64,000 nucleotides of DNA from Myxococcales bacterium (GCA_047601445.1 JASGJH010000001.1:2560001-2624000); one strand, 5' to 3'. Numbered from the stretch's first letter, positions 1 through 64,000 are shown. A program made the numbers and translations. The notes: generated by a model from the sequence alone, not told the origin.

Positions 1-1120
1 GGCTGCCCAGACTGGCGACCACGTCCGCCTCGGGCGTGACGTTGAGGCGCGCCATGCAGCTGCGCAGTGTCTGGGCACGTTCCTCGATGCGATCCGCGAA
101 CAGCGCGCGCATCCCGCTGCTCAGCGCTGTCCGTGGGTCCTCACGTCGCTCGGTCACCAACCAGCGATCGAGCGCTTCCTTGAAGGCGAGCGCGCTCTCG
201 AAACGGCGTTCCGGGTTTCGCTGCAACGCCCGCTCCAGGATGCGCGCCAGGGGTTCGGGCACGTGCGGAGCCGCTTCGCTCGCCGAAGGGATCTCGTCCG
301 TGAGGCTCGCGCGCAGCACCGACAGGTCCGTTTCTCCGTGAAAGAGACGCCGCCCCACCAGACACTCCCAGAGCGTCACGCCCATGCCCCAGACGTCGGT
401 GCGCTGGTCGGCGGCCTCGTTGCGCGCCTGCTCGGGCGCCATGTACGCGCTCTTGCCATGCACGGCGTGCTCGTCCGCTTCGGCTTCGGCTGCGTTTGCC
501 TTGGCGATGCCGAAGTCCAGCAGCTTGACCTCGCCACCATAGGTCACGAACAAGTTGTGAGGCGAGATGTCGCGATGGACGATGCCGAGCGGCGCGCCCG
601 CGTAGTCGGTGGCGTGGTGCGCATAGTGCAGTCCATCCAGCGCTTGCGAGATGATCTGCACCGCCAGACTCGCAGGCAGACGCCGACTCTTGCTGCGCAG
701 GCGGTAGAGCACGCGGCTCAGCGGCTGACCATCGAGGTACTCCATGGTCAAAAACGGCTGGTCGCGGAACACGCCCACGCGGTTGGTCTGCACGATGTTC
801 GGGTGGTGCAGGCTGGCGGCCAAATTGGCCTCCAGAGAAAAGCGCTCCAAGCGCCGCGGATCACTGCACAAATGGGCGTGCAAACGCTTGATCACGAGGA
901 GCTTGCGGAAGCCGTGCGGTCCCTGCGAGAGCGCCAGAAAGATCTGGGCCATGCCGCCCTCGCCGATCTTGGCGATCAGCACGTACTCGTCGAACTGCTC
1001 GGAGGCCACCGGCGTGATCACGCGCGTGCGACGCGTCTCGGGCGTGTCGGCGCGGACCGGACGATCCGAGGGGAACGCAGGCTCGGGACGCTGGCTGACG
1101 TGACTCGGCTGCGTGCTCAT
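1..1120 (-). CDS. Ser/Thr protein kinase (Hanks type), 3' end runs off the window
   Basis: Manual translation from ATG at 1120: KIGEGGMAQIF, LVIKRL, HPNIV, IVHRDISPHN, KLLDFGIAK, YMAPEQ. Absent from the ORF track because no stop codon lies in the window. Confidence 0.92.
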   Translation of the reverse strand, partial: MSTQPSHVSQRPEPAFPSDRPVRADTPETRRTRVITPVASEQFDEYVLIAKIGEGGMAQIFLALSQGPHGFRKLLVIKRLHAHLCSDPRRLERFSLEANLAASLHHPNIVQTNRVGVFRDQPFLTMEYLDGQPLSRVLYRLRSKSRRLPASLAVQIISQALDGLHYAHHATDYAGAPLGIVHRDISPHNLFVTYGGEVKLLDFGIAKANAAEAEADEHAVHGKSAYMAPEQARNEAADQRTDVWGMGVTLWECLVGRRLFHGETDLSVLRASLTDEIPSASEAAPHVPEPLARILERALQRNPERRFESALAFKEALDRWLVTERREDPRTALSSGMRALFADRIEERAQTLRSCMARLNVTPEADVVASLGS

Positions 1121-1191
1121 GTGGGGGTCCTCGGCACGATGTGGCGGAGTATGAGTCCAGATTTCGGAGCCCCGCAATGCGGGTCCAGGAT

Positions 1192-1213
1192 CAGTTACAC
1201 AAACTTCACACAA
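1192..1213 (+). promoter_or_regulatory. Pho-box-like 11-bp-phased direct repeat
   Basis: CAGTTAC-ACAA-ACTTCAC-ACAA in the divergent kinase/START intergenic region; a similar string occurs at 8320-8341. Confidence 0.35.
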
Positions 1214-1439
1214 CCGCCTCGCTGTCACCGAATCCTCGCGGAACGCCGGCGCGCCGTATGCCTCCGCTTGTCACCCCTCCTCTGTGATTGCACCCTAGAT
1301 CACGGTCACGATCCAGCGCCTCGCGCGACGCCTGCGCTCGTCACGGCCGCCCCAGCGCAGCACTTCGCGACCTTTCGTTGCAGGTCTGCTCCATGCCTGA
1401 TCCCGCTTTGCGACGTCGCCTTCACGCGCAGCGTCGACG

Positions 1440-2225
1440 ATGCAACCCATGCACGCCTGTGGATGGTCTCGCCCGAAAACGCTGATCTTCGTCGCACTCC
1501 TGAGCTGGGGAGTCTGGGCTTTGTGCTCCGATGCGCTCGCCGAAGAGCCCGACGGGTCCTGGCTCGCCATTCGCGACGACGAGGGCATCACGACCTGGAA
1601 GCGCGAACGGGCCGGCGACGCCCTGCCCGGCTTCCGTGGAGCCACCGTGATGCCCGCGAACGTGTGGGACCTGCTGTCGGTGCTCGACGATGTCGACCGG
1701 GCCGCCGAGTGGACCGCGAACTGCATCGAGATGCGTCGCCTGGCCGGCTCCTCCGATCAACGTCTCTTCGTCTACGCCCGTATGGACGCTCCCTGGCCCG
1801 TCCGCGACCGCGACGTGATCACGCAGGTCACGCCGCGCTTCCTGAGCGCGCGCGCGGTGTTCGTGGACATCCGGGCAGTGCCCTATCCGGCGTTGCCGCC
1901 CAAGCAAGGCATGGTGCGCATCCCGAGTATGGTGGCGAGCTATCGCTTCGACGTGCTGTCGGAGGCGCGCACGCGGGTGGAGTATCGCATCGAGCTCGAC
2001 GCCGGCGGAACCTTGCCGGACTGGCTCAAAGCGATGGTGGCCAAGGACCTCGCGCACAACACCCTGGCCCGCCTGCGCGACCGCGTGCGGTGGGCCTCCG
2101 AGCGGAAGCTCTACGCGACCCGCGCCAGGGAGCTAGAGCAGGCGGCGCGACAACTCGGTTTTGGAGCGGCCGTGGAGACCCAGATCGTTCAGAACGGCCC
2201 AGACCTGACGAGCAGCCAGGACTGA
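1440..2225 (+). CDS. Secreted START-domain (lipid-binding) protein
   Basis: Signal peptide followed by W..IRDDEGITTW, FRG, R..EW..NC, PWPVRDRD, DAGG.LP.W motifs typical of bacterial START domains. Confidence 0.85.
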   Translation: MQPMHACGWSRPKTLIFVALLSWGVWALCSDALAEEPDGSWLAIRDDEGITTWKRERAGDALPGFRGATVMPANVWDLLSVLDDVDRAAEWTANCIEMRRLAGSSDQRLFVYARMDAPWPVRDRDVITQVTPRFLSARAVFVDIRAVPYPALPPKQGMVRIPSMVASYRFDVLSEARTRVEYRIELDAGGTLPDWLKAMVAKDLAHNTLARLRDRVRWASERKLYATRARELEQAARQLGFGAAVETQIVQNGPDLTSSQD

Positions 2226-2283
2226 GCCCGGTATCGAACTCAAGCGTCGTCACTATCGACGCCGCTGGCGCCGACGCTGACGC

Positions 2284-4305
2284 TCACATCGCGTCGTCGA
2301 AGGCGGCGCAGCTGATGGACTGCCAACCTTCGGGCAGGCTGGTGTGCGCGGCCACGCCCGGCGTCGCAGACACTGCGCAGCCAGCGGCGCAGTCGTCGAG
2401 ACTGAAGTTCGGCTTGCTGGTCTGATAGTGGCAGTCGCCCTCGGAGAACGTGCCCGTGGCGTAGCAATCCGAGCACTTCTGGCAGAAGTCGAGGCAGTAC
2501 TGGGTGCCCCAGCCTTGCTGACTCCCCGCATCCGCCACCGCGCCATCTCCGCCTGCGCCCGCGTCGCCGACAGGCTCGCCGCCGCACTGGCTGGCGTCCA
2601 CGCTCGGAGCCACGTCGAGGATCCACTGCAAGGGCACGAGCTTGAAGTTCTGCCCGCCCACGTCGTTGGTGTCGTCCTGTGTCACGAACAAGCCATGCGG
2701 ATAGGCCGGGCCGAGGTTGGCCGAAGTGGCCTCGATGCCGTCCGAACCGGTCACGCCGTCGATGCAGCTCTCGCCGGTCTCGATGCGGAAGGTCTTGATG
2801 AAGGCGTGCGGTGGCTCGCGGTCGAACACCGCGTAGGTGCTGTCGCCCTGATTGGACGAAAGGATGTAGCCGCTCGTCGCGCCGGTGGCCACGACTGCCA
2901 CGCCTTCGACGTCCGCCACCAAGTGGTCACCGACCGCCTGGATTAGCTCGCCCGCCCAGCCGCTGCCCGACGTCACGCCCGGCTCGGCATCGAACTTCCA
3001 AATGCCCACGTCTTCCTCTCCGACGTAAAGCTTCCCCGTGGCGTCATCCGCCACGCAAGCCTCGGGCTGGGAGCTGAGCTGCTTGAGCTCGCGTACCTTG
3101 GTGGCCGTGACCTTGCCGGGCGCGCTGCTGCTCTCCGCGAGTTCCCACTGCTCGATCTTGCCGGCCTTGGAGTCCACGAAGTAGTAGAACTTCCCGCTGA
3201 CTGCGCTGTGATACATGCAGCTGCCGTAGGTCGCGAGGGTTTGGATGGGGCCTTCGGCCACGTCCGTGAGCCGACGCGTGCTGGCGTCGAGGCTGTAGAT
3301 GGCGATGGTGTTGTTGGTGCGGTTACCGGCGGTCACCAGCGTGGTGCTCGCGCCAGCGAGCGAGAAGCCCGTGCGCAGGTCCACGTTGTTGAGCTCGCCA
3401 GCCGTGACCGTCTGGATCAACGAACCGTCGAGCCCGTACACACCGAGGCCGCCGCCCGCGCTCTTGTCGGTGCCGATCACCACGCTGAGGCTGGGATCAC
3501 TGGGATGCACCCAAATGGCCGGGTCATCCGCCGCATCTCCCGCGTGGGCCACCGGCACCGTCTCGGCGGTCGCGTAGACCTGCGTGACAGGCTGCACGCA
3601 GGTTACTTCGAAGGCCACGCTCTCACCGCAGTCGCTGTCGCTCACCGCGAGCTCGACCTGGAAGATGCCGGCCTCGGTGCACGTGAGGTCGGTCTTCGCC
3701 GCGCTGGCGTTGCCGAGCACACCCTTCGGGCTGCGCCAGGCGTAGCTGACGGGCGCGGGCGCTGCGTCGGAGTCCTGCGCGGAAGCCGTGAGCGCGATCT
3801 TCTGGCCGACGTTGGCCGTGGACGGCGCCACGGAGAGCTCCTCGATCTGCGGGCATACGTTGAGCGAGCCGTTGACCAGCACGCCGCCATTCTTGGGCGC
3901 GAGGTGACAACGCAGGACCACGCTCACCGGAGTGACCTGGCCCGCGACGATGTCGAAGCTGGCCGAGCCCTCGCACTTGCTGTCCGGGAGGAGGTCGTCG
4001 ATCGCGCGCAGCACGATCGTGAAGCCGACACCCTTGGGGATGCCGCCGATCAGAGCCGTGGCCGTCGCGCCGTTCGCCGCGAACGAGTCCGCCTTGTGGA
4101 AGCCATTGCCGCTGATGTCGTAGGAAATTCTGCTGATGCTGAGGTTCGAGCCCACCTGCAGCGAGAGCGCGACACTGCCCTCGTCCTGGCGAGACGGAGC
4201 CGTCATCGCGTCGCCGTCGGCACAGCCGCCAGCCTCCACCGCTGCCCCGAGCCCCAGGACCAAAAGCACCGCTGCACTACGCCCATATTGCGATCGAACT
4301 TTCAT
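2284..4305 (-). CDS. Beta-propeller 3-phytase lipoprotein with N-terminal Ig/PKD-like modules and a small Cys-rich C-terminal tail
   Basis: ETVPV..GDAADDPAIWVHP..P..S.VIGTDK, NNVDLR, EACVADD, LY.GEED.GIWK, LVADVEG, SNQGDSTY, DGIE, GLFVTQD, QNFK. Lipobox AGGC. GAGGTG RBS upstream of ATG 4305. Confidence 0.92.
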   Translation of the reverse strand: MKVRSQYGRSAAVLLVLGLGAAVEAGGCADGDAMTAPSRQDEGSVALSLQVGSNLSISRISYDISGNGFHKADSFAANGATATALIGGIPKGVGFTIVLRAIDDLLPDSKCEGSASFDIVAGQVTPVSVVLRCHLAPKNGGVLVNGSLNVCPQIEELSVAPSTANVGQKIALTASAQDSDAAPAPVSYAWRSPKGVLGNASAAKTDLTCTEAGIFQVELAVSDSDCGESVAFEVTCVQPVTQVYATAETVPVAHAGDAADDPAIWVHPSDPSLSVVIGTDKSAGGGLGVYGLDGSLIQTVTAGELNNVDLRTGFSLAGASTTLVTAGNRTNNTIAIYSLDASTRRLTDVAEGPIQTLATYGSCMYHSAVSGKFYYFVDSKAGKIEQWELAESSSAPGKVTATKVRELKQLSSQPEACVADDATGKLYVGEEDVGIWKFDAEPGVTSGSGWAGELIQAVGDHLVADVEGVAVVATGATSGYILSSNQGDSTYAVFDREPPHAFIKTFRIETGESCIDGVTGSDGIEATSANLGPAYPHGLFVTQDDTNDVGGQNFKLVPLQWILDVAPSVDASQCGGEPVGDAGAGGDGAVADAGSQQGWGTQYCLDFCQKCSDCYATGTFSEGDCHYQTSKPNFSLDDCAAGCAVSATPGVAAHTSLPEGWQSISCAAFDDAM

Positions 4306-4388
4306 CGCCATCACCTCGAGCAAAACCGTCCATTCGTCCCGGCGCGCGCACCCGCATGCTGGGACATGGGGGTACCTATGTGAGTCGA

Positions 4389-4439
4389 GGTACAAGTTTT
4401 CGAAGCGGGCGTGAAATGATGGCGACGTTTGAGCGACGG
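4389..4439 (-). promoter_or_regulatory. Degenerate Pho-box-like array upstream of phytase
   Basis: Minus strand CCGTCGC-N4-ACGTCGC-N4-ATTTCAC-N4-GCTTCGA-N4-TTGTACC, 11-bp period. Confidence 0.3.
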
Positions 4440-4488
4440 CCTGACGCACTCGCTAGTGAGACTTTGGCACCCTCGATAAGATGGGGAG

Positions 4489-6198
4489 ATGGCGAGAACG
4501 GAGCTCTTCGCGGCGCTGCGCGCGCACTACCGCAGGGCTCGTCATGCTCCTACCGAGAACGCGGGCGCCCCGGGCTCGTTGTCGCGACGAAGCTTCGTGG
4601 GGGGCGCCCTGGCCGGGCTTGCAGCGTGGCAGAGCGGGCTCGCCTCCGGCTGCACGGGCCGCGACACGACGCGCACGCGCCACGCGGCAGGCGCCTCCGA
4701 GCGCATGGTGATCGTGGGCGCGGGGTTGGCTGGACTACACTGCGCCTATCGGCTCCGTCAGGCTGGCGTGGAGGCCACGGTCTTCGAGGCCTCGCAGCGG
4801 GTCGGCGGTCGGACCTTCACCACGGCGCCCGGCACCTTTCCCGATGGCCAACTCGGCGAGCTCGGCGGAGAGCTCATCGACTCGTCGCACCTCACGATGC
4901 ATGCGCTCGCCCAGGAGCTGGACATCCCGCTTCACGATCTGCACGGCAAGAGCGTTGGAGGAGACGTGTACTGGGTGGCTGGACGACGTGTCACGAGCGC
5001 GTTGATCGCCGGACAGTTCGCCGAAGCTGCGCCCGGGATCGCCGAGGCAGCGAGTGAGGCCAGCAGCAATCCCAGCGTGATGGCCCGCTACGACGCCACG
5101 CCGCTCTCACAGTGGTTGAACGAGCACCTGAGGGGCCAACCGGAGCTGTCGACCGTGCTTGCCACGGCCTATCGCGGTGAGTTCGGGCTCGAGCCCCACC
5201 AGCAGTCTTCGCTCAACCTGCTCTGGCTGCTCGGCAACTCGGAGCTAGGTTCGCCGGCCCTGTTCGGAGACTCGGATGAACGCTTCCGCTCGCAGCTGGG
5301 CAGTCAGGCATTCGCCGACCGCCTGGCAGCGAAGCTCTCGCCGCAGATCATCCGCGACCGCCGTCTGATTCGCGCCCAGGGAGATGCGCAGACCGGTTAC
5401 CATCTGACATTCCAGGATCGCGCCGGCTCCAGGTACGAAGTGCAAGCCGAGCTGGTCGTCTTTGCTCTGCCTTTCTCGGTGCTGCGCACGGTGGACCTGC
5501 GCGAGCTCCCGCTCTCCCCGCTCAAGCGCTCCATCATTGAAGGGCTCGGTTACGGCACGCACACCAAGGTGCTCTCGTCCTTCGAGCGCCCGGTGTGGCG
5601 CATCGATCACGGCGCGAGCGGCGGCATGATCACCGATGAGGCGGTGCAACAGCTCTGGGACACCTCCTTGGGTCAAGGCGGTAGCGCTGGCTTGCTCACC
5701 AACTTCCTGGGCGGCGAGCCTGGCCTGCGCAGCGGGAGCATGAGCGCCGAGGAATGGGTACAGCACGCGACGCTGCCGCTGGGCGAGCGCCTGTGGCCTG
5801 GGTTGAGCGACGCCTATCGCGTGCGTAGCAGTCTGCGTATGCACTGGACCGGACACCAGTTCACACGCGGTGGCTACGCGTGCTACCGGCCGGGGCAGTG
5901 GGCCTGGTCTGGCAGCGTGGGCTTGCCCGAGGCGCAAGGCACGCTGCATTTCTGCGGCGAACACACCTCGGTGGATCATCAGGGCTTCATGGAAGGTGCC
6001 GCCGAGAGCGGCGCCCTCGTGGCCGCGGCGGTCCTGGAGCGCAGCTCGTTCACAGCCACGGAACGTCACGCTGCGTTGATTCACCTGAAGCGCGCGGTCA
6101 GCCAGCCCCAGCTCGGAGAGCTCGTGCGCCCACACGAGTGGCCGCGACGCGCGTGCAAGTACGAACAAAGTCTGCAGACACTCTTACAAAGCGCCTAG
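4489..6198 (+). CDS. Tat-exported flavin monoamine oxidase family protein
   Basis: SRRSFVGG twin-arginine signal with possible lipobox LASGC; IVGAGLAGL, FEASQRVGGR, ELGGELIDS.H, HFCGEHTS...QGFMEGA.ESG. Confidence 0.9.
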   Translation: MARTELFAALRAHYRRARHAPTENAGAPGSLSRRSFVGGALAGLAAWQSGLASGCTGRDTTRTRHAAGASERMVIVGAGLAGLHCAYRLRQAGVEATVFEASQRVGGRTFTTAPGTFPDGQLGELGGELIDSSHLTMHALAQELDIPLHDLHGKSVGGDVYWVAGRRVTSALIAGQFAEAAPGIAEAASEASSNPSVMARYDATPLSQWLNEHLRGQPELSTVLATAYRGEFGLEPHQQSSLNLLWLLGNSELGSPALFGDSDERFRSQLGSQAFADRLAAKLSPQIIRDRRLIRAQGDAQTGYHLTFQDRAGSRYEVQAELVVFALPFSVLRTVDLRELPLSPLKRSIIEGLGYGTHTKVLSSFERPVWRIDHGASGGMITDEAVQQLWDTSLGQGGSAGLLTNFLGGEPGLRSGSMSAEEWVQHATLPLGERLWPGLSDAYRVRSSLRMHWTGHQFTRGGYACYRPGQWAWSGSVGLPEAQGTLHFCGEHTSVDHQGFMEGAAESGALVAAAVLERSSFTATERHAALIHLKRAVSQPQLGELVRPHEWPRRACKYEQSLQTLLQSA

Positions 6199-6507
6199 CG
6201 CATCGACGAACAAACCCTGAAGCAGCGCGCGCGCCGTTCCTCGCTGGGAACACGCACCACGCGATGCACCGCATCCGCACGTTGGAGTGTTTGTGTCCCA
6301 CGCGTCGTGGACGAATCAAACGCGCGTGGAATATCGTGGCAACAACGAACAACGAAGTTCTCCGAACGCCTTGAGTCGCCCGTCGAGCGTGTCCTATAAG
6401 GCTAGCGTTCGTCGTTCAATCGCGCGCCACAGCCGGTGCGCACAACCGAGACAAAGTCTCGCTTCGCGCGCGCTCAGCGAGCGCACGCCGATGAATGGGG
6501 GCAAGCA

Positions 6508-6927
6508 ATGGCAATGGAGACCACGATGGGCAACGGAGCGGTGATGGACACGGGTCGCAGCGCGCGTCAGCCAGACGCACGTGACGGCATCCTCGGAAGT
6601 TTCTTCTCGCTCTCGCTCGGCATGGTGGAGAGCAGCGTGCGCACGACGGCCAACCTCGGCCGCACCGTGACCACGGAGAGCCAGAAGGTCGGCGAGGCCA
6701 TGATCACGCTGAACGAACAGAGCAGCCAGGCGCTGATCCGCACCGCTCGCAAGCTGAACGAGTCGGCCTTCGGACTGCTTACGGATGTGGTCAATCGCCT
6801 CGAGGGCGCGGCGCTGGTGGTGATCTCGCAGGGTCAGCAGACGTCGGACCGCGTCGCCGAACTGGCGGCGCAGGCCAGCCAGGCGGCCGTTGGATCGCGC
6901 GGCTTGAACGGCTCGGCGCGCGTCTGA
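6508..6927 (+). CDS. Hypothetical helical protein (possibly phasin-like)
   Basis: Coding-like GC3 bias; Ala/Ser/Thr-rich amphipathic sequence; no enzyme motif. Confidence 0.6.
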   Translation: MAMETTMGNGAVMDTGRSARQPDARDGILGSFFSLSLGMVESSVRTTANLGRTVTTESQKVGEAMITLNEQSSQALIRTARKLNESAFGLLTDVVNRLEGAALVVISQGQQTSDRVAELAAQASQAAVGSRGLNGSARV

Positions 6928-7056
6928 GAACCTGAGCCAGAGCAGCGCGTGCAGACGTAGAGCCTGAGCGCAAAGCTGGCGAGGGCGGCGCGCGTTTGAG
7001 TGCGCCGCTCGAATCTTAACTCGGGCGAGCGTCTCCCGCGTTCAAGCGCGTCGCAG

Positions 7057-8268
7057 CTAGCGGCCCCGTCGCGCCTGTCCGAAAGCCGAGAAGAGGCCCG
7101 AAAGCCCCAGCGCAGCCGCCGAGAAAATGCCGGCAGGCTTGCTGATCGGTGCCGACCGCGGGTTCGCTTCCATCGTCGGCACGGCGGGCGCGGGAGCCGA
7201 TGGCCGCTTCGAGGGCAGTGGCGGTGGTACCGACACTGGACGCCGCTCGACAGCGGGCTTCTCTTTGCGTGGGCCCGCCGCGAGCGCACGATCCACGCGG
7301 GCAAGGGAGCTTTCGATCTCACTCGCGCGCGCTGCCATGTCGGTAGCGAACACGGGCTGCATCACGCGCTCGAGCGCCTTCTGAGGATCGCTGACGCGCT
7401 GACTCGCGAGCCAGCCCTCGAGCGCTTGGCGGAACTCGAGCGCGTTCGGATAGCGACGCTCTGGATTGCGCTGGAGAGCTCGATCGATGATCTCCGAGAG
7501 GGCCTCGGGAACGTGCGCGGCCAGCTCGTTGACCGGTGGGATCTCGTCGGTGAGCGTCGCCCGCAGCACGGCGAGCTCGGAGTCCCCACGAAACAGCGGC
7601 CTGCCGACGAGGCATTCCCAGAGCGCCACGCCCACGCCCCAGACATCGGCGCGCGCGTCGACTTCCTCGTGGCGGGCCTGCTCGGGCGCGACGTAGGCGC
7701 TGTGTCCGCGCACGGAACGTCCTTCGGGTCCGTGACGTTGGGTTCGGGTGCGCGCCACGCCGAAGTCGAGCAGCTTGGGCTGCCCGTCGTAGGTCAACAG
7801 CAGGTTGTGCGGAGAGACGTCGCAGTGCACGGTGCCGAGAGGTTGCCCGTTGTAGTCCACGCCTTCGTGCACGTGCTGAAGCGCCCCAAGAGCAGCCGCT
7901 CCGATCTGCGCGGACAGCGTCGCGGAGAGACGCTGCGACTTTCCCGTGAGCGCTCGCACGAGCCTGGCCAGTGGCTGTCCGTTCAAGTACTCCATGGCGA
8001 GGAACGGCTGCCCCCGATGGATGCCAACCTTGTGCGTCTCGACGATGTTCGGGTGCCGCAGGCTCGCGGACAGGTGCGCTTCCTGGCAGAACAACTCGAA
8101 CTCGCGCGGGTCGCGGGCCAGGTGCGCGCGCAGTCGCTTGATCACGACTAGCTTGCGCGCCCCGGCGGCGCCTTGATGAAGCCCCAGGAGGACGTGCGCG
8201 GTGGTGCCTTCGCTGAGCTTCGCGAACACGAGATACTCGTCGAAGCGCTCGATCTCCACCGGCGTCAT
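7057..8268 (-). CDS. Ser/Thr kinase, non-RD (HCD) paralog of the kinase at 1-1120
   Basis: FDEYLVFAKLSEGTTAHV, LVVIKRL, HPNIVE, VHCDVSPHN, KLLDFGVAR, YVAPEQ, DVWGVG. Confidence 0.88.
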   Translation of the reverse strand: MTPVEIERFDEYLVFAKLSEGTTAHVLLGLHQGAAGARKLVVIKRLRAHLARDPREFELFCQEAHLSASLRHPNIVETHKVGIHRGQPFLAMEYLNGQPLARLVRALTGKSQRLSATLSAQIGAAALGALQHVHEGVDYNGQPLGTVHCDVSPHNLLLTYDGQPKLLDFGVARTRTQRHGPEGRSVRGHSAYVAPEQARHEEVDARADVWGVGVALWECLVGRPLFRGDSELAVLRATLTDEIPPVNELAAHVPEALSEIIDRALQRNPERRYPNALEFRQALEGWLASQRVSDPQKALERVMQPVFATDMAARASEIESSLARVDRALAAGPRKEKPAVERRPVSVPPPLPSKRPSAPAPAVPTMEANPRSAPISKPAGIFSAAALGLSGLFSAFGQARRGR

Positions 8269-8408
8269 GGCGCGCAGTATGGGTTCGCAGTTTGGAACAG
8301 CGCAATGCGACTGATGCATGAGTTGCGCAAACTTCACAGAACTCACCCAAAGTTCCCTGCGTACCCATCAAACAGTCACAGAACGGTGCCAAACGATGGG
8401 CAATCGAC

Positions 8409-10274
8409 ATGTTGACCCAACACATCGCTTTGGTGCCCGAGGCAGAGCCGCGTTCGGCTGCGCGAGCTGCGCCGGCCGAGACCGCTTTCCTCGCGGAATT
8501 ACTCAGGGTCAGCGCGGCGCTGCAGCGTCAGGTCAGCCACGACTTGGGACCGCTGTGGGGTGTCCAGGCCACAGTGAACGTTTTTGCCGCGCTCGAAGAG
8601 GTGCCGGTCGGATACTGGCCCATCATCGTGCGCGCGGGCGAGCTTGGCACGGACGCAGGGGTGTACCTCGATGAGCATGGTCAGCCCTATGCGCGCATCG
8701 AGCAAGGGCCGCTGTGGTCCCTCGCGGCTAGCCGCGCATGCCTCGAAATGTTGGTGAACCCATTCGGGGATCGCACGGTGAGCGCAGCGTCGCCGCGCGC
8801 CGGTCAGGGCACCGTCCAGATCCTGGTCGAGGTCTGCGCGGCCTGCGCTGCGCCCGAATTCGCCTACGCCATCAATGGCGTGCTTGTGTCCGACTTCGTG
8901 CTGCCCGCTTTTTTTAGCGGCAGCTCGCTCGGAGCCAACGAGCGCCTCAGCTTTCGTCACCACGTGTCGCGTGCTCTGGAGCCGCAGGCCGGCGGCCATA
9001 TCACGTGGTTCGAGCCCATGAGCAACCTGTGGTGGTTGCGTCGCCAGGCGGAGGGAGCCCCCACCGACATCACGCTGGGCCCGGTGGACCGTCGACTGAC
9101 CTCGGCGCGAGCTCAGGTGCAGTTTCATCTCGCCTCGCTGCTCGAACCCGCACTGCCTGCGCGCCTGGAGCGAGAAGCAGAGTCAGCCCTCGAGCGCGCA
9201 CAGGGCGCCGCGCGGGCCCGCGCCCAGCGCCTGCGGGCGCTACTGAACGTCGGCAGTCAGTTCGTGTCGAGCGAACCTGCGGAGCACGCGGATGCGCAGG
9301 CGGAGGCGGTCACGACGACGCGGCCGGCACCTGCGCCGCGCGAGGACAAAGTCGTCGCCGCGGTGGCGGCTGCGGAGCCCGAGGAAGTCTCCGAGCACGA
9401 CGTGAGCGACGCCGACGAAGAGGCGTTCGAGTTTGCCCAGGAGGGCGCGGAGCACGTCGAAGACGTCGAGCCCGCGGAGCAAGCCGCCCACGAGGCAACT
9501 GAGGAGGACGTATCCGAGCAGGACGTATCCGAGCAGGAGCTTGCCGCTGCCGTCGACACGGTCTCCTACGATCCGGAATCGGACCTGCTGACGGACACGA
9601 TGCCGCCGCCCGCCGAGCCCGTGGTGAAGCCGGTGCCCCCGCTGCCGTCGGTGCCGCCGCCTCCCCGCGTGAAGCCGGCCGTCGCGCAGCTGTCGGCGCT
9701 CGCCGAGCGCAAGGATTCTCCCCGTGGCGGGGCGTTCGGGGCGGGGATCGTCCTGGCCGCCGCGGCGGCCATCGCCTGGTTCGTGACATCGAGCCCGAAG
9801 GAAGCGGAGCCAGCCAAGTCGGCCGATGCCCCGGCTGCTGCGGCAGCCCCTCAAGCACTACCCGCTGCGACGCCGCCGGCAGCGCCGGCCCCGCAAGCCC
9901 CCCTTCCGAGCTCCTCGGGTAACGCAGCCCGACCCGACCCTGCAGGACAGCCGGGCAACGCTGCGCAGGCCGCACAGCCAGCAGCAACGGCGGCCGCCGC
10001 GCACCCCGCAACGCCTGCGCCCAGCCCTGCTCCCCAAGTCGCCAAGCTCGAGAGCCCCCCTGAACGCCGCCATACCCATCGCGCGCGCGCCGCAGCGGAG
10101 ACCGTCGGACAGCCCCCACCAGCGGTGGCGAATGCCCCGTCCGCTCCATCGGCATCCCCGGCAGCATCCAAACCAACCGATACGCAGGACGCTCCGGGCG
10201 CCCTGAATCCCAAGCCAGCGAGCCCGGCCCACGCAGCGGCAGGTCTCGACGATCTCATCGAGTCGCGGCAATGA
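8409..10274 (+). CDS. Membrane protein: globular N-domain, acidic linker, one TM segment, Pro/Ala-rich tail
   Basis: Long ORF with coding bias; hydrophobic GAGIVLAAAAAIAWFV; stop overlaps the next ATG (ATGA). Confidence 0.75.
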   Translation: MLTQHIALVPEAEPRSAARAAPAETAFLAELLRVSAALQRQVSHDLGPLWGVQATVNVFAALEEVPVGYWPIIVRAGELGTDAGVYLDEHGQPYARIEQGPLWSLAASRACLEMLVNPFGDRTVSAASPRAGQGTVQILVEVCAACAAPEFAYAINGVLVSDFVLPAFFSGSSLGANERLSFRHHVSRALEPQAGGHITWFEPMSNLWWLRRQAEGAPTDITLGPVDRRLTSARAQVQFHLASLLEPALPARLEREAESALERAQGAARARAQRLRALLNVGSQFVSSEPAEHADAQAEAVTTTRPAPAPREDKVVAAVAAAEPEEVSEHDVSDADEEAFEFAQEGAEHVEDVEPAEQAAHEATEEDVSEQDVSEQELAAAVDTVSYDPESDLLTDTMPPPAEPVVKPVPPLPSVPPPPRVKPAVAQLSALAERKDSPRGGAFGAGIVLAAAAAIAWFVTSSPKEAEPAKSADAPAAAAAPQALPAATPPAAPAPQAPLPSSSGNAARPDPAGQPGNAAQAAQPAATAAAAHPATPAPSPAPQVAKLESPPERRHTHRARAAAETVGQPPPAVANAPSAPSASPAASKPTDTQDAPGALNPKPASPAHAAAGLDDLIESRQ

Positions 10275-11296
10275 AACAAGCGACCTCTGGGTCCATCCGT
10301 CTCCTGATCGCCGTCCTGGCGTGGGGGATTGCGGCGGCGAGCGCGCACGCCGACGACAGCGCGGCCCGTGCGCGCGCCGACTCGTTGTTCAGCTCCGGCA
10401 AGGAACGTATGGCGCAAGGCCAGTACGCCCAGGCCTGTGCGATGTTCGCGGAGAGCTACAAGCTCGATCCCGCGACAGGCAGTCTGCTTGCCCTGGCCCT
10501 GTGCTACGAGCGCGACAACAAGCTCGCCTCGGCGCAGGAAAACTATGTGGCCGCCGCCACCCGCGCCCACGCCGAAAATCAGCCGGCCCGTGAGGAAGCT
10601 GCCACGGCCCGAGCCAAAGCACTGGATGCCGAGGTTTCCCACCTCGTGATCGAAGCCAAGGACGTGGACCTCGCGCACGGCACGGTCTTCTTGAATGGCC
10701 GCCCCATGCGGCCGGAGCAGCTCGACGTTCCGATCGCGCTCGACGGCGGCACGGCCTACGTGGACCTGCGCGTCGATGGAACCAAGGTCTGGAGCACGCA
10801 GGCACAGATCGCCAGCAAGCAAGGGCGTGCCTTCGTGCATGTTCCCTCCTTGCGCGTTCCCGCGGATCGCGCCGCGAGCGCGCCACCCGTGGCCGCAGCA
10901 CCGGTTGAAACCAAGCCCACCCCGGCACCAGCGCGTGAACCACGCCCCAACCAGCGACTCAAGTGGCTCAGCGTGGGGCTCATGTCGGCGGGCGGCGCGG
11001 GACTCGCACTGGGGCTCGGCTTTTCGCTGCGCGCCATCCTCAAGAACAACGACTCCGACGCCGGATGCAGCGGTGACGTCTGTCACGGAGAAGCGCGCGA
11101 GAGTCGGCTCGAAGCGCGTCGCGCCGGCAATGCGGCCACCGTCAGCCTCACGCTGGGCACGGCGTTGGCAGCCAGCGGCGTGGTGACCTACTTCCTCGGT
11201 TGGAAGAGACAGGGAGCCAAGCTCGACGCTCGCCGGTTGCCCACACCATGGGTCATGCACCAAGGTGGCGGCGCTTCGATTCAGGGTGCCTTCTGA
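10271..11296 (+). CDS. Myxobacterial TPR/PEGA-like exported protein
   Basis: Signal peptide; ADSLFSSGK...QACAMFAESYKLDPATGSLLALALCYE TPR; hydrophobic C-terminal segments ending in GAF. Confidence 0.8.
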   Translation: MKQATSGSIRLLIAVLAWGIAAASAHADDSAARARADSLFSSGKERMAQGQYAQACAMFAESYKLDPATGSLLALALCYERDNKLASAQENYVAAATRAHAENQPAREEAATARAKALDAEVSHLVIEAKDVDLAHGTVFLNGRPMRPEQLDVPIALDGGTAYVDLRVDGTKVWSTQAQIASKQGRAFVHVPSLRVPADRAASAPPVAAAPVETKPTPAPAREPRPNQRLKWLSVGLMSAGGAGLALGLGFSLRAILKNNDSDAGCSGDVCHGEARESRLEARRAGNAATVSLTLGTALAASGVVTYFLGWKRQGAKLDARRLPTPWVMHQGGGASIQGAF

Positions 11297-12331
11297 TGTC
11301 AGGTTCGTACGTGCGCCGCGGAAGTTCGCCCCGCGTATGGTCGTTCGTGCTCCTTGCCTGCGCCGGCTGCAATGCCGTGCTGGGCATCCACGATCCTCGT
11401 GAGGGAGAGCTACTCGATCCCGACGCCGAGGTGCCCGAGCTGGATGGCGGGTCCACGCCGGACGCGGGTGAGTCCCCCGATGCGAGTGCGTCTCACGACG
11501 CGGGGCCCGTGGCGCTCTCGTCGCGCCGCGCCTTCGCGACCTGGCCCATGCCCAACGCGCCTTCGGACACGAACCATCCGATGTCCTACGTCGTGCAGAG
11601 CCCGGAGGTCGTGCTCGATCAGAATCACGCAGCTCGAGTGGGCCCGCGCCGCCGCCTCCGACGCCATGGACTGGCAGACCGCGGCCAAGTATTGCGCGGA
11701 CCTCTCCGCGGCGGGTGGCGGCTTTCGTCTGCCCTCACGCATCGAGCTGTTGTCCTTGCTCGATCCCAGCCGTGTCTCGCCCGCCCTCGACGCCGATGTT
11801 TTTCCAGACCAGCCAGGTTCGCCCTACTGGTCCGATTCCCCGCTGGCCGACAACCACGATCGCCGCTGGGCCATCGAAATGCAGTTCTCGACGCAGTTCG
11901 CGTTGCCGCGCGAGCTCGACAAGGCACTCCGCGTTCGCTGCGTGCGCGACAAGGGCCAGCTTCCCGCCACCGGTCGCTTCAACGTCGAGGGCCCGCTCGT
12001 TCACGATCTCGGCACGCAGCTCACATGGCAGTCGGCGGACGCGCCCAACATGCTCTCGCACGCCGATGCACTCGCGTACTGTACGAACCTCGACCTCAAT
12101 GGGAAGGGCTTCCGCCTCCCCACCTTGAAAGAGCTGCACACCCTCGTCGACGAGGCGCGCACGCTGCCAGCGGCGGATTCGATGCTGTTCCCCGACACGG
12201 ACAGCGAGGGCTACTGGTCATCGACCGCCCTGGTCGAATTCCCGCGCTCGGCGTGGATCGTCAACTTCGCCCGCGGCATCGACGGCTTCGCCGGCGTCGA
12301 CACCAGCCAGCACGTGCGCTGCGTGCGCTGA
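11296..12331 (+). CDS. Lipoprotein with two DUF1566 (Lcl C-terminal-like) domains; +1 frameshift at ~11623
   Basis: Lipobox CAGC in one frame; T.L.W, W..A..YC..L, FRLP...EL, YWS, VRCVR twice in the next frame. Removing one A at 11623-11624 gives VLDQITQLEW. Confidence 0.85.
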
Positions 12332-12346
12332 CCCGCGCCTGCTATA

Positions 12347-13060
12347 GTGGGGGCCGTGCTGTCGCCGCTTACGATCCGGAAGCTTGCCCGTCACGAAGTC
12401 TCCCCCACCGCGCGCCTGCTGGCCGCAGCCTTCGCTGACAATCCCTGTTACGCGTTCATGCATCCGCGGGAGGCCACGCGCCCGCGCGACCTCGAGGCGT
12501 TCTTCCGGCGCAACCTGCTCTGGCACTTCAAGCACGAGCTCACCTGGGTGGCGGTGCAAGAACAGGGCCCCTCCGGCGAAAGCCGCGTGCTCGGCACGGT
12601 CACCTTGGTGCCGCCGGGCGGTGTACCGAGCACCCCCATCGGCCTCTTCAGCCACTGGGTGCTCCCCACGCTGTTTCAGCAAGGGCCCCAGACCGTGAAG
12701 CGCATGATCCACGCGGACGAGGAGTTCAAACAGCGCTATCTGGAGGACACCCTGGGTTTGCCCTACTGGCATGTGCATGCGGTGGCGGTAGCCCCCGAAG
12801 CCCAGCACCAGGGCGTGGGAACCCGCCTGTTGCGTCACGTGCTGAAGGAGCTGGCCCAGCAGCTGCGGGTCACTCCGGGGCCCGTGGTGTTGAGCACCCA
12901 GCGCGAGCGCAACCTGCCATTCTATCGCCGCTTGGGCTTCGAACTGACCGGTGCCCAGCAGATGGGCGTGCACGGCGGCCAGGTCGGCCATACGAGCTGG
13001 TTCTTGCGTCAGACGCAGCTGCAAGCGCCCGCGCTGACTTCCGCGCCGCGCCCGCGCTGA
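12347..13060 (+). CDS. GNAT family N-acetyltransferase
   Basis: LAAAF.DNP, YWHVHAVAVAPEAQHQGVG, NLPFYRRLGF. Confidence 0.9.
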   Translation: MGAVLSPLTIRKLARHEVSPTARLLAAAFADNPCYAFMHPREATRPRDLEAFFRRNLLWHFKHELTWVAVQEQGPSGESRVLGTVTLVPPGGVPSTPIGLFSHWVLPTLFQQGPQTVKRMIHADEEFKQRYLEDTLGLPYWHVHAVAVAPEAQHQGVGTRLLRHVLKELAQQLRVTPGPVVLSTQRERNLPFYRRLGFELTGAQQMGVHGGQVGHTSWFLRQTQLQAPALTSAPRPR

Positions 13061-13156
13061 CCCTGCGCCCGCGTTGGCGCGGCCCCCGCCCCATTGCGCT
13101 ACGCCATGACGCGCACGGGCCAGTGGGGATGCCGCCACGCTCGGCGCGGGGAGAGC

Positions 13157-14653
13157 TCAGAACGCCCAGGCAAGCTGCGCGGCGATGACCTTCACTTGCG
13201 TCCCCTCGGTACCGGCGAACGCAAACTGATATTCGAGCTTGAGCACGATGGCGTCGGCCGGGCGAATGTTGAGGCCCACCTGACTGAACGCCGTCTTCGT
13301 CAAGATGCCGTAGTTGTTCGAGCGCTGATACTCGAGCGTGCCGAAGGGCATGACGCCCCACCACGGAAGTCGATAGCCCACGAGCACGTAACCGGCCCAG
13401 TTGAACACATCGGGCGGCAACGCATTCACCGGCACACCGGCCTGCCCTCCCGTGAACACTGGCGTGCGACCGGCCTCGGTGTACTGCCAGCGTTGCCCCA
13501 CCCATTCACTCTGTAGGTGCAGCCTGCGATACTTCCACAGCACGTCGCCAGCCACGGCAGTGACGTAGGCTTGATCCGAAACGACCCGCTGTACCTGCAG
13601 CTTCGTTCCGTCGGCGCTGATGCCGAGTCCCGTTGTGCCTCCGCTGTTTTCGCCATAGAACGCGGAGCCGCCGATTTGGAACGTGCTGGCTCCGACGTAC
13701 TCCAGGGCCAACCGACCACCGATGGCCTTGTTCTTGTCGAGATCGCGGTACTCGCTGACGGGGCCGAGACCATTGGACAACGTGAGGTGATAGCGAACCG
13801 CGAACTTGGAGCCGACGCCCATGCGACCGAAGGCCTCGACACCGGTCTGGTGCTCCGGGAAGAAGGCCCCGTTGACCGCATAGGGTCGCATGACTGGCAC
13901 GACCACTGGCGACCCGTGGTCGACGTTCCAGATACCGTAGGGCGTCAGAAAAGCGCCCAAACGCAGCGTCAAATAGCGGAGCGCCGACCACTCGCCATAG
14001 GCGCGTTCGATGTAGATGCCGCCCCAGCGAACGTTGGCGCCGGTTCCGGAGGAGTCGATGACCTCGGTGCTGGTCGCTCCCGAGGTCGAAAACAGCGGGG
14101 CGGAGCCATTGGGCGAGTACATGAAGCGGACCTCGGTCATCATCCGGAAGGACTCGGTGATGTTCTTGGTCGCGTACAAGTTGAGGCGCCCGACGAACAT
14201 CGAGCCTTCGGTGCCGGCCGTGCGGGTGCTGAACGCAGCGTCGTCAGGGTTGAGCAGCTGGAGGTAGTTCACGTCCATGAAGCCGCTGAAGTGCAAGTCG
14301 GTGTCGAGGCCCTGCTCCTCCGCGTTGAGTCCGAGCGCGGCTAGCTCTGCTTCCGTCAGGTCGCCCGACGTGGCGTCATCGGCTGCCACGTCCCCCTCAG
14401 CAACAGACGCTTCCGTCTGGATGGCCGCAGTGGCCACAGCATCCTCTGGCTGCGACTCTGCGACGGTTCCCCCAGTGGCAGGCGTCGCTGCTTGGGGCTC
14501 GGCCAGCGTCGCCGGTGCAGCAGTCCCCACCTGGTCAGGCGGGCCCGCTTCGGCCGCAGGCTGCTCCGGCGCCACCGGCGCACTCTCTTGAGCTCGTGCG
14601 CGCTGAGCGCCGGCCAACACGAGGAGCGTAAAGATGAAGCGCGCGGCTTTCAC
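13157..14653 (-). CDS. Outer-membrane porin-like beta-barrel
   Basis: Signal peptide; FSGFMD, IERAYGEW, RLGAFLTPYGIWNVDHG; alternating strands; terminal LAWAF. GTG start overlaps the upstream stop. Confidence 0.8.
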   Translation of the reverse strand: MKAARFIFTLLVLAGAQRARAQESAPVAPEQPAAEAGPPDQVGTAAPATLAEPQAATPATGGTVAESQPEDAVATAAIQTEASVAEGDVAADDATSGDLTEAELAALGLNAEEQGLDTDLHFSGFMDVNYLQLLNPDDAAFSTRTAGTEGSMFVGRLNLYATKNITESFRMMTEVRFMYSPNGSAPLFSTSGATSTEVIDSSGTGANVRWGGIYIERAYGEWSALRYLTLRLGAFLTPYGIWNVDHGSPVVVPVMRPYAVNGAFFPEHQTGVEAFGRMGVGSKFAVRYHLTLSNGLGPVSEYRDLDKNKAIGGRLALEYVGASTFQIGGSAFYGENSGGTTGLGISADGTKLQVQRVVSDQAYVTAVAGDVLWKYRRLHLQSEWVGQRWQYTEAGRTPVFTGGQAGVPVNALPPDVFNWAGYVLVGYRLPWWGVMPFGTLEYQRSNNYGILTKTAFSQVGLNIRPADAIVLKLEYQFAFAGTEGTQVKVIAAQLAWAF

Positions 14654-15207
14654 GGCTCCACCTTCATTCCGCCCATCGGGCATTTGTCATCGACGAGTTG
14701 ATCGGGCGAAATGCACAGCGACAGCCCCGAGAGCAGCGCCGAGAAGTCACAGCAAACGTAGGTCGAGCCGCAGGAGTTCTCGCCGCTGGCGCAGTTGTCG
14801 ACCGCGCAAGTGTTGACGATGGGCGTGCAGTACTTCGCATCGAAGCTTGCGCAGTCCGCCGCCGATTCACAGTGCTCACCGACACCCGTCGGCTCGTGCG
14901 CCATCGACGCATCCTGGGCGACGCCGCCATCGGGCTTCGGGCTCGCGCACTTGCCGTTCTCAGGGCTTTGCCCCGCGGGGCACAGCTTGCAGCCATGGCC
15001 CTTCAGCTCGTCGAACACGTAGCCGCGGGCCTCATCGCACACGCACACTTCGTAGTCGAGCAACTCGCCGCCCGTGCGGTAGACCTGATGGGGACCGCAG
15101 GCCTCGTCGTGAGGAACACAGCCCGGCGCCAGCAGGAAGGCGAACGCAGCGGCCCACGGGCCCACCCCGCCCCGGCTCCGTGCATGCCCATATCTCGTTG
15201 TTTCCAT
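14650..15207 (-). CDS. Small Cys-rich lipoprotein
   Basis: Lipobox APGC; many Cys; translationally coupled to the porin. Confidence 0.75.
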   Translation of the reverse strand: METTRYGHARSRGGVGPWAAAFAFLLAPGCVPHDEACGPHQVYRTGGELLDYEVCVCDEARGYVFDELKGHGCKLCPAGQSPENGKCASPKPDGGVAQDASMAHEPTGVGEHCESAADCASFDAKYCTPIVNTCAVDNCASGENSCGSTYVCCDFSALLSGLSLCISPDQLVDDKCPMGGMKVEP

Positions 15208-15285
15208 GTTCTCCAGCCCAACCGAACGCGCGCCGCGATGTGTGTATGTGCGCCGTGCGCTACTGCGTAAGTGTTTGCCTCGGCC

Positions 15286-15846
15286 CTACTCCCCCCGAGA
15301 GAGCAGATAGCCGCTCTCCGAAGGACCCTTCCCGTCGATGCGCAGCGCGCGTGTACGGGGATCCAGCGAAGCCAAGGGCACACAGGCGATGGCGCCCTTG
15401 AGCTGCGCCACGATTCGAACCGCGAGCTCGACCGAGGGCGCGGTGCGCGGGGGATTGCGTCCGTCGCGCACGCGCTGATCGATCCAGAAGCTGCCCACCT
15501 CCTCCGGCGCAAGCCCCAGGAGGGCGCGATCGAGACGCTCGCGAGCAGGCGTCCGAAGCGGCAAATTCAGCGGGATCAGGCGTATGCCGTGGTACTCGGC
15601 GCGCAACCCCAGGAAGGCGGTGCGCACCACGTCCGACGGGATGTCCGAGACCCCGGTCGCGCTGCCGATGATCAGCGCGAGCTCATCGGTCTGCTGGACG
15701 CCTGCCGTCGCCACGCGCACCGGCATCAGCGCAAGAATCAGCAGCGCGAGCGCTCCGAGTGCGCCCCATCCGAAGCGCCGCCGGGACTCGAGAGCCAGGC
15801 GCCGTTCTCCACCATTCGAGCCCGACCTGTCGTCGTACATCATCAA
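15286..15846 (-). CDS. Small exported protein resembling minimal periplasmic-binding-protein-like partners of porins
   Basis: Signal/TM segment then P.NLP...P.RE..DR.LLGL..EEV..FWID.R.R.G..PP......V....GAI; same operon as the porin. Family assignment is from memory. Confidence 0.6.
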   Translation of the reverse strand: MMMYDDRSGSNGGERRLALESRRRFGWGALGALALLILALMPVRVATAGVQQTDELALIIGSATGVSDIPSDVVRTAFLGLRAEYHGIRLIPLNLPLRTPARERLDRALLGLAPEEVGSFWIDQRVRDGRNPPRTAPSVELAVRIVAQLKGAIACVPLASLDPRTRALRIDGKGPSESGYLLSRGE

Positions 15847-16073
15847 CTACGTACGCCTCGGCTGGCGACGCCCCCACGCGCTGCCCGCTCGATGCCCCCT
15901 GTATCGTAAGGGTGATTGTCACGCGTCCCCTTCTCGGGACGCAAGGAGATTTCACCACAAGAACGTGCGGCAGAACGCAATCGCGGCGCATCGCCGTGTA
16001 GCGCAAACCGCTACGCCACAGGGCGCACGAACGTTTCGATCACGGCGTCCCGAGCGGGACTCGCACGTTTGTT

Positions 16074-18209
16074 CTACAGCAGCACGATCGGCTCACAGCC
16101 GAGCTCCACGATCACGCTGGTGCGACGGTTGTTCTTGAAGGCCTTGCATGCCTCGCCGAAGAGCTGGATGGCGCTCTGCGTGGCGTCGGCCCAATCCCAA
16201 CCTTCGTGCGCCGCGTGCTCACGATCGAACGGGATGGCTTCTCCGTTCAAATAGAGATTGGCGTTCGCTTTGTCCGCGTCCTCTGAAAATCCATCCACAC
16301 CGAAGGAACACGTCGACAAGCTATCCGAGATGCCCGCGAGCGCTTGGTTGAGCTCGGCGTCGTCCTTGGCGTCCACATAGGGCGACTTGCTCGGATCGCT
16401 CGCGGTGGACATATCGGTGCCGCCGTTTTTCACGATAGTGCGAAGCTGCTCTTCGTTCGCGGGGGTCTTGTCGCTCGGCAAACCGTAGCGCACCGCGTAG
16501 GTGTCCACATTGGCGTCGCGCAGGCGCTTGGCGGCATCTCCCAATTGTTGCACCAGGATGCTTTGGTCCACGCCCGCACAGCTGTCGCCGCCCGCAGAAA
16601 GGACGACCACGGCGCCCTTCACCTCCGGATCCGCCAGCCGGCCAGGTGCCGCGGCCACGTTCTGCAGCACGTGCGAGAGCGGGCTCGATCCGAAGGGGAG
16701 CTTCTCGAGGATGGCGCTCATCAAGGAGATCTCCGTACCATCTCCGCAGGGAATCTCCGGCGTTGCCGCCACGTCGCACGACAGTGCGCTCGAGCTCTTG
16801 GCCGGGAAGAACTGGATGCCGAACTCGATGTCGTCGTTGATGGGCGCGACGAGGGCTTGATTGACGGCATGCCCCACTGCCTCCCAGTAGCTCACGCTGG
16901 GGCGCATGCCCAGCTGGGGCGCGACCTGGCAAGAGCTGGTGCCGTCCGTGCATTGAATACGGGACGCGGACACGTCGAACACGAAGAGCACGGCGCGCGG
17001 CTTGGTCTCGACCTTGATGGAAGCCGTGCCGCACACATCGCTCGAGCACGTCTTGCGCGCCTCGAACTGCGCGTCGTTCTGCAGCGCCTGACAGGCTTGA
17101 CCGAACAGCTCCACCTGACTCGCGTTACCCGCCACGAAGTTCCAGCCGTTCAGGTTCTTGCGGTCGCGCTCGACCACCTTTCCGTTGACCACGAAGTCGA
17201 GTTGGAACGGGTTCACTGCCTTGGCTGGTTCGAGCGCATCTGGAATCACGAAGCGACAGTTACGCACGCTCTTGCCTACTTGGGTCAACACGTCGCTGAA
17301 CTTGGCGGGATCGTCAACCTTGGGCACCTCCTTGAGTCCCGAGTTCCCGTACTGCAACAGGGTCGAGAGCACCTCGAGGTCCGTATTGCCATTCACCGTA
17401 CCGAGCGCACCGGTGGAACCGGGCGCAGCCGAGGCATCGAAGCCGATGGGGATGATGCGGATGTTGCGTTTGCCGAGCTCCACCGCGAGCTTCTGATAGG
17501 CGAGCAACTTGTCGTTCTCCTGTGCGAACACGGAGCCGAAACAGTTGTCGTTGCCGTTGGTGATGAACAAGAGATAGTTGGTGCGCTCCGGGTCCGCGAG
17601 CTTGGTGCTTTGCTCGAGGTAGTAGTTCAAGGGTTCGATGACAGGCGACGTCTCCCACAGCCCGCCGAGCCCGTAGGTTCCGCCGGGTGGTGCATCTCCG
17701 AGTACGCCCGCCAGCTCTTCCGCGCTGGCGTTGCTCACGTCCTGGAACTTGTTCTTGGTGCTCCCGCACCAGTTGTTCTTCTCCCAGCCGCTCGTCCAGT
17801 CGGCGAGCTCGCCCCAGAACAGCTGGACGCCCATGGCCGCATCAGGGTGAGCTTTGCGGAGGTTTCGGAGGGCGTCCTTGATCTTGCTCCAGTGGGTAGC
17901 CATCGAAGCCGCGCCGTCCACGGCCACCATGATGTTCACGCCCGCGGGCGTGACGTCGATCGGAGTGTTGCCGCAATCGGCATCGGAGTCGTCTCTCGAG
18001 TCGCAGAAGGGGTTGTCCTCAGGGCAATCGTCCGCCTCTTGCGGCCCGTCGTCTTCCTGGGAGCCGGCGTCGTGCGCACGGGGGTCGACCGCCACGCCGG
18101 GCTGCGACTGCGGCTTGCCTCCGCATGCGCTCGCCGCGAACACGATGGTCAGGGCGAACAGGGGAGCGAGACGGCGGACAGGGGCCGCACCACGAGCACA
18201 TGGGGTCAT
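16074..18209 (-). CDS. Lipoprotein with two tandem vWA domains (CglB-like architecture)
   Basis: Lipobox ASAC; IMVAVDGAASM and VLFVFDVSASR strands, each followed by C.F...GW...L.G.AC modules. Confidence 0.8.
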   Translation of the reverse strand: MTPCARGAAPVRRLAPLFALTIVFAASACGGKPQSQPGVAVDPRAHDAGSQEDDGPQEADDCPEDNPFCDSRDDSDADCGNTPIDVTPAGVNIMVAVDGAASMATHWSKIKDALRNLRKAHPDAAMGVQLFWGELADWTSGWEKNNWCGSTKNKFQDVSNASAEELAGVLGDAPPGGTYGLGGLWETSPVIEPLNYYLEQSTKLADPERTNYLLFITNGNDNCFGSVFAQENDKLLAYQKLAVELGKRNIRIIPIGFDASAAPGSTGALGTVNGNTDLEVLSTLLQYGNSGLKEVPKVDDPAKFSDVLTQVGKSVRNCRFVIPDALEPAKAVNPFQLDFVVNGKVVERDRKNLNGWNFVAGNASQVELFGQACQALQNDAQFEARKTCSSDVCGTASIKVETKPRAVLFVFDVSASRIQCTDGTSSCQVAPQLGMRPSVSYWEAVGHAVNQALVAPINDDIEFGIQFFPAKSSSALSCDVAATPEIPCGDGTEISLMSAILEKLPFGSSPLSHVLQNVAAAPGRLADPEVKGAVVVLSAGGDSCAGVDQSILVQQLGDAAKRLRDANVDTYAVRYGLPSDKTPANEEQLRTIVKNGGTDMSTASDPSKSPYVDAKDDAELNQALAGISDSLSTCSFGVDGFSEDADKANANLYLNGEAIPFDREHAAHEGWDWADATQSAIQLFGEACKAFKNNRRTSVIVELGCEPIVLL

Positions 18210-18467
18210 GCAGCGGCCATGTTTCGAGCGCGCACTTTTTATGAGCACACCGCGCAAAAACCGGTCCGCGCCCGACAAGCGACAGGCCCAAAAACGGCGC
18301 GAAGGGCTCGGCCCAAGCGGCGGAGGCGCTCAAAAACACTTGGGAATCTCGCTCACCGGCGCTCCCTACGGAGCGGGGCCCTCCCCCGAGGTGGGGCCGG
18401 TGGGTCAATTCTCCCGTCCCCTCGGTCGGCATCGCTTCGACGATTTTTGCGTAGAACGCGTCTTCCG

Positions 18468-19352
18468 ATGCGCGTCTCTCTGCTCGCCTTGGCGCTGACT
18501 GCCTGCGGCCCCGTTCTCCTGGGCCAGGAGTCCGCTCAGGACGGAGGAGGCCAGGGCCCCGACTCACCGCAGGTCTCGCTGACAGTGGCGAGCGTGGGCT
18601 GTCACGGCTGCTTCGAGCTGCATGCCGCAGGCGTGGGGGGAGGCGAGCCCTACACCTTCGAGTGGGACGACGGCTCGGATGCCGAGGTGCGCCAGGTGTG
18701 CCCCGGCGACGGGTCCAACACGGTGAGCGTCGTCGCCATCGACGCGCACCACCGACGCTCGGCCGCGGCCATCGCCGAGCTCGAGTTCGGCGACGCCAGC
18801 TGCCCACCGCCCCCACAGCTGCTCTGCATTCAGAATCCGTCGTTCGAAGGCAAGCCTGCGTTCAACGACACCAATGCTGCGAACTTCGACGGGGCTCCCT
18901 GGAACAACTGCCCTCAGCCTTCCCTCAACACACCCGACATCGTAAACGAGACGATCCAGCAGCCCATCGCCACGCTGCCGACCGCCACCGACGGCCTCAC
19001 GTACATCGGCATCCAGGAGGGCGAGCAGGTCTCGCAGACCTTGTGCGAACCGCTCGCTGGCGGCGAGGAGCTCTACCTGAAGCTCGACGCGCGTCGTCTG
19101 TACATCGGTGCCATGCCCGACACGGAGCTGCCTTGGTTGGAGATCTGGGGTGGCCTCGCCGCGAGCTGTGATCAACAAAAGCTACTCTGGGCCTCCGAAA
19201 AACTGCCGCTCAACTGGCAAACCTACTGCGCGAAGCTGAAGCCACAGCAGTACATGGATCAGATCACGCTGCGCACCAACACGGACGAATCCCTGCCCTC
19301 CGTGACCTACCTGCTGGTCGACAATCTCGTTCCCGTCGAACACTGTCCATGA
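18468..19352 (+). CDS. Lipoprotein with PKD-like domain and beta-sandwich (NPSFEG) domain
   Basis: MRVSLLALALTAC lipobox; GG.PYTFEW.DG; IQNPSFEG. Upstream part of ORF 16344 is an antisense shadow. Confidence 0.75.
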   Translation: MRVSLLALALTACGPVLLGQESAQDGGGQGPDSPQVSLTVASVGCHGCFELHAAGVGGGEPYTFEWDDGSDAEVRQVCPGDGSNTVSVVAIDAHHRRSAAAIAELEFGDASCPPPPQLLCIQNPSFEGKPAFNDTNAANFDGAPWNNCPQPSLNTPDIVNETIQQPIATLPTATDGLTYIGIQEGEQVSQTLCEPLAGGEELYLKLDARRLYIGAMPDTELPWLEIWGGLAASCDQQKLLWASEKLPLNWQTYCAKLKPQQYMDQITLRTNTDESLPSVTYLLVDNLVPVEHCP

Positions 19353-19526
19353 GCGCGGCGTCGGCGCGCCACACCTCGCGCACACGGCACGTTCACCTCG
19401 GTCACGGCGAGCACACGTACGCCGCGTAAGTGACGCTGTCTTCGCCGACAAGTTGCGCCCGCGTCGCCCGCCTTCCACGCGCTCCCACTAGGAAGCTCCG
19501 AGGACTAGGCTCAAGGGAGGTTTTGC

Positions 19527-21296
19527 ATGCGTAGGTTCGCGTCGGCATTGTTGCTGGGCGCCGCGGTGGTTTCCGCTGGCTCCGCCCACGCCCACGAGGG
19601 TGATGCCTGTGGTCAGGGCGATCGCTTCGAAGAGTTCTCGGGGCCGCTGCGCGAACTCGCCAAGCGCCGCATCGAGTGGGTGTCGTCACTGCTGAAGAAG
19701 GAGCATCCCACTGCCCGCGTGCAGCTGCTGGGCTTCAACGACTTCCACGGACAGCTAACCGACGGGCGTCGCGTGTCGAACCGCCCGGTCGGCGGCGCCG
19801 CCGTACTCGCGTCTTACCTGCGTGACGAGCAAGCGCGCTTCAACGGCGAAACGTTGATCATTCACGCCGGTGACCACGTGGGCGCCTCACCGCCCGAGTC
19901 CGCGCTGCTTCAGGACGAGCCCTCCATCTCGTTCTTGAACATGCTCGGCAACCGCCACTGCACGCGTACGGTGCAGTTCCACCCGCTGTGCAATCTGGTC
20001 GGCACCTTGGGCAACCACGAGTTCGACGAAGGCGTGGCCGAGCTCAAGCGCCTGATCTTCGGTGGCAACCATGCGAATGGACCGTTCCTCGAGCCGCGCT
20101 GGACGGGCGCCAAGTTCCCCTATGTCTCCTCCAACGTGATCGACGACGACACGGGTGACACGCTGCTGCGTCCCTTCGTGATCAAGGAGGCCAACGGCGT
20201 CCTGGTGGGTGTGATCGGTGCCGTGCTCGAAGGCACCCCCAGCATCGTCACCCCGGAAGGGGTGGAGGGCGTGAGCTTCGTGGACGAAGCCGACGCCATC
20301 AACGCGCAGGTCCGGAAGCTCAAGCTGCTCGGCGTGGAGACTATCGTGGTCACCATCCATCAGGGCGGCTTCCAGGCCAGCTACGCGGGCCCCACCCATG
20401 GCGACGCGACCGGCCCAACCGGTGAGATCGCCGAAATCGTGAAGCGCCTCGACAGCGCCGTGGACGTGGTGATCTCGGGCCACTCGCACACCTTCACCAA
20501 CGCCCTGATGCCCAACGCCTCAGGCCATCCCATCCTCGTGACCCAGGCCTTTTCGTCGAGCACGGCCTACGCCGAGATCGAGCTCACCGTCGACCGCGTC
20601 ACCCGCGACGTGGTGACCAAGTCCGCCAGCGTGGTGACCACCTACGCCGACGTGGCTCCAGGCAACGCTCCCTCGACGGACGTGGCGGCGCTCGTTCAGC
20701 AGGCCAAGGACCGCACCGCGCCCCTCGTCAACCGGGTGGTGGGTCAAGCCTCAGTAGCCATCACACGCACGCAGAGCCCGGCCGGTGAGTCCGCGCTCGG
20801 CAACTTGATCGCCGACTCGCAGCGCGCCGAAGCGGGCGCCGATATCGCGCTGATGAATCCCGGCGGCATCCGCGCGGACCTCGATGCAGGCCCCATCACC
20901 TGGGGCGAGCTGTTCACCATCCAGCCCTTTGGCAACACCCTGGTCAGCATGGACCTCACGGGCGCCCAGGTGCTGCGCGTACTCGAGCAGCAGTGGACGG
21001 CGACCAGCACCCGCTTCTTGCAAATCTCCGGGCTGAGCTACGTGTGGAATCCCAGCAAGCCCATCGGCAGTCGCGTGGTCTCCGCGCAGGTCGGCGGTGC
21101 GGCCATCGACCCGACGCGCACCTATCGCGTGGTCGCGAACAACTTTATCGCCGGTGGCGGCGATGGTTTCACCGTGCTTACCGAGGGAACCAACGTGATT
21201 GGCGGCGCCGTGGATCTCGACGCGCTGATCGCCTACGTAGAAGGCCTGGGGGCTCCGGTCGGGACGGTAATCGAAGGTCGCATCACCCAACCGTGA
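19527..21296 (+). CDS. Secreted 5'-nucleotidase / bifunctional metallophosphatase (UshA family)
   Basis: NDFHG, HAGD.VGASP, GNHEFD, IHQGG, SGHSH, ESALGNLIAD, NPGGIR, QPFGN, NNFIAGGGDGF. Confidence 0.93.
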   Translation: MRRFASALLLGAAVVSAGSAHAHEGDACGQGDRFEEFSGPLRELAKRRIEWVSSLLKKEHPTARVQLLGFNDFHGQLTDGRRVSNRPVGGAAVLASYLRDEQARFNGETLIIHAGDHVGASPPESALLQDEPSISFLNMLGNRHCTRTVQFHPLCNLVGTLGNHEFDEGVAELKRLIFGGNHANGPFLEPRWTGAKFPYVSSNVIDDDTGDTLLRPFVIKEANGVLVGVIGAVLEGTPSIVTPEGVEGVSFVDEADAINAQVRKLKLLGVETIVVTIHQGGFQASYAGPTHGDATGPTGEIAEIVKRLDSAVDVVISGHSHTFTNALMPNASGHPILVTQAFSSSTAYAEIELTVDRVTRDVVTKSASVVTTYADVAPGNAPSTDVAALVQQAKDRTAPLVNRVVGQASVAITRTQSPAGESALGNLIADSQRAEAGADIALMNPGGIRADLDAGPITWGELFTIQPFGNTLVSMDLTGAQVLRVLEQQWTATSTRFLQISGLSYVWNPSKPIGSRVVSAQVGGAAIDPTRTYRVVANNFIAGGGDGFTVLTEGTNVIGGAVDLDALIAYVEGLGAPVGTVIEGRITQP

Positions 21297-21358
21297 TGCC
21301 CGACGCTCCGGCCGCGGACCTAAATGCGACGGACCGGCCGGGCCGACGGCGGCTTCGC

Positions 21359-21874
21359 TCAGTGCAGAGATTCGCCGTAGTAGTAGCCGGACACGCGTGA
21401 CAGTCCCGGACGCGGGAGCTCGCGCAGCGCCAGGGCATCGAGCTCGTTGCGCAGCTTGCGCACCAGGTGATCGAGCTTGCCGAGCCAGGTAGCCAGGCGG
21501 TGCTCCGCATCGCTGCGTCGCTGCTGGCTCGTGCGCTCCACGCACAGACGGGTGAGCTCCCGCTGCAGATGCTTGAGCTCGTCGCCGATTTGCTCGTGTG
21601 CCAGCGGAGGCAAGCCAGCTTGGGCGTGAGCGTGCTCCTCGAAGCGGAGGTCGGAGAGCGCAGGAACTGCTTCACGGAGGCGGCCATCTTCCACGGCCTG
21701 TTGAGCACGAATCTCCGCAAACAAGATGCGCGCGGACACGTGGGCCTGATGGGCCAGCGCCGCGGCTACACTCGACGGCCCGTAGGCAGCTTCGACCAAG
21801 CGTGCGACTTCAGCGAGCGACAACACAGCTCTTCCGGAAATCAAAGCAAGCCTTTCCATCTGCTCTTTCCCCAT
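21359..21874 (-). CDS. Hypothetical helical protein
   Basis: ORF fills the gap between flanking genes with plausible codon use; no recognisable motif. Confidence 0.5.
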   Translation of the reverse strand: MGKEQMERLALISGRAVLSLAEVARLVEAAYGPSSVAAALAHQAHVSARILFAEIRAQQAVEDGRLREAVPALSDLRFEEHAHAQAGLPPLAHEQIGDELKHLQRELTRLCVERTSQQRRSDAEHRLATWLGKLDHLVRKLRNELDALALRELPRPGLSRVSGYYYGESLH

Positions 21875-22064
21875 GGGTCCTCCAAGCGCTGGAAGCCCTA
21901 GGACGCTAGCACCAAAACGGCGCGCTTGCGCCCCACAACAGCAACAAAAGACAACCCGAAGACGCACTGTGGCATGCGTGATAAGTTCGCTCAGGCACAA
22001 CGTTTTCCGGAACGTGCGCGGAGCGTTGACGAAAACGCACTTGGGCTGTGCACAAAATGCGGCG

Positions 22065-22991
22065 ATGCCGACGCGACCACTGTTAGCACTTCCGAGTTTC
22101 GATGCCCACGGGATCCAGACCCGCGCCCCTTCCCTCCCGCGCTTTCTACCGCTCGTCGGATGGGCCGTAGCAGCGCTCCTGTGTTGGGACGCCTCGCCAG
22201 CCCGGGCCTACTGCCGCACGCTGTCCTGCGACCCCAAGAAAGAAGCCTGCCCGCGCGATGCTCACGGCTGCATGACCGTGGGCCAGCCCCTGTATTGGCC
22301 GGGCGGCGCGACGGAAATCTGGGTGGATCCGGAGGGCAGCGCGCTGCGCGGGATCACCGAACCCGAAGCGCAGGAAGCCCTGGCCCGCGCGATTGAGCAC
22401 TGGAGCAGTGTCGTCTGTCCGGATGGTCAGCCCCTCGACCTCGAGCTGGTCCTCAAGGGAAGCTCGGCCACCTTCCAGGGACAACCAGATGAACTAAACG
22501 TGCTGCGATTCCTCGATGACACCTGGCCCTATCCGGTCGCATCGGCCGCTCAGACGTCGGTAGGTTTCGACCTTGAAACAGGGGCCCTCTCCCGCGCCCG
22601 TGTCGAGGTGAACTCTGCTCTCCATGACATCACCCTGACCGCCCAGTCCGCCTCGGACGTAGACCTCGAAGGGACCCTGACCCACGAGCTTGGTCATTTC
22701 CTCGGGCTGGATCACAGCGACGTGCCGGGCGCCACGATGCAGGCGGAGGCCAGCGGCATGCAAACGCTGGAGCTGCGGACGCTCGAAGCCGACGATGTGG
22801 CGGGGATCTGCGAGATCTACGGACAGGGGCAGCTGCCTGAGCTTGAAGATGACGCCCCCAAGACGTCCTCCGATGCGTCGACGTGCAGCGCCTCGCCGGC
22901 CGCTACCGATGCGCCGCTGACCTCGTCGTGGCTAGTGGCGCTGAGTGGTGTCGTGTTGCTTGGTCGTCGCCGTAGTCAACGGCGCATCTGA
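22065..22991 (+). CDS. Matrixin (M10)-family zinc metalloprotease with MYXO-CTERM-like tail
   Basis: HELGHFLGLDHS..ATM Met-turn; C-terminal TCSA...hydrophobic...RRR. Confidence 0.9.
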   Translation: MPTRPLLALPSFDAHGIQTRAPSLPRFLPLVGWAVAALLCWDASPARAYCRTLSCDPKKEACPRDAHGCMTVGQPLYWPGGATEIWVDPEGSALRGITEPEAQEALARAIEHWSSVVCPDGQPLDLELVLKGSSATFQGQPDELNVLRFLDDTWPYPVASAAQTSVGFDLETGALSRARVEVNSALHDITLTAQSASDVDLEGTLTHELGHFLGLDHSDVPGATMQAEASGMQTLELRTLEADDVAGICEIYGQGQLPELEDDAPKTSSDASTCSASPAATDAPLTSSWLVALSGVVLLGRRRSQRRI

Positions 22992-23045
22992 GGCCGTAGT
23001 CAACGGCGCATCTGAGGCCGTAGTCAACGGCGCATCTGAGGCCGT
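22969..23045. repeat. 24-bp tandem repeat x3 plus 5-bp partial
   Basis: GCCGTAGTCAACGGCGCATCTGAG at 22969, 22993 and 23017; perfect copies with no spacers. Confidence 0.95.
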
Positions 23046-23069
23046 GGTCCTCTGCGCTTCGAAAGTCGT

Positions 23070-23552
23070 CTAGGGGGCGTCGAGGCAAGTCACGTTGAGC
23101 TCGGCTACGGACACGCAATCGGGCGTGTCCGAGACCGTGAGCTTGAGGACCTTCTCGCCGGCCACGTCGCAGCGATAGGAAGTGTCGGACGCGTCCGGGT
23201 GCGAGAACACACCGTCGGGCGCCTGCCAGCTGTAGGTGACAGGGTCTCCCTCTTCGTCCTCGGCAAACGAGGAGATGGAGATCTCCGAGCCGACCACCAC
23301 GCTAAGCGGTGAGAAAACGTAGCCGCCAACCTTGGCGCACTGGTTGAAGAGCCCGTCGATGAGCAAGCTGCCGCAGGTCGCAGCGTCGCCCGCATCGACG
23401 CACTCGCCTGCGTCCACGCCCGCGTCGTGAGGAGGACCTGCATCGGGCCCCGCGTCGAGCACGCCGCCTTCGTTTTCGATGCCGTCTTGTCCTTCACCGT
23501 GACAAGCGGCAACGACGGAGAGCGAGAGCCACGCAAGAACTCGGCGACGCAT
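23070..23552 (-). CDS. Small lipoprotein with a single Ig/PKD-like module
   Basis: Lipobox VAAC; DAG linker; module similar to the phytase N-terminus. Confidence 0.8.
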   Translation of the reverse strand: MRRRVLAWLSLSVVAACHGEGQDGIENEGGVLDAGPDAGPPHDAGVDAGECVDAGDAATCGSLLIDGLFNQCAKVGGYVFSPLSVVVGSEISISSFAEDEEGDPVTYSWQAPDGVFSHPDASDTSYRCDVAGEKVLKLTVSDTPDCVSVAELNVTCLDAP

Positions 23553-23624
23553 GGGGCGCTTCTCGCACACGAAGGCTACAGATTCATGGTTTGTTCGTAA
23601 CAATCGAGCGACCGTCGCGGGGCG

Positions 23625-25022
23625 TCACTGGAAGCCGATCAGACCCGACTGCAGACCGAGCGCCTTTGCCACTCGGCCGTTGAGCACGTTCAGGTGCCCA
23701 ACCAGAGCATTTCCGGCATCTTCGAAGGCCTGCGGCGCGCACTCCAGGAGCCGACGCCGGGTCTCCGTGCTGATGTCGTCACGCCCCTCGAGCAGCGCCA
23801 GCATGCCCTCTTCGGCGCCGCCGGCCGACGTGGCCAGATCGGCTCCCGCCTGGGCGAGCACCGTGGCCTGCTCGACCAACGTGAGGATCGTCGGCACGCG
23901 CCGCTCGAGCGCCGCCACCATGAACTGGACGCGTTGCTGGGTGCCCGCATCGAGCAGCTTGTTCGGGAGTGCCTTCGCTTCGACCACGGCAGACACGCAC
24001 TCGGCGCGCAGGAGCATGTCCACCTTGGCCCAGGAGGCGCAACCGTAGCTAGCCTCACAGGCGAGCAGCGAGTCCGGAAAAGCAAAGTCCCCGTCACAGC
24101 CGCCGCTGCAGCCGGCCGCAGCGCTGCCGTCCTCCTCACAGCTCGCGACTGCGGCGTTCGCGCAGTCGAGCGTGCTGCCTTCCAGGCTGCATTCCCCGCT
24201 GCACGTTCCGTCACAATCGACGCCCACCAGCGAATGGGCACGACAGGTTCCTTCGCAGCTGCCGCGGCAGGCGCCGATGCACTCCCCGAGCTCGCGCGTG
24301 CCATTGAGGTCCGCGTCACCGAACTGACTGCAGGAACCCTGGCAAATCCCCCAGCACTCGCCAGGGCAGTCCTGCACTGCGTCCGCGCTGAAGGTGCAGG
24401 TCCCGACGCAGGTCCCCGTGCACGCGAGGTTCGAGCCGCTGAAGGTGCAGTGGGCGTCCGCCGACTCTCCACATGAAAGCTGATTTCGAGGCGAGGTCTC
24501 GCAGCGCCCCAGGCACTCGAAGTTCTCCTCCGCCGCGGTCGTCGCGACGCCGCAACCCACGTCGTTCTGGCAGCGCATCGCGCTTGCGAAGGCTTCACGC
24601 GGCTGGCCCTGGCAGGCAGCTCGCTTGGCTCGAAGCACGAGTTCGACGCCAATCTGCTCCTGGAAGAGCTCGCGCACCCTGACGCCAAGGCTGTTCTGTC
24701 CATTGATCGTCCCCGCGTCGTCGCCGGCGGGCGCCTCCATATCGATTCCGAGCTCCTGCGTCAGCGCCGCGAGCTCCATCTCCAGTGTGGCCCCGAGCAG
24801 ATCGCCCTTGTCCATCAAAGCCTGGCTCGTGCTGAGAAAGGCGTCGGCGGCGTCGACCCCCGTGACGGCACGGTTGCCGTCGTTGAAGGACGGACCGCAG
24901 TCGAACGCGGTGTCGCCCCCGCTCGCGAGCTCCTCGAACAGGCAGCCCACGGAGGTCACGCCGATGAAGGCGCCGAGCGAAGTCCAGAACAGCGCGCGAC
25001 GGGGAGTAGTGCGAAGCCTCAT
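23625..25022 (-). CDS. Cys-rich lipoprotein (C.G.C.G.C repeats flanked by helical regions)
   Basis: Lipobox SVGC; CTGTCVGTC, CPGECWGICQGSC, CIGACRGSCEGTC, CDGTCSGEC. Confidence 0.8.
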   Translation of the reverse strand: MRLRTTPRRALFWTSLGAFIGVTSVGCLFEELASGGDTAFDCGPSFNDGNRAVTGVDAADAFLSTSQALMDKGDLLGATLEMELAALTQELGIDMEAPAGDDAGTINGQNSLGVRVRELFQEQIGVELVLRAKRAACQGQPREAFASAMRCQNDVGCGVATTAAEENFECLGRCETSPRNQLSCGESADAHCTFSGSNLACTGTCVGTCTFSADAVQDCPGECWGICQGSCSQFGDADLNGTRELGECIGACRGSCEGTCRAHSLVGVDCDGTCSGECSLEGSTLDCANAAVASCEEDGSAAAGCSGGCDGDFAFPDSLLACEASYGCASWAKVDMLLRAECVSAVVEAKALPNKLLDAGTQQRVQFMVAALERRVPTILTLVEQATVLAQAGADLATSAGGAEEGMLALLEGRDDISTETRRRLLECAPQAFEDAGNALVGHLNVLNGRVAKALGLQSGLIGFQ

Positions 25023-25121
25023 ACGACTCGCGCCCTCTTAGAGCGCGCACTGATCTATCAGTCGTGCCGCGCGGTGTTGTGACAAACGCGCAACGTTCCT
25101 ACTCGTCAGTGACACGTGCGA

Positions 25122-25161
25122 TTGCAACGAGCCTGACACCAGAATCTCACGAGAACTGCAC
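25122..25161 (+). promoter_or_regulatory. Pho-box-like array, four phased half-sites
   Basis: TTGCAAC-GAGC-CTGACAC-CAGA-ATCTCAC-GAGA-ACTGCAC, ending 55 bp before the DsbA-like ATG. Confidence 0.45.
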
Positions 25162-25216
25162 GCTCCTCCCGAGTACCCCGGCTAAGGTACGCCGCTCGCA
25201 CGGAGGAAGTCCCCCA

Positions 25217-25993
25217 ATGTCCGACACGCGCACCCCGTCTGTTCGCCCGGCCTGGATCGCCGTGGCCCTGCTGGCCTTTGCCCTTTGCTTCGGGGTCGGA
25301 CACTACCTCGGCGGGCCTGCGAGCGACCCCATGCCGCTCAGCGACGGCCGCGTGTACAAGGTGCCGCTGTCCATCGCGCAGCCGCAGCGTGGCAACGCCG
25401 AGCCCCTGGTGGTCATCGTCGAATGGTGCGACCTACAGGGCACGTCGTGCAAAAGCTCCGACGCGATCACCACGGCGTTGCTGAAGCAATACCCGAACGA
25501 GCTACGCCACAGCTTCCGCCACCTGCAGCAGACGGACTCCGCTGACTCGGCGGAGCTGCACGAGTTCGCCCGCGTGGCCTTCGAGCAGAACGGCAAGTTC
25601 TGGGAAGTGCGTGAGAAAATCCTGGCGCGCCCGGCGAAGCCCGTGACCCGCGACGAGCTCGAGCAGATCGCCAAGAGCGTCGGCATCGACTGGAAGGGCA
25701 TGCAGGAGGCACTGAGCTCCGATCGCTTGGTTCCCTACGTGTTTGCCGACGGGATGTTCGCCCAGCGTTTTGGTGTGACTGCGGGCCCGACGTTTTACGT
25801 CAACGGCCGCCGCTTGGCAGAGCCGGTGACGGCCGAGCGCCTCGACGCGCTGGTCGAGCAGGAGATGGCGCACGCCAAGCAGGTGCTGGCGAAGACCAAG
25901 GTCGAGAAGGCTCTCCTTTACCAGGAGCTCACCAAGGACGGCTTGTTCCAGCCTCCGCTGCCTGTGGTCGCGCAGACCCAGACGACTCACTGA
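25217..25993 (+). CDS. DsbA/thioredoxin-fold membrane-anchored protein with atypical active site
   Basis: RGNAEPLVVIVEWCDLQGTSC, FRH, EQNGKFWE, GVTAGPTFYVNGR; GGAGG RBS. Confidence 0.85.
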   Translation: MSDTRTPSVRPAWIAVALLAFALCFGVGHYLGGPASDPMPLSDGRVYKVPLSIAQPQRGNAEPLVVIVEWCDLQGTSCKSSDAITTALLKQYPNELRHSFRHLQQTDSADSAELHEFARVAFEQNGKFWEVREKILARPAKPVTRDELEQIAKSVGIDWKGMQEALSSDRLVPYVFADGMFAQRFGVTAGPTFYVNGRRLAEPVTAERLDALVEQEMAHAKQVLAKTKVEKALLYQELTKDGLFQPPLPVVAQTQTTH

Positions 25994-26035
25994 AAACCGG
26001 CGCGCGTGGTTCGACGAGTGCCGAAGAGGACACAG

Positions 26036-26899
26036 ATGGCTGGGCTGAGGAAACTGTTTACGGTGGTGATGCTCGCCCTTCCGGTCGGACTGGGCCTCGG
26101 ATGCGGCGACGATCTCGGTGAGTGCGACGACAAGGCCGCCAACGAGCTCGTGTACAGCAACACCTGGCACGTGGCCACCAAGGGCCAGGCCTTGATGAAC
26201 GACTCCTGTGGAAACGGGTCCTTCTGTCACTCGGTGGGCGCCACTGGAGATGCGCGCGGCGGAGTAGCGAAGGACCTCAACTTCGACATGCTGCCGCAAC
26301 CGTCGGGCTGGCCCAAGGTCATGGACCATCGCGACGGGATCTGGAAGTCCATCGCCAATGGCACCATGCCGCCCGGAAAAGGCGGCGCCGCCAAGCTCAG
26401 CGACGGGGAGTGGAGCTTCGACCCCTGGCGTCGCGCAGGATCGCCGATGTTGCCCAAGATGCACACCAAGGCTGGTCAGGCCGCATTTCGCAACTGGCTC
26501 GCCTGCGGCGCACCGGTGGTCACGCAAACCGAAGTCCCGCTGTGGGCGCGCCCGACCGGGCAGACCAACTTGGGTGACTGGAGCGGGATCTACACGACCA
26601 TCGTGCAGGGACGCTGCGCCAACGGTGGCTGCCACGATCGCATCACCCACGAGGGCGACCTCGATCTCTCCGACGAGTGCAAGGGCTACAAGGCACTGGC
26701 GGGCACGAGCGGCCAGTGCGGCGTGCCGCGCCTGGTGCCGGGAGACGTCAATTCGAGCGTGATGCAGCAGCTGGAGCGTCGTTCCACCTGCGGTGACCCC
26801 ATGCCTCCGGAACCGGCGGCACCCCTCACGGATCCCGAGCTCGACGTGGTCCGCAAGTGGATCCAAAACGGCGCGCCCGCCATGAACTGCGGGGGTTGA
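26036..26899 (+). CDS. Putative di-heme c-type cytochrome lipoprotein with CX5CH and CX4CH motifs
   Basis: Lipobox GLGC; SCGNGSFCH...GTMPP...RNWL; RCANGGCH...VPGD...PMPP...RKWIQNGAP. Confidence 0.75.
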   Translation: MAGLRKLFTVVMLALPVGLGLGCGDDLGECDDKAANELVYSNTWHVATKGQALMNDSCGNGSFCHSVGATGDARGGVAKDLNFDMLPQPSGWPKVMDHRDGIWKSIANGTMPPGKGGAAKLSDGEWSFDPWRRAGSPMLPKMHTKAGQAAFRNWLACGAPVVTQTEVPLWARPTGQTNLGDWSGIYTTIVQGRCANGGCHDRITHEGDLDLSDECKGYKALAGTSGQCGVPRLVPGDVNSSVMQQLERRSTCGDPMPPEPAAPLTDPELDVVRKWIQNGAPAMNCGG

Positions 26900-26903
26900 G
26901 TCC

Positions 26904-28458
26904 ATGGCTACGATCGCACGCTTGCTCTTGTTGTGCCTCCTGCCGCTGGCCTTCCTGGCGGGCTGCGACGACGAACCGAACAACGCCACCGAGCTGAGCG
27001 CAAACTACATCCGGCAATGCGGAGATCACCACGTGCTCGGGCCACGGTGAATGCAGCGCGGGTGACGGCGGGTCCGCCCAGTGTACCTGCGAGGGCGGCT
27101 ACCGAGGCGATAGCTGCCAGTACTGCGAGCCGGGCTTTCACCGCGATTTCTACGACAACTGTACGCGCGACCGGCACTGCTCCGATCAGCCGACCGACTT
27201 CTGCAGCAACCACGGCACCTGCAAGGACGACACCGGCGCGCTCGAGTGCACCTGCGAGACCGGCTATGAAGGGCCCCGTTGCAACCTGTGTGCAGCCACC
27301 CACGGTCGCAATGAGTACGGCGAGTGCGTGCTACTGACGCTCGATCCATCGCAGCCCGGTATGTCCACGCGCTGCAACCCCGATCTCTGCAGCGGCCACG
27401 GCGGCTGCGACGACACCAGCTCTGCGCCGCGCTGCATCTGCGACGCGGGCTACGCGGGCAATCGCTGTGACGGTTGTGCGGACGGCTACGTGCGCCACGG
27501 CAACCTGTGTGCGCGCGACAACGCCTGCTTCGAGGGCGTGTGCGGCGGCCACGGCAGCTGCGACGATCGCTACGGCGCCGTCGAGTGCGTGTGCGGGACG
27601 GGCTTCGGCGGATCGCGCTGCGAGGTCTGCGCATCCGGCTACCACGTGGAGGGGACCTCCTGTGTGATCGACCCGGATTGCCGCGCGAACACCTGCGGTG
27701 GTCTGGGTCCGTGCGCGAACTCGGGCGCGGGCCCGGTGTGCTCGTGCCAGGCGCCCGCCACGGGAGCGCACTGCGAGGCGTGCACCGCTGGCTTCCATCC
27801 GGTGATCAGCGGCGGCTGCGCAGCCAATGAAGTTTGCTCGCCTGACTCGTGCCATGGACACGGCACCTGCGACGACACCAGCGGCATCGTGCGTTGCGAC
27901 TGCTCCACCGGCTATCGCGGTGCCAGCTGTCAGGAATGTGCCGCAGGCTATACGCCCTTCGCGAACGGAACCTGCGCGCTCTACGCCCAGTGTGCCAACC
28001 CCGTCGCCGCCCCGGGCAGCGTGGACTTCGAAGGCGTCGCCGGATTCCCTGATCTGACCGACAACTGCGTCGAGGGCCTGGCAGCCCAGCCCGCCCACGT
28101 GAGCGTGATGACCACGGGTAACGAATCGCTGTTTTCGTGCGCCAAGAGTGACGCGTACGGCATGGACAGCCACCACATCTACGTGCGCATTGGGAAGAAC
28201 GCGCCAGCCGTACTGATGTTCGATGGCACCGTGGGGTCCGTCGGCTTCGAGTACGGAGCCCGCACGGACCTGGCGCTCGATATCCTTGCGGACGACAAGC
28301 TCGTGCGACACCTGGACGGCGCGGTGAGGAGCCGCGGCACAGTCTATCTCTCGCTCTACCCGGCGATCACCAAGCTCACGATCCAGGCCTCGGGCGACGG
28401 CGCCGAGATGACCTTGGCCATCGACGACATCCAGTACTCCCCCCCGACCTGCGAGTGA
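26904..28458 (+). CDS. EGF/laminin-like repeat lipoprotein; +1 frameshift at ~27021
   Basis: MATIARLLLLCLLPLAFLAGC from ATG 26904. Removing one G at 27021-27022 joins it to repeated C.GHG.C...C.C..GY.G..C units (about six) and a C-terminal beta domain. Confidence 0.85.
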
Positions 28459-28496
28459 GCCCGCGGTCGCGGTCCCTCCACGCTCAACGAGAAGCC

Positions 28497-29786
28497 ATGC
28501 AACTCACTCCCCTCCCCAGCATCGTGCGCGCTCGCTTCGCAACGCTGGGCGCCCTGTGCCTGATGGTCTCAGCCTGCGGTGACGATCCCCAGCCTTCGAA
28601 GCACGACGGTGGGATGGAGCCCGTTCCTGGGCCCGATATGTGCGCTGCGGCTGACGCCGGAACGCCGTGCGGCGAGGGCCAATTTTGCGTCGATCATCAA
28701 TGCCTGCCCAATGTGTGCGGCGATGGCGTGCTCGCCGGACACGAGGAGTGCGACGACGGAAATCAGCTGGTCGGCGACGGCTGCTCCCCGAGTTGCCTGC
28801 TGGCGCCCCTGGGTTGCGGTGACGGTGTGGTGCAGCTGGACGAGGAGTGCGACGACGGGAACCAGTACGAGTACGACGCATGCTCCACGGCCTGTAAGCT
28901 CAACCGTTGCGGCAATGGGCGTGAAGACGGCGTGGAAGAGTGCGACGACGGCAACCTGATCAACGACGACGCTTGCAGCGTGACGTGCACCGAGAACCGT
29001 TGCGGCAACGGACGGGTGGACGTCGGCGAAGAGTGCGACGACGGCAATCAGGTGCAGGACGACGGCACCTGGATCTACCAGGACGGCACGCGCAACAACC
29101 GCGACACCTGCAGCAACGCGTGCATCCAGATCGAGTGCGGCAACGGTCGCGTCGAAGGTCCCTTGCTCGGCGGGCAAGAGGAGTGCGACGACGCCAACGA
29201 GAACAACAAGGACCACTGCTCGAACAACTGCTTGGCCACCGGCTGCGGCAACGGCATTCTCGAGGTGGACCTCGGCGAGGTGTGCGAGACGGCACCCTGT
29301 CGCATGGCGGACGGTTCGGTGTGCCCGGGCAACGAAGCGAAGCGGAAGTGCGTCAAGTGCCTGGGCTGGGAAGAGGACACTGCCTGCAAGACCTGCCGCG
29401 ACACCTACTGCAGGGCCTATGATGACAGCGGTGGTGGCGCCGTAGACTTGGTGGCAGGTTGCTTCGAGAAAGACGACGCCAGCTGGGTGCAGGCCTGCGG
29501 GGACCTGGTGACCTGCATGCGTGCGAGCGGCACCGGCTACAATGAGTTGCTCGGCCCCATGGAGAGCTTCTGCGGCACCAGCAACCCTGACACCACGTGC
29601 CAGCAAGAAGGCCTCGCGGACGGCCCATGCATCAAAGAGTGGCAGGCGGCCACCAAGAGTACCGTGCTCGCCACCGTACTGGGGCGCTCCTCCAGTCCGG
29701 CGCGGGCCTCTGGATGGGCATACAAACTCATCTTGTGCGATCAAGCCTCCTGCTTGAGCCAGTGCGGTCCTGGCGCGGTCAAGTAA
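28497..29786 (+). CDS. Myxococcus Cys-rich repeat (DUF4215-type) lipoprotein with shared C-terminal Cys domain
   Basis: Lipobox VSAC; repeated CG.G....EECDDGN....D.CS..C; C-terminal domain shared with three neighbours. Confidence 0.88.
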   Translation: MQLTPLPSIVRARFATLGALCLMVSACGDDPQPSKHDGGMEPVPGPDMCAAADAGTPCGEGQFCVDHQCLPNVCGDGVLAGHEECDDGNQLVGDGCSPSCLLAPLGCGDGVVQLDEECDDGNQYEYDACSTACKLNRCGNGREDGVEECDDGNLINDDACSVTCTENRCGNGRVDVGEECDDGNQVQDDGTWIYQDGTRNNRDTCSNACIQIECGNGRVEGPLLGGQEECDDANENNKDHCSNNCLATGCGNGILEVDLGEVCETAPCRMADGSVCPGNEAKRKCVKCLGWEEDTACKTCRDTYCRAYDDSGGGAVDLVAGCFEKDDASWVQACGDLVTCMRASGTGYNELLGPMESFCGTSNPDTTCQQEGLADGPCIKEWQAATKSTVLATVLGRSSSPARASGWAYKLILCDQASCLSQCGPGAVK

Positions 29787-31233
29787 ATCCTGGACCGCGG
29801 CCGTAGCCGCTGGCTGTCTGGCTTTATCGGGCTGTGAAGGAGGTCGGCGTCCGGCCCCCCGACCTGGCGACAAGCCCGTGACCCTCGCCGTGGCGAGCGA
29901 TGCGGCGGTCCGCCCTGGCGAGGCCACGCTCCGCCCCAGCTTGCGCGTCGCCATCGTGCCCGATCTTTCGGGCACGCTCGAACCCTGCGGCTGTACACGC
30001 GACACGGCGGGAGGCATCGATCGCCTGGCAGCGGCCCTGGATGCACTCGCGCGGGAGCCCGTTCCTCTGCTCAAGCTCGCGACCGGTGCGGTGTTTGCGC
30101 GGCCCAACGATCCAGTTCACTCGCGCCCGCAACGCGAGCAGGCCGAGCTGCGAACCGAAGCCATGACAGCCGCGCTGCAGCGTCTGGATCTCGACGCGCT
30201 GGCGCTGCGCACGGAGGATCTCACCGCCTACGCACCACGCCTGGCTCAGCTCGTGCGCGCCGGAAGGCCCCACCTCTTGGGCCTCGCTTCGCACCCTGAG
30301 CTCAACCTGCAAGGCAGCGCGTTGCTCGGTGAACACGTCGGCGTGGTCAGTACCCTGGGTGAGAACTGGTCAATGGACAGCGCCACCTCACGCATCGCCA
30401 CGCGCGTGAATGAGCTGCGGTCGCAGGGGGCCCGCCTGGTGATCCTGGTCGCTGACGCCGAAACGTCCGCCGCCGATCGCGCCACGAATGTGGGGGCCGA
30501 TCTGGTAATCCGGAGCGACGGACGGCCCGACACGAGCAAGAGTGAAGTGGGTGCCGCCGTGGAGCTTCGAGGTGGTTACCAGGGCGAAGGGCTTTGGGTG
30601 CTCGACATCTGGCGCAACGATGACCAGAGCCCCGGCCTCCAGCTCCTGAAGCAAGCACCCGCGGCGACCGATCCCGCTCCCGGCCACGCCGTGCTCGCCA
30701 CCTATCGACGACTCGATCGGCAAGCGCCCCAGGACCCGACCCTGCGGCGTTTGCTCGACCAGCTCTTCGCTCGCATCAACGAACGCAACGCGGCCCTCGC
30801 GCTCGACGAACCCACGGCGCAAGCCGGCGCCAAGCACACGGCCTACGTGGGCTCCAAGACCTGCGCCGCCTGCCATACGCAGGCGTACTTTTGGTGGCTC
30901 GGCACGCAGCATGGACGGGCCTACGCGTCCCTGCAGGCGCGCAAGCGCGAGCTCGACCTCGACTGCGTCGGCTGCCACGTCACTGGCTTCGCTGAGCCGG
31001 GCGGCGCGAACCTGGCCTCGCTCACCCAGCTAGCGGGCGTGGGCTGCGAGAGCTGTCATGGTCCGGGTGGCAAACACGTGGACGATCCGCGCAGGATCGC
31101 ACCCGAGATCCACCGTCAAGTGGGGGCCAACAAGTGCATCAGCTGCCACGACGCCCAGCACAGCGATCCGTTCGAATACGAGAAATCACGTGCCGCGCTG
31201 CTGACTCCAGCGCATGGAGGCTCGGGCCGCTGA
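29770..31233 (+). CDS. UshA-like (CGC motif) domain fused to a tetraheme c554-like cytochrome; probable lipoprotein
   Basis: GTLEPCGC...GGIDR; YVGSKTCAACH, CVGCH, VGCESCHGPG, CISCH. An in-frame lipoprotein signal lies upstream of GTG 29878, with a candidate CTG start at 29770. Confidence 0.85.
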   Translation: MARSSKSWTAAVAAGCLALSGCEGGRRPAPRPGDKPVTLAVASDAAVRPGEATLRPSLRVAIVPDLSGTLEPCGCTRDTAGGIDRLAAALDALAREPVPLLKLATGAVFARPNDPVHSRPQREQAELRTEAMTAALQRLDLDALALRTEDLTAYAPRLAQLVRAGRPHLLGLASHPELNLQGSALLGEHVGVVSTLGENWSMDSATSRIATRVNELRSQGARLVILVADAETSAADRATNVGADLVIRSDGRPDTSKSEVGAAVELRGGYQGEGLWVLDIWRNDDQSPGLQLLKQAPAATDPAPGHAVLATYRRLDRQAPQDPTLRRLLDQLFARINERNAALALDEPTAQAGAKHTAYVGSKTCAACHTQAYFWWLGTQHGRAYASLQARKRELDLDCVGCHVTGFAEPGGANLASLTQLAGVGCESCHGPGGKHVDDPRRIAPEIHRQVGANKCISCHDAQHSDPFEYEKSRAALLTPAHGGSGR

Positions 31234-31239
31234 GCGCTC

Positions 31240-32199
31240 TCAGGCCGAGGGACGCAACGAACCGCGCTTCCCGATCAACGTGAACACGAGCGCCAAGACG
31301 AGGGCCGTACCCAACCCGACGACGAGGCTCATGTCGGATCCGAAGCGCAGCCAGGTGGGCACCTTGGCGCGCTCGATCACCAGCTTCGCTTCCATTTCCT
31401 TGGTGGCACTGGTCGGCAGTCCAGCTTGCTTGGCGTCGCGCACGATCTGTTCGGCCTTCTCGAATTCACGCTCCTGCAGGGCGAGCGCCCAAGCGTAGGT
31501 GAAGGTCCGGGGATCTTGCGGCGAGAGCTTGCGGAAGGTGTCCACGCAGGTGCGCAAACGATCCTCGTCCTCGAGTCGCAGCGCAAGCTCGCAGCGCAGC
31601 TGGGCGACCAGCTGCTTGGCGGCGAGCTCCACCCCCATCTCCTTGTCCAGGTGCGCCATGACGGCGTCGAGCTCCTGCACCTCGGCGGACGACGGGGCCT
31701 GATCGCGGGCCAGCATCAAGCGCACGTAGACCGCGTAGTCATCGGCCGTGACGCCACCCAGACCGAGCGCCGTCTTGCAGCTCTCGATGGCGTGCTCGAG
31801 ATCGCCGAGCTCCTTGTAGGACCGGCACATCTTGCTGAAGGAGACCGCGCGCTCCGGCACCGCCTTGGCGATCGCCTGGTAGTAGCGAACCGCGGCGGCG
31901 TGATCACCGCGCTGCGAGGCGGCCTCGGCCCGCGCGATCAGGTCCATCATCAAGTACCCCATGTCGAGCGGCTTCTTCAGCGCCTGCTCGGGCGTGGGCA
32001 CGCTGCGCTCGGGGTGAGCCTCGTCGATGGCCCCTGGAGGGCTGAGGTCGCCCCGCTTGACCTGCTCCAAATCGGGCGGGACGTAGCCGGGCTCGCCTTC
32101 GGTGAGCTGCTGGGCTGGCTGGGCCGACCCGAATCCGGGCGAGGCAAACGCTCCGATGACGACGAGGATGGAGAACGCGAGATGGCGATAGGGCGTCAT
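31240..32199 (-). CDS. Exported TPR protein with C-terminal membrane anchor
   Basis: Signal peptide; AAAVRYYQAIAKAVPE...LGDLEHAIESC TPR; C-terminal hydrophobic stretch followed by KR. Confidence 0.8.
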   Translation of the reverse strand: MTPYRHLAFSILVVIGAFASPGFGSAQPAQQLTEGEPGYVPPDLEQVKRGDLSPPGAIDEAHPERSVPTPEQALKKPLDMGYLMMDLIARAEAASQRGDHAAAVRYYQAIAKAVPERAVSFSKMCRSYKELGDLEHAIESCKTALGLGGVTADDYAVYVRLMLARDQAPSSAEVQELDAVMAHLDKEMGVELAAKQLVAQLRCELALRLEDEDRLRTCVDTFRKLSPQDPRTFTYAWALALQEREFEKAEQIVRDAKQAGLPTSATKEMEAKLVIERAKVPTWLRFGSDMSLVVGLGTALVLALVFTLIGKRGSLRPSA

Positions 32200-32219
32200 G
32201 ACTTTCACTCCGGTCAGAC

Positions 32220-33449
32220 TCAGGGCATGCATTGCGGGTTGCAGTTCGCAGCGTCGCAGCTGGTGAGCGAGTAGGCCGCGCCCGACGGACGCGAGGGAGC
32301 CGAGGCGCGCTTGAGAATCTCGGCCGTACCCGTGGAGATGGCTGCTTGGTTGCAAGCCGCCGAGGTAGCGCATACGCCGGTGGCCAGGGCCCACTGCGCG
32401 CGGCAAGGTCCATCGGCATTGCCCGGCGTCTGACAGGCGGTCGACGGATCCTTGGTGCCGCAGAAGCTCTCGATGGGTCCGTTGGTGCCGTCGTAGCCGC
32501 TCTTGTGCTCGAACATGCAGTTTCGAAGATCGACGCAGAGCTGGACCAGCGTGGCGTCCGTCTTGTCGAAGCACTCGCCGACCGCGTTGTACGTATCGAA
32601 GTCCCGGCAGTTGTCTTCGCGGCACTGCTTGCAGGCCGCCTTCTGCTCAGGCTTGTCTCCGTAGACGACCCCTGCGTCGCTGCCGCCACCGCCAGCATCA
32701 TGCTGGTGTCCAGCATCGGACCCGGAGCCACCCGCGTCCGCGTGGTGGCCAGCGTCATGTCCGGCGTCTGCGTGAGTGCCGCCGTCGTGAGTGCCAGCGT
32801 CGTGACCGCCGCCCGCGTCGCTCGCTCCCGTGCCCGAATCCATCGAGCCGTCGTCCGTGCCCGAGTCCAGCGGATACGTGCAATCCGTCCGACACTCGTC
32901 GGTATCCACGGCGTTACCGTCGTCACACTGCTCGCCCAAATCCAGCAGGCCGTTGCCGCACAGCGCAGGGGCCAGCGTGCAGTCGCTGCGACAGCTGTCA
33001 CCGTTGGCCTGATTGCCGTCGTCGCACTCCTCGGTGGGACTCTTGATGCGATCGCCACAGCGTACGAGGGTGCAGCGTGGCGTGCAGGTCGCACTGCCCT
33101 CGGCGCCGTCGTCGCACTCCTCGCCACCGTCAACTTGGCCGTTGCCGCAGCCGGCGGGGGTCTCCACCTTGCAGCGCGAGTCGCAGCCGTCGCCGTCGCG
33201 CTCGTTGCCGTCGTCACAGACCTCGTCGCCAACCAAACAGCTGTCCCCGCAGGCATTGGCGATGCACGCCCCGTAGACGCAGTGGCTCAAGCCCTCGCCG
33301 CAGGGTGTGCAGTCGGGTGCCTGGTCACAGCTGGCCTGTTTGGACTCTCCGCCCTGATCGGGCGCCGTGTGGAGCAGCTCGATCTTGCGATCGTCGCCGC
33401 AGCCGACCAGCGGTAGAGCGAGGCCCAGCAGATAGAATGCCCTTCGCAT
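32220..33449 (-). CDS. Myxococcus Cys-rich repeat lipoprotein with His-rich linker and shared C-terminal Cys domain
   Basis: Lipobox LVGC; four CDDG repeats; HDAG linker. Confidence 0.88.
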   Translation of the reverse strand: MRRAFYLLGLALPLVGCGDDRKIELLHTAPDQGGESKQASCDQAPDCTPCGEGLSHCVYGACIANACGDSCLVGDEVCDDGNERDGDGCDSRCKVETPAGCGNGQVDGGEECDDGAEGSATCTPRCTLVRCGDRIKSPTEECDDGNQANGDSCRSDCTLAPALCGNGLLDLGEQCDDGNAVDTDECRTDCTYPLDSGTDDGSMDSGTGASDAGGGHDAGTHDGGTHADAGHDAGHHADAGGSGSDAGHQHDAGGGGSDAGVVYGDKPEQKAACKQCREDNCRDFDTYNAVGECFDKTDATLVQLCVDLRNCMFEHKSGYDGTNGPIESFCGTKDPSTACQTPGNADGPCRAQWALATGVCATSAACNQAAISTGTAEILKRASAPSRPSGAAYSLTSCDAANCNPQCMP

Positions 33450-33497
33450 GAGATCTCCCTCGTGCCTGGTTGACGGCGCGAGCATCTGCGGGACGGC

Positions 33498-34076
33498 TCA
33501 GAGCTTGGCCGTGCCTGGTTCCTTCTCGAGACAGACTTTGCAGAAGCGCGCTTCGCAAACTCGCAGCGCGTGGGCCACGCCGAGCGGACGCTGGACGTTG
33601 TCGTATTTGTGCATCATTTCAGTGAGCACGGTCTCGCGTGCGGCCGTCCAGAACACCTGCTGGCACGGGCCGTTGGGCGCCGTCTTGCCAAACACACAGG
33701 CCTCCGTCTCCACGGTGCCGCAGAAGCAATCGATGGTGCCCATGGGCCCGATGCCACAGTGATTCTCGGACATGCACTTCTTGGCGGCGGTGCACTGCTC
33801 GGTGAACAGGGGGTCCGCGTTCGCGAAGCAGTCCTTGATGGGATTGAAGTTCATGCCTTCGATGTTGCTGCACTGGCGCTGCCTGCAGGCGCGGCACGAG
33901 TTATCGGCCTGGGCGGCGTCTCCCGTGGTGATTTCGCCGGGAACGGCCTGGGCAGCCTGGGGAGGCTCGACCTTCGCGGCGCTCTCGGCGACCGCCGGAG
34001 CCTCGGCCTCGGGCTTGTTACACGCCACGGCCAGCGCGGCGAACGAGCAAACCAAGAGAACAGCTTTCCAGCGCAT
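33498..34076 (-). CDS. Lipoprotein consisting only of the shared Cys-rich domain
   Basis: Lipobox AVAC; CRACRQRQC...CF...FCGT...NGPC. Confidence 0.8.
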   Translation of the reverse strand: MRWKAVLLVCSFAALAVACNKPEAEAPAVAESAAKVEPPQAAQAVPGEITTGDAAQADNSCRACRQRQCSNIEGMNFNPIKDCFANADPLFTEQCTAAKKCMSENHCGIGPMGTIDCFCGTVETEACVFGKTAPNGPCQQVFWTAARETVLTEMMHKYDNVQRPLGVAHALRVCEARFCKVCLEKEPGTAKL

Positions 34077-34149
34077 CACGGGAGGACTCCTGAGCTCGCG
34101 CGAGGGGGTCTCGCAGCACGAGCAGCCAGGCCTTCCTAGCTCGGACATG

Positions 34150-34189
34150 AGGACGACTCGGTGACAACTCGGCGAACGCATCGCAACGT
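34150..34189 (-). promoter_or_regulatory. Pho-box-like phased repeat
   Basis: Minus strand ACGTTGC-GATG-CGTTCGC-CGAG-TTGTCAC-CGAG-TCGTCCT, ~74 bp before ATG 34076. Confidence 0.35.
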
Positions 34190-34266
34190 TAGTTGCCCTG
34201 GGGGACGCCCCTACGGCTGGCTGCTCCACCTCATTAAAGGAGAGAGAGGGCGGACCCGGTTAAGAG

Positions 34267-34304
34267 ACAAACGGGAGACCAACCGAAGTTGGCCTCCCGT
34301 CTGT
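34267..34304 (-). terminator. Hairpin terminator with cUUCGg tetraloop
   Basis: ACAGACGGGAGGCCAAC-TTCG-GTTGGTCTCCCGTTTGT just downstream of the 34343 stop. Confidence 0.8.
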
Positions 34305-34342
34305 GGTTTCGAGCGCTTTGAGGAAACGCTCAGCTACTCAGC

Positions 34343-35977
34343 TCACTGGGGCTTGCAGACCGCGCAGTTGGCGGAGTCGCAGTTGGTGAGCGAGTAAGCA
34401 GCACCCGAGGGACGGCTGGGGCTGGAGGCGCGACCGAGGATGGTGGCCAAGCCGCCGTCGATGGCAGCCTGGTTGCAAGCCGCAGCGCTGGTGCAGACGG
34501 AGGTGGCAAGGGCCCACTCGACGCGGCAGGGGCCGTTGGCGCCGCCGGCGTTCTGGCAGGTGGTGGAGGGATCCGCGGTGCCGCAGAAGCTCTCGATGGC
34601 GCCGTTGGTCGGGTCGTAGCCGCTCTTGTGGTCGTACATGCAGTTACGCAGGTCGACGCAGAGCTGGACCTTGGCGGAGTCCGCGTCCTCGAAGCAGTGA
34701 CCGACGGCGTCGTAGCTGTCGAAGTCACGGCAGTTGGCCTGGCGGCAGGTCGCGCAAGCGGCGATCTTCTGGGCCTTATCGGTGACGGGGCTAAGCTTGC
34801 AGTTGGTCTCGCAGCCGTCGCCGTTCACGAGGTTGCCGTCGTCGCAAGCTTCGACGCCCGCCTGGACAACCGCGTCGCCGCACTTGGCATTCTGGCACTT
34901 GGGCGTGGTGGCGTCGTAGGTGCAGGTGTCGGTGTTGATCAGGTTGCCGTCGTCGCACTGCTCGTTGAGCGAGGCCTGGACGATGCCGTCGCCGCAGCCG
35001 GGGTTGCGGCAGCTGTTCGGGCAAGCGTCGGTGTTGACCTGGTTGCCGTCGTCGCAATCCTCGCCGGGATCGACGCGGGCATTGCCGCAGGCGATGGTCT
35101 TGCAGGTGGTGGCGCAGGTGTCGGCGTTGCTGCCGTTACCGTCGTCGCACTCTTCGACGCCCGTGAAGACGACGCCGTCGCCGCAGACGTTGTTCTTGCA
35201 GTTGTCCGTGCAGGCGTCGTTGGGCGTGTTGGGGGTGTCGCACTCTTCGACGCCGCTGACCGCTCCGTCGCCACAGGCGATGGACTGGGTGCACTCGACG
35301 GTCATGGTGAGCGCGTCGTGGCAATCGCCAAGGTTCGCGATCGTGGCCGTGATGGTCTTGATGCCGGGGGTGGCGCAGGTGTAGACCGTGTCGTAGCCGG
35401 TGCCGACGGTGAAGGTGCCGTCCGTGGCCGTCCACTTCACATCGCTGTCACCGTGCGAGATGCCAGCCGTGAAGGCCATGGTCGCGCCGGTGAACGCCTC
35501 GGCGGGAATCGCCTGGAGGGTGGTGACGAGCGGACAGGACTTGAACTGACCGTCGACGATGAGGTCGGCCTTGTCGTCCGTGGCCTGGCAGGTAAGGACC
35601 ACCGTCACGGAGGTGGTCTGGTTGTTGATGATGTTGAACATCTGCGAGCCCTGGCAGGGCTGGTTGAAGCTGGTGGTCGCGCCGAGCGCGATGGTGTAGC
35701 CGTTCTGGATCGGGAGGTTGCCGACGCGGAAGGCGAGCTTGGAGCTGTTGCCCACCGGAACCACGCCGTTGCGGATGAAGCCGCCGGGGCCGGTGATGCT
35801 GTAGTTCACGCTGGTGACTTCGCTGTCGTCGGGCAGCGTAAGGGCCATGCCGAGCTCACCGACTTCGTGATTGCTCGCGCCGATCTTTCCGTTGTCCTTG
35901 GTGGACTCGGTTCCACACCCGCCAACGGCCACGGAGCCGATAGCGAGCGCGGCAAGTACGCTCTTGTAGAGTTGCAT
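34343..35977 (-). CDS. Lipoprotein: Ig/PKD-like modules + Myxococcus Cys-rich repeats + shared C-terminal Cys domain
   Basis: AGGAGG RBS; lipobox VGGC; repeated ECDDGN; strongly biased codon use. Confidence 0.9.
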   Translation of the reverse strand: MQLYKSVLAALAIGSVAVGGCGTESTKDNGKIGASNHEVGELGMALTLPDDSEVTSVNYSITGPGGFIRNGVVPVGNSSKLAFRVGNLPIQNGYTIALGATTSFNQPCQGSQMFNIINNQTTSVTVVLTCQATDDKADLIVDGQFKSCPLVTTLQAIPAEAFTGATMAFTAGISHGDSDVKWTATDGTFTVGTGYDTVYTCATPGIKTITATIANLGDCHDALTMTVECTQSIACGDGAVSGVEECDTPNTPNDACTDNCKNNVCGDGVVFTGVEECDDGNGSNADTCATTCKTIACGNARVDPGEDCDDGNQVNTDACPNSCRNPGCGDGIVQASLNEQCDDGNLINTDTCTYDATTPKCQNAKCGDAVVQAGVEACDDGNLVNGDGCETNCKLSPVTDKAQKIAACATCRQANCRDFDSYDAVGHCFEDADSAKVQLCVDLRNCMYDHKSGYDPTNGAIESFCGTADPSTTCQNAGGANGPCRVEWALATSVCTSAAACNQAAIDGGLATILGRASSPSRPSGAAYSLTNCDSANCAVCKPQ

Positions 35978-36375
35978 CGTGATCAATCCTCCTGCCGCTG
36001 TTCGTTCCAGCAGCCCGAGGTTGGATAGACGCACTCGGTTACGATTGGGTGCGCAACACGCAACTAATTGAGGTTCGTCTCGTACATCTCTGGGCACGGA
36101 CAGCTTGCGTCGCTGAAGGTTACCGGCCGCGGAGCGTGAAGACCCTTTGCGCGGTTAATCGTGCACTCAGCTCGTCCTGAGCATTCGCAGTCTGCGAGAT
36201 CTGAAGGTCGCGTCTGCACTCAACACTACGCGAGCGAGTTCATTCGCGCATCCACAGGTCCATACGAAGAAGTTCCGTGAAATCACTGTTAGGCCATCTG
36301 AGAGCCGCAACTCCGTAACAAGGAGGGTCTACGAGGGTCATCGGTTGCCCAGATCGGCAGCAGGAGGAAAGTCAC

Positions 36376-38310
36376 ATGAACAAGAAAGCTATCGCATCCG
36401 CGCTAGCGCTCGGCCTGGCGAGCACCGCCAGCGCTCAGCTTAAGTTGAAGGGCTCGGACACGCTCTTCGAGATGACCCAGGAGATGCTGACGCTCTGTCA
36501 GATCAGCCCCACCGACCTCACCTATGATGGTGGCGGTTCGGGCGGCGGTCAGGCCGCGATGGCCGCGGGCACGCAGCGCGTTGCTCCCATGTCGCGCTTC
36601 ATCAACGCCGCGGGTTGCAGCGGTGCCGGCCCCGGCGACACGACCACGCGCTCCGGCTACGCCCACTCGCTCGACGCGATCGGCCTCTTCTCCGACAACA
36701 AGGAAGACACCACCTGCGACGACCTCGTCCACGACGCCGTCCTCACGATTGACCCGGCGGCCAACGGCAACGCCGGCGGCGACCCTGCCACCGAGTGCCC
36801 CAACTGCTCCGGCAACCAGTACACCATCAGCCAGTGGCAGCAGGTCCTCCGCATCGTCTACACCGGCCGTCACGACAACGTCCCCGGCTACAACGAGTGT
36901 TCGTTCGACCCGCCCGGCGCCACCGCCGGCGCGCGCAACTGCAGCAGCGACGTCCGCTACACGCTGGTGAACAACTGGGGCAACCTTTTCCAGGGCGGCT
37001 GCACCAATCCCGAGTGCACCACCCTCAAGCACGCTTTCCGCCGCGACGACATCTCCGGCACCACCGACACCTTCCTCGCCTTGATCTCCGTCAAGACCAT
37101 GTTCGCCAGCAACAGCGAATACCAGGGCGCTGACATCTTCTGCAACGGCAGCGAGTTCGAGGACAAGGACCCGATCCGTCGTACCTGCAGCGGCAACGGC
37201 GGCACCGGCGGTGAAGACGTCTGCCAGCGCACGACCTTCGCCCGCGAAGTTCCCTCGGTCGGCGTCCGCGTCGGCACCCTCTACCCGCAGCTCGAGAACG
37301 TGTGGCCGGCCGTCACCGCCGCCATCGTGCCCCCCGCGGCTGCCCCCGGCGACCTCGGTCTCGTGCTCCCGATCGTGATGCCCACGGATCCGGCCCAGCA
37401 CTACCCGAACAACAACGCCTGCAACGGCGACTACAAGCTTGCCTCCATGCCCACCTCGACCAACGGCGAAGAGCGCTGCCCGAACGGCGACTTCAAGAAC
37501 GGCGGTCTTTGCTACTGGCCCGTCGACGACGCGGGTAACTTCGGCTGCGTCGTGCAGTCGAACTTCCGCCCCGGCACCGGCGCGCTCGGCTTCAACAGCA
37601 AGATGGACGCCCGCGTGTACAACCTGACCACGCGCCTCCTCAACGGTCAGATCCCCACCGTCTCGCGCAAGCCCTCGGCGGCGCAGAACCCCGCCAACCG
37701 CACGTTCATCAACGGCGCCTTCTACCGCATCCATCAGAAGACCGCGGAGACCCAGGCCACCGCCGGCACCTTCTGCCGCGAGACCAACGACACCGCCCAG
37801 ATCGGCTGCCTCGTGCAGGCCAGCCCCTGCTCGCTCGGCTACGCCGGCCTCGCCGCCCAGACCAGCGACGCCAACGGTGACCCCATCGCCAACACCAACA
37901 AGTCCCTCGGTATCCGCGCGCCGCTCGCCAGCGCCGGCATCCAGTACCCCAGCAAGACCACCGCTCGTCGCCTGCTCTCCACGCCGGCTGGCGGCGCCAC
38001 GGGCACCTGCTCGGACTTCGGCTCGCGCTACCCGCTGTCCCGCAAGCTCTGGTTCAACACCTTCGTGGGCTTCAATAACCTGGCCGCCGGTGGCGCCACG
38101 GCCGCCGAGCAGCAGCTCGCTCGCTGCTTCGGCGACCGTCGCTTCACGGACCGCGCTGCCAAGCACGCCGGCTTCATCCTCCTCACGGACAACACCTGCT
38201 TGACCGACACCCTCCCCAACCCCGCGACCGTGTTCTCGCCGGACCCCACCTGCACGCTCACGGACGACAACCCCAGCTACGAGTTCTCGACCTGCGCCGT
38301 CAACCCCTGA
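36376..38310 (+). CDS. Secreted 644-aa Cys-rich PstS-like phosphate-binding protein, copy 1
   Basis: Sec signal; KGSDTL, GGGSGGG, APMSR, RRDDISGT, LGYAG, YPLSRKLW; AGGAGG RBS. Confidence 0.8.
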   Translation: MNKKAIASALALGLASTASAQLKLKGSDTLFEMTQEMLTLCQISPTDLTYDGGGSGGGQAAMAAGTQRVAPMSRFINAAGCSGAGPGDTTTRSGYAHSLDAIGLFSDNKEDTTCDDLVHDAVLTIDPAANGNAGGDPATECPNCSGNQYTISQWQQVLRIVYTGRHDNVPGYNECSFDPPGATAGARNCSSDVRYTLVNNWGNLFQGGCTNPECTTLKHAFRRDDISGTTDTFLALISVKTMFASNSEYQGADIFCNGSEFEDKDPIRRTCSGNGGTGGEDVCQRTTFAREVPSVGVRVGTLYPQLENVWPAVTAAIVPPAAAPGDLGLVLPIVMPTDPAQHYPNNNACNGDYKLASMPTSTNGEERCPNGDFKNGGLCYWPVDDAGNFGCVVQSNFRPGTGALGFNSKMDARVYNLTTRLLNGQIPTVSRKPSAAQNPANRTFINGAFYRIHQKTAETQATAGTFCRETNDTAQIGCLVQASPCSLGYAGLAAQTSDANGDPIANTNKSLGIRAPLASAGIQYPSKTTARRLLSTPAGGATGTCSDFGSRYPLSRKLWFNTFVGFNNLAAGGATAAEQQLARCFGDRRFTDRAAKHAGFILLTDNTCLTDTLPNPATVFSPDPTCTLTDDNPSYEFSTCAVNP

Positions 38311-38339
38311 ACGCGCTGTACGCCTAGAGCGTAGTGGAC

Positions 38340-38368
38340 GAGCCGGCCTCCGTGATGGGGGTCGGCTC
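38340..38368 (+). terminator. 3' hairpin after copy 1
   Basis: GAGCCGGCCTCC-GTGAT-GGGGGTCGGCTC followed by GACTGCTTTT. Confidence 0.65.
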
Positions 38369-38469
38369 GACTGCTTTTAGCCGCGCGAAGCATCGCCCAT
38401 CCTCGTTACTTCCCGCGCGGACTCCTCGTGCTGCGCACGCTGCGGACCTCCGAAGGGTGAGAGTTTCGA

Positions 38470-38498
38470 CAATCACTCCGCTGACAACACGTCGTCAC
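38470..38498 (+). promoter_or_regulatory. Pho-box-like array upstream of copy 2
   Basis: CAATCAC-TCCG-CTGACAA-CACG-TCGTCAC. Confidence 0.5.
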
Positions 38499-38552
38499 AA
38501 CAGGTGTTTACCAGGGTTTCGATGCCCTGTTGGGCAGCAGGAGGAAAGTCAC

Positions 38553-40487
38553 ATGAACAAGAAAGCTATCGCATCCGCGCTAGCGCTCGGCCTGGCGAGC
38601 ACCGCCAGCGCTCAGCTCAAGCTGAAGGGCTCCGACACGCTCTTCGAGATGACCCAGGAGATGCTGACGCTCTGTCAGATCAGCCCTACCGATCTCACCT
38701 ATGATGGTGGCGGTTCGAGCGGTGGTCAGTCCGCGATGGCCGCAGGCACCCAGCGCGTGGCTCCGATGTCGCGCTTCATCAACGCCGCCGGCTGCACCGG
38801 CGCCGGCCCCGGCGACACCACCACCCGCTCCGGCTACGCCCACTCGCTCGACGCGATCGGCCTCTTCTCCGACAACACCGAAGACACCACCTGCGACGAC
38901 CTCGTCCACGACGCCGTCCTCACGATTGACCCAGCGGCCAACGGCAACGCCGGCGGCGACCCCGCCACCGAGTGCCCGAACTGCACTGGCAACCAGTACG
39001 TCATCAGCCAGTGGCAGCAGGTCCTTCGCATCGTCTACACCGGTCGTCACGACGTGGTCCCCGGCTACAACGAGTGCTCCTTCGACGCGCCCGGTGCCAC
39101 CGTTGGCGCGCGCCTCTGCAATAGTGACGTACGCAATACCCTGGTGAACAACTGGGGCAACCTCTTCCAGGGCGGCTGCACGGATCCCGAATGCACCAGC
39201 CTCCGGCACGCCTTCCGCCGCGACGACATCTCCGGCACCACCGACACCTTCCTTGCTCTGATCTCGGTCAAGGGCATGTTCGCGAGTAACGGCGACTATC
39301 AGGGCGCCGACATTTTCTGCAACGGCAGCGAGTTCGAGGATAAGGATCCCATCCGTCGCTTCTGCAGCGGCAACGGCGGCACCAGCGGTGAGAACGTCTG
39401 CCAGCGCCTCGTCTATGCTCGCGAGGTTCCCTCGGTCGGCGTCCGCGTCGGCACCCTCTACCCGCAACTCGAGAACGTATGGCCAGCGATCATCGCCGCC
39501 GTCGTGCCTCCTGGGCCCGCGGCAGGCGATTTGGGCCTCGTGCTCCCGATCGTGATGCCCACGGATCCCGCCCAGCACTACCCGAACAACAACGCCTGCA
39601 ACGGCGACTACAAGCTCGCGCCCATGCCCACATCGACGAACGCGGAAGAGCGCTGCCCGAACGGAGACTTCAAGTACGGCGGCCTCTGCTACTGGCCCGT
39701 CGACGCCGCAGGTAACTTCGGCTGCCTGGTGCAATCGAACTTCCGCCCCGGCACCGGTGCCATTGGCTTCAACAGCAAAATGGACGCCCGCGTGTACAAT
39801 CTCACCACGCGTCTCCCCAGCGGTGTGATCCCGACCATCTCGCGCAAGCCCTCGGCCGCGCAGAACCCAGTCAACCGCACGTTCATCAACGGCGCGTTCT
39901 ACCGCATCCACCAGCGCACCGCGGAGACCCTGGCCACCGCGGGCACTGTGTGCCGCGAGAGCAACGACACTGCGCAGATTGGCTGCCTCGTGCAGGCCAG
40001 TCCGTGCTCCATCGGCTACGCGGGTCTCGCGGCGCAGACCAGCGACGCCAACGGTGACCCCGTCGCCAACACCAACAAGTCCCTCGGTATCCGCGCGCCG
40101 CTTGCCACGGCGGGTATTCAGTATCCCAGCAAGACCACCGTTCGTCGCTTCCTCGCGACGCCGGCTGGCGGCGCCACCGGCACCTGCGCCGACTACGGCT
40201 CGCGCTATCCGCTGTCGCGCAAGCTCTGGTTCAACACCTTCGTGGGCTTCAACAACCTCGCCGCCGCTGGCGCTACGGCCGCCGAGCAGCAGCTCGCGCG
40301 TTGCTTCTCTGATCGGCGCTTCGTCGACCGCGCTGCCAAGCACGTCGGCTTCGTCACGCTGACGGACAACACGTGCGTGAGCGACGCGCTGCCGAACCCC
40401 GCGACTGCGTTCTCGCCGGACCCCACCTGCACGCTCACGGACGACAACCCGAGCTACGAGTTCTCGAGCTGCGCTGTGAATCCCTGA
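38553..40487 (+). CDS. Secreted 644-aa Cys-rich PstS-like protein, copy 2
   Basis: Same length as copy 1, ~90% identical by manual count, identical leader GGCAGCAGGAGGAAAGTCAC-ATG. Confidence 0.8.
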   Translation: MNKKAIASALALGLASTASAQLKLKGSDTLFEMTQEMLTLCQISPTDLTYDGGGSSGGQSAMAAGTQRVAPMSRFINAAGCTGAGPGDTTTRSGYAHSLDAIGLFSDNTEDTTCDDLVHDAVLTIDPAANGNAGGDPATECPNCTGNQYVISQWQQVLRIVYTGRHDVVPGYNECSFDAPGATVGARLCNSDVRNTLVNNWGNLFQGGCTDPECTSLRHAFRRDDISGTTDTFLALISVKGMFASNGDYQGADIFCNGSEFEDKDPIRRFCSGNGGTSGENVCQRLVYAREVPSVGVRVGTLYPQLENVWPAIIAAVVPPGPAAGDLGLVLPIVMPTDPAQHYPNNNACNGDYKLAPMPTSTNAEERCPNGDFKYGGLCYWPVDAAGNFGCLVQSNFRPGTGAIGFNSKMDARVYNLTTRLPSGVIPTISRKPSAAQNPVNRTFINGAFYRIHQRTAETLATAGTVCRESNDTAQIGCLVQASPCSIGYAGLAAQTSDANGDPVANTNKSLGIRAPLATAGIQYPSKTTVRRFLATPAGGATGTCADYGSRYPLSRKLWFNTFVGFNNLAAAGATAAEQQLARCFSDRRFVDRAAKHVGFVTLTDNTCVSDALPNPATAFSPDPTCTLTDDNPSYEFSSCAVNP

Positions 40488-40517
40488 ACGCGCTGCATGC
40501 TTAGGGCGTAGTGGATT

Positions 40518-40542
40518 AGCCGATCCCCGAGAGGGATTGGCT
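40518..40542 (+). terminator. 3' hairpin after copy 2
   Basis: AGCCGATCCC-CGAGA-GGGATTGGCT, positionally homologous to the copy 1 hairpin. Confidence 0.6.
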
Positions 40543-40634
40543 CGACTGCTCTAGCCGCGCGAACGCATCGTCCTTCGCGCGTAGCTTCACCCCAACGACG
40601 CGCGCGATGTCGGTGTCACGTGTTACTCCGCGGC

Positions 40635-40782
40635 GCGGCCAAGCACAACGGGTTCATGCTCATCTCGGACAACAGCTGCTTGACCGACGCCCTCCCGAAC
40701 TAATTTCGCGCCCGACCCCACGTGCACGCTCACCGACGACAACCCCGGCTACGAGTCCTCGACCTGCACCACCAACCCCTGA
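40635..40782 (+). pseudogene. Decayed 3' fragment of a third PstS-like copy
   Basis: AAKHNGFMLISDNSCLTDALPN* then, frameshifted, FAPDPTCTLTDDNPGYESSTCTTNP*; matches the C-termini of copies 1 and 2. Confidence 0.9.
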
Positions 40783-40860
40783 CCCAACGCACGCTTCGAG
40801 CGTCATCGACGAGCCGGCCTACGCTAGGGAGCCACCTCTCGTCCGCGTTTGGACGCACGA

Positions 40861-40878
40861 GCGGCACGGAGTTGTCAC
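40861..40878 (+). promoter_or_regulatory. Pho-box-like site upstream of the large cytochrome
   Basis: GCGGCAC-GGAG-TTGTCAC. Confidence 0.45.
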
Positions 40879-40959
40879 CAATCCGCGTTTCTTCGCCTGC
40901 TAGTTTCCCTGCGCCGCGCCCCCCGCGGGGTGGCGGCACTTTCATGTGTGGAGCTTCCG

Positions 40960-43900
40960 ATGGTAACTGGCCTACGCCGAATTCGGCTCCTGGCGCTGGC
41001 ACTCGCCTGTGCAGAGCTCGCCGCCTGCGGCGACAATCTCGCTGACAAGACGCAAGGTGAGCTCGCCGCTCCAGACGCGGCCGCAGACGTAGAGGACGCC
41101 CAAGTTCCCGAGCAAGTCACCGATCTCTCGTGCACGCCCGTAGTCACCTCGGACAACCTCCCAGCGCGCACGGCCGCCATGTCCGAGCGCGGCGGCGGTG
41201 GCGGCGGTTCTGCGGCCGTGACCACCGAGCAGCTCTTCCAGGCCTTCAAGGGGCGCTGCGGCAACTGCCACTCGAGCGGCTCGAATTCAGGCAATTTTGC
41301 GATTCCTCTGGCCTCCAATTTCGCGACCACCTTCGATTCGGTCGTACTTTCGTATATCCAATCGAACGATCCCGACAAGGTGATGCCCCCAATCGACTCA
41401 CCCGAGGGCAAGCTCTACCAGGACCGTGCCGCGGACGACCCTGTGCGCAAATTCGCCGAGCTCACCCAGGCGTGGATCGCTGCGGGCAAGCCTGCCGACG
41501 CCTTCTTCCCACCCGCCGAAGCAACGCCCGTGGGGGTCGGCTTCACTTTGCCGCGCCGCGTGGGTCTGGCCCTGACCAACCTGGGCAATTGCATTCCGAG
41601 CCCGGACCTGGTGGGCACCGAGACCCAGGAGAGCCAAAAGCTCGACGACATGTTCGCGGGTTTGAAGAGCTCCGACGAACTGCCCGATCGCCTCGAAGCA
41701 ACGGATCTCGTCAGCCTCGACTCCGCGGTGCTCGCAAGCCACGGCGTGATCGGCTTTGCCCCCGCCTACACCCTTTGGGCCGACAACGCCAAGAAGATGC
41801 GCGCGGTGCGCGTGCCGCGCGGCAAATCCATCGAATTCGACGCGGCCACGCAGAGCTTCAAAATCCCGGACAACACCCGCTTCTACAAGACCTTCATGCG
41901 CGAGGTCGTGGATCACCGCGGCAACAAGAGCTACCGCAAGGTCGAGACCCGGCTCATCGTCGCGCGCGCGGACATCGAGAAAGAAGGCTGCGATCCGGAG
42001 CCGCAAGCGCTGTTCGGAACCTACGTGTGGAACGAAGCCGAGACCGAGGCCGTGCTCAACAAGGACCGCTTGCGCAACGGCAGCGGCTTCCGCGACCGCC
42101 TCATCACGTACATCACGGACGAGCAAAAGGCCGACGAGCTGATCGCCGAGGGCCCCGAAAACATCCAAGCTGCTCTCGCCGATGCGCACCTTAGCCGCCA
42201 CTACGGCTTGCCCGGAAGTGAGCGTTGCAATCATTGCCACATGGGCTCCGGATCCAAGAGCTTCATCCTTGGCTTCACGCCGCTCCAGATCAATCGACGC
42301 CCGCTGGACCAGGGCGGCGTCATCGAGCCGGCCGAGCGCGATGAACTCAACCAGCTCCAGCGCCTGATCAGCTACGGCGTGATCACCGGGATCGACCCAG
42401 CGCACCTCGATCAAGTCAACCTACTGGAGAACTCCCAGGGCGATCGCAAGCCGCGCAATGACTATGAGCTCAGGGCCCAGGGCTACATGGTCGGCAACTG
42501 CGCCCACTGCCACAACCCGCGCGGTTATCCCTCACGCCTCGCACGCGAGCTGCGGGACGGCCTCATCTTCGCACCCAGCGCCGAGGACGGGCACGGCATC
42601 TTCCAGTTCCCGCTCGACAAGGTCAGCCCACGCATACGCCGCGGCTCCAAGCTCGACCACTCGATCCCGTACCTCTCGCCCTCGCTGTATGACCTCGCTG
42701 GCCAAGGCTACTCGTACAAACTCCACGATGAACTGACCAAGAATCCTGACCATACGGTCGACGCTCCTTGGCGCAGCCTGATCTACCGCAACGTGGACGC
42801 GCCGTTCTCGTACTCGGCCGATTTCGCCATCTTCCCGCACATGCCCATGGACACGCCCGGTTACGACTGCCGCGCCCGTCGCATTCTAGGCTCGTGGATG
42901 GTGAGCATCCCGGCCAAGTTCAAGTACGGGGCACTCGGTTGCGTGGACGCATCGGTCAACCCAAATCGCAACACCATCGACCACCACCTTGGCGAGACGG
43001 AAGTCATCATTCGCACGAGTGACAAGGAGTGGACCTATGGCGAGGCCGTGGGCGGCACTCGGCTCACTTCCGATGAGCTTGACGCCATCGAGCACGATCC
43101 ACAGCAGTACGCAGAGGTCAAACCCAGCGACTCGGACTTCTTGGTGGAGAACCTGCGCGCCCAAGGACGCGTCAAGCAGTTCACGATTAGCTCACGCTAC
43201 AACGACTGCCAGGACCCTAGCGTCGACATGGTCGACCCGGATATTCTGGCGGGCAAGCGTGTGACCCCGTCCAGCGTGCAAGCCTGGCCCCTGCGCGATG
43301 CCGATGGCAAGCCAATGATTGAAGCTGCCCCCGACGCAGGTGTCGATGCTGGGACCTACTATGCCACCTACGACTTCGGCAGCCCGAACGACATAGAGCT
43401 CGGCACCACGGGCATGCCTAGCCACTCGCACTGGTCCGAAACCGACCTCACGGAGACCACATCCAAGTGGGAGCCGCGGCGCTCCGATTGGCAGGACCCC
43501 GTGGTGGACAAGAAGAAGTCTGCCTGGACCGGACACGACGACGACACCTGGGAGTACTCGGCCATCGACTTGCTCGAGAAACTGCCCAAGGTCGCCGACT
43601 ACCGTACGTTTGCCACCACCGATCTGCCGGTCACGCACTGGCTCGCGAAGCCCGAGTGCGATCTCTCAGCGCAGCCCAAGGACTCGACGTTCACGGGCGC
43701 GCAACGGATGCGCTGGATGGGCGCGGAAGGCTCCTCCGACACCCCCGTGTACATGCAGTCGCCAGGCGCCTTCGTGTTCGGCCAGGTTTGTTCGAGCTGT
43801 CATGGCCCGAAGGCAGACTCCAAGGGCCGCCAGGCCGCGACCATCGCCGACATGACGGCGGGCGAGACGCGCGTCGCGAACCTGCGCGACGGTTTGCTCG

Positions 43901-44862
43901 GACCACCCGGAGCAGCCGGCGGCAACATTGCGCGCATCTTCGATGTGGGCAGCGGCGTAGCCGCCGAAGACTGGGCCGCGCGCTACGTGGTGTGGATGGG
44001 CTTGGGTGGAACGACACGAACCATCCCAGCACCGGTGTTGGGTCTCGTGTTCAACAACAACGTCTTCGGCGAGCCCCGCGGTGGCGGCACCACGATTGCG
44101 GCTACTGACGCCAACATGCTCACCGTGCCACGCAAGCTGTGTCAGAATTTGCTCGACGCGAGCGAGGGCCTCACCTCCTCAGGCTTCACTCTGAGCGGAG
44201 ATCCCAACTCAGATGCCGTGTGGGGCGTACGCGATCCTTATGCCCATGGAAGCGCCAAAGATGTGCTGCTCTCCACGAGCGGCGATCGCGAGATGTGGGA
44301 GCGCATTTGCTCCTTCCAGAATCTAAAGCCTCTGATCGTCGTGGAGCCGGTCTACGGCAAGGATGAAGCCAAGAACCTCATCGTGAGCTCGCTGAAAGTG
44401 AACTTTGCGCCCCGCGAGTCCTATGGGAGCACTCGTGCCGTGGGCGATCCACGCCGCGTCGATGCCTCTGGGCAACCCCTCAACGGCATTTCAGCCGGTA
44501 TCCACGACGACAATCCCGAGCCCTGGTGCATCGTCAATCCCACGGGTGCTCAAGCAGACGCGCTCAATGCGTACCTGGCGGCCCTTGATGCCTCGAAGGC
44601 CCCCCTCTGCCCCCCCGAGCTGCAACCCGGTACGACTGCGATGCTGAACTACGACCTTCCTTCGGTGGCAGAGAACCCAGACCAAAAGACAGGCCGCGCG
44701 TCGATGGAAATCTGGAGCATCCGTGGCGCCATGAACGCGGGCCTCGCCGTGTACCTCTATCTCGAAGCGCTCACGCACGGGAAGCCCGCGGCGGTGCCCT
44801 ACGACCACTGCGAAGAGCTCAACGTCACCGACACGGGCGCTGAAGTGATGTGCGGGCCCTGA
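40960..44862 (+). CDS. ~1300-aa multiheme c-type cytochrome lipoprotein (4 CxxCH) with SO2930-like di-heme core
   Basis: Lipobox LAAC; CGNCH, CNHCH, CAHCH, CSSCH; LWADNAKK.R...P, FYKTF, VETRLIV, GTYVWNE. Confidence 0.85.
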   Translation: MVTGLRRIRLLALALACAELAACGDNLADKTQGELAAPDAAADVEDAQVPEQVTDLSCTPVVTSDNLPARTAAMSERGGGGGGSAAVTTEQLFQAFKGRCGNCHSSGSNSGNFAIPLASNFATTFDSVVLSYIQSNDPDKVMPPIDSPEGKLYQDRAADDPVRKFAELTQAWIAAGKPADAFFPPAEATPVGVGFTLPRRVGLALTNLGNCIPSPDLVGTETQESQKLDDMFAGLKSSDELPDRLEATDLVSLDSAVLASHGVIGFAPAYTLWADNAKKMRAVRVPRGKSIEFDAATQSFKIPDNTRFYKTFMREVVDHRGNKSYRKVETRLIVARADIEKEGCDPEPQALFGTYVWNEAETEAVLNKDRLRNGSGFRDRLITYITDEQKADELIAEGPENIQAALADAHLSRHYGLPGSERCNHCHMGSGSKSFILGFTPLQINRRPLDQGGVIEPAERDELNQLQRLISYGVITGIDPAHLDQVNLLENSQGDRKPRNDYELRAQGYMVGNCAHCHNPRGYPSRLARELRDGLIFAPSAEDGHGIFQFPLDKVSPRIRRGSKLDHSIPYLSPSLYDLAGQGYSYKLHDELTKNPDHTVDAPWRSLIYRNVDAPFSYSADFAIFPHMPMDTPGYDCRARRILGSWMVSIPAKFKYGALGCVDASVNPNRNTIDHHLGETEVIIRTSDKEWTYGEAVGGTRLTSDELDAIEHDPQQYAEVKPSDSDFLVENLRAQGRVKQFTISSRYNDCQDPSVDMVDPDILAGKRVTPSSVQAWPLRDADGKPMIEAAPDAGVDAGTYYATYDFGSPNDIELGTTGMPSHSHWSETDLTETTSKWEPRRSDWQDPVVDKKKSAWTGHDDDTWEYSAIDLLEKLPKVADYRTFATTDLPVTHWLAKPECDLSAQPKDSTFTGAQRMRWMGAEGSSDTPVYMQSPGAFVFGQVCSSCHGPKADSKGRQAATIADMTAGETRVANLRDGLLGPPGAAGGNIARIFDVGSGVAAEDWAARYVVWMGLGGTTRTIPAPVLGLVFNNNVFGEPRGGGTTIAATDANMLTVPRKLCQNLLDASEGLTSSGFTLSGDPNSDAVWGVRDPYAHGSAKDVLLSTSGDREMWERICSFQNLKPLIVVEPVYGKDEAKNLIVSSLKVNFAPRESYGSTRAVGDPRRVDASGQPLNGISAGIHDDNPEPWCIVNPTGAQADALNAYLAALDASKAPLCPPELQPGTTAMLNYDLPSVAENPDQKTGRASMEIWSIRGAMNAGLAVYLYLEALTHGKPAAVPYDHCEELNVTDTGAEVMCGP

Positions 44863-44890
44863 GCGCCGCGGGTCCACGCGAGGAGCAACC

Positions 44891-46858
44891 ATGGCGATCT
44901 CTCAAACCGCCGATCAGCTCCTGGCGACGGGCCTCGCGCACCATCGCCAGGGAGATCACAAGGCAGCCGAGCGTTGCTATCGCGCCGTCTTGCAGGACCG
45001 GCCGACGCACACACAGGCGCTCTACCTGAGCAGCGTGATCGCGCTCGAATCAGGGCGCTTCGACGACGCAGTCGCCTTGTTGGAATCGGCCGTCGCTCAA
45101 GCGCCCAAACAGGTCGTGCTGTGGTGCAACTTGGGAGAGGCCCTGCGGCGCTCCGGCCGCCTGGAGAGCGCAACGGCTAGCCTGGAACGCGCAGTCGAGT
45201 TGGGCCCGGAGCACGCGGAGGCCCACGCCAACCTGGGTCTGACCTTCTTTCAGCGTCGCAAGTGGGCCCAGGCCGCTGCCTGCTGTCAGCTCGCGCTGAG
45301 CTTGAATCCGGCGCTGTCCATGTGCAGCGAGCTGCTGATCGACTCCTTGCGTGAGCTCGGAGAGCACACACGCGCGTGCGCTGCCTACGAACGCTTCGCT
45401 GCGGCCAACCGCGGTAGCAGCGGAGTCCATGTGGCCATTGCACGGGTCCTGCTCGCGCTGGGTCGGGTAGACGCAGCCGTGACGCATTGCGAAGCAGCGC
45501 TTACCGCGGGTCCCCGCAGCGCCCACGCGCTGAGTGTCCAGGCGCTCGCCGTGAGTGCTCGCGGAGAGGCCACGCGCGCCACGCGTCTGCTGCGCGAAGC
45601 CATCGCGCTCGAACCTGCGAACGCCCCGATCCACAGCCACCTCGTGTTTTCCCTGATGTACGACCCTGCGGTCGAGTCCGACGAGATCGCCCAGGAAGCC
45701 CGCAGCTACCAGGCTCGCCATCTGCGCGCGATTCCGCGCGTCGAGCACTCTCGCGCCCAAGACCCCGAGCGACGACTGCGCATTGGCTACGTTTCGGGTG
45801 ACTTCAAGCTGCACGCGGCGACGATGTTCATGTTGCCCCTGCTGCGGCACCATGATCGTTCGGAGTTCGACTTCCACTGCTACGCCAACGTGAGCCAGCC
45901 CGACGCGGTGACCGAGGACTTCCAGGCGCTGGCCGACGTGTACCGCGACATCGTCGCCCTCGATGACGCCTCCGCGGCACGCCTGATCCGCGACGACCGC
46001 GTCGACATCCTCGTCGATCTCAGCATGCACTCGGAGGGCCACCGCCTGGGGGTCTTCGCCCACAAGCCCGCGCCCGTTCAGGTCTCCTGGCTGGCGTATC
46101 CGGGCACCACCGGGGTCTCGGCCATCGACTATCGGCTGACCGATCTGCAGCTCGATCCCGCAGGAGCAGTCGAGCAGGAATCCTACACCGAGCGCCCCTG
46201 GCATTTGCCGCACAGCTTCTGGTGCTACGACCCGCTGGTCGAAGGCATCTTCCCGAATGCACCGCCGGCCCTCACGGCTGGTCACGTCACGTTCGGCAGC
46301 CTGAACAATCACCGCAAGGTCAACGACCTCACGCTCACGCTCTGGGCGCGTGTGTTGGCCGCCGTGCCCGGCTCTCGCTTCCTGATGCTGGCGCCGGAAG
46401 GTGAAGCGCGCGTGCGCGCACTCTCGACCTTCGCGCGCTTCGGGGTCGAAGAAGATCGCGTGACGTTCGTGGCAGCGGGCATGCGACGCGACGTCTACCT
46501 GCGGACCTATCATCGCATCGACTGCTGTCTCGACGCGCTGCCCTTTCATGGCGGAACCACGAGCTTCGACGCCTGGTGGATGGGCGTGCCCGTGATCAGC
46601 TTGGTCGGGAAGACGGTGGTCGGTCGCATGGGCGCAAGCATCGCTTGCAACCTTCGTGTGACGAACCTCGTCGCGCACTCTTCCGAGGAATACGTGGCCT
46701 GCGCAGCCTCGTTAGCGCGTGACCTCGGTGAGCTCGCAACGCTTCGAAAAGAATTGCGAACTCGCATGGAATCCTCGGTATTGATGGACGCTTCGCGTTT
46801 CGCGCGGGAGCTCGAGGTCAGCTATCGCGAGATGTGGCGACAATGGTGTCTGGGCTAG
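44891..46858 (+). CDS. TPR + GT41 (SPINDLY/OGT-like) glycosyltransferase
   Basis: N-terminal TPRs; RLRIGYVSGDF..H, DILVDL..H, KPAPVQVSWLAYPGTTG, TFGSLN...K, LD..PF.GGTTS.DA.WMGVPV. Confidence 0.92.
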   Translation: MAISQTADQLLATGLAHHRQGDHKAAERCYRAVLQDRPTHTQALYLSSVIALESGRFDDAVALLESAVAQAPKQVVLWCNLGEALRRSGRLESATASLERAVELGPEHAEAHANLGLTFFQRRKWAQAAACCQLALSLNPALSMCSELLIDSLRELGEHTRACAAYERFAAANRGSSGVHVAIARVLLALGRVDAAVTHCEAALTAGPRSAHALSVQALAVSARGEATRATRLLREAIALEPANAPIHSHLVFSLMYDPAVESDEIAQEARSYQARHLRAIPRVEHSRAQDPERRLRIGYVSGDFKLHAATMFMLPLLRHHDRSEFDFHCYANVSQPDAVTEDFQALADVYRDIVALDDASAARLIRDDRVDILVDLSMHSEGHRLGVFAHKPAPVQVSWLAYPGTTGVSAIDYRLTDLQLDPAGAVEQESYTERPWHLPHSFWCYDPLVEGIFPNAPPALTAGHVTFGSLNNHRKVNDLTLTLWARVLAAVPGSRFLMLAPEGEARVRALSTFARFGVEEDRVTFVAAGMRRDVYLRTYHRIDCCLDALPFHGGTTSFDAWWMGVPVISLVGKTVVGRMGASIACNLRVTNLVAHSSEEYVACAASLARDLGELATLRKELRTRMESSVLMDASRFARELEVSYREMWRQWCLG

Positions 46859-46907
46859 CTTTGGGGATCACCCCCAGACGGGGAAACGTTGCGCGTTTCA
46901 CCCACTC

Positions 46908-46925
46908 TTGGCACCAAACCGTCAC
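46908..46925 (+). promoter_or_regulatory. Pho-box-like site
   Basis: TTGGCAC-CAAA-CCGTCAC, 57 bp before ATG 46983. Confidence 0.5.
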
Positions 46926-46982
46926 AAACCATCACTACTTCAGGGGCACACAAACTCTCGAACCTAGACGGAGTCGATACGA

Positions 46983-48461
46983 ATGACGATGCTCAAGCGC
47001 ACCCTCCTGGCTCTCACGCTGGCGAGCTCCACCGCACAACTCGCCGCTTGCGGCAGCGATGAACCTTCGGACGGCCCTTCGCACCAGGGCGACGGCGACG
47101 GCGACGGCGATGCCAGCATCCCGACGGGCGACGGCGACGCTGGCAACCAGGGCGACGGTGGGACGACCCCCGAAGGCGAGAAGGGCCCCGAGCTTCCCTC
47201 CTGCCCCTCCGATCCTCACATCACGGCCGACGCCACCAACAAGGTCTGCCTGATCAGCGCGCCCAAGGGCAACGAGATCAAGACCAACCTCACGCTCAGC
47301 CGCGTGAAGGACTACAAGGGCTACGTGTTCCAGGGTGTCGTGTACGTCGGTGAAGACGTCGGCCACGACGCGACCCCGGCCGCTGGCAAGGCCCAGGCGA
47401 CCCTCACCATCACGCCCGGCACCGACCTGGCCGGCCTCGACAACACCTCCGGTCTCGCCATCAACCGCGGCTCCAAGCTGATCGCCGAAGGCCTCAAGAC
47501 CGCGCCCATCACCTTCACCAGCGTCAACGCGCTGCTCGGCACCGGCGTCGCGGCGCCCACCGACTGGGGTGGCGTCGTGCTGATGGGCCGCGCCACGCAG
47601 AACGTCGGCGTGGACCCCGTCACCGAGCTCGACACCGGCTCCTACGGCGGCGCTGACGACCACGACAACAGCGGCTCGCTCAAGTACGTCCGCGTGATGT
47701 TCTCCGGCGCGCGCAGCTCCAAGGAGAAGGAGTTCAACGGCATCACGCTCTACGCGGTCGGCGACGCCACCAAGATCGAGTACGTGCAGGTCCACGCGGG
47801 CAGCGACGACGGCATCGAGTTCTTCGGCGGCACGGTGAACGTCAAGCACGTCGTGATCAGCGGCGGCGGCGACGACAACCTCGACTGGACCGATGGCTGG
47901 CGCGGCAAGGCCCAGTTCGTGCTCGCCAAGCAGGTCCCGAACTTCGGTGACAACGGCCTCGAGGCCGACAACCAGAAGACCAACAACTCCCTCATCCCCG
48001 TGTCCGAGCCCACGCTGGCCAACCTGACCTTCCTGGGCCAGGTCACGGCCCCCGGCGAGAGCGGTCCCAACGGCTTCCTGCTGCGCGCCGGAACCAAGGG
48101 CCACATCTACAGCGCCGTGGCCACCAACTTCAAGAACAGCTGCGTCAACGTCGACGGCGACGTGAGCCAGGCTTTCGTGGGCACCGACGCCCTCACGATG
48201 GTGTCCAGCCGCATCTCCTGCTCCGTGAGCTACCTCGGCAAGGGCGAGCAGCTCTTCACGGGCTCTGCCACCAACCAGGTGCTGCCCTCGGCCGACGTGT
48301 TCGACAACGCCTACATGCCCAAGGCCGACTCCGGCCTGCTCACCGGCGGCACCGTCCCGGCCAACGATCCCTTCTTCGAGAACGTGCCCTACATCGGCGC
48401 GTTCGGCACCGAAGACTGGACCGCCGGCTGGACCGCGTACCCCGACTTCCAGCCCAAGTGA
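46983..48461 (+). CDS. Beta-helix-type lipoprotein of the kind found next to TonB receptors
   Basis: Lipobox LAAC; GDGDGD linker; ATLTITPGT, PITFTS, WGGVVLMG.A, YGG...DNSG.LKYVRV, DDGIEFFGGTV, DDNLDW.DGW.G, YIGAF...W..GW. Confidence 0.85.
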   Translation: MTMLKRTLLALTLASSTAQLAACGSDEPSDGPSHQGDGDGDGDASIPTGDGDAGNQGDGGTTPEGEKGPELPSCPSDPHITADATNKVCLISAPKGNEIKTNLTLSRVKDYKGYVFQGVVYVGEDVGHDATPAAGKAQATLTITPGTDLAGLDNTSGLAINRGSKLIAEGLKTAPITFTSVNALLGTGVAAPTDWGGVVLMGRATQNVGVDPVTELDTGSYGGADDHDNSGSLKYVRVMFSGARSSKEKEFNGITLYAVGDATKIEYVQVHAGSDDGIEFFGGTVNVKHVVISGGGDDNLDWTDGWRGKAQFVLAKQVPNFGDNGLEADNQKTNNSLIPVSEPTLANLTFLGQVTAPGESGPNGFLLRAGTKGHIYSAVATNFKNSCVNVDGDVSQAFVGTDALTMVSSRISCSVSYLGKGEQLFTGSATNQVLPSADVFDNAYMPKADSGLLTGGTVPANDPFFENVPYIGAFGTEDWTAGWTAYPDFQPK

Positions 48462-48510
48462 CCTGACCTCGTGAGAGCCCCCAAAGGCCCCTCACGCGCA
48501 GGTTGAACCC

Positions 48511-48550
48511 GAAGCGGCCGCCATTTCATGGCAGGCCGCTTCTTCGTTTT
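48511..48550 (+). terminator. Rho-independent terminator-like hairpin
   Basis: GAAGCGGCCGCCAT-TTC-ATGGCAGGCCGCTTC followed by TTCGTTTT. Confidence 0.7.
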
Positions 48551-48683
48551 GTGACGAAACGAAGGCAACGCGGAGATCGCGCCCCGGCCCCGCGATCACG
48601 CCGGAAAAGCCCTGCTTATTCGAATGACTCCCGTGGCACAGACATTTCGGAGTCGGTCGAAACGTTGCTGCCATTCCGCCATT

Positions 48684-48701
48684 TAGCAACACAGTTGTCA
48701 C
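48684..48701 (+). promoter_or_regulatory. Pho-box-like site upstream of TonB receptor
   Basis: TAGCAAC-ACAG-TTGTCAC-AAAG. Confidence 0.45.
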
Positions 48702-48798
48702 AAAGCGGCCTTAGAAGCTGGCCTGCACCCCACATCGGGTACGGCTCAATCCTCGCGTGGAGCCCCCGCTGCGCGAGGTGACCCCGCCCGTGCTGGGC

Positions 48799-51700
48799 AT
48801 GAGGAGGCTCGCTTTGTCTGCCCTACGATCGTTGTCTGCTGCGCTGCTGATTTTGTGTGGGTCTTTACTGGGTGCACAGCACGTCCGTGCTCAGCCCACC
48901 GTCGAAGCAGCCCAGCAAGAACAAGGTGCCGTGCACCTGGTGCTCTTCGGCACCTCCGACCAGCTCCTCGCGGGAGTCACCGTCGAGATCGATGGCCAGA
49001 GCGCCCAGACGGCTCAGGACGGCAGCGTCACCGCGACGCCGACGCCTGGTACGCACAAGCTTCGCCTGCGCGTGCCGCACGCTCTGGTGCCCGAGGCGCC
49101 CACGCAGGATGCCGAGTGGGTCGTCGACGTGTCCGACGTTGCCGTGCTGGCCAATCAGACCACCGAGGTGATGGTCACGTTGAGCCCCTCGGGCGGCATC
49201 GCCGGCCTCGACATCCAGGCGCCCGAGGCCGCTGGCGGCAGCCACAGCCTGCAGCGCGAGTTCCAGGAGAAGGTCGCCGAGCAACCGGCCGGCACCATCC
49301 AGGGCACCGTGACGGCCAAGGAAGATGGCAGCCCCGTGGCGGGCGCGCGTGTCTACGTGCGCGGCGCGCCCGTGGAGACCGCGACCGATGACAACGGCTT
49401 TTTCACGCTCACCATGCCGGCGGGCAAGTGTCAGCTCGCGGTGGTGCATCCCTCGTATGCGACGCAATCGGTGCCCGACGTGGAAGTGCGCGGCGGTAAG
49501 GTCAACGCGGTCACGGCGCAGCTGAGCCCTGCCTCGATGGAAATCGACGAGTTCCTGGTCACCGCGCCGCACATCGAGGGCGGTATCGCGAGCTTGATCT
49601 CCGAGCGACGCGAGAGCTCCAACGTGGCCGACGTGATCGGCGCCGAGCAGATGTCCCGCTCGGGTGCCACCAACGCCGCCTCCGCGCTGTCGCGCGTCAC
49701 GGGCCTCACCGTGGTCGACGGCAAGTTCGTGGTCGTGCGCGGTATGGGCGAGCGCTACTCGAGCATGCTCGTGAACAACATGTTCGTGCCGAGCCCCGAG
49801 CCCACCCGTCGCGTGGTGCCGCTCGATCTGTTCCCGGCCGGCATCCTCGATAGCGTGGTCGTGCAGAAGACCTTCTCGCCCGACGCACCGGCGGAGTTCG
49901 GCGGCGGCGTGATCCAGCTGCGTACCCGCAGCTATCCGGACCGCTTCATGGCCAACGTCTCGGTGGGTGGCGGCGTCAACTCGCAGTCCACCTTCCGCAA
50001 CAACCTCAACTACAGCGGCGGCAAGCGCGACTACCTCGGCATCGACGACGGCAATCGCGCGCTGCCGGGACCCATCGATCACTCCAAGAAGATCACCAAG
50101 TTCAACGCGCTGACGGGCGGCTACACGGACGAGGAGCGCGCCAAGTACGGCAAGATGCTGCGCAACGATCTGCAGGAGAAGCGCGAGCGCACGCTGCCCG
50201 ACCTCACGCTGACGGGCTCCATCGGCAACCGCTGGAACCTGCGCCACGCCAAGATCGGCTTCGTGGCGGCGCTCGGCTACCGCAGCCAGACGCGCGCCCT
50301 GCGCGACAGCCTGCTGCGCAGCGTGACCAACACCGGCTCCAAGCTGCAGATCGACAACGACCTGCGCGTGAACAACACGGAGCGCCAGATCTCCACCAGC
50401 GGCTTCCTGGACTGGGGCGTCGAGTTCTCGGAGCGCAACAAGCTCAAGTTCACCAGCATGCTGCTGCGTCAGACCGACGACACCACCACGCAGCTGAGCG
50501 GCAAGTTCGGCACCGGCGGCGGCAGCACCACGCCCGACAGCGTGCAGACCCGGCTCGGCTGGATCGAGCGTCAGCTCTTCGATCAGCAGATCTCCGGCAA
50601 GCACATCATCCCCAAGCTGAACGACTTCCAGCTCGACTGGCGCTACTCGTTCGCTCAGGCCAACCGCAACGAGCCCGACCGCCGCGACTACTTCTACAGC
50701 GACAATGGCTCGGGCAGCTTCGAGCTGTCGCAGGCCGCCGGCGACTACGAGCGCCAGTGGGGCACGCTCACGGACCGCACCTATCAGGTGGGCCTCGACC
50801 TCACCCAGCCCATCAACATCTGGTCGCAGCTCAAGGCCAAGGCCAAGGTGGGCGGCCTAGTGTACTGGCGCAACCGCGACTCGCACGTGCGCCGCTTCGA
50901 GTTCCAGGGCGGGCTCGACCCGATGACCCTGGCCAAGCCCATCAACCAGATCTACACGCCCCAGCGCATCGACTCGGGCGCCGTGAACCTGATCGAGACC
51001 ACCTTCGCCCAGGACTCCTATACCGCCAAGATGCAGCTCAACGCGGCCTACGCGATGCTCGAGCTGCCGCTGCTGAAGAACCTCGACATCATGGGCGGCG
51101 CCCGAGTGGAGCAGGCCATCATCTCGGTGACCAGCTTCGACCAGTTCAACCCGCTGGCCGGCGCCGAAAAGGCCGAGCTCAGCAAGACGCCCGACGTGCT
51201 GCCCGCCATCACGGCCACCTGGCGCTTCGCCGAAGACTTCCAGCTGCGCGCTGGCTACGGCAAGACCGTGAACCGCCCCGATCTGCGCGAGCTCTCGACG
51301 TCGTCCTACTACGACATCGAGACCGCCAGCACCTTCGCCGGTGTGCCCACGCTCAAGCGCGCCTTGATCGACAACGTGGACGGCCGCCTCGAGTACTACT
51401 TCAGCAGCGACGAAGTGTTCTCGGTGGGTGCCTTCTACAAGCGCTTCAAGGACCCGATCGAGACCGTGTTCCGCAACTCGGCGGACGTGCTGTACACGTT
51501 GCAGAACTCGGACAAGGCGCGCCTGTTCGGCCTCGAGATCGAAGGTCGCAAGCGCCTGGGCTTCCTCGCCGAAGCGCTCGACACCCTGTTCATCGCGGGC
51601 AACTTCTCCTGGATCGACTCCGAGGTGACCTACACCCCGGACGGCCTCAAGAAGACCTCGCGCCCGCTGCAGAGCCAGAGCCCCTGGGTCGTGAACGCCC

Positions 51701-52002
51701 AGCTCGGCTACGACGACGACGTCGAAGGCGGCAGCGGCACCGCGGTCTCGCTGCTCTACAACATCAGCGGTCCGCGCCTGCGCGCCATCGGTAACGCGAT
51801 GGCCGGCATCCCGGATCAGTACGAGCAGCCTTTCCACCAGCTGGACCTGGTGGCGAGCCAGCGCCTGCCGCACAACCTGCAGCTCGGCCTGCGCGGACAG
51901 AACCTGCTCAACGCCACCCAGCGCTGGACCCAGGGCCACATCACCACGCGCGAGTTCAAGCGCGGTGTCTACATCGTGGCCAACCTGGCCTGGAGCTACT
52001 GA
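48799..52002 (+). CDS. TonB-dependent receptor with N-terminal carboxypeptidase-regulatory-like domains
   Basis: GTIQGTV...PVAGARVYV, plug ALSRVTGLTVVDGKFVVVRGMGERYS, VPLDLFP, NRPDLREL, GLEIEGRK, QNLLN; terminal WSY. Confidence 0.93.
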   Translation: MRRLALSALRSLSAALLILCGSLLGAQHVRAQPTVEAAQQEQGAVHLVLFGTSDQLLAGVTVEIDGQSAQTAQDGSVTATPTPGTHKLRLRVPHALVPEAPTQDAEWVVDVSDVAVLANQTTEVMVTLSPSGGIAGLDIQAPEAAGGSHSLQREFQEKVAEQPAGTIQGTVTAKEDGSPVAGARVYVRGAPVETATDDNGFFTLTMPAGKCQLAVVHPSYATQSVPDVEVRGGKVNAVTAQLSPASMEIDEFLVTAPHIEGGIASLISERRESSNVADVIGAEQMSRSGATNAASALSRVTGLTVVDGKFVVVRGMGERYSSMLVNNMFVPSPEPTRRVVPLDLFPAGILDSVVVQKTFSPDAPAEFGGGVIQLRTRSYPDRFMANVSVGGGVNSQSTFRNNLNYSGGKRDYLGIDDGNRALPGPIDHSKKITKFNALTGGYTDEERAKYGKMLRNDLQEKRERTLPDLTLTGSIGNRWNLRHAKIGFVAALGYRSQTRALRDSLLRSVTNTGSKLQIDNDLRVNNTERQISTSGFLDWGVEFSERNKLKFTSMLLRQTDDTTTQLSGKFGTGGGSTTPDSVQTRLGWIERQLFDQQISGKHIIPKLNDFQLDWRYSFAQANRNEPDRRDYFYSDNGSGSFELSQAAGDYERQWGTLTDRTYQVGLDLTQPINIWSQLKAKAKVGGLVYWRNRDSHVRRFEFQGGLDPMTLAKPINQIYTPQRIDSGAVNLIETTFAQDSYTAKMQLNAAYAMLELPLLKNLDIMGGARVEQAIISVTSFDQFNPLAGAEKAELSKTPDVLPAITATWRFAEDFQLRAGYGKTVNRPDLRELSTSSYYDIETASTFAGVPTLKRALIDNVDGRLEYYFSSDEVFSVGAFYKRFKDPIETVFRNSADVLYTLQNSDKARLFGLEIEGRKRLGFLAEALDTLFIAGNFSWIDSEVTYTPDGLKKTSRPLQSQSPWVVNAQLGYDDDVEGGSGTAVSLLYNISGPRLRAIGNAMAGIPDQYEQPFHQLDLVASQRLPHNLQLGLRGQNLLNATQRWTQGHITTREFKRGVYIVANLAWSY

Positions 52003-52061
52003 TACGCTAGGGCTACTGGTTGTCCGAGCTGCTCATTCTTGTGAGAATGGAGACGTAAACG

Positions 52062-52538
52062 ATGCGAACCCTGCTCGTGCTTTCGTTGTGTGTGCTCTGC
52101 GGCTGCGCCTCGGCGCCGAAAAAAGAAGGCTATTCGAAGGTGATTTCGCCGGCTCAGTCCGGCAATCCCACCTCCTGGGACGAGAACGAGATGCGGGCCC
52201 CGGTGGCCATCCGCACGCTGCGGCGCACCCCCGAAGCGAGCTTCCATCTGGCGCGCATCAAGGCCGAGCTCGGACGTCGCCTGCACGAGAAGTCGGATCT
52301 CACGCTGGTGGTCGTGAATGGCCAGCTGGAGCTCTCGCTGGGCGACGAGACGGTCCAGGCCGGCGCCGGCGACGTGGTGGAGATCCCGCGCGGCACGCCC
52401 TACGCAGTGCTCAACAAGGGCCGCGACGCGGGCGTCCTGTACCTGGTGTTCACGCCCGGCCTGGCCGATGACGACACGCGCAACCGTCCGGTCGCGACCA
52501 GCGAAAGCTCCTGGCGCTGGAACCTCTGGCTGCAGTGA
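52062..52538 (+). CDS. Cupin-domain lipoprotein
   Basis: Lipobox LCGC; HEKSD...VVNG.L.L.LG....AGAGDVVEIPRG.P. Confidence 0.85.
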   Translation: MRTLLVLSLCVLCGCASAPKKEGYSKVISPAQSGNPTSWDENEMRAPVAIRTLRRTPEASFHLARIKAELGRRLHEKSDLTLVVVNGQLELSLGDETVQAGAGDVVEIPRGTPYAVLNKGRDAGVLYLVFTPGLADDDTRNRPVATSESSWRWNLWLQ

Positions 52539-52571
52539 GCCGCGCTGTGCGCCGAGCGCGGCGTGCGGAAA

Positions 52572-53858
52572 CTAGAACTTGTGCCTGAATCCGGCGCTCA
52601 GCGCGTACTCCACCGCGCCGATGCCGCGCACCGACGTGAACGTGCTGCCTAGATCGCTCTGCACCAGCAGATCGAAGCTGTGGCTCACCGGCAGCGCGAA
52701 CGTGAGCAGGCCGCGCAGGTAAGGACGGACCTCGGTGCTGCTCGACGCATGGGTGGCGACGAGGACGCCGAAGCTGAGACCAAGGTCGAGTTCGAAGTCG
52801 GGAGAGACGAAGCGCCGCTGGAGCATCGCGAGCGCAGCACGGCGCGCCTTCTGGAACGGCTCGGGCTGTCCTCGCGCGCCCAGGTAGCTGAGCCCAAAGT
52901 CGAAGCGAGGGTAGCGGCGCAGGAGGTTCACCTCGTAGCGCAGGAACGCGCCCCCCTTGGTGACACCACCTCCCGCCAACAGGCCGAGCGCCACGTCCTG
53001 GCGACGCCGTTCGATCGCGGGCTCGGGCGCTGTCGGCCAGGCCGGGATTGGCGCGGGGCGATAGCTACGCTGCGCATACGGCGGTGCCCAGGGGTTGATG
53101 GGACTGCCCGGATTGAAATAGGGGTCCCAGGCTCCGAAGCGACGGTAGGTGGTGTCCCACGGGTCGAGCACCTCGAGCTCGGGCCGGCTGGGCCAGCCAG
53201 CCTGGTGCCGCGGGTCGACGCAGATCATGCCGGAGGGGCAAAATGGATCTTGGACCTCGCCCACGTCGAGTCGCGCGAAGGCATCGGCCCACAACATCTC
53301 CAGAATGGCTTTCACCATCACTGCGACGGGGTCCGCGCCCAACTCGCTGCGTGAGAGCTGCCGCCAGACCTCGGCCCTCTGCAGCGGGGTCACGCGCAAC
53401 ACCAGGCTGTGCTCGTCGAGGCCGGCAAAGATGCTCGCGTGGACACGGCGAGCCCGCGGATCCATCAGGGGCACCACGTCGCGTGCCAGCGCCTCGCTCA
53501 AGCGCCGACGCAGCTCGTTGGCCAGAAGCTCATCCAGGCCCTGGGTCAAGAGCAACACCGGAGACAGCATCGAGCTTGGGTGACTCTCGGGCGTGGCGAC
53601 GGGCGGGCGCGCGCCAGTGGAAGCCGGCGGCACGTCGGTCGCGGGCTCGGAAGCCTGGGCAGGCTGGGCTTGGTCCTGCGTCGGTGCGGTCTGCGTGGGT
53701 GTCGGTGAGGGCTCCTGGGCCCGCGCGCGAGCGAAGCAACCACCCGCGATTAACCAGAGCGTGAGCAGCGCGACGGAGACCCCCCGTCCGCCCGCACTGT
53801 TCGACCTTTTCTCACGCGCGCGTCCAAACCGCGCCCCCGCTTGCCTCGTCCTGGTCAT
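52572..53858 (-). CDS. Hypothetical exported protein with C-terminal outer-membrane beta-barrel-like region
   Basis: Signal-like hydrophobic stretch; Pro-rich linker; alternating beta pattern; terminal Phe. Confidence 0.65.
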   Translation of the reverse strand: MTRTRQAGARFGRAREKRSNSAGGRGVSVALLTLWLIAGGCFARARAQEPSPTPTQTAPTQDQAQPAQASEPATDVPPASTGARPPVATPESHPSSMLSPVLLLTQGLDELLANELRRRLSEALARDVVPLMDPRARRVHASIFAGLDEHSLVLRVTPLQRAEVWRQLSRSELGADPVAVMVKAILEMLWADAFARLDVGEVQDPFCPSGMICVDPRHQAGWPSRPELEVLDPWDTTYRRFGAWDPYFNPGSPINPWAPPYAQRSYRPAPIPAWPTAPEPAIERRRQDVALGLLAGGGVTKGGAFLRYEVNLLRRYPRFDFGLSYLGARGQPEPFQKARRAALAMLQRRFVSPDFELDLGLSFGVLVATHASSSTEVRPYLRGLLTFALPVSHSFDLLVQSDLGSTFTSVRGIGAVEYALSAGFRHKF

Positions 53859-53924
53859 CGACTGGCGATGCTAACGCGAAAGTCCTCGGGCTTGCCGGCC
53901 TCCGGCGACCTGGCCGCGAGCGAA

Positions 53925-55988
53925 CTAGGCCGCGTCCTCGAGCAACCCTGCGCGCTTGAGCAGGGCCTTGGGACTCGGCTCGCGCCCCATGAAGGCCGTG
54001 TAGAGCTCCATCGGATCGGCTTCGTTCCCGCGAGAAAGCACACGCGAGCGGAATTCCTCGCCGACCTCCCGGCTCAGCACCCCGGCGTCGGCGAAGCGCG
54101 AGAACGCGTCGGCCTCCAGTACCTCGGCCCATTTGTAACTGTAATAACCAGCGGCGTAGCCCACGGGCGAAGCGAACAGGTGAGTGAAGCCCGCGATCAT
54201 CGCGTAGTCCTCGGGCAGCACACTGGGGGCGTGAGCCTGGAAAATGCCTCGCGCGTACTCGATCACATCCCCGTCCCGCGCCGGCTCGTACTCGATGTGC
54301 ATACGTAGATCGGCAGCGCCGAGCCCGAGCTGCCGCATCTGCGCGTTGGCGGCGCGGAAGGTCCGGGTGCGGGCGAGCTTGGTCAATAGCTCGTCCGGAA
54401 TGGGAGCCTTGGTCTGGTAGTGGCGCGCGAACGAGTCGAGCACCGCACGCTCCCAGCAGAAGTTCTCCATGATCATCGAGGGCAACTCGACGAAGTCCCA
54501 GGCCACGCGCGTACCGGCGAGGGATCGCACCTTGGGCCTGCCGAGCAAGTGGTGCAGCAGGTGACCGAACTCGTGGAACAGGGTCTCCACGTCCTGGTGG
54601 GTCAGGAGCGCCGGCTTGTCACCCACGGGCGGGCTCGCATTGGCGCACATCACACCGAGGTGCTTGCTATGGCGGCTGCCGGGCAAGCCCGTAATGAAGT
54701 CGGCCATCCAGGCGCCGCCGCGCTTGGACTCACGCGGATAGAGGTCCGCGTAGAACGCGCCGATCTCGTGCTCAGGGCCCTCCCCCTTGCCGTTGAGGAC
54801 CACGTAGTAGCGAACGTCCGGGTGGTAGGTCGGCACGTTCTTGCGCTGACGGACCTGAATCCCGTAGATGCGCTCGACCAGCGAAAACAGCCCCTCGAGC
54901 ACCGCGTCCACCGAGAAATAGGGGCGCAACAGCTCCTCGTCGAAGTCGTAGCGACTCTTGCGCAGCTTCTCCGCGTAGTAGCTGACGTCCCAGGGCTCCA
55001 ACGCCTTCGCCTGCGGCCCCTCGAGCTCGCGTCGGAACTCCAGGAGTTCTTGATTCTCGCGCTCGAAGTGCTGCTCCGTGGCGGCGCGCAGCTCGTCCAG
55101 GAAGGACACGGCCTTGGCTCCGGTCTTGGCCATGCGATCCTCGAGGTTGAGGTCAGCGAAGTTCGCGAACCCCAGCAGCCGCGCCTTCTCCTTCCGCAGC
55201 CGCAGGATGTCCTTGATGAGAGCCCGATTGTCGTGGGGTGCCTTGGTGGCCCGGGTGTTGAAGCCCCGGTAGAACTGCTCGCGCAGCCCCGCGTCGTCCG
55301 CGTAGCTCATGATCGCGACGTAGCTCGGCTGTTGCAGCGTGAAGCGGTAGCTGCCGGCCTTTCCGCGCGCCTTGGCGCTCTCGGCCGCCGCGTCCAGGGC
55401 GCTCTCGGGCAGGCCCCCGAGCCGCGACGTGTCGGGCAGGATGAGCTCGAAGGCGTTGGTGGCGTCGAGCAGGTTCTGTGAGTACTGCGTGGTGAGCTTG
55501 GATAGCTCCACGCTGAGCTGCGACAGCTGCTTCTTACGATCGTCGTCGAGCTCGGCCCCGTGGCGCTTGAAGTCGTCCAGGGTCTGGCTCAAGAACCGCG
55601 CCTTGGCCGTCTCGAGCCCCTTGGCGTCGGCGGTGGCGGCGTAGGCCTTGAGGGCAGCGTAGAGGTCCGCGTCGAGCGGGATGCTCGCGTAGAACTCGCT
55701 GATCTTGGGCTGCACCGCGTTGTAGGCCTCGCGCAGGGCGGGGGTGGTGGCCACGGCCTCCAGGTGCCCCACGATGGCCATCGCGTGTTCCAGCTCCTCG
55801 GTCGCTCCGTCGAGCACGCCGAGCGTGTTCTCGTACGTGCGGGGCCCGCTTACCTGGGTGATGGCTTTCAAACGCGCACGGGATCGCGTGAGCAGGGCGT
55901 CGACGGCTTCTTCCACGTGTTCGGCCGCGATGGCATCGAACGGGACGTCGAAATCGTAGGCAAGCAGAGGATTTGCGGCTTCAGGCAT
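53925..55988 (-). CDS. prlC: Oligopeptidase A (M3 metallopeptidase)
   Basis: NPLL, DLYPR..KRGGAWM, TLFHEFGH, WDFVELPS..ME, GYAAGYYSYKWAEVL. Confidence 0.93.
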   Translation of the reverse strand: MPEAANPLLAYDFDVPFDAIAAEHVEEAVDALLTRSRARLKAITQVSGPRTYENTLGVLDGATEELEHAMAIVGHLEAVATTPALREAYNAVQPKISEFYASIPLDADLYAALKAYAATADAKGLETAKARFLSQTLDDFKRHGAELDDDRKKQLSQLSVELSKLTTQYSQNLLDATNAFELILPDTSRLGGLPESALDAAAESAKARGKAGSYRFTLQQPSYVAIMSYADDAGLREQFYRGFNTRATKAPHDNRALIKDILRLRKEKARLLGFANFADLNLEDRMAKTGAKAVSFLDELRAATEQHFERENQELLEFRRELEGPQAKALEPWDVSYYAEKLRKSRYDFDEELLRPYFSVDAVLEGLFSLVERIYGIQVRQRKNVPTYHPDVRYYVVLNGKGEGPEHEIGAFYADLYPRESKRGGAWMADFITGLPGSRHSKHLGVMCANASPPVGDKPALLTHQDVETLFHEFGHLLHHLLGRPKVRSLAGTRVAWDFVELPSMIMENFCWERAVLDSFARHYQTKAPIPDELLTKLARTRTFRAANAQMRQLGLGAADLRMHIEYEPARDGDVIEYARGIFQAHAPSVLPEDYAMIAGFTHLFASPVGYAAGYYSYKWAEVLEADAFSRFADAGVLSREVGEEFRSRVLSRGNEADPMELYTAFMGREPSPKALLKRAGLLEDAA

Positions 55989-56133
55989 GTTTGGAGTGTA
56001 GCCCAGGGCAAAAATCAGGTGGCGAGCAGGTTTCAGCCCGGGAGAAACGTCCATTTCCCCGCAGTTTAAGCGAGCCCAGTCGGCCGCCCTCGGGTTGCCG
56101 AGGGGGGGTACCCGTGTCAAACACGGCGGCTTT

Positions 56134-57945
56134 ATGACCACGCCGACTCGCCCCGATCTGCGCAACATCGCCATCATCGCTCACGTTGACCACGGGAAAA
56201 CCACCCTCGTCGACGCCATGCTCAAGCAGACCGGCACGTTCAGAGAGAACGAGGCCGTGGCTGACCGCGTGATGGACTCGAACGACCTCGAGCGCGAGCG
56301 CGGCATCACCATCCTCGCCAAGAACGCCTCCTGCTCCTACAAGGGCGTGCGCATCAACATCATCGACACCCCCGGCCACGCCGACTTCGGTGGTGAGGTG
56401 GAGCGCACCATCAGCATGGCGGACGGCGTGCTCCTGCTGGTGGACGCCGCCGAGGGCCCGCTGCCGCAGACGCGCTTCGTGCTCAGCAAGGCGCTCGAGC
56501 TGGGCATCCCGGTGGTGGTCGTGATCAACAAGATCGACCGTCCCGACGCGCGTCCCGACGAAGTGCTCACCGAGACCTTCGACCTGTTCTGCGAGCTCGA
56601 GGCGAGCGAGGAGCAGCTCGACTTCGGCACCGTGTACACCATCGCGAAGCACGGCCTGGCCAAGCTCGCCCTCACGGACGAAACGAACGATCTTTCGCCG
56701 CTCCTCGAGACCATCCTGACGCGCGTGCACCCGCCCAAGGCCGACGTGGAGGGTGGGCTCCAGATGCTCGTCACCAACGTCGAGTACGACGAGTACGTGG
56801 GTCGTTTGGCCGTGGGCAAGATCCGCCGCGGCAAGGTCAAAGCCGGCGACCAAGTCCTACGCATGACCGACGCGGGCAATACGCAGCACAAGGTCAGCAT
56901 GCTGTACGGCATGCGCGGCGTGAAGCGCACCTCGCTCGATGAGGCCAGCGCCGGCGACATCGTGATGATCGCTGGCATGGACGAGGTGAACATCGGCGAC
57001 ACCATCGCCTCGCCGACCGTGCCCGAGGCGCTGCCGCGCATCGTGGTCGAGGAGCCCACGATCAAGGTGCGTTTCCACGTGAACAGCTCTCCGTTCGCCG
57101 GCAAGAGCGGCAAGTGGGTCACCTCGCGCCACCTGCGCGACCGCCTCGAGCGCGAGATGCGCAAGAACCTGGCGATGAAGATGGAAGAGACGGACACCCC
57201 CGACGCCTTCACGGTGTACGGCCGCGGTGAGCTGATGATCGCCATCTTGCTCGAGAACATGCGCCGCGAGGGCTACGAGGTCGCGGTCTCCATGCCCGAG
57301 GTCGTCACCAAGGAGATCGACGGCGTGCTCAGCGAGCCCGTGGAGCGCGTCATCGTCGACGTGCCCGACGAGTACGTGGGCGCCATCACGCAGCGTCTCG
57401 GCGAGCGCCGTGGCCGCATGGACAAGATGATGAACCTGGGCTTCGGGCGTTCACGCGTGGAGTTCGTGGTGCCTTCGCGTGGCCTCATCGGCTTCCGCGG
57501 CATGTTCCTCACGGACACGCGCGGCACCGGCCTCCTCAACACCCAGTTCCACGGCTGGCAGGCCTTCAGCGGTTCCATGCAGCTGCGTCCCAACGGCGCC
57601 ATGGTGAGCGACCGTCAGGGCACCGCCATCCCCTACGCTCTGTTCAACCTGCAGCCCCGCGGCATCATGTTCGTTCCGCCGGGTGTGGACGTCTACGAGG
57701 GCATGATCATCGGCGAGCACAATCGCGAGAACGACCTCGACGTGAACGCCTGCCGCGAGAAGAAGCTCACCAACATCCGTGCGGCCGGCCGCGATGAGAA
57801 CATCATCCTCACGCCGCCGCGCAACATGACCATCGAGCTCGCGATGGAGTGGATCGACGGCGACGAGCTGGTGGAGATCACCCCCGACGCCGTGCGCGTG
57901 CGCAAGAAGATCCTCGAGTGTAGCCGCCGCCCCAAGCGCACCTGA
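56134..57945 (+). CDS. typA: Translational GTPase TypA/BipA
   Basis: [70 protein letters not shown]. Confidence 0.97.
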
Positions 57946-57947
57946 TC

Positions 57948-58058
57948 GCCGCGACGGCTGGGAGGGCGCGTGCCCTCCCGTGAGCGCAGCGAACCTCGCG
58001 GATGGATGGGTTCCGGCGCGGCGTTGCCGCGACGGGCGGGAGGGAGCGTGCCCTCCCG
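57948..58058. repeat. Two 33-bp REP-like palindromic direct repeats
   Basis: 57948-57980 and 58026-58058, 3 mismatches; each contains a GGGAGGG...CCCTCCC stem. Confidence 0.85.
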
Positions 58059-58079
58059 CAAACAAGCTATCCTTGTCCC

Positions 58080-58907
58080 ATGGCACTCGATCCCATCCTG
58101 GCGCCTGAAGCGCTCTCTCACCTGGAACAACCCGTTCTGCTCGACTGTCGGGCTGGAGCCAAGGCTCGAGCGGACTTCGAGAGCGGGCACCTACGCGGAG
58201 CCATCTTCGCGGATCTCGAGCGGGACCTCGCGCACCCCCAGGCCCCCGAGCACGGTGGGCGCCACCCCCTGCCCGACGTGTCCACCTTCGCAGCCACGCT
58301 GGGCAGGTGGGGCATCACGCCCGAGTCCCACGTAGTCGCCTACGACGACCAGGCGGGCGCCAACGCCGCAGCCCGACTGTGGTGGATGTTGCGGGCGCTG
58401 GGCCACGCCAAGGTGCAGATCCTGGACGGCGGATTGCCGGCCGCCGTCGCAGCGGGCCACGCGCTCACCGACGAGCGCCCTAGTGTCGCGCCCAAGCCGC
58501 CCTACCCCACGCTCGGCTTTGGGCTTCCCGTGGCGGATATCACCGAGGTCGATCGGGTGCGCACCGCGCGGGATCATCGCGTGCTCGATGTGCGCGCGGC
58601 GTTTCGCTACCGCGGCGAGAGCGAGCCCATCGATCCCGTGGCAGGCCACATCCCGGGTGCGCAGAACCTGCCGTTCGGAGAGAACCTGCTCGACGGTCGG
58701 TTTCGCTCCGCCAAGGAGCTGCGCGCACTCTACCGCGAACTGCTGGGGGATGTACCGAGTGAGAACCTGATCGTGCACTGCGGCTCGGGCGTCACCGCTT
58801 GTCACACGCTGGCAGCGCTCGAACGGGCAGGCATCCAGGGCGCGAAGCTCTACGTGGGCTCCTGGAGCGAGTGGTGCCGCGACCCGGCGCGCCCACGCGA
58901 GCCCTGA
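58080..58907 (+). CDS. sseA: Sulfurtransferase (3-mercaptopyruvate/SseA-type, double rhodanese)
   Basis: GH..GA, GRHPLP, AARLWW, LDGG, EPIDPVAGHIPGA, CGSGVTA, LYVGSWSEW. Confidence 0.9.
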   Translation: MALDPILAPEALSHLEQPVLLDCRAGAKARADFESGHLRGAIFADLERDLAHPQAPEHGGRHPLPDVSTFAATLGRWGITPESHVVAYDDQAGANAAARLWWMLRALGHAKVQILDGGLPAAVAAGHALTDERPSVAPKPPYPTLGFGLPVADITEVDRVRTARDHRVLDVRAAFRYRGESEPIDPVAGHIPGAQNLPFGENLLDGRFRSAKELRALYRELLGDVPSENLIVHCGSGVTACHTLAALERAGIQGAKLYVGSWSEWCRDPARPREP

Positions 58908-58928
58908 TCCCAGCCTGGACGCAGCGAG

Positions 58929-60749
58929 CTACTCGCCCGTGTGATCGAGCGGCTCGGGGTCAGCATCCCCCGTCGGCTCCACGGCCGAAGCGCGAGCGGG
59001 CGCGGCCGGAAGCTTGACCCAGAACACGCTGCCGCCGCGCTCGCGGGGTCGCATGTTGACGGTGCCGTGCATGGCTTCCACCAGGTGCTTGACGATGGAG
59101 AGTCCGAGGCCGGTGCCGCCCATGTCGCGCGATCGGCCTGGATCCACACGATAGAAGCGCTCGAAGAGCCGCGCACGGTGCGATTCGGGCACCCCCGGGC
59201 CGGTATCCCAGACTTCGAAGATCGCACAATCGTGGTCGCGCCTGGCCTCGAGCCCGATCACGCCGCCCTTCGGGGTGTACTTGATGGCGTTGTCGACCAA
59301 GTTCACCAGCACGTGCTCCAGCGAGCGGGCATCGGCGACGAACTCGAGGTCGTCCTCCACCTGCACCTCGAAGGTGAGGCCACGACCGAGGGCGCGCGTC
59401 TCGAGCAGGTCGAGCACTGCGCCCACCGGGCCTTCGGCCGTCATGGGCTTGAGGTCGACCTCGTAGCTGCCCGCCTCGATGCGCGATAGATCGAGCAGCT
59501 CGTTGACCAAGCGCGACAGGCGCTCGGCGTTGCGCTGTACGGCCCCAAGGAACTCCTGGCTGCGCAGCGGGTCCGACAGCGCCCCCCCTGCCAGCGTCTC
59601 CACGTTGGCGCTGATGATGCTCACGGGCGTGCGCAGCTCGTGGGAGACGTTGGCTACGAAGTCGCGGCGCATGGTCTCCAGCTTGCGCAGCTCGGTCACG
59701 TCGCGCAGCACGAGCACGCTCTGCTTGCGTGAGCCCTCCGGCGCGGCCGTGGCGGAGAGCGTGCGGCGGGGCGGTCCTTGCCAGGTAAACTCCGCGTGCG
59801 CGGTCTCGCCCGCCTTGGCGCGCTCCACGATCTCGAGCAGCGCCGGCACCCGAATGACCTCGATCAACGGCGTCCCAGTGGGCGCGCGCGGGAGTCCAAG
59901 CAGGCGCAGCGCGGAGCGGTTGATCTCGGTGACCTGGAGCTTGTTGTCGATGGCGAGCACTGCGTCCGTCAAGCTCTCCAGGATGGCACCGATGCGGTCA
60001 CGCTCGACGCTCAGGGTGCGCATGGTGCGCTCGAGCTCGTCCGCCATGTGATTGAAGGATCCCGCCAACCCTCCGAGCTCGTCTCCGGGTTCCACGGAGA
60101 GCCGCTCGCCGCCCGCACCGCTAGCCAGCACACGCGCGCGCGACACCAGACGCATCAAGCTGCGAGAGGCGAAGTAGGAGGCAAGTCCGCCCATCATGGC
60201 GGCCACGGCCAAGCCGAGCAGCACGGCGCCCGTGATGAGCCAGCGCATCTGCGAGATCAGGGCATCGACGTAGGCCAGCGACATGGCCACACGCACCACA
60301 CCATCACCGTCGGCACGCTTGAAGGGCACGGCCAGATACATCATCTGCGCGCGCACCGTGTTGCTGTAGCGCGAGGAGAGACCACGCCCGTCTTGCTTGG
60401 CGTGCATCACCTCTGGCCGGGTGCCGTGGTTGTCGAGCCCGGCGAGCTCCGACTCCGACAAGGACGAATCCGCGAGCACCGTGCCGCGGGCGTCGATCAC
60501 CGTGACGCGCGCCCGACTGGCCTTGCCGAGCTTGCGCACGAGGTTCTGGTGGCTGCCCAGGGACATCGCCCCCGGCGCCGTCTCCACGGACTCCGAGGTG
60601 ATCGCGGCTAGACGCTCGAGTTCCTCGCTGACCTGGTCGGACAGCAGTTTGCGCATCACCGTCTCGAGCAAGACGCCACTGGTGATCGCGGCCAGCGCGA
60701 TCAGGCCCAGCGAGATGACGAAGAGCTTACCGCGTATCCCGAGCTTCAA
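58929..60749 (-). CDS. phoR: PhoR-like sensor histidine kinase (2 TM, HAMP, PAS, HisKA, HATPase)
   Basis: LE.MRRDFVANVSHELRTP, NLVDNAIKYT, FERFYRVD.GRSR.MGGTGLGLSIVKH; coupled to the phoB-like gene. Confidence 0.85.
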   Translation of the reverse strand: MKLGIRGKLFVISLGLIALAAITSGVLLETVMRKLLSDQVSEELERLAAITSESVETAPGAMSLGSHQNLVRKLGKASRARVTVIDARGTVLADSSLSESELAGLDNHGTRPEVMHAKQDGRGLSSRYSNTVRAQMMYLAVPFKRADGDGVVRVAMSLAYVDALISQMRWLITGAVLLGLAVAAMMGGLASYFASRSLMRLVSRARVLASGAGGERLSVEPGDELGGLAGSFNHMADELERTMRTLSVERDRIGAILESLTDAVLAIDNKLQVTEINRSALRLLGLPRAPTGTPLIEVIRVPALLEIVERAKAGETAHAEFTWQGPPRRTLSATAAPEGSRKQSVLVLRDVTELRKLETMRRDFVANVSHELRTPVSIISANVETLAGGALSDPLRSQEFLGAVQRNAERLSRLVNELLDLSRIEAGSYEVDLKPMTAEGPVGAVLDLLETRALGRGLTFEVQVEDDLEFVADARSLEHVLVNLVDNAIKYTPKGGVIGLEARRDHDCAIFEVWDTGPGVPESHRARLFERFYRVDPGRSRDMGGTGLGLSIVKHLVEAMHGTVNMRPRERGGSVFWVKLPAAPARASAVEPTGDADPEPLDHTGE

Positions 60750-61483
60750 GCGGCGTCCGAAGGGTGTGCGCGCAGGCGATAGCCCACGCCGCGGATGGTC
60801 TCGACGTACTCACCGGCAGCGCCGAGCTTCTCCCGCAGACGCTTCACGTGCGTGTCCACGGTGCGCGTGGTGATATCGGCGTGGATGCCCCAGACGTCCT
60901 CGAGCAACGTGGTGCGGGTCTGCACGCGACCGCGCCGGTCGAGCAAGGTCGTGAGCAACCGGAACTCGAGCGCCGTGAGCACGATCTCCTCACGCTGCAC
61001 CCAGACCTGGTGGGCATCCGGATCCAAATGGAGCAGGCCGAACTCGACCTTCTTGGCGGTGGGCGTGGCGGGTGCGTCGCGCGAACGGCGCAGCACGGCA
61101 CGGATGCGCAACATCAGCTCGCGCACGCTGAACGGCTTGGTCACATAGTCGTCGGCTCCGACCTCGAAGCCCACCACACGGTCGATCTCGTCGTCCTTGG
61201 CGGTCAGCATGACCACCGGCACCCGCCGCAAGCTCTCGTCCCCGCGCAGCTGGCGGCACAGCTCCGTGCCCGACATGTCCGGCAGCATCAGATCGAGCAA
61301 GATGAGATCCGGCACGGGCTTCTCGCGGGCGGCGCGCAAGGCCTCGACGCCATGCTTGGCCGTGCGCGTGCGGTAGCCCTCCTGCTGCAGGTTGTAGGCC
61401 AAGGTGTCGACGATATCGGACTCGTCGTCGACCACGAGGATCAGGGGGCGTTTGACTGGTTCGGCCGTGCTGTCTGAAACCAC
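60746..61483 (-). CDS. phoB: PhoB-like OmpR-family response regulator
   Basis: ILVVDDE, PDLILLDLMLP, MLTAK..EIDRVVGFEVGADDYVTKPFS, GRVQTR..LL.DVW, RTVDTHVKRLR.KL, ETIRGVGYR. Probable GTG start at 61483 with GAGG RBS. Confidence 0.85.
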   Translation of the reverse strand: MVSDSTAEPVKRPLILVVDDESDIVDTLAYNLQQEGYRTRTAKHGVEALRAAREKPVPDLILLDLMLPDMSGTELCRQLRGDESLRRVPVVMLTAKDDEIDRVVGFEVGADDYVTKPFSVRELMLRIRAVLRRSRDAPATPTAKKVEFGLLHLDPDAHQVWVQREEIVLTALEFRLLTTLLDRRGRVQTRTTLLEDVWGIHADITTRTVDTHVKRLREKLGAAGEYVETIRGVGYRLRAHPSDAA

Positions 61484-61605
61484 TGGTTGCCTCGCCGCTA
61501 AAGCCAACAAACAGGGGCGAATTACCATATCTCGGGCGGAATCGCTGTGACGTTCGCGCAAAGACGTGCCCCCGTCCCCGGGGATGATAGGATGGCCATT
61601 GGCGC

Positions 61606-63580
61606 ATGGCTCGCCCGACGCCCCTATCGATTCGCCTACATGCGAGCACGCCCGCGCCCAGCTGGGAGGCGGGGCGAACCGAGCTGTCCGGCGAAGAGCT
61701 GGCGAGCGTGCTCACGTCCGTGCCGGCGCTCATCTTGGTCGCCGACCGGGAAAACCGTGTGATCGCCTGCACCGGCAGCCCCGGCGTGCAGGTGGCGCCG
61801 GGCTGCGATTTGTTCGATTTCGTGCCGATCCGCCACAGCGCCTTCTACCGAGAGCAGCTCAAGCGGGCGCTAACCGGCGGCGAGACGGTGGTATTCGACG
61901 TGGAGGGCCCGGGCTTCGAGTTCGACGCCCCCGACGTGAGCACGCCATGGCGGCGCTGGACGCGTGTGCGGCTCACACCGTTCGCAGTGGGCGGCGACAT
62001 CCGCGGGGCGATCGCTTTGGCCCAGGACGTCGATCGCGAGCTCTCCCTGGAGCGCCGAGAGAATCGCATCCGCGAGACGCTGGACCATGTCGGCGAGGGC
62101 ATGTTGGTGGTGGATCTGGTCACGGGCGCGGTGCTCGAGTGCAACGAGGCCGCGGCGCGCCTGTTCGGCATCGCGGCCGACGAGCTGCGCGACACCACGC
62201 CTGCCTGGCTACAGATCGCCCCCGAGGGGGGCGCGCGGCTCGGCTGGGGTGCTCTGCTCGACGAGCTGATGGAGGGGCAGGCGCTGCGAGGGCAAGCCAT
62301 CCTGCGTGAAGGCGAGGAAGTCAGCATCGAGCTGCGCGCCACCTCTCGCAAGCTGGAGGACGGCCACTTCGCCTTCGTGCTGTGTCGCAACATCACCCAG
62401 GACTTGGCCCTCGAGCGCGAGCGGGCCAACCAGGAGCGCCTGGCCACCGTGGGTTCGCTAGCCGCCGGTGTGGCGCACGAGATCAACAATCCGCTCGCCT
62501 ACGTGATCGCCAACGTCCAGTACGCGCTCGACGCCATCAACCAGTGGCAGATGCGCGAGGCCGACCCCAGCGCCGATCCCGAACGACGTCGCGCGCAGAT
62601 CAAGGAAGCACTCTACGAAGCTAACGAGGGCGCGCGGCGCGTGCAGCGCATCGTCTCGGACCTCAAGGCGTTGGCTCGTCAGGGGGAAGATCGGGTGGAG
62701 CCGATCGACGTGGAGAACACGCTGCAGTGGGCGATCGGCGTGAGCATGCCGGAGATCCGCCTGCGGGCGCGGCTGGTGCGCGACTTCGATCCGATGCCCA
62801 TGGTGCGCGGTGACGAGGCGCGCCTCGGCCAGGTGTTCGTGAACATTTTGCTCAACGCAGCCCAGGCCATCCCGGCGGGGCGCCCGCAGGATCACGAGAT
62901 CCGCATCCGCGCCGGCACCCGCAACCGCCGGGTGTTCATCGACGTCCTCGACACCGGCCCGGGCATCCGTGAAGAGCACCTGCGCCGGATCTTCGATCCG
63001 TTCTTCACCACCAAACCGCGCGGCATCGGCACCGGTCTGGGGCTCAGCATCTGCCACGAGATCGTGGCCTCCATGCGCGGTTCGCTCACGGCAGAGAACC
63101 GACCAGGAGGCGGCGCCGAAATTCGCGGTCGAGCTGCCTGCGCACATCGCTGCGCCCGACGCGCCCGCACCGCCGCGCAGCCGCCCGCCCGTAGCCAACC
63201 AGGCCCAGAGCGCGCGCATCCTCATCATCGACGACGAGATGCTGGCGGCCAAGGCCCTGGCCCGCATCCTGCGCGACCACAAGGTCGAGATCTCCGATCA
63301 CGCCCCCACCGGGCTGTCGCTCGCGCTCGAGAACCGCTTCGACGTGATCTTCTGCGACCTGATGATGCCCGACCTCACCGGCATGGCCGTGCACGAGGCC
63401 GTCTCCCAGCAATGTCCCGACGTCGCCAAGCGCATGATCTTCGTCACCGGCGGCACCTTCACCGACGAGGCCCGCAGCTTCGCCGCGCGGCACGCGACGC
63501 GCTGCCTGTTCAAGCCGTTCGACACGTCCCTGGTGCGAAACGCCATCGCGCACATGCTCTCGGAACAAGGGGCAGCCTGA
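61606..63580 (+). CDS. PAS hybrid histidine kinase/receiver; +1 frameshift at ~63120
   Basis: LAAGVAHEINNPL, QVFVNILLNAAQA, DTGPG, FDPFFTTK..G.GTGLGL. Removing one A at 63119-63121 gives GAEFAVELP and joins the receiver (ILIIDDE, CDLMMP, FVTGG, KPF). Confidence 0.88.
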
Positions 63581-63607
63581 CGCGAATCGTGCTAGCCATG
63601 CCTTGTT

Positions 63608-64000
63608 TTGCCCGCAGGAACTGCACCCACCCCGTCCGACGCTGAGCTCGTCGAGCGCTCTGACACGCAGGCCTCCGTCGTCGTGATCGGAGGAGGCATG
63701 GCCGGACTCGCGAGCGCCTGGCAGCTCGTGGCACTCGGCGTGCCCGACGTGCTGGTGGTCGAGCAGGAGAGCATGCTCGGCGTCCATGCCAGCGGGCGCA
63801 ATGCCGCCATCTTTCTACCGCTGGAAGAGAGCACCGACGCCGTCTGGCTGGCCGCGAGGTCCCGCGAGATCCTGGACGCACGTCTCGGCACGTCGTGGTT
63901 GTCTGCCCAGGGAGTGCTGCTGGCGGCCGCCGATCCGGACGGTCTCGACGAGCTGCGCTTCGCGGCGCGCCGACTCGACGTCTTCCACGAACGCTGGGGC
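63608..64000 (+). CDS. FAD-dependent oxidoreductase (DAO family), truncated by the window end
   Basis: VVVIGGGMAGLASAWQL...VLVVEQE...HASGRNAA; start codon uncertain (TTG 63608). Confidence 0.85.
   Translation, partial: MPAGTAPTPSDAELVERSDTQASVVVIGGGMAGLASAWQLVALGVPDVLVVEQESMLGVHASGRNAAIFLPLEESTDAVWLAARSREILDARLGTSWLSAQGVLLAAADPDGLDELRFAARRLDVFHERWG

Follow-up and report, generated by a model that had tools for sequence, protein, structure and literature searches.

A locus of ~27 kb in a Myxococcales bacterium (GCA_047601445.1 JASGJH010000001.1:2560001-2624000) raises the question of whether its lipoproteins, cytochromes and PstS-like proteins form one system, as a first-pass annotation had claimed for the whole region, and what such a system would do. 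We analyzed the 64,000-nt stretch that contains the locus, hereafter the window, in a host genome that is 98.7% complete and whose group is represented here by metagenome assemblies alone. Every gene that the annotation listed for the locus was found between 25217 and 52002. The features are as follows.

25217..25993, + strand: membrane-anchored DsbA-fold protein (PF13462), CX6C replacing CxxC; lineage add-on
26036..26899, + strand: cytochrome lipoprotein with CX5CH and CX4CH, weak PSCyt1 match; add-on
26904..28458, + strand: EGF-repeat lipoprotein, frame break near 27000-27030; lineage add-on
28497..29786, + strand: lipoprotein with DUF4215 and the Cys-rich domain CD; core family
29878..31233, + strand: UshA-like and cytochrome c554 tetraheme lipoprotein, start uncertain; incidental
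31240..32199, - strand: TPR protein; core
32220..33449, - strand: lipoprotein with DUF4215 and CD; core family
33498..34076, - strand: short lipoprotein, CD alone; core family
34343..35977, - strand: stalk lipoprotein with FN3-like and PKD domains, DUF4215 repeats and a C-terminal CD; core
36376..38310, + strand: PST1, PstS-like protein of 644 aa; core
38553..40487, + strand: PST2, tandem duplicate of PST1; core
about 40581..40779, + strand: broken 3'-end remnant of a third PST copy; sequence remnant
40861..40882, + strand: Pho-box-like 11-bp direct repeat 5' of CYT, 13.2 bits, rank 31/7125
40960..44862, + strand: CYT, tetraheme c lipoprotein of 1300 aa; core
44891..46858, + strand: TPR and GT41 (O-GlcNAc-transferase-like) protein; optional member
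46908..46929, + strand: strong Pho-box-like site, 20.2 bits, rank 5/7125
46983..48461, + strand: PF28492 lipoprotein, resembling ElpS in size and context; separate Pho unit, linked in some cases
48799..52002, + strand: TonB-dependent receptor, partner of the PF28492 lipoprotein, with a Pho-like site at 48684 (13.8 bits)
58929..61561, - strand: phoB-phoR; context genes

The three cytochrome lipoproteins claimed for the locus were present, and those starting at 29878 and 40960 each carry four CxxCH motifs; the one at 26036, however, contains only CX5CH and CX4CH and no CxxCH. Similarly, a phytase (PF02333), a 5'-nucleotidase and the phoB/phoR pair lie inside the window as had been reported; the porin gene at 13157 gave no family match.

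Conservation of the gene set was analyzed in 251 class-level genomes. PST and CYT were each found in 16/251 and occurred together in 15, with the two exceptions at contig ends; the carriers, which include many uncultured myxobacteria, were patchy within one family (14/40). In five genomes, all of the CYT copies (7/7) lay within 7 kb of a PST gene. Synteny was counted from loci with at least 8 kb of flank (39 of 52 PST-anchored and 31 of 80 CYT-anchored). Around PST (n=39), CD was present in 35 loci, CYT in 33, the TPR protein in 27 and a dedicated signal peptidase I in 24, and around CYT (n=31), PST and CD were each present in 24 and the signal peptidase and the TPR protein each in 18, counts that overstate independence because the loci are related and some are in both sets. 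A chance neighborhood of Cys-rich myxobacterial lipoproteins would account for the c554 copy and, partly, for the GT41 gene and the TonB pair. For the core, this explanation was refuted by the co-occurrence and synteny of PST and CYT, and CD in the host genome is confined to its two clusters and two other places, so that the chance reading retains a negligible probability. The homologues were therefore not scattered, and clustered from either anchor alike; PST, CYT, the CD lipoproteins and the TPR protein almost certainly represent a conserved unit.

The remaining genes did not share this pattern, and thus the claim of one system stood for the core but not for the whole ~27 kb. The c554/UshA-like gene was found in 0 related loci and is an extra copy of a gene kept elsewhere by all congeners. 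The GT41 gene occurred in 8/39 PST-anchored and 1/31 CYT-anchored loci and in 0/9 congeners, and the TonB receptor with its PF28492 lipoprotein, a family extending to Hyphomonas and flavobacteria, occurs in congeners without linkage to the cluster. The atypical DsbA is a real gene, with CX6C kept in 4/4 orthologues and the CxxC active site of dithiol oxidases missing. The CX4CH domain family of the 26036 cytochrome recurred in 10 further cluster loci. In the current assembly, a single-base frame break separates the signal peptide of the EGF lipoprotein (ATG 26904) from its body; the gene is intact in the related locus L022. We class these three genes as lineage add-ons, the c554 gene as incidental and the TonB pair as a Pho unit of its own.

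PST1 has a signal peptide of the signal peptidase I type and no lipid anchor, and is predicted to be secreted. Its predicted PstS fold is interrupted by ~350 residues of Cys-rich insertions, with 24 Cys in PST1 and 24-28 per PST. The predicted structure (pLDDT 85.6, pTM 0.89) was superimposed on V. cholerae PstS with Z 20.2 and an rmsd of 2.6 Å over 242/244 residues, pointing to a complete two-lobe PstS fold of the type II periplasmic-binding class. The motifs GSDT, GS, SR and RxxxSGT, which we take to be the phosphate ligands as assigned from known PstS structures, were conserved at each position in 168-203 of the 205 sequences, and ~90% of the sequences retain the full small-anion pocket. 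PST very probably binds phosphate. Family models scored it low: PF12849 gave no match, and TIGR02136 gave 24 bits against a cut-off of 206.6. PST lay near permease genes (pstC/A; pstA/B) in just 1/148 loci, compared with 9/11 control loci, and a canonical pstSCAB-phoU operon sits elsewhere in the same genome (C1, 8.92 Mb). PST1 and PST2 are 90% identical in amino acids and 89% in DNA; tandem PST copies have diversified. Codon bias, a proxy for abundance only, placed PST1 and PST2 at percentiles 99.9 and 98.1 within the genome, and PST exceeded CYT in 74/76 loci and the signal peptidase in 47/47. PST1 is likely a major, abundant subunit. In a variant PST clade the pocket is altered; the host's second cluster copy has such an altered PST pocket, together with a sigma-54 promoter and no Pho box.

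CD is a new C-terminal Cys-rich domain of 135 aa, common to three DUF4215/TIGR02232 lipoproteins and one short lipoprotein. The stalk lipoprotein (codon-bias percentile 99.8, above CYT in 46/47 loci) is likely a second major, abundant subunit. The TPR protein starts with a signal peptide, has four invariant Cys and ends in a hydrophobic anchor with a basic tail; it is likely an assembly factor, and this core member had been absent from the first-pass gene list. The dedicated signal peptidase (S26) found in most related loci retains its catalytic Ser and Lys, and is absent from the cluster copies of the host genome. Such proteins could also build an adhesin or matrix, in which the PstS fold would hold on to surfaces that carry phosphate, such as minerals, extracellular DNA or prey envelopes, without feeding uptake, starvation serving only as the cue. 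The FN3/PKD, DUF4215 and choice-of-anchor-D stalks are consistent with this, as are the diversified tandem PST copies and the clade with an altered pocket. Furthermore, PstS appendages of P. aeruginosa act in adherence (PMC2242829), and the dedicated peptidase parallels tapA-sipW-tasA (PMC9245690). Nevertheless, the full small-anion pocket is kept by about 90% of PST sequences, and among the recurring phosphate neighbors (an OprO/P porin, a second PBP with a 22.6-bit box, phoBR orthologues and arsenate-resistance genes), the porins and arsenate-resistance genes fit uptake. We consider the adhesin quite unlikely.

The Pho-box model was trained on relatives, with a site threshold of at least 10 bits. 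As the annotation had proposed, Pho-box-like sites precede several units: 6/12 intergenic regions of the locus carry one, compared with 91/5334 (1.7%) genome-wide. The locus is the densest run of such sites in the genome, and all 12-region runs with at least four sites overlap it. Individual sites lie at 25133, 5' of the DsbA-like gene (13.7 bits), and at ~34146-34178, 5' of the short CD lipoprotein (11.1 bits), and the repeat upstream of CYT occupies the same position in 5/6 relatives examined. PST1 has no Pho site of its own upstream (0.9 bits), and the region upstream of PST2 reached 8.9 bits. In related genomes, sites occurred in 40/425 core upstream regions versus 3/233 control regions; reverse-orientation sites (24/425) and non-core neighbors (14/220) were raised too, and in 65/91 related loci no site of at least 10 bits preceded any core gene. 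The host PhoR kinase of the 58929..61561 unit ranked first of 135 as a match to the kinases encoded next to canonical pstS in a pair of relatives. The enriched sites thus bear out PhoB control of the cluster as likely in the host genome.

An alternative use of phosphate binding would be a periplasmic store or sensor, where PST would remain periplasmic, buffering phosphate or feeding a signal, and CYT and the TPR protein would be membrane-bound partners. PST carries a plain signal peptide but lacks an anchor, and a sigma-54 activator gene was present in 10/39 PST-anchored and 9/31 CYT-anchored loci. However, the long stalk lipoproteins and the many Cys of PST would suit an exposed site, sigma-54 promoter patterns before core genes of related loci were at shuffle level (2/425), and no sensor kinase is conserved. 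This store or sensor is very unlikely; a surface location of the coat proposed below is reasonably probable.

CYT comprises an N-terminal class I heme domain, a central SO2930-like diheme domain (TIGR03806, 1.6e-28, 99.8 bits, under the cut-off of 313.3) and a C-terminal heme domain. Its family numbers 487 clusters at E<=1e-30, counting fragments and SO2930-type relatives, and a conventional TIGR03806 pair is present elsewhere in the host genome. Among 81 sequences, the candidate non-motif ligands were five Met conserved at 97-100% and no more than two spare His (90% and 83%), a pattern suggesting that the hemes are mostly His/Met-ligated. The codon bias of CYT is average within the genome, and the protein is likely scarce and low-copy.

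The annotation had offered Fe(III) minerals as an example, and a surface redox assembly could reduce them while PST captures the freed phosphate. Heme proteins are integral to the cluster, including CYT, the CX4CH cytochromes and, in 6/39 PST-anchored and 8/31 CYT-anchored loci, a beta-barrel with an N-terminal CxxCH, which gave no Pfam or PDB match and may resemble the Cyc2 cytochrome-porin; Pho boxes are present as well. Yet known mineral reductases of the MtrC, OmcA and OmcS kind pack their bis-His hemes densely, each heme with a conserved distal His, whereas CYT has one heme per ~325 residues (4 in 1300 aa), conserves too few His for a bis-His arrangement and shows average codon bias. Moreover, the heme barrel was not found in the 98.7% complete host genome, and the c554 gene is not conserved. 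Mineral reduction is therefore disfavored, and we regard it as decidedly unlikely.

Another candidate role of CYT is an oxidative release of phosphorus: it would act as a surface oxidase or peroxidase on P-bearing organic matter or reduced P compounds, with PST capturing the freed phosphate. The codon profile suits a low-copy catalyst, many Trp are invariant, the His/Met pattern may leave one heme without a distal ligand, a Pho box lies 5' of CYT, and at least five relatives fuse CYT to Cys-rich DUF4215 stalks. However, no substrate-binding or phosphatase neighbor is conserved, the phytase catalytic domain occurred in 0 loci, and the dedicated peptidase and many CD lipoproteins would be left unexplained. 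Such release is unlikely. As a working analogy, we propose MauG, MbnH and BthA, heme enzymes that modify partner proteins: here too, a Cys-rich secreted partner is encoded beside a c-type heme enzyme that has conserved Trp and is probably scarce. CD is itself fused to heme proteins in two cases. In contrast to these enzymes, CYT has four hemes in 1300 aa, and because it gave no Pfam or PDB sequence match and no profile match to MauG-family structures, its role is argued from residue patterns and by analogy. Tentatively, CYT may take part in the maturation of the Cys-rich subunits.

Taken together, we favor, still tentatively, a Pho-induced surface coat or appendage that captures phosphate and is built by a heme-dependent maturation machine. 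PhoB would switch the core genes on under phosphate starvation, and PST and the FN3-PKD-CD stalk lipoprotein would be the abundant structural subunits, with unanchored PST held outside the cell by lipid-anchored stalks, perhaps via the shared CD. Processing and assembly of the subunits would fall to the TPR protein, the optional GT41 protein and, in most relatives, the dedicated signal peptidase. The scarce CYT would act oxidatively, most likely maturing the very Cys-rich subunits by disulfide or cross-link formation, and captured phosphate would pass through porins or TonB receptors to the ordinary PstSCAB encoded elsewhere. A bolder version, which we hold to be doubtful, is a new class of surface structure: a fiber or coat polymerized from PstS-fold subunits and CD-tipped stalk lipoproteins, cleaved by a signal peptidase of its own and either powered or oxidatively cross-linked by a tetraheme enzyme with a novel chemistry. 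It would harvest phosphate away from the cell, and the sister clade, in which the pocket is rewired and the promoter is of the sigma-54 type, would be retuned to another anion.

A system of the PST-CYT-CD kind appears to be undescribed so far. With PstS of PstSCAB (TIGR02136 type; PDB 1twy, 4gd5, 4omb), PST shares the whole two-lobe fold, the pocket motifs and the Pho-box context; however, it is twice as long, with disulfide-rich insertions and often DUF4215 tails, falls under the PF12849 and TIGR02136 cut-offs, and is not beside pstCAB, the canonical operon being separate. The cited abstracts on P. aeruginosa describe PstS/DING surface appendages, dependent on Hxc type II secretion, as phosphate-binding-fold proteins outside the cell under phosphate limitation, and mention no cytochrome, stalk lipoproteins or peptidase (PMC2242829, PMC3949141). 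PST would share with them the phosphate-binding fold and the external location. PST lacks the DINGGG N-terminus of DING proteins, its mature start being QLKLKGSDT, and is closer to PstS (Z 20) than to DING (~11); no secretion-system genes were among the recurring neighbors of PST clusters. The B. subtilis tapA-sipW-tasA fiber is comparable in that an abundant secreted protein and its anchoring partner have a signal peptidase I devoted to them, encoded alongside (PMC9245690), but the PST subunit has a PstS fold rather than a jelly-roll, the host copies lack the peptidase, and a SipW-class signal model gave no match on 8 N-termini. The central domain of CYT is homologous to the cytochrome of the SO2930/SO2931 pair (TIGR03806 diheme cytochrome, ~310-aa domain with a beta-helix partner), whereas CYT has two extra heme domains, a sub-cut-off score and PST as its partner. 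SO2930 is listed only as an outer-membrane/extracellular cytochrome (PMC4837345); no function for it was found in print. Finally, ElpS (CC0170) of Caulobacter crescentus is a ~50 kDa lipoprotein beside the TonB receptor CC0171, made under phosphate starvation (PMC2996285). By size and context this likeness covers only 46983-52002, a lipoprotein and TonB receptor with a strong Pho box, and that pair, unlike ElpS/CC0171, has no adjacent type II secretion genes.

The core offers a 1300-aa tetraheme family without a solved relative and a new 135-aa Cys domain as targets, gives the SO2930-type domain its first functional context, and provides, in the pocket-variant PST clade, a natural experiment on the retuning of PstS specificity. 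In nature, phosphorus is in short supply and frequently bound, and phosphatases, porins and TonB receptors make up most of the extracellular phosphorus scavengers known to us. A transporter-free PstS-fold protein paired with a large c-type heme enzyme, if it is a conserved system, would add a new scavenging strategy.

All genes that the first-pass annotation had listed between 25122 and 52002 were confirmed as present in the genome under study (G000; 9.5 Mb, single contig), and the gene of an anchored TPR protein was missing from that list. Both heme motifs assigned to the 26036 cytochrome were found, although their details differ, being CX5CH and CX4CH. The reading frame of the EGF gene is broken in this assembly but whole in a related locus, L022. 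The genes referred to by name are as follows (window positions).

31240, anchored TPR protein (TPR)
34343, stalk lipoprotein with FN3-PKD domains
36376, oversized secreted PstS-like protein, first copy (PST1)
38553, the same, second copy (PST2)
40960, 1300-aa tetraheme lipoprotein (CYT)
46983, lipoprotein of the PF28492 family
48799, TonB receptor paired with the 46983 lipoprotein

A third PST copy persists in the window as a remnant, and the canonical pstSCAB-phoU operon lies outside it, at C1 8.92 Mb. The window gave no Rfam match and no tRNA, and a scan for sigma-70 promoters found none at 34-53 kb. Next to the window on its upstream side (C1:2552606-2557855) lie two further PF28492-like genes together with a probable polyphosphate kinase, so that the phosphate-themed region reaches beyond the window. 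At 13157-15846, a porin-like gene forms a trio with the genes of a Cys-rich lipoprotein and of a small secreted protein; G000 has six paralogues of the porin-like protein and six of the small one, mostly adjacent, with no family match.

Homologues and related loci appear to come from Polyangia myxobacteria, all from metagenome assemblies, a few records carrying other or vague labels; no cultured carrier occurred among the named records. Anchoring on PST gave 52 loci, of which 39 had the required flank of at least 8 kb and 13 were dropped as short-flanked. The 39 loci contained CD, the Cys-rich C-terminal domain common to stalk lipoproteins (35), CYT (33), an FN3-PKD stalk (30), TPR (27) and signal peptidase I (24), followed by a sigma-54 activator (10), GT41 (8) and a heme beta-barrel (6), and more rarely by the PF28492 lipoprotein (3), a DsbA-like protein (2) and EGF (1). 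Anchoring on CYT used the best 80 of 317 metagenome matches, 49 of which were dropped as short-flanked; in the 31 kept from these best 80, the neighbours were PST (24), CD (24), peptidase (18), TPR (18), the heme barrel (8), the TonB pair (5) and GT41 (1), and the gene caller had overlooked CYT itself in four. The gene-neighbourhood check proposed earlier thus bore out conserved synteny for the core of PST, CYT, CD and TPR, which clusters in most kept loci, but not for c554, which was present in 0/39 and 0/31. Core membership was constant, with gene order reshuffled. One draw of 251 genomes of the class had CYT in 16, PST in 16 and both in 15, the two exceptions both lying at contig ends; carriers made up 14/40 genomes within one family and 2/301 in a phylum-wide draw, these genome counts, like the locus counts, being inflated by kin and duplicate records.

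Outside the core, the atypical DsbA was present in three of nine congeners, adjoining cluster genes in all three, and the CX4CH cytochrome and EGF genes adjoin the cluster in G005, G008, G009 and G027. The PF28492 lipoprotein occurred in 4/9 congeners, one of them without PST, and GT41 was not found in the nine. The c554/UshA-like gene of the window is an extra copy of one that congeners keep elsewhere. A phytase match in related loci was rejected, since only the FN3-PKD stalk aligns and not the phytase catalytic domain.

PST matched no Pfam family, and a PDB search with a single sequence gave no match. A profile of 106 PST sequences, however, found P. aeruginosa PstS at E 4.8e-13, and in the predicted model (pLDDT 85.6) the PstS fold is complete (Z 20.2, rmsd 2.6 A, 242/244 residues), with ~350 additional Cys-rich residues. 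The pocket motifs, whose residues bind phosphate in PstS, are complete in both window copies; position by position, 168-203 of 205 sequences keep them. Permease genes were nearby in 1/148 loci, compared to 9/11 control loci. The signal peptide of PST is plain; those of CYT and the stalk proteins, wherever a start could be called, are of the lipoprotein type. That PST merely stores phosphate in the periplasm is very unlikely. An arsenate reductase adjoins PST in L029, L035, L039, L058, L134 and L204, four of which also have an aquaporin, as expected if the system takes up arsenate too.

Codon bias, scored against ribosomal-protein codon usage as a proxy for abundance, placed PST1, the 34343 stalk lipoprotein and the 46983 lipoprotein at the 99.8-99.9th percentile, compared to average values for CYT, TPR and GT41. 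Across loci, PST exceeded CYT in 74/76, TPR in 51/52 and the peptidase in 47/47, and the stalk lipoprotein exceeded CYT in 46/47. From this proxy we infer structural subunits, probably PST and the stalk lipoprotein, alongside machinery that assembles them. A role of these subunits in adhesion or a matrix is unlikely. The stalks consist of FN3-like and PKD domains and DUF4215 repeats, with CD (135 aa, ~12 Cys, 92 occurrences in 38 loci) at the end. CD was unmatched in PDB, resembled neither PST nor CYT, and hit only unnamed Myxococcota clusters in the Atlas. It also occurs fused to heme proteins: to a large diheme protein encoded away from the cluster (G000:C1:3829379-3832144) and to a monoheme domain (L134:4742-6280). 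The same FN3-like and PKD stalk was also seen on the phytase lipoprotein (window 2284-4449) and several other G000 lipoproteins, which suggests a common display module. The dedicated signal peptidase I of most related loci keeps its Ser-Lys dyad and is absent from G000. Signal-peptide style, judged by eye, differs between loci with and without it, but was left out as evidence because kinship confounds the comparison. An exosortase-family gene (XrtH-like, sub-cut-off) was observed in L036, L042, L067, L107 and L144, three of which also encode a partner membrane protein.

Regulation was analyzed with an 11-bp direct repeat, G[TC]CA[CT]-N6-GTCAC, picked by eye and common to 10/11 canonical pstS upstream regions of relatives, G000 being excluded from the training set. 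It agrees with the Pho-box layout in a published description (PMC4415409). Among 7125 G000 genes, pstS ranked 1st, the 46983 lipoprotein 5th, its TonB receptor 25th, DsbA 26th and CYT 31st; PST1 has no box of its own. The Pho-box-like sites reported before several units were borne out, as sites of at least 10 bits occurred in 6/12 intergenic regions of the finding versus 91/5334 genome-wide, and no other G000 stretch reaches a density of 4 in 12. The repeat upstream of CYT is kept in 5/6 relatives examined. Its reading as a sigma-54 promoter was rejected, since TC, not GC, follows GG-N10; two relatives have GC in the first half-site. Sigma-54 patterns upstream of core genes were at shuffle level (2/425). 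The kinase in the window was the best of 135 against kinases adjoining pstS in two relatives, and phoBR orthologues directly follow the cluster in L065. In other genomes, 40/425 core upstream regions had a site compared to 3/233 controls (4/41 core regions within the five genomes having both). Counting against PhoB control, 24/425 had reverse-orientation hits, 14/220 non-core neighbours had a site, 65/91 related loci had none, PST1 lacks a box, and the divergent second core copy of G000 has a sigma-54 promoter in place of one. PhoB control is likely in G000 and part of the family, not family-wide. An orphan PhoB paralogue (G000:C1:8713867-8714574; 62% identical), reminiscent of PhoP4 of Myxococcus xanthus, has a strong upstream Pho-box-like site of 20.3 bits, rank 4.

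G000 also holds a second, divergent core copy (L021, C1:7024978-7035600) with only stalk lipoproteins, TPR, PST and CYT. It has a sigma-54 promoter without a Pho box; a sigma-54 activator lies upstream, with a frame break in this assembly. L021 belongs to a small clade with an altered PST pocket (Gln55, Thr73, Ala74), shared by L103, L113, L123 and L156, which have no Pho box of at least 10 bits.

The four CxxCH motifs of CYT were invariant in 81 full-length sequences, in which five Met are conserved at 97-100%, only two spare His at 83-90%, and 13 Trp at >80%. Its hemes are thus predicted to be mostly His/Met-ligated. The middle of CYT is occupied by an SO2930-like diheme domain, for which no published function was found in open-access literature, and an Atlas search with CYT returned only its own kind. 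Fe(III)-oxide-reducing multihemes are bis-His. In contrast, CYT is sparse in hemes and its predicted ligation differs, which argues against mineral reduction, such as the release of P from Fe(III) minerals suggested earlier, and makes it distinctly unlikely. The same hemes suggest that CYT works oxidatively and at high potentials; oxidative phosphorus release itself is possible, if doubtful. A beta-barrel-like protein of 380 aa, bearing a single CxxCH near its N-terminus and reminiscent of Cyc2, recurs in cluster loci (L059:3271-4425, L042:11588-12766, others) with two small monoheme cytochromes; it had no Pfam or PDB match and was not found in G000. In one congener (L193:495-9356), a stalk lipoprotein lies between two CYT genes, adjoining the atypical DsbA.

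Known relatives of single parts are PstS, the PstS/DING appendages of P. aeruginosa (PMC2242829, PMC3949141), SipW-TasA (PMC9245690), SO2930 (PMC4837345) and ElpS with its TonB receptor (PMC2996285). For none of them does the core clearly show every defining feature. No description of the gene set was found in open-access literature. Most likely, PhoB would be activated by phosphate starvation. PST and the stalk lipoproteins, both abundant, would then be exported and processed and would form a surface assembly, helped by TPR, the peptidase and CYT, with CD perhaps serving as the tether. Phosphate bound by PST would then pass to PstSCAB via porins or TonB receptors.
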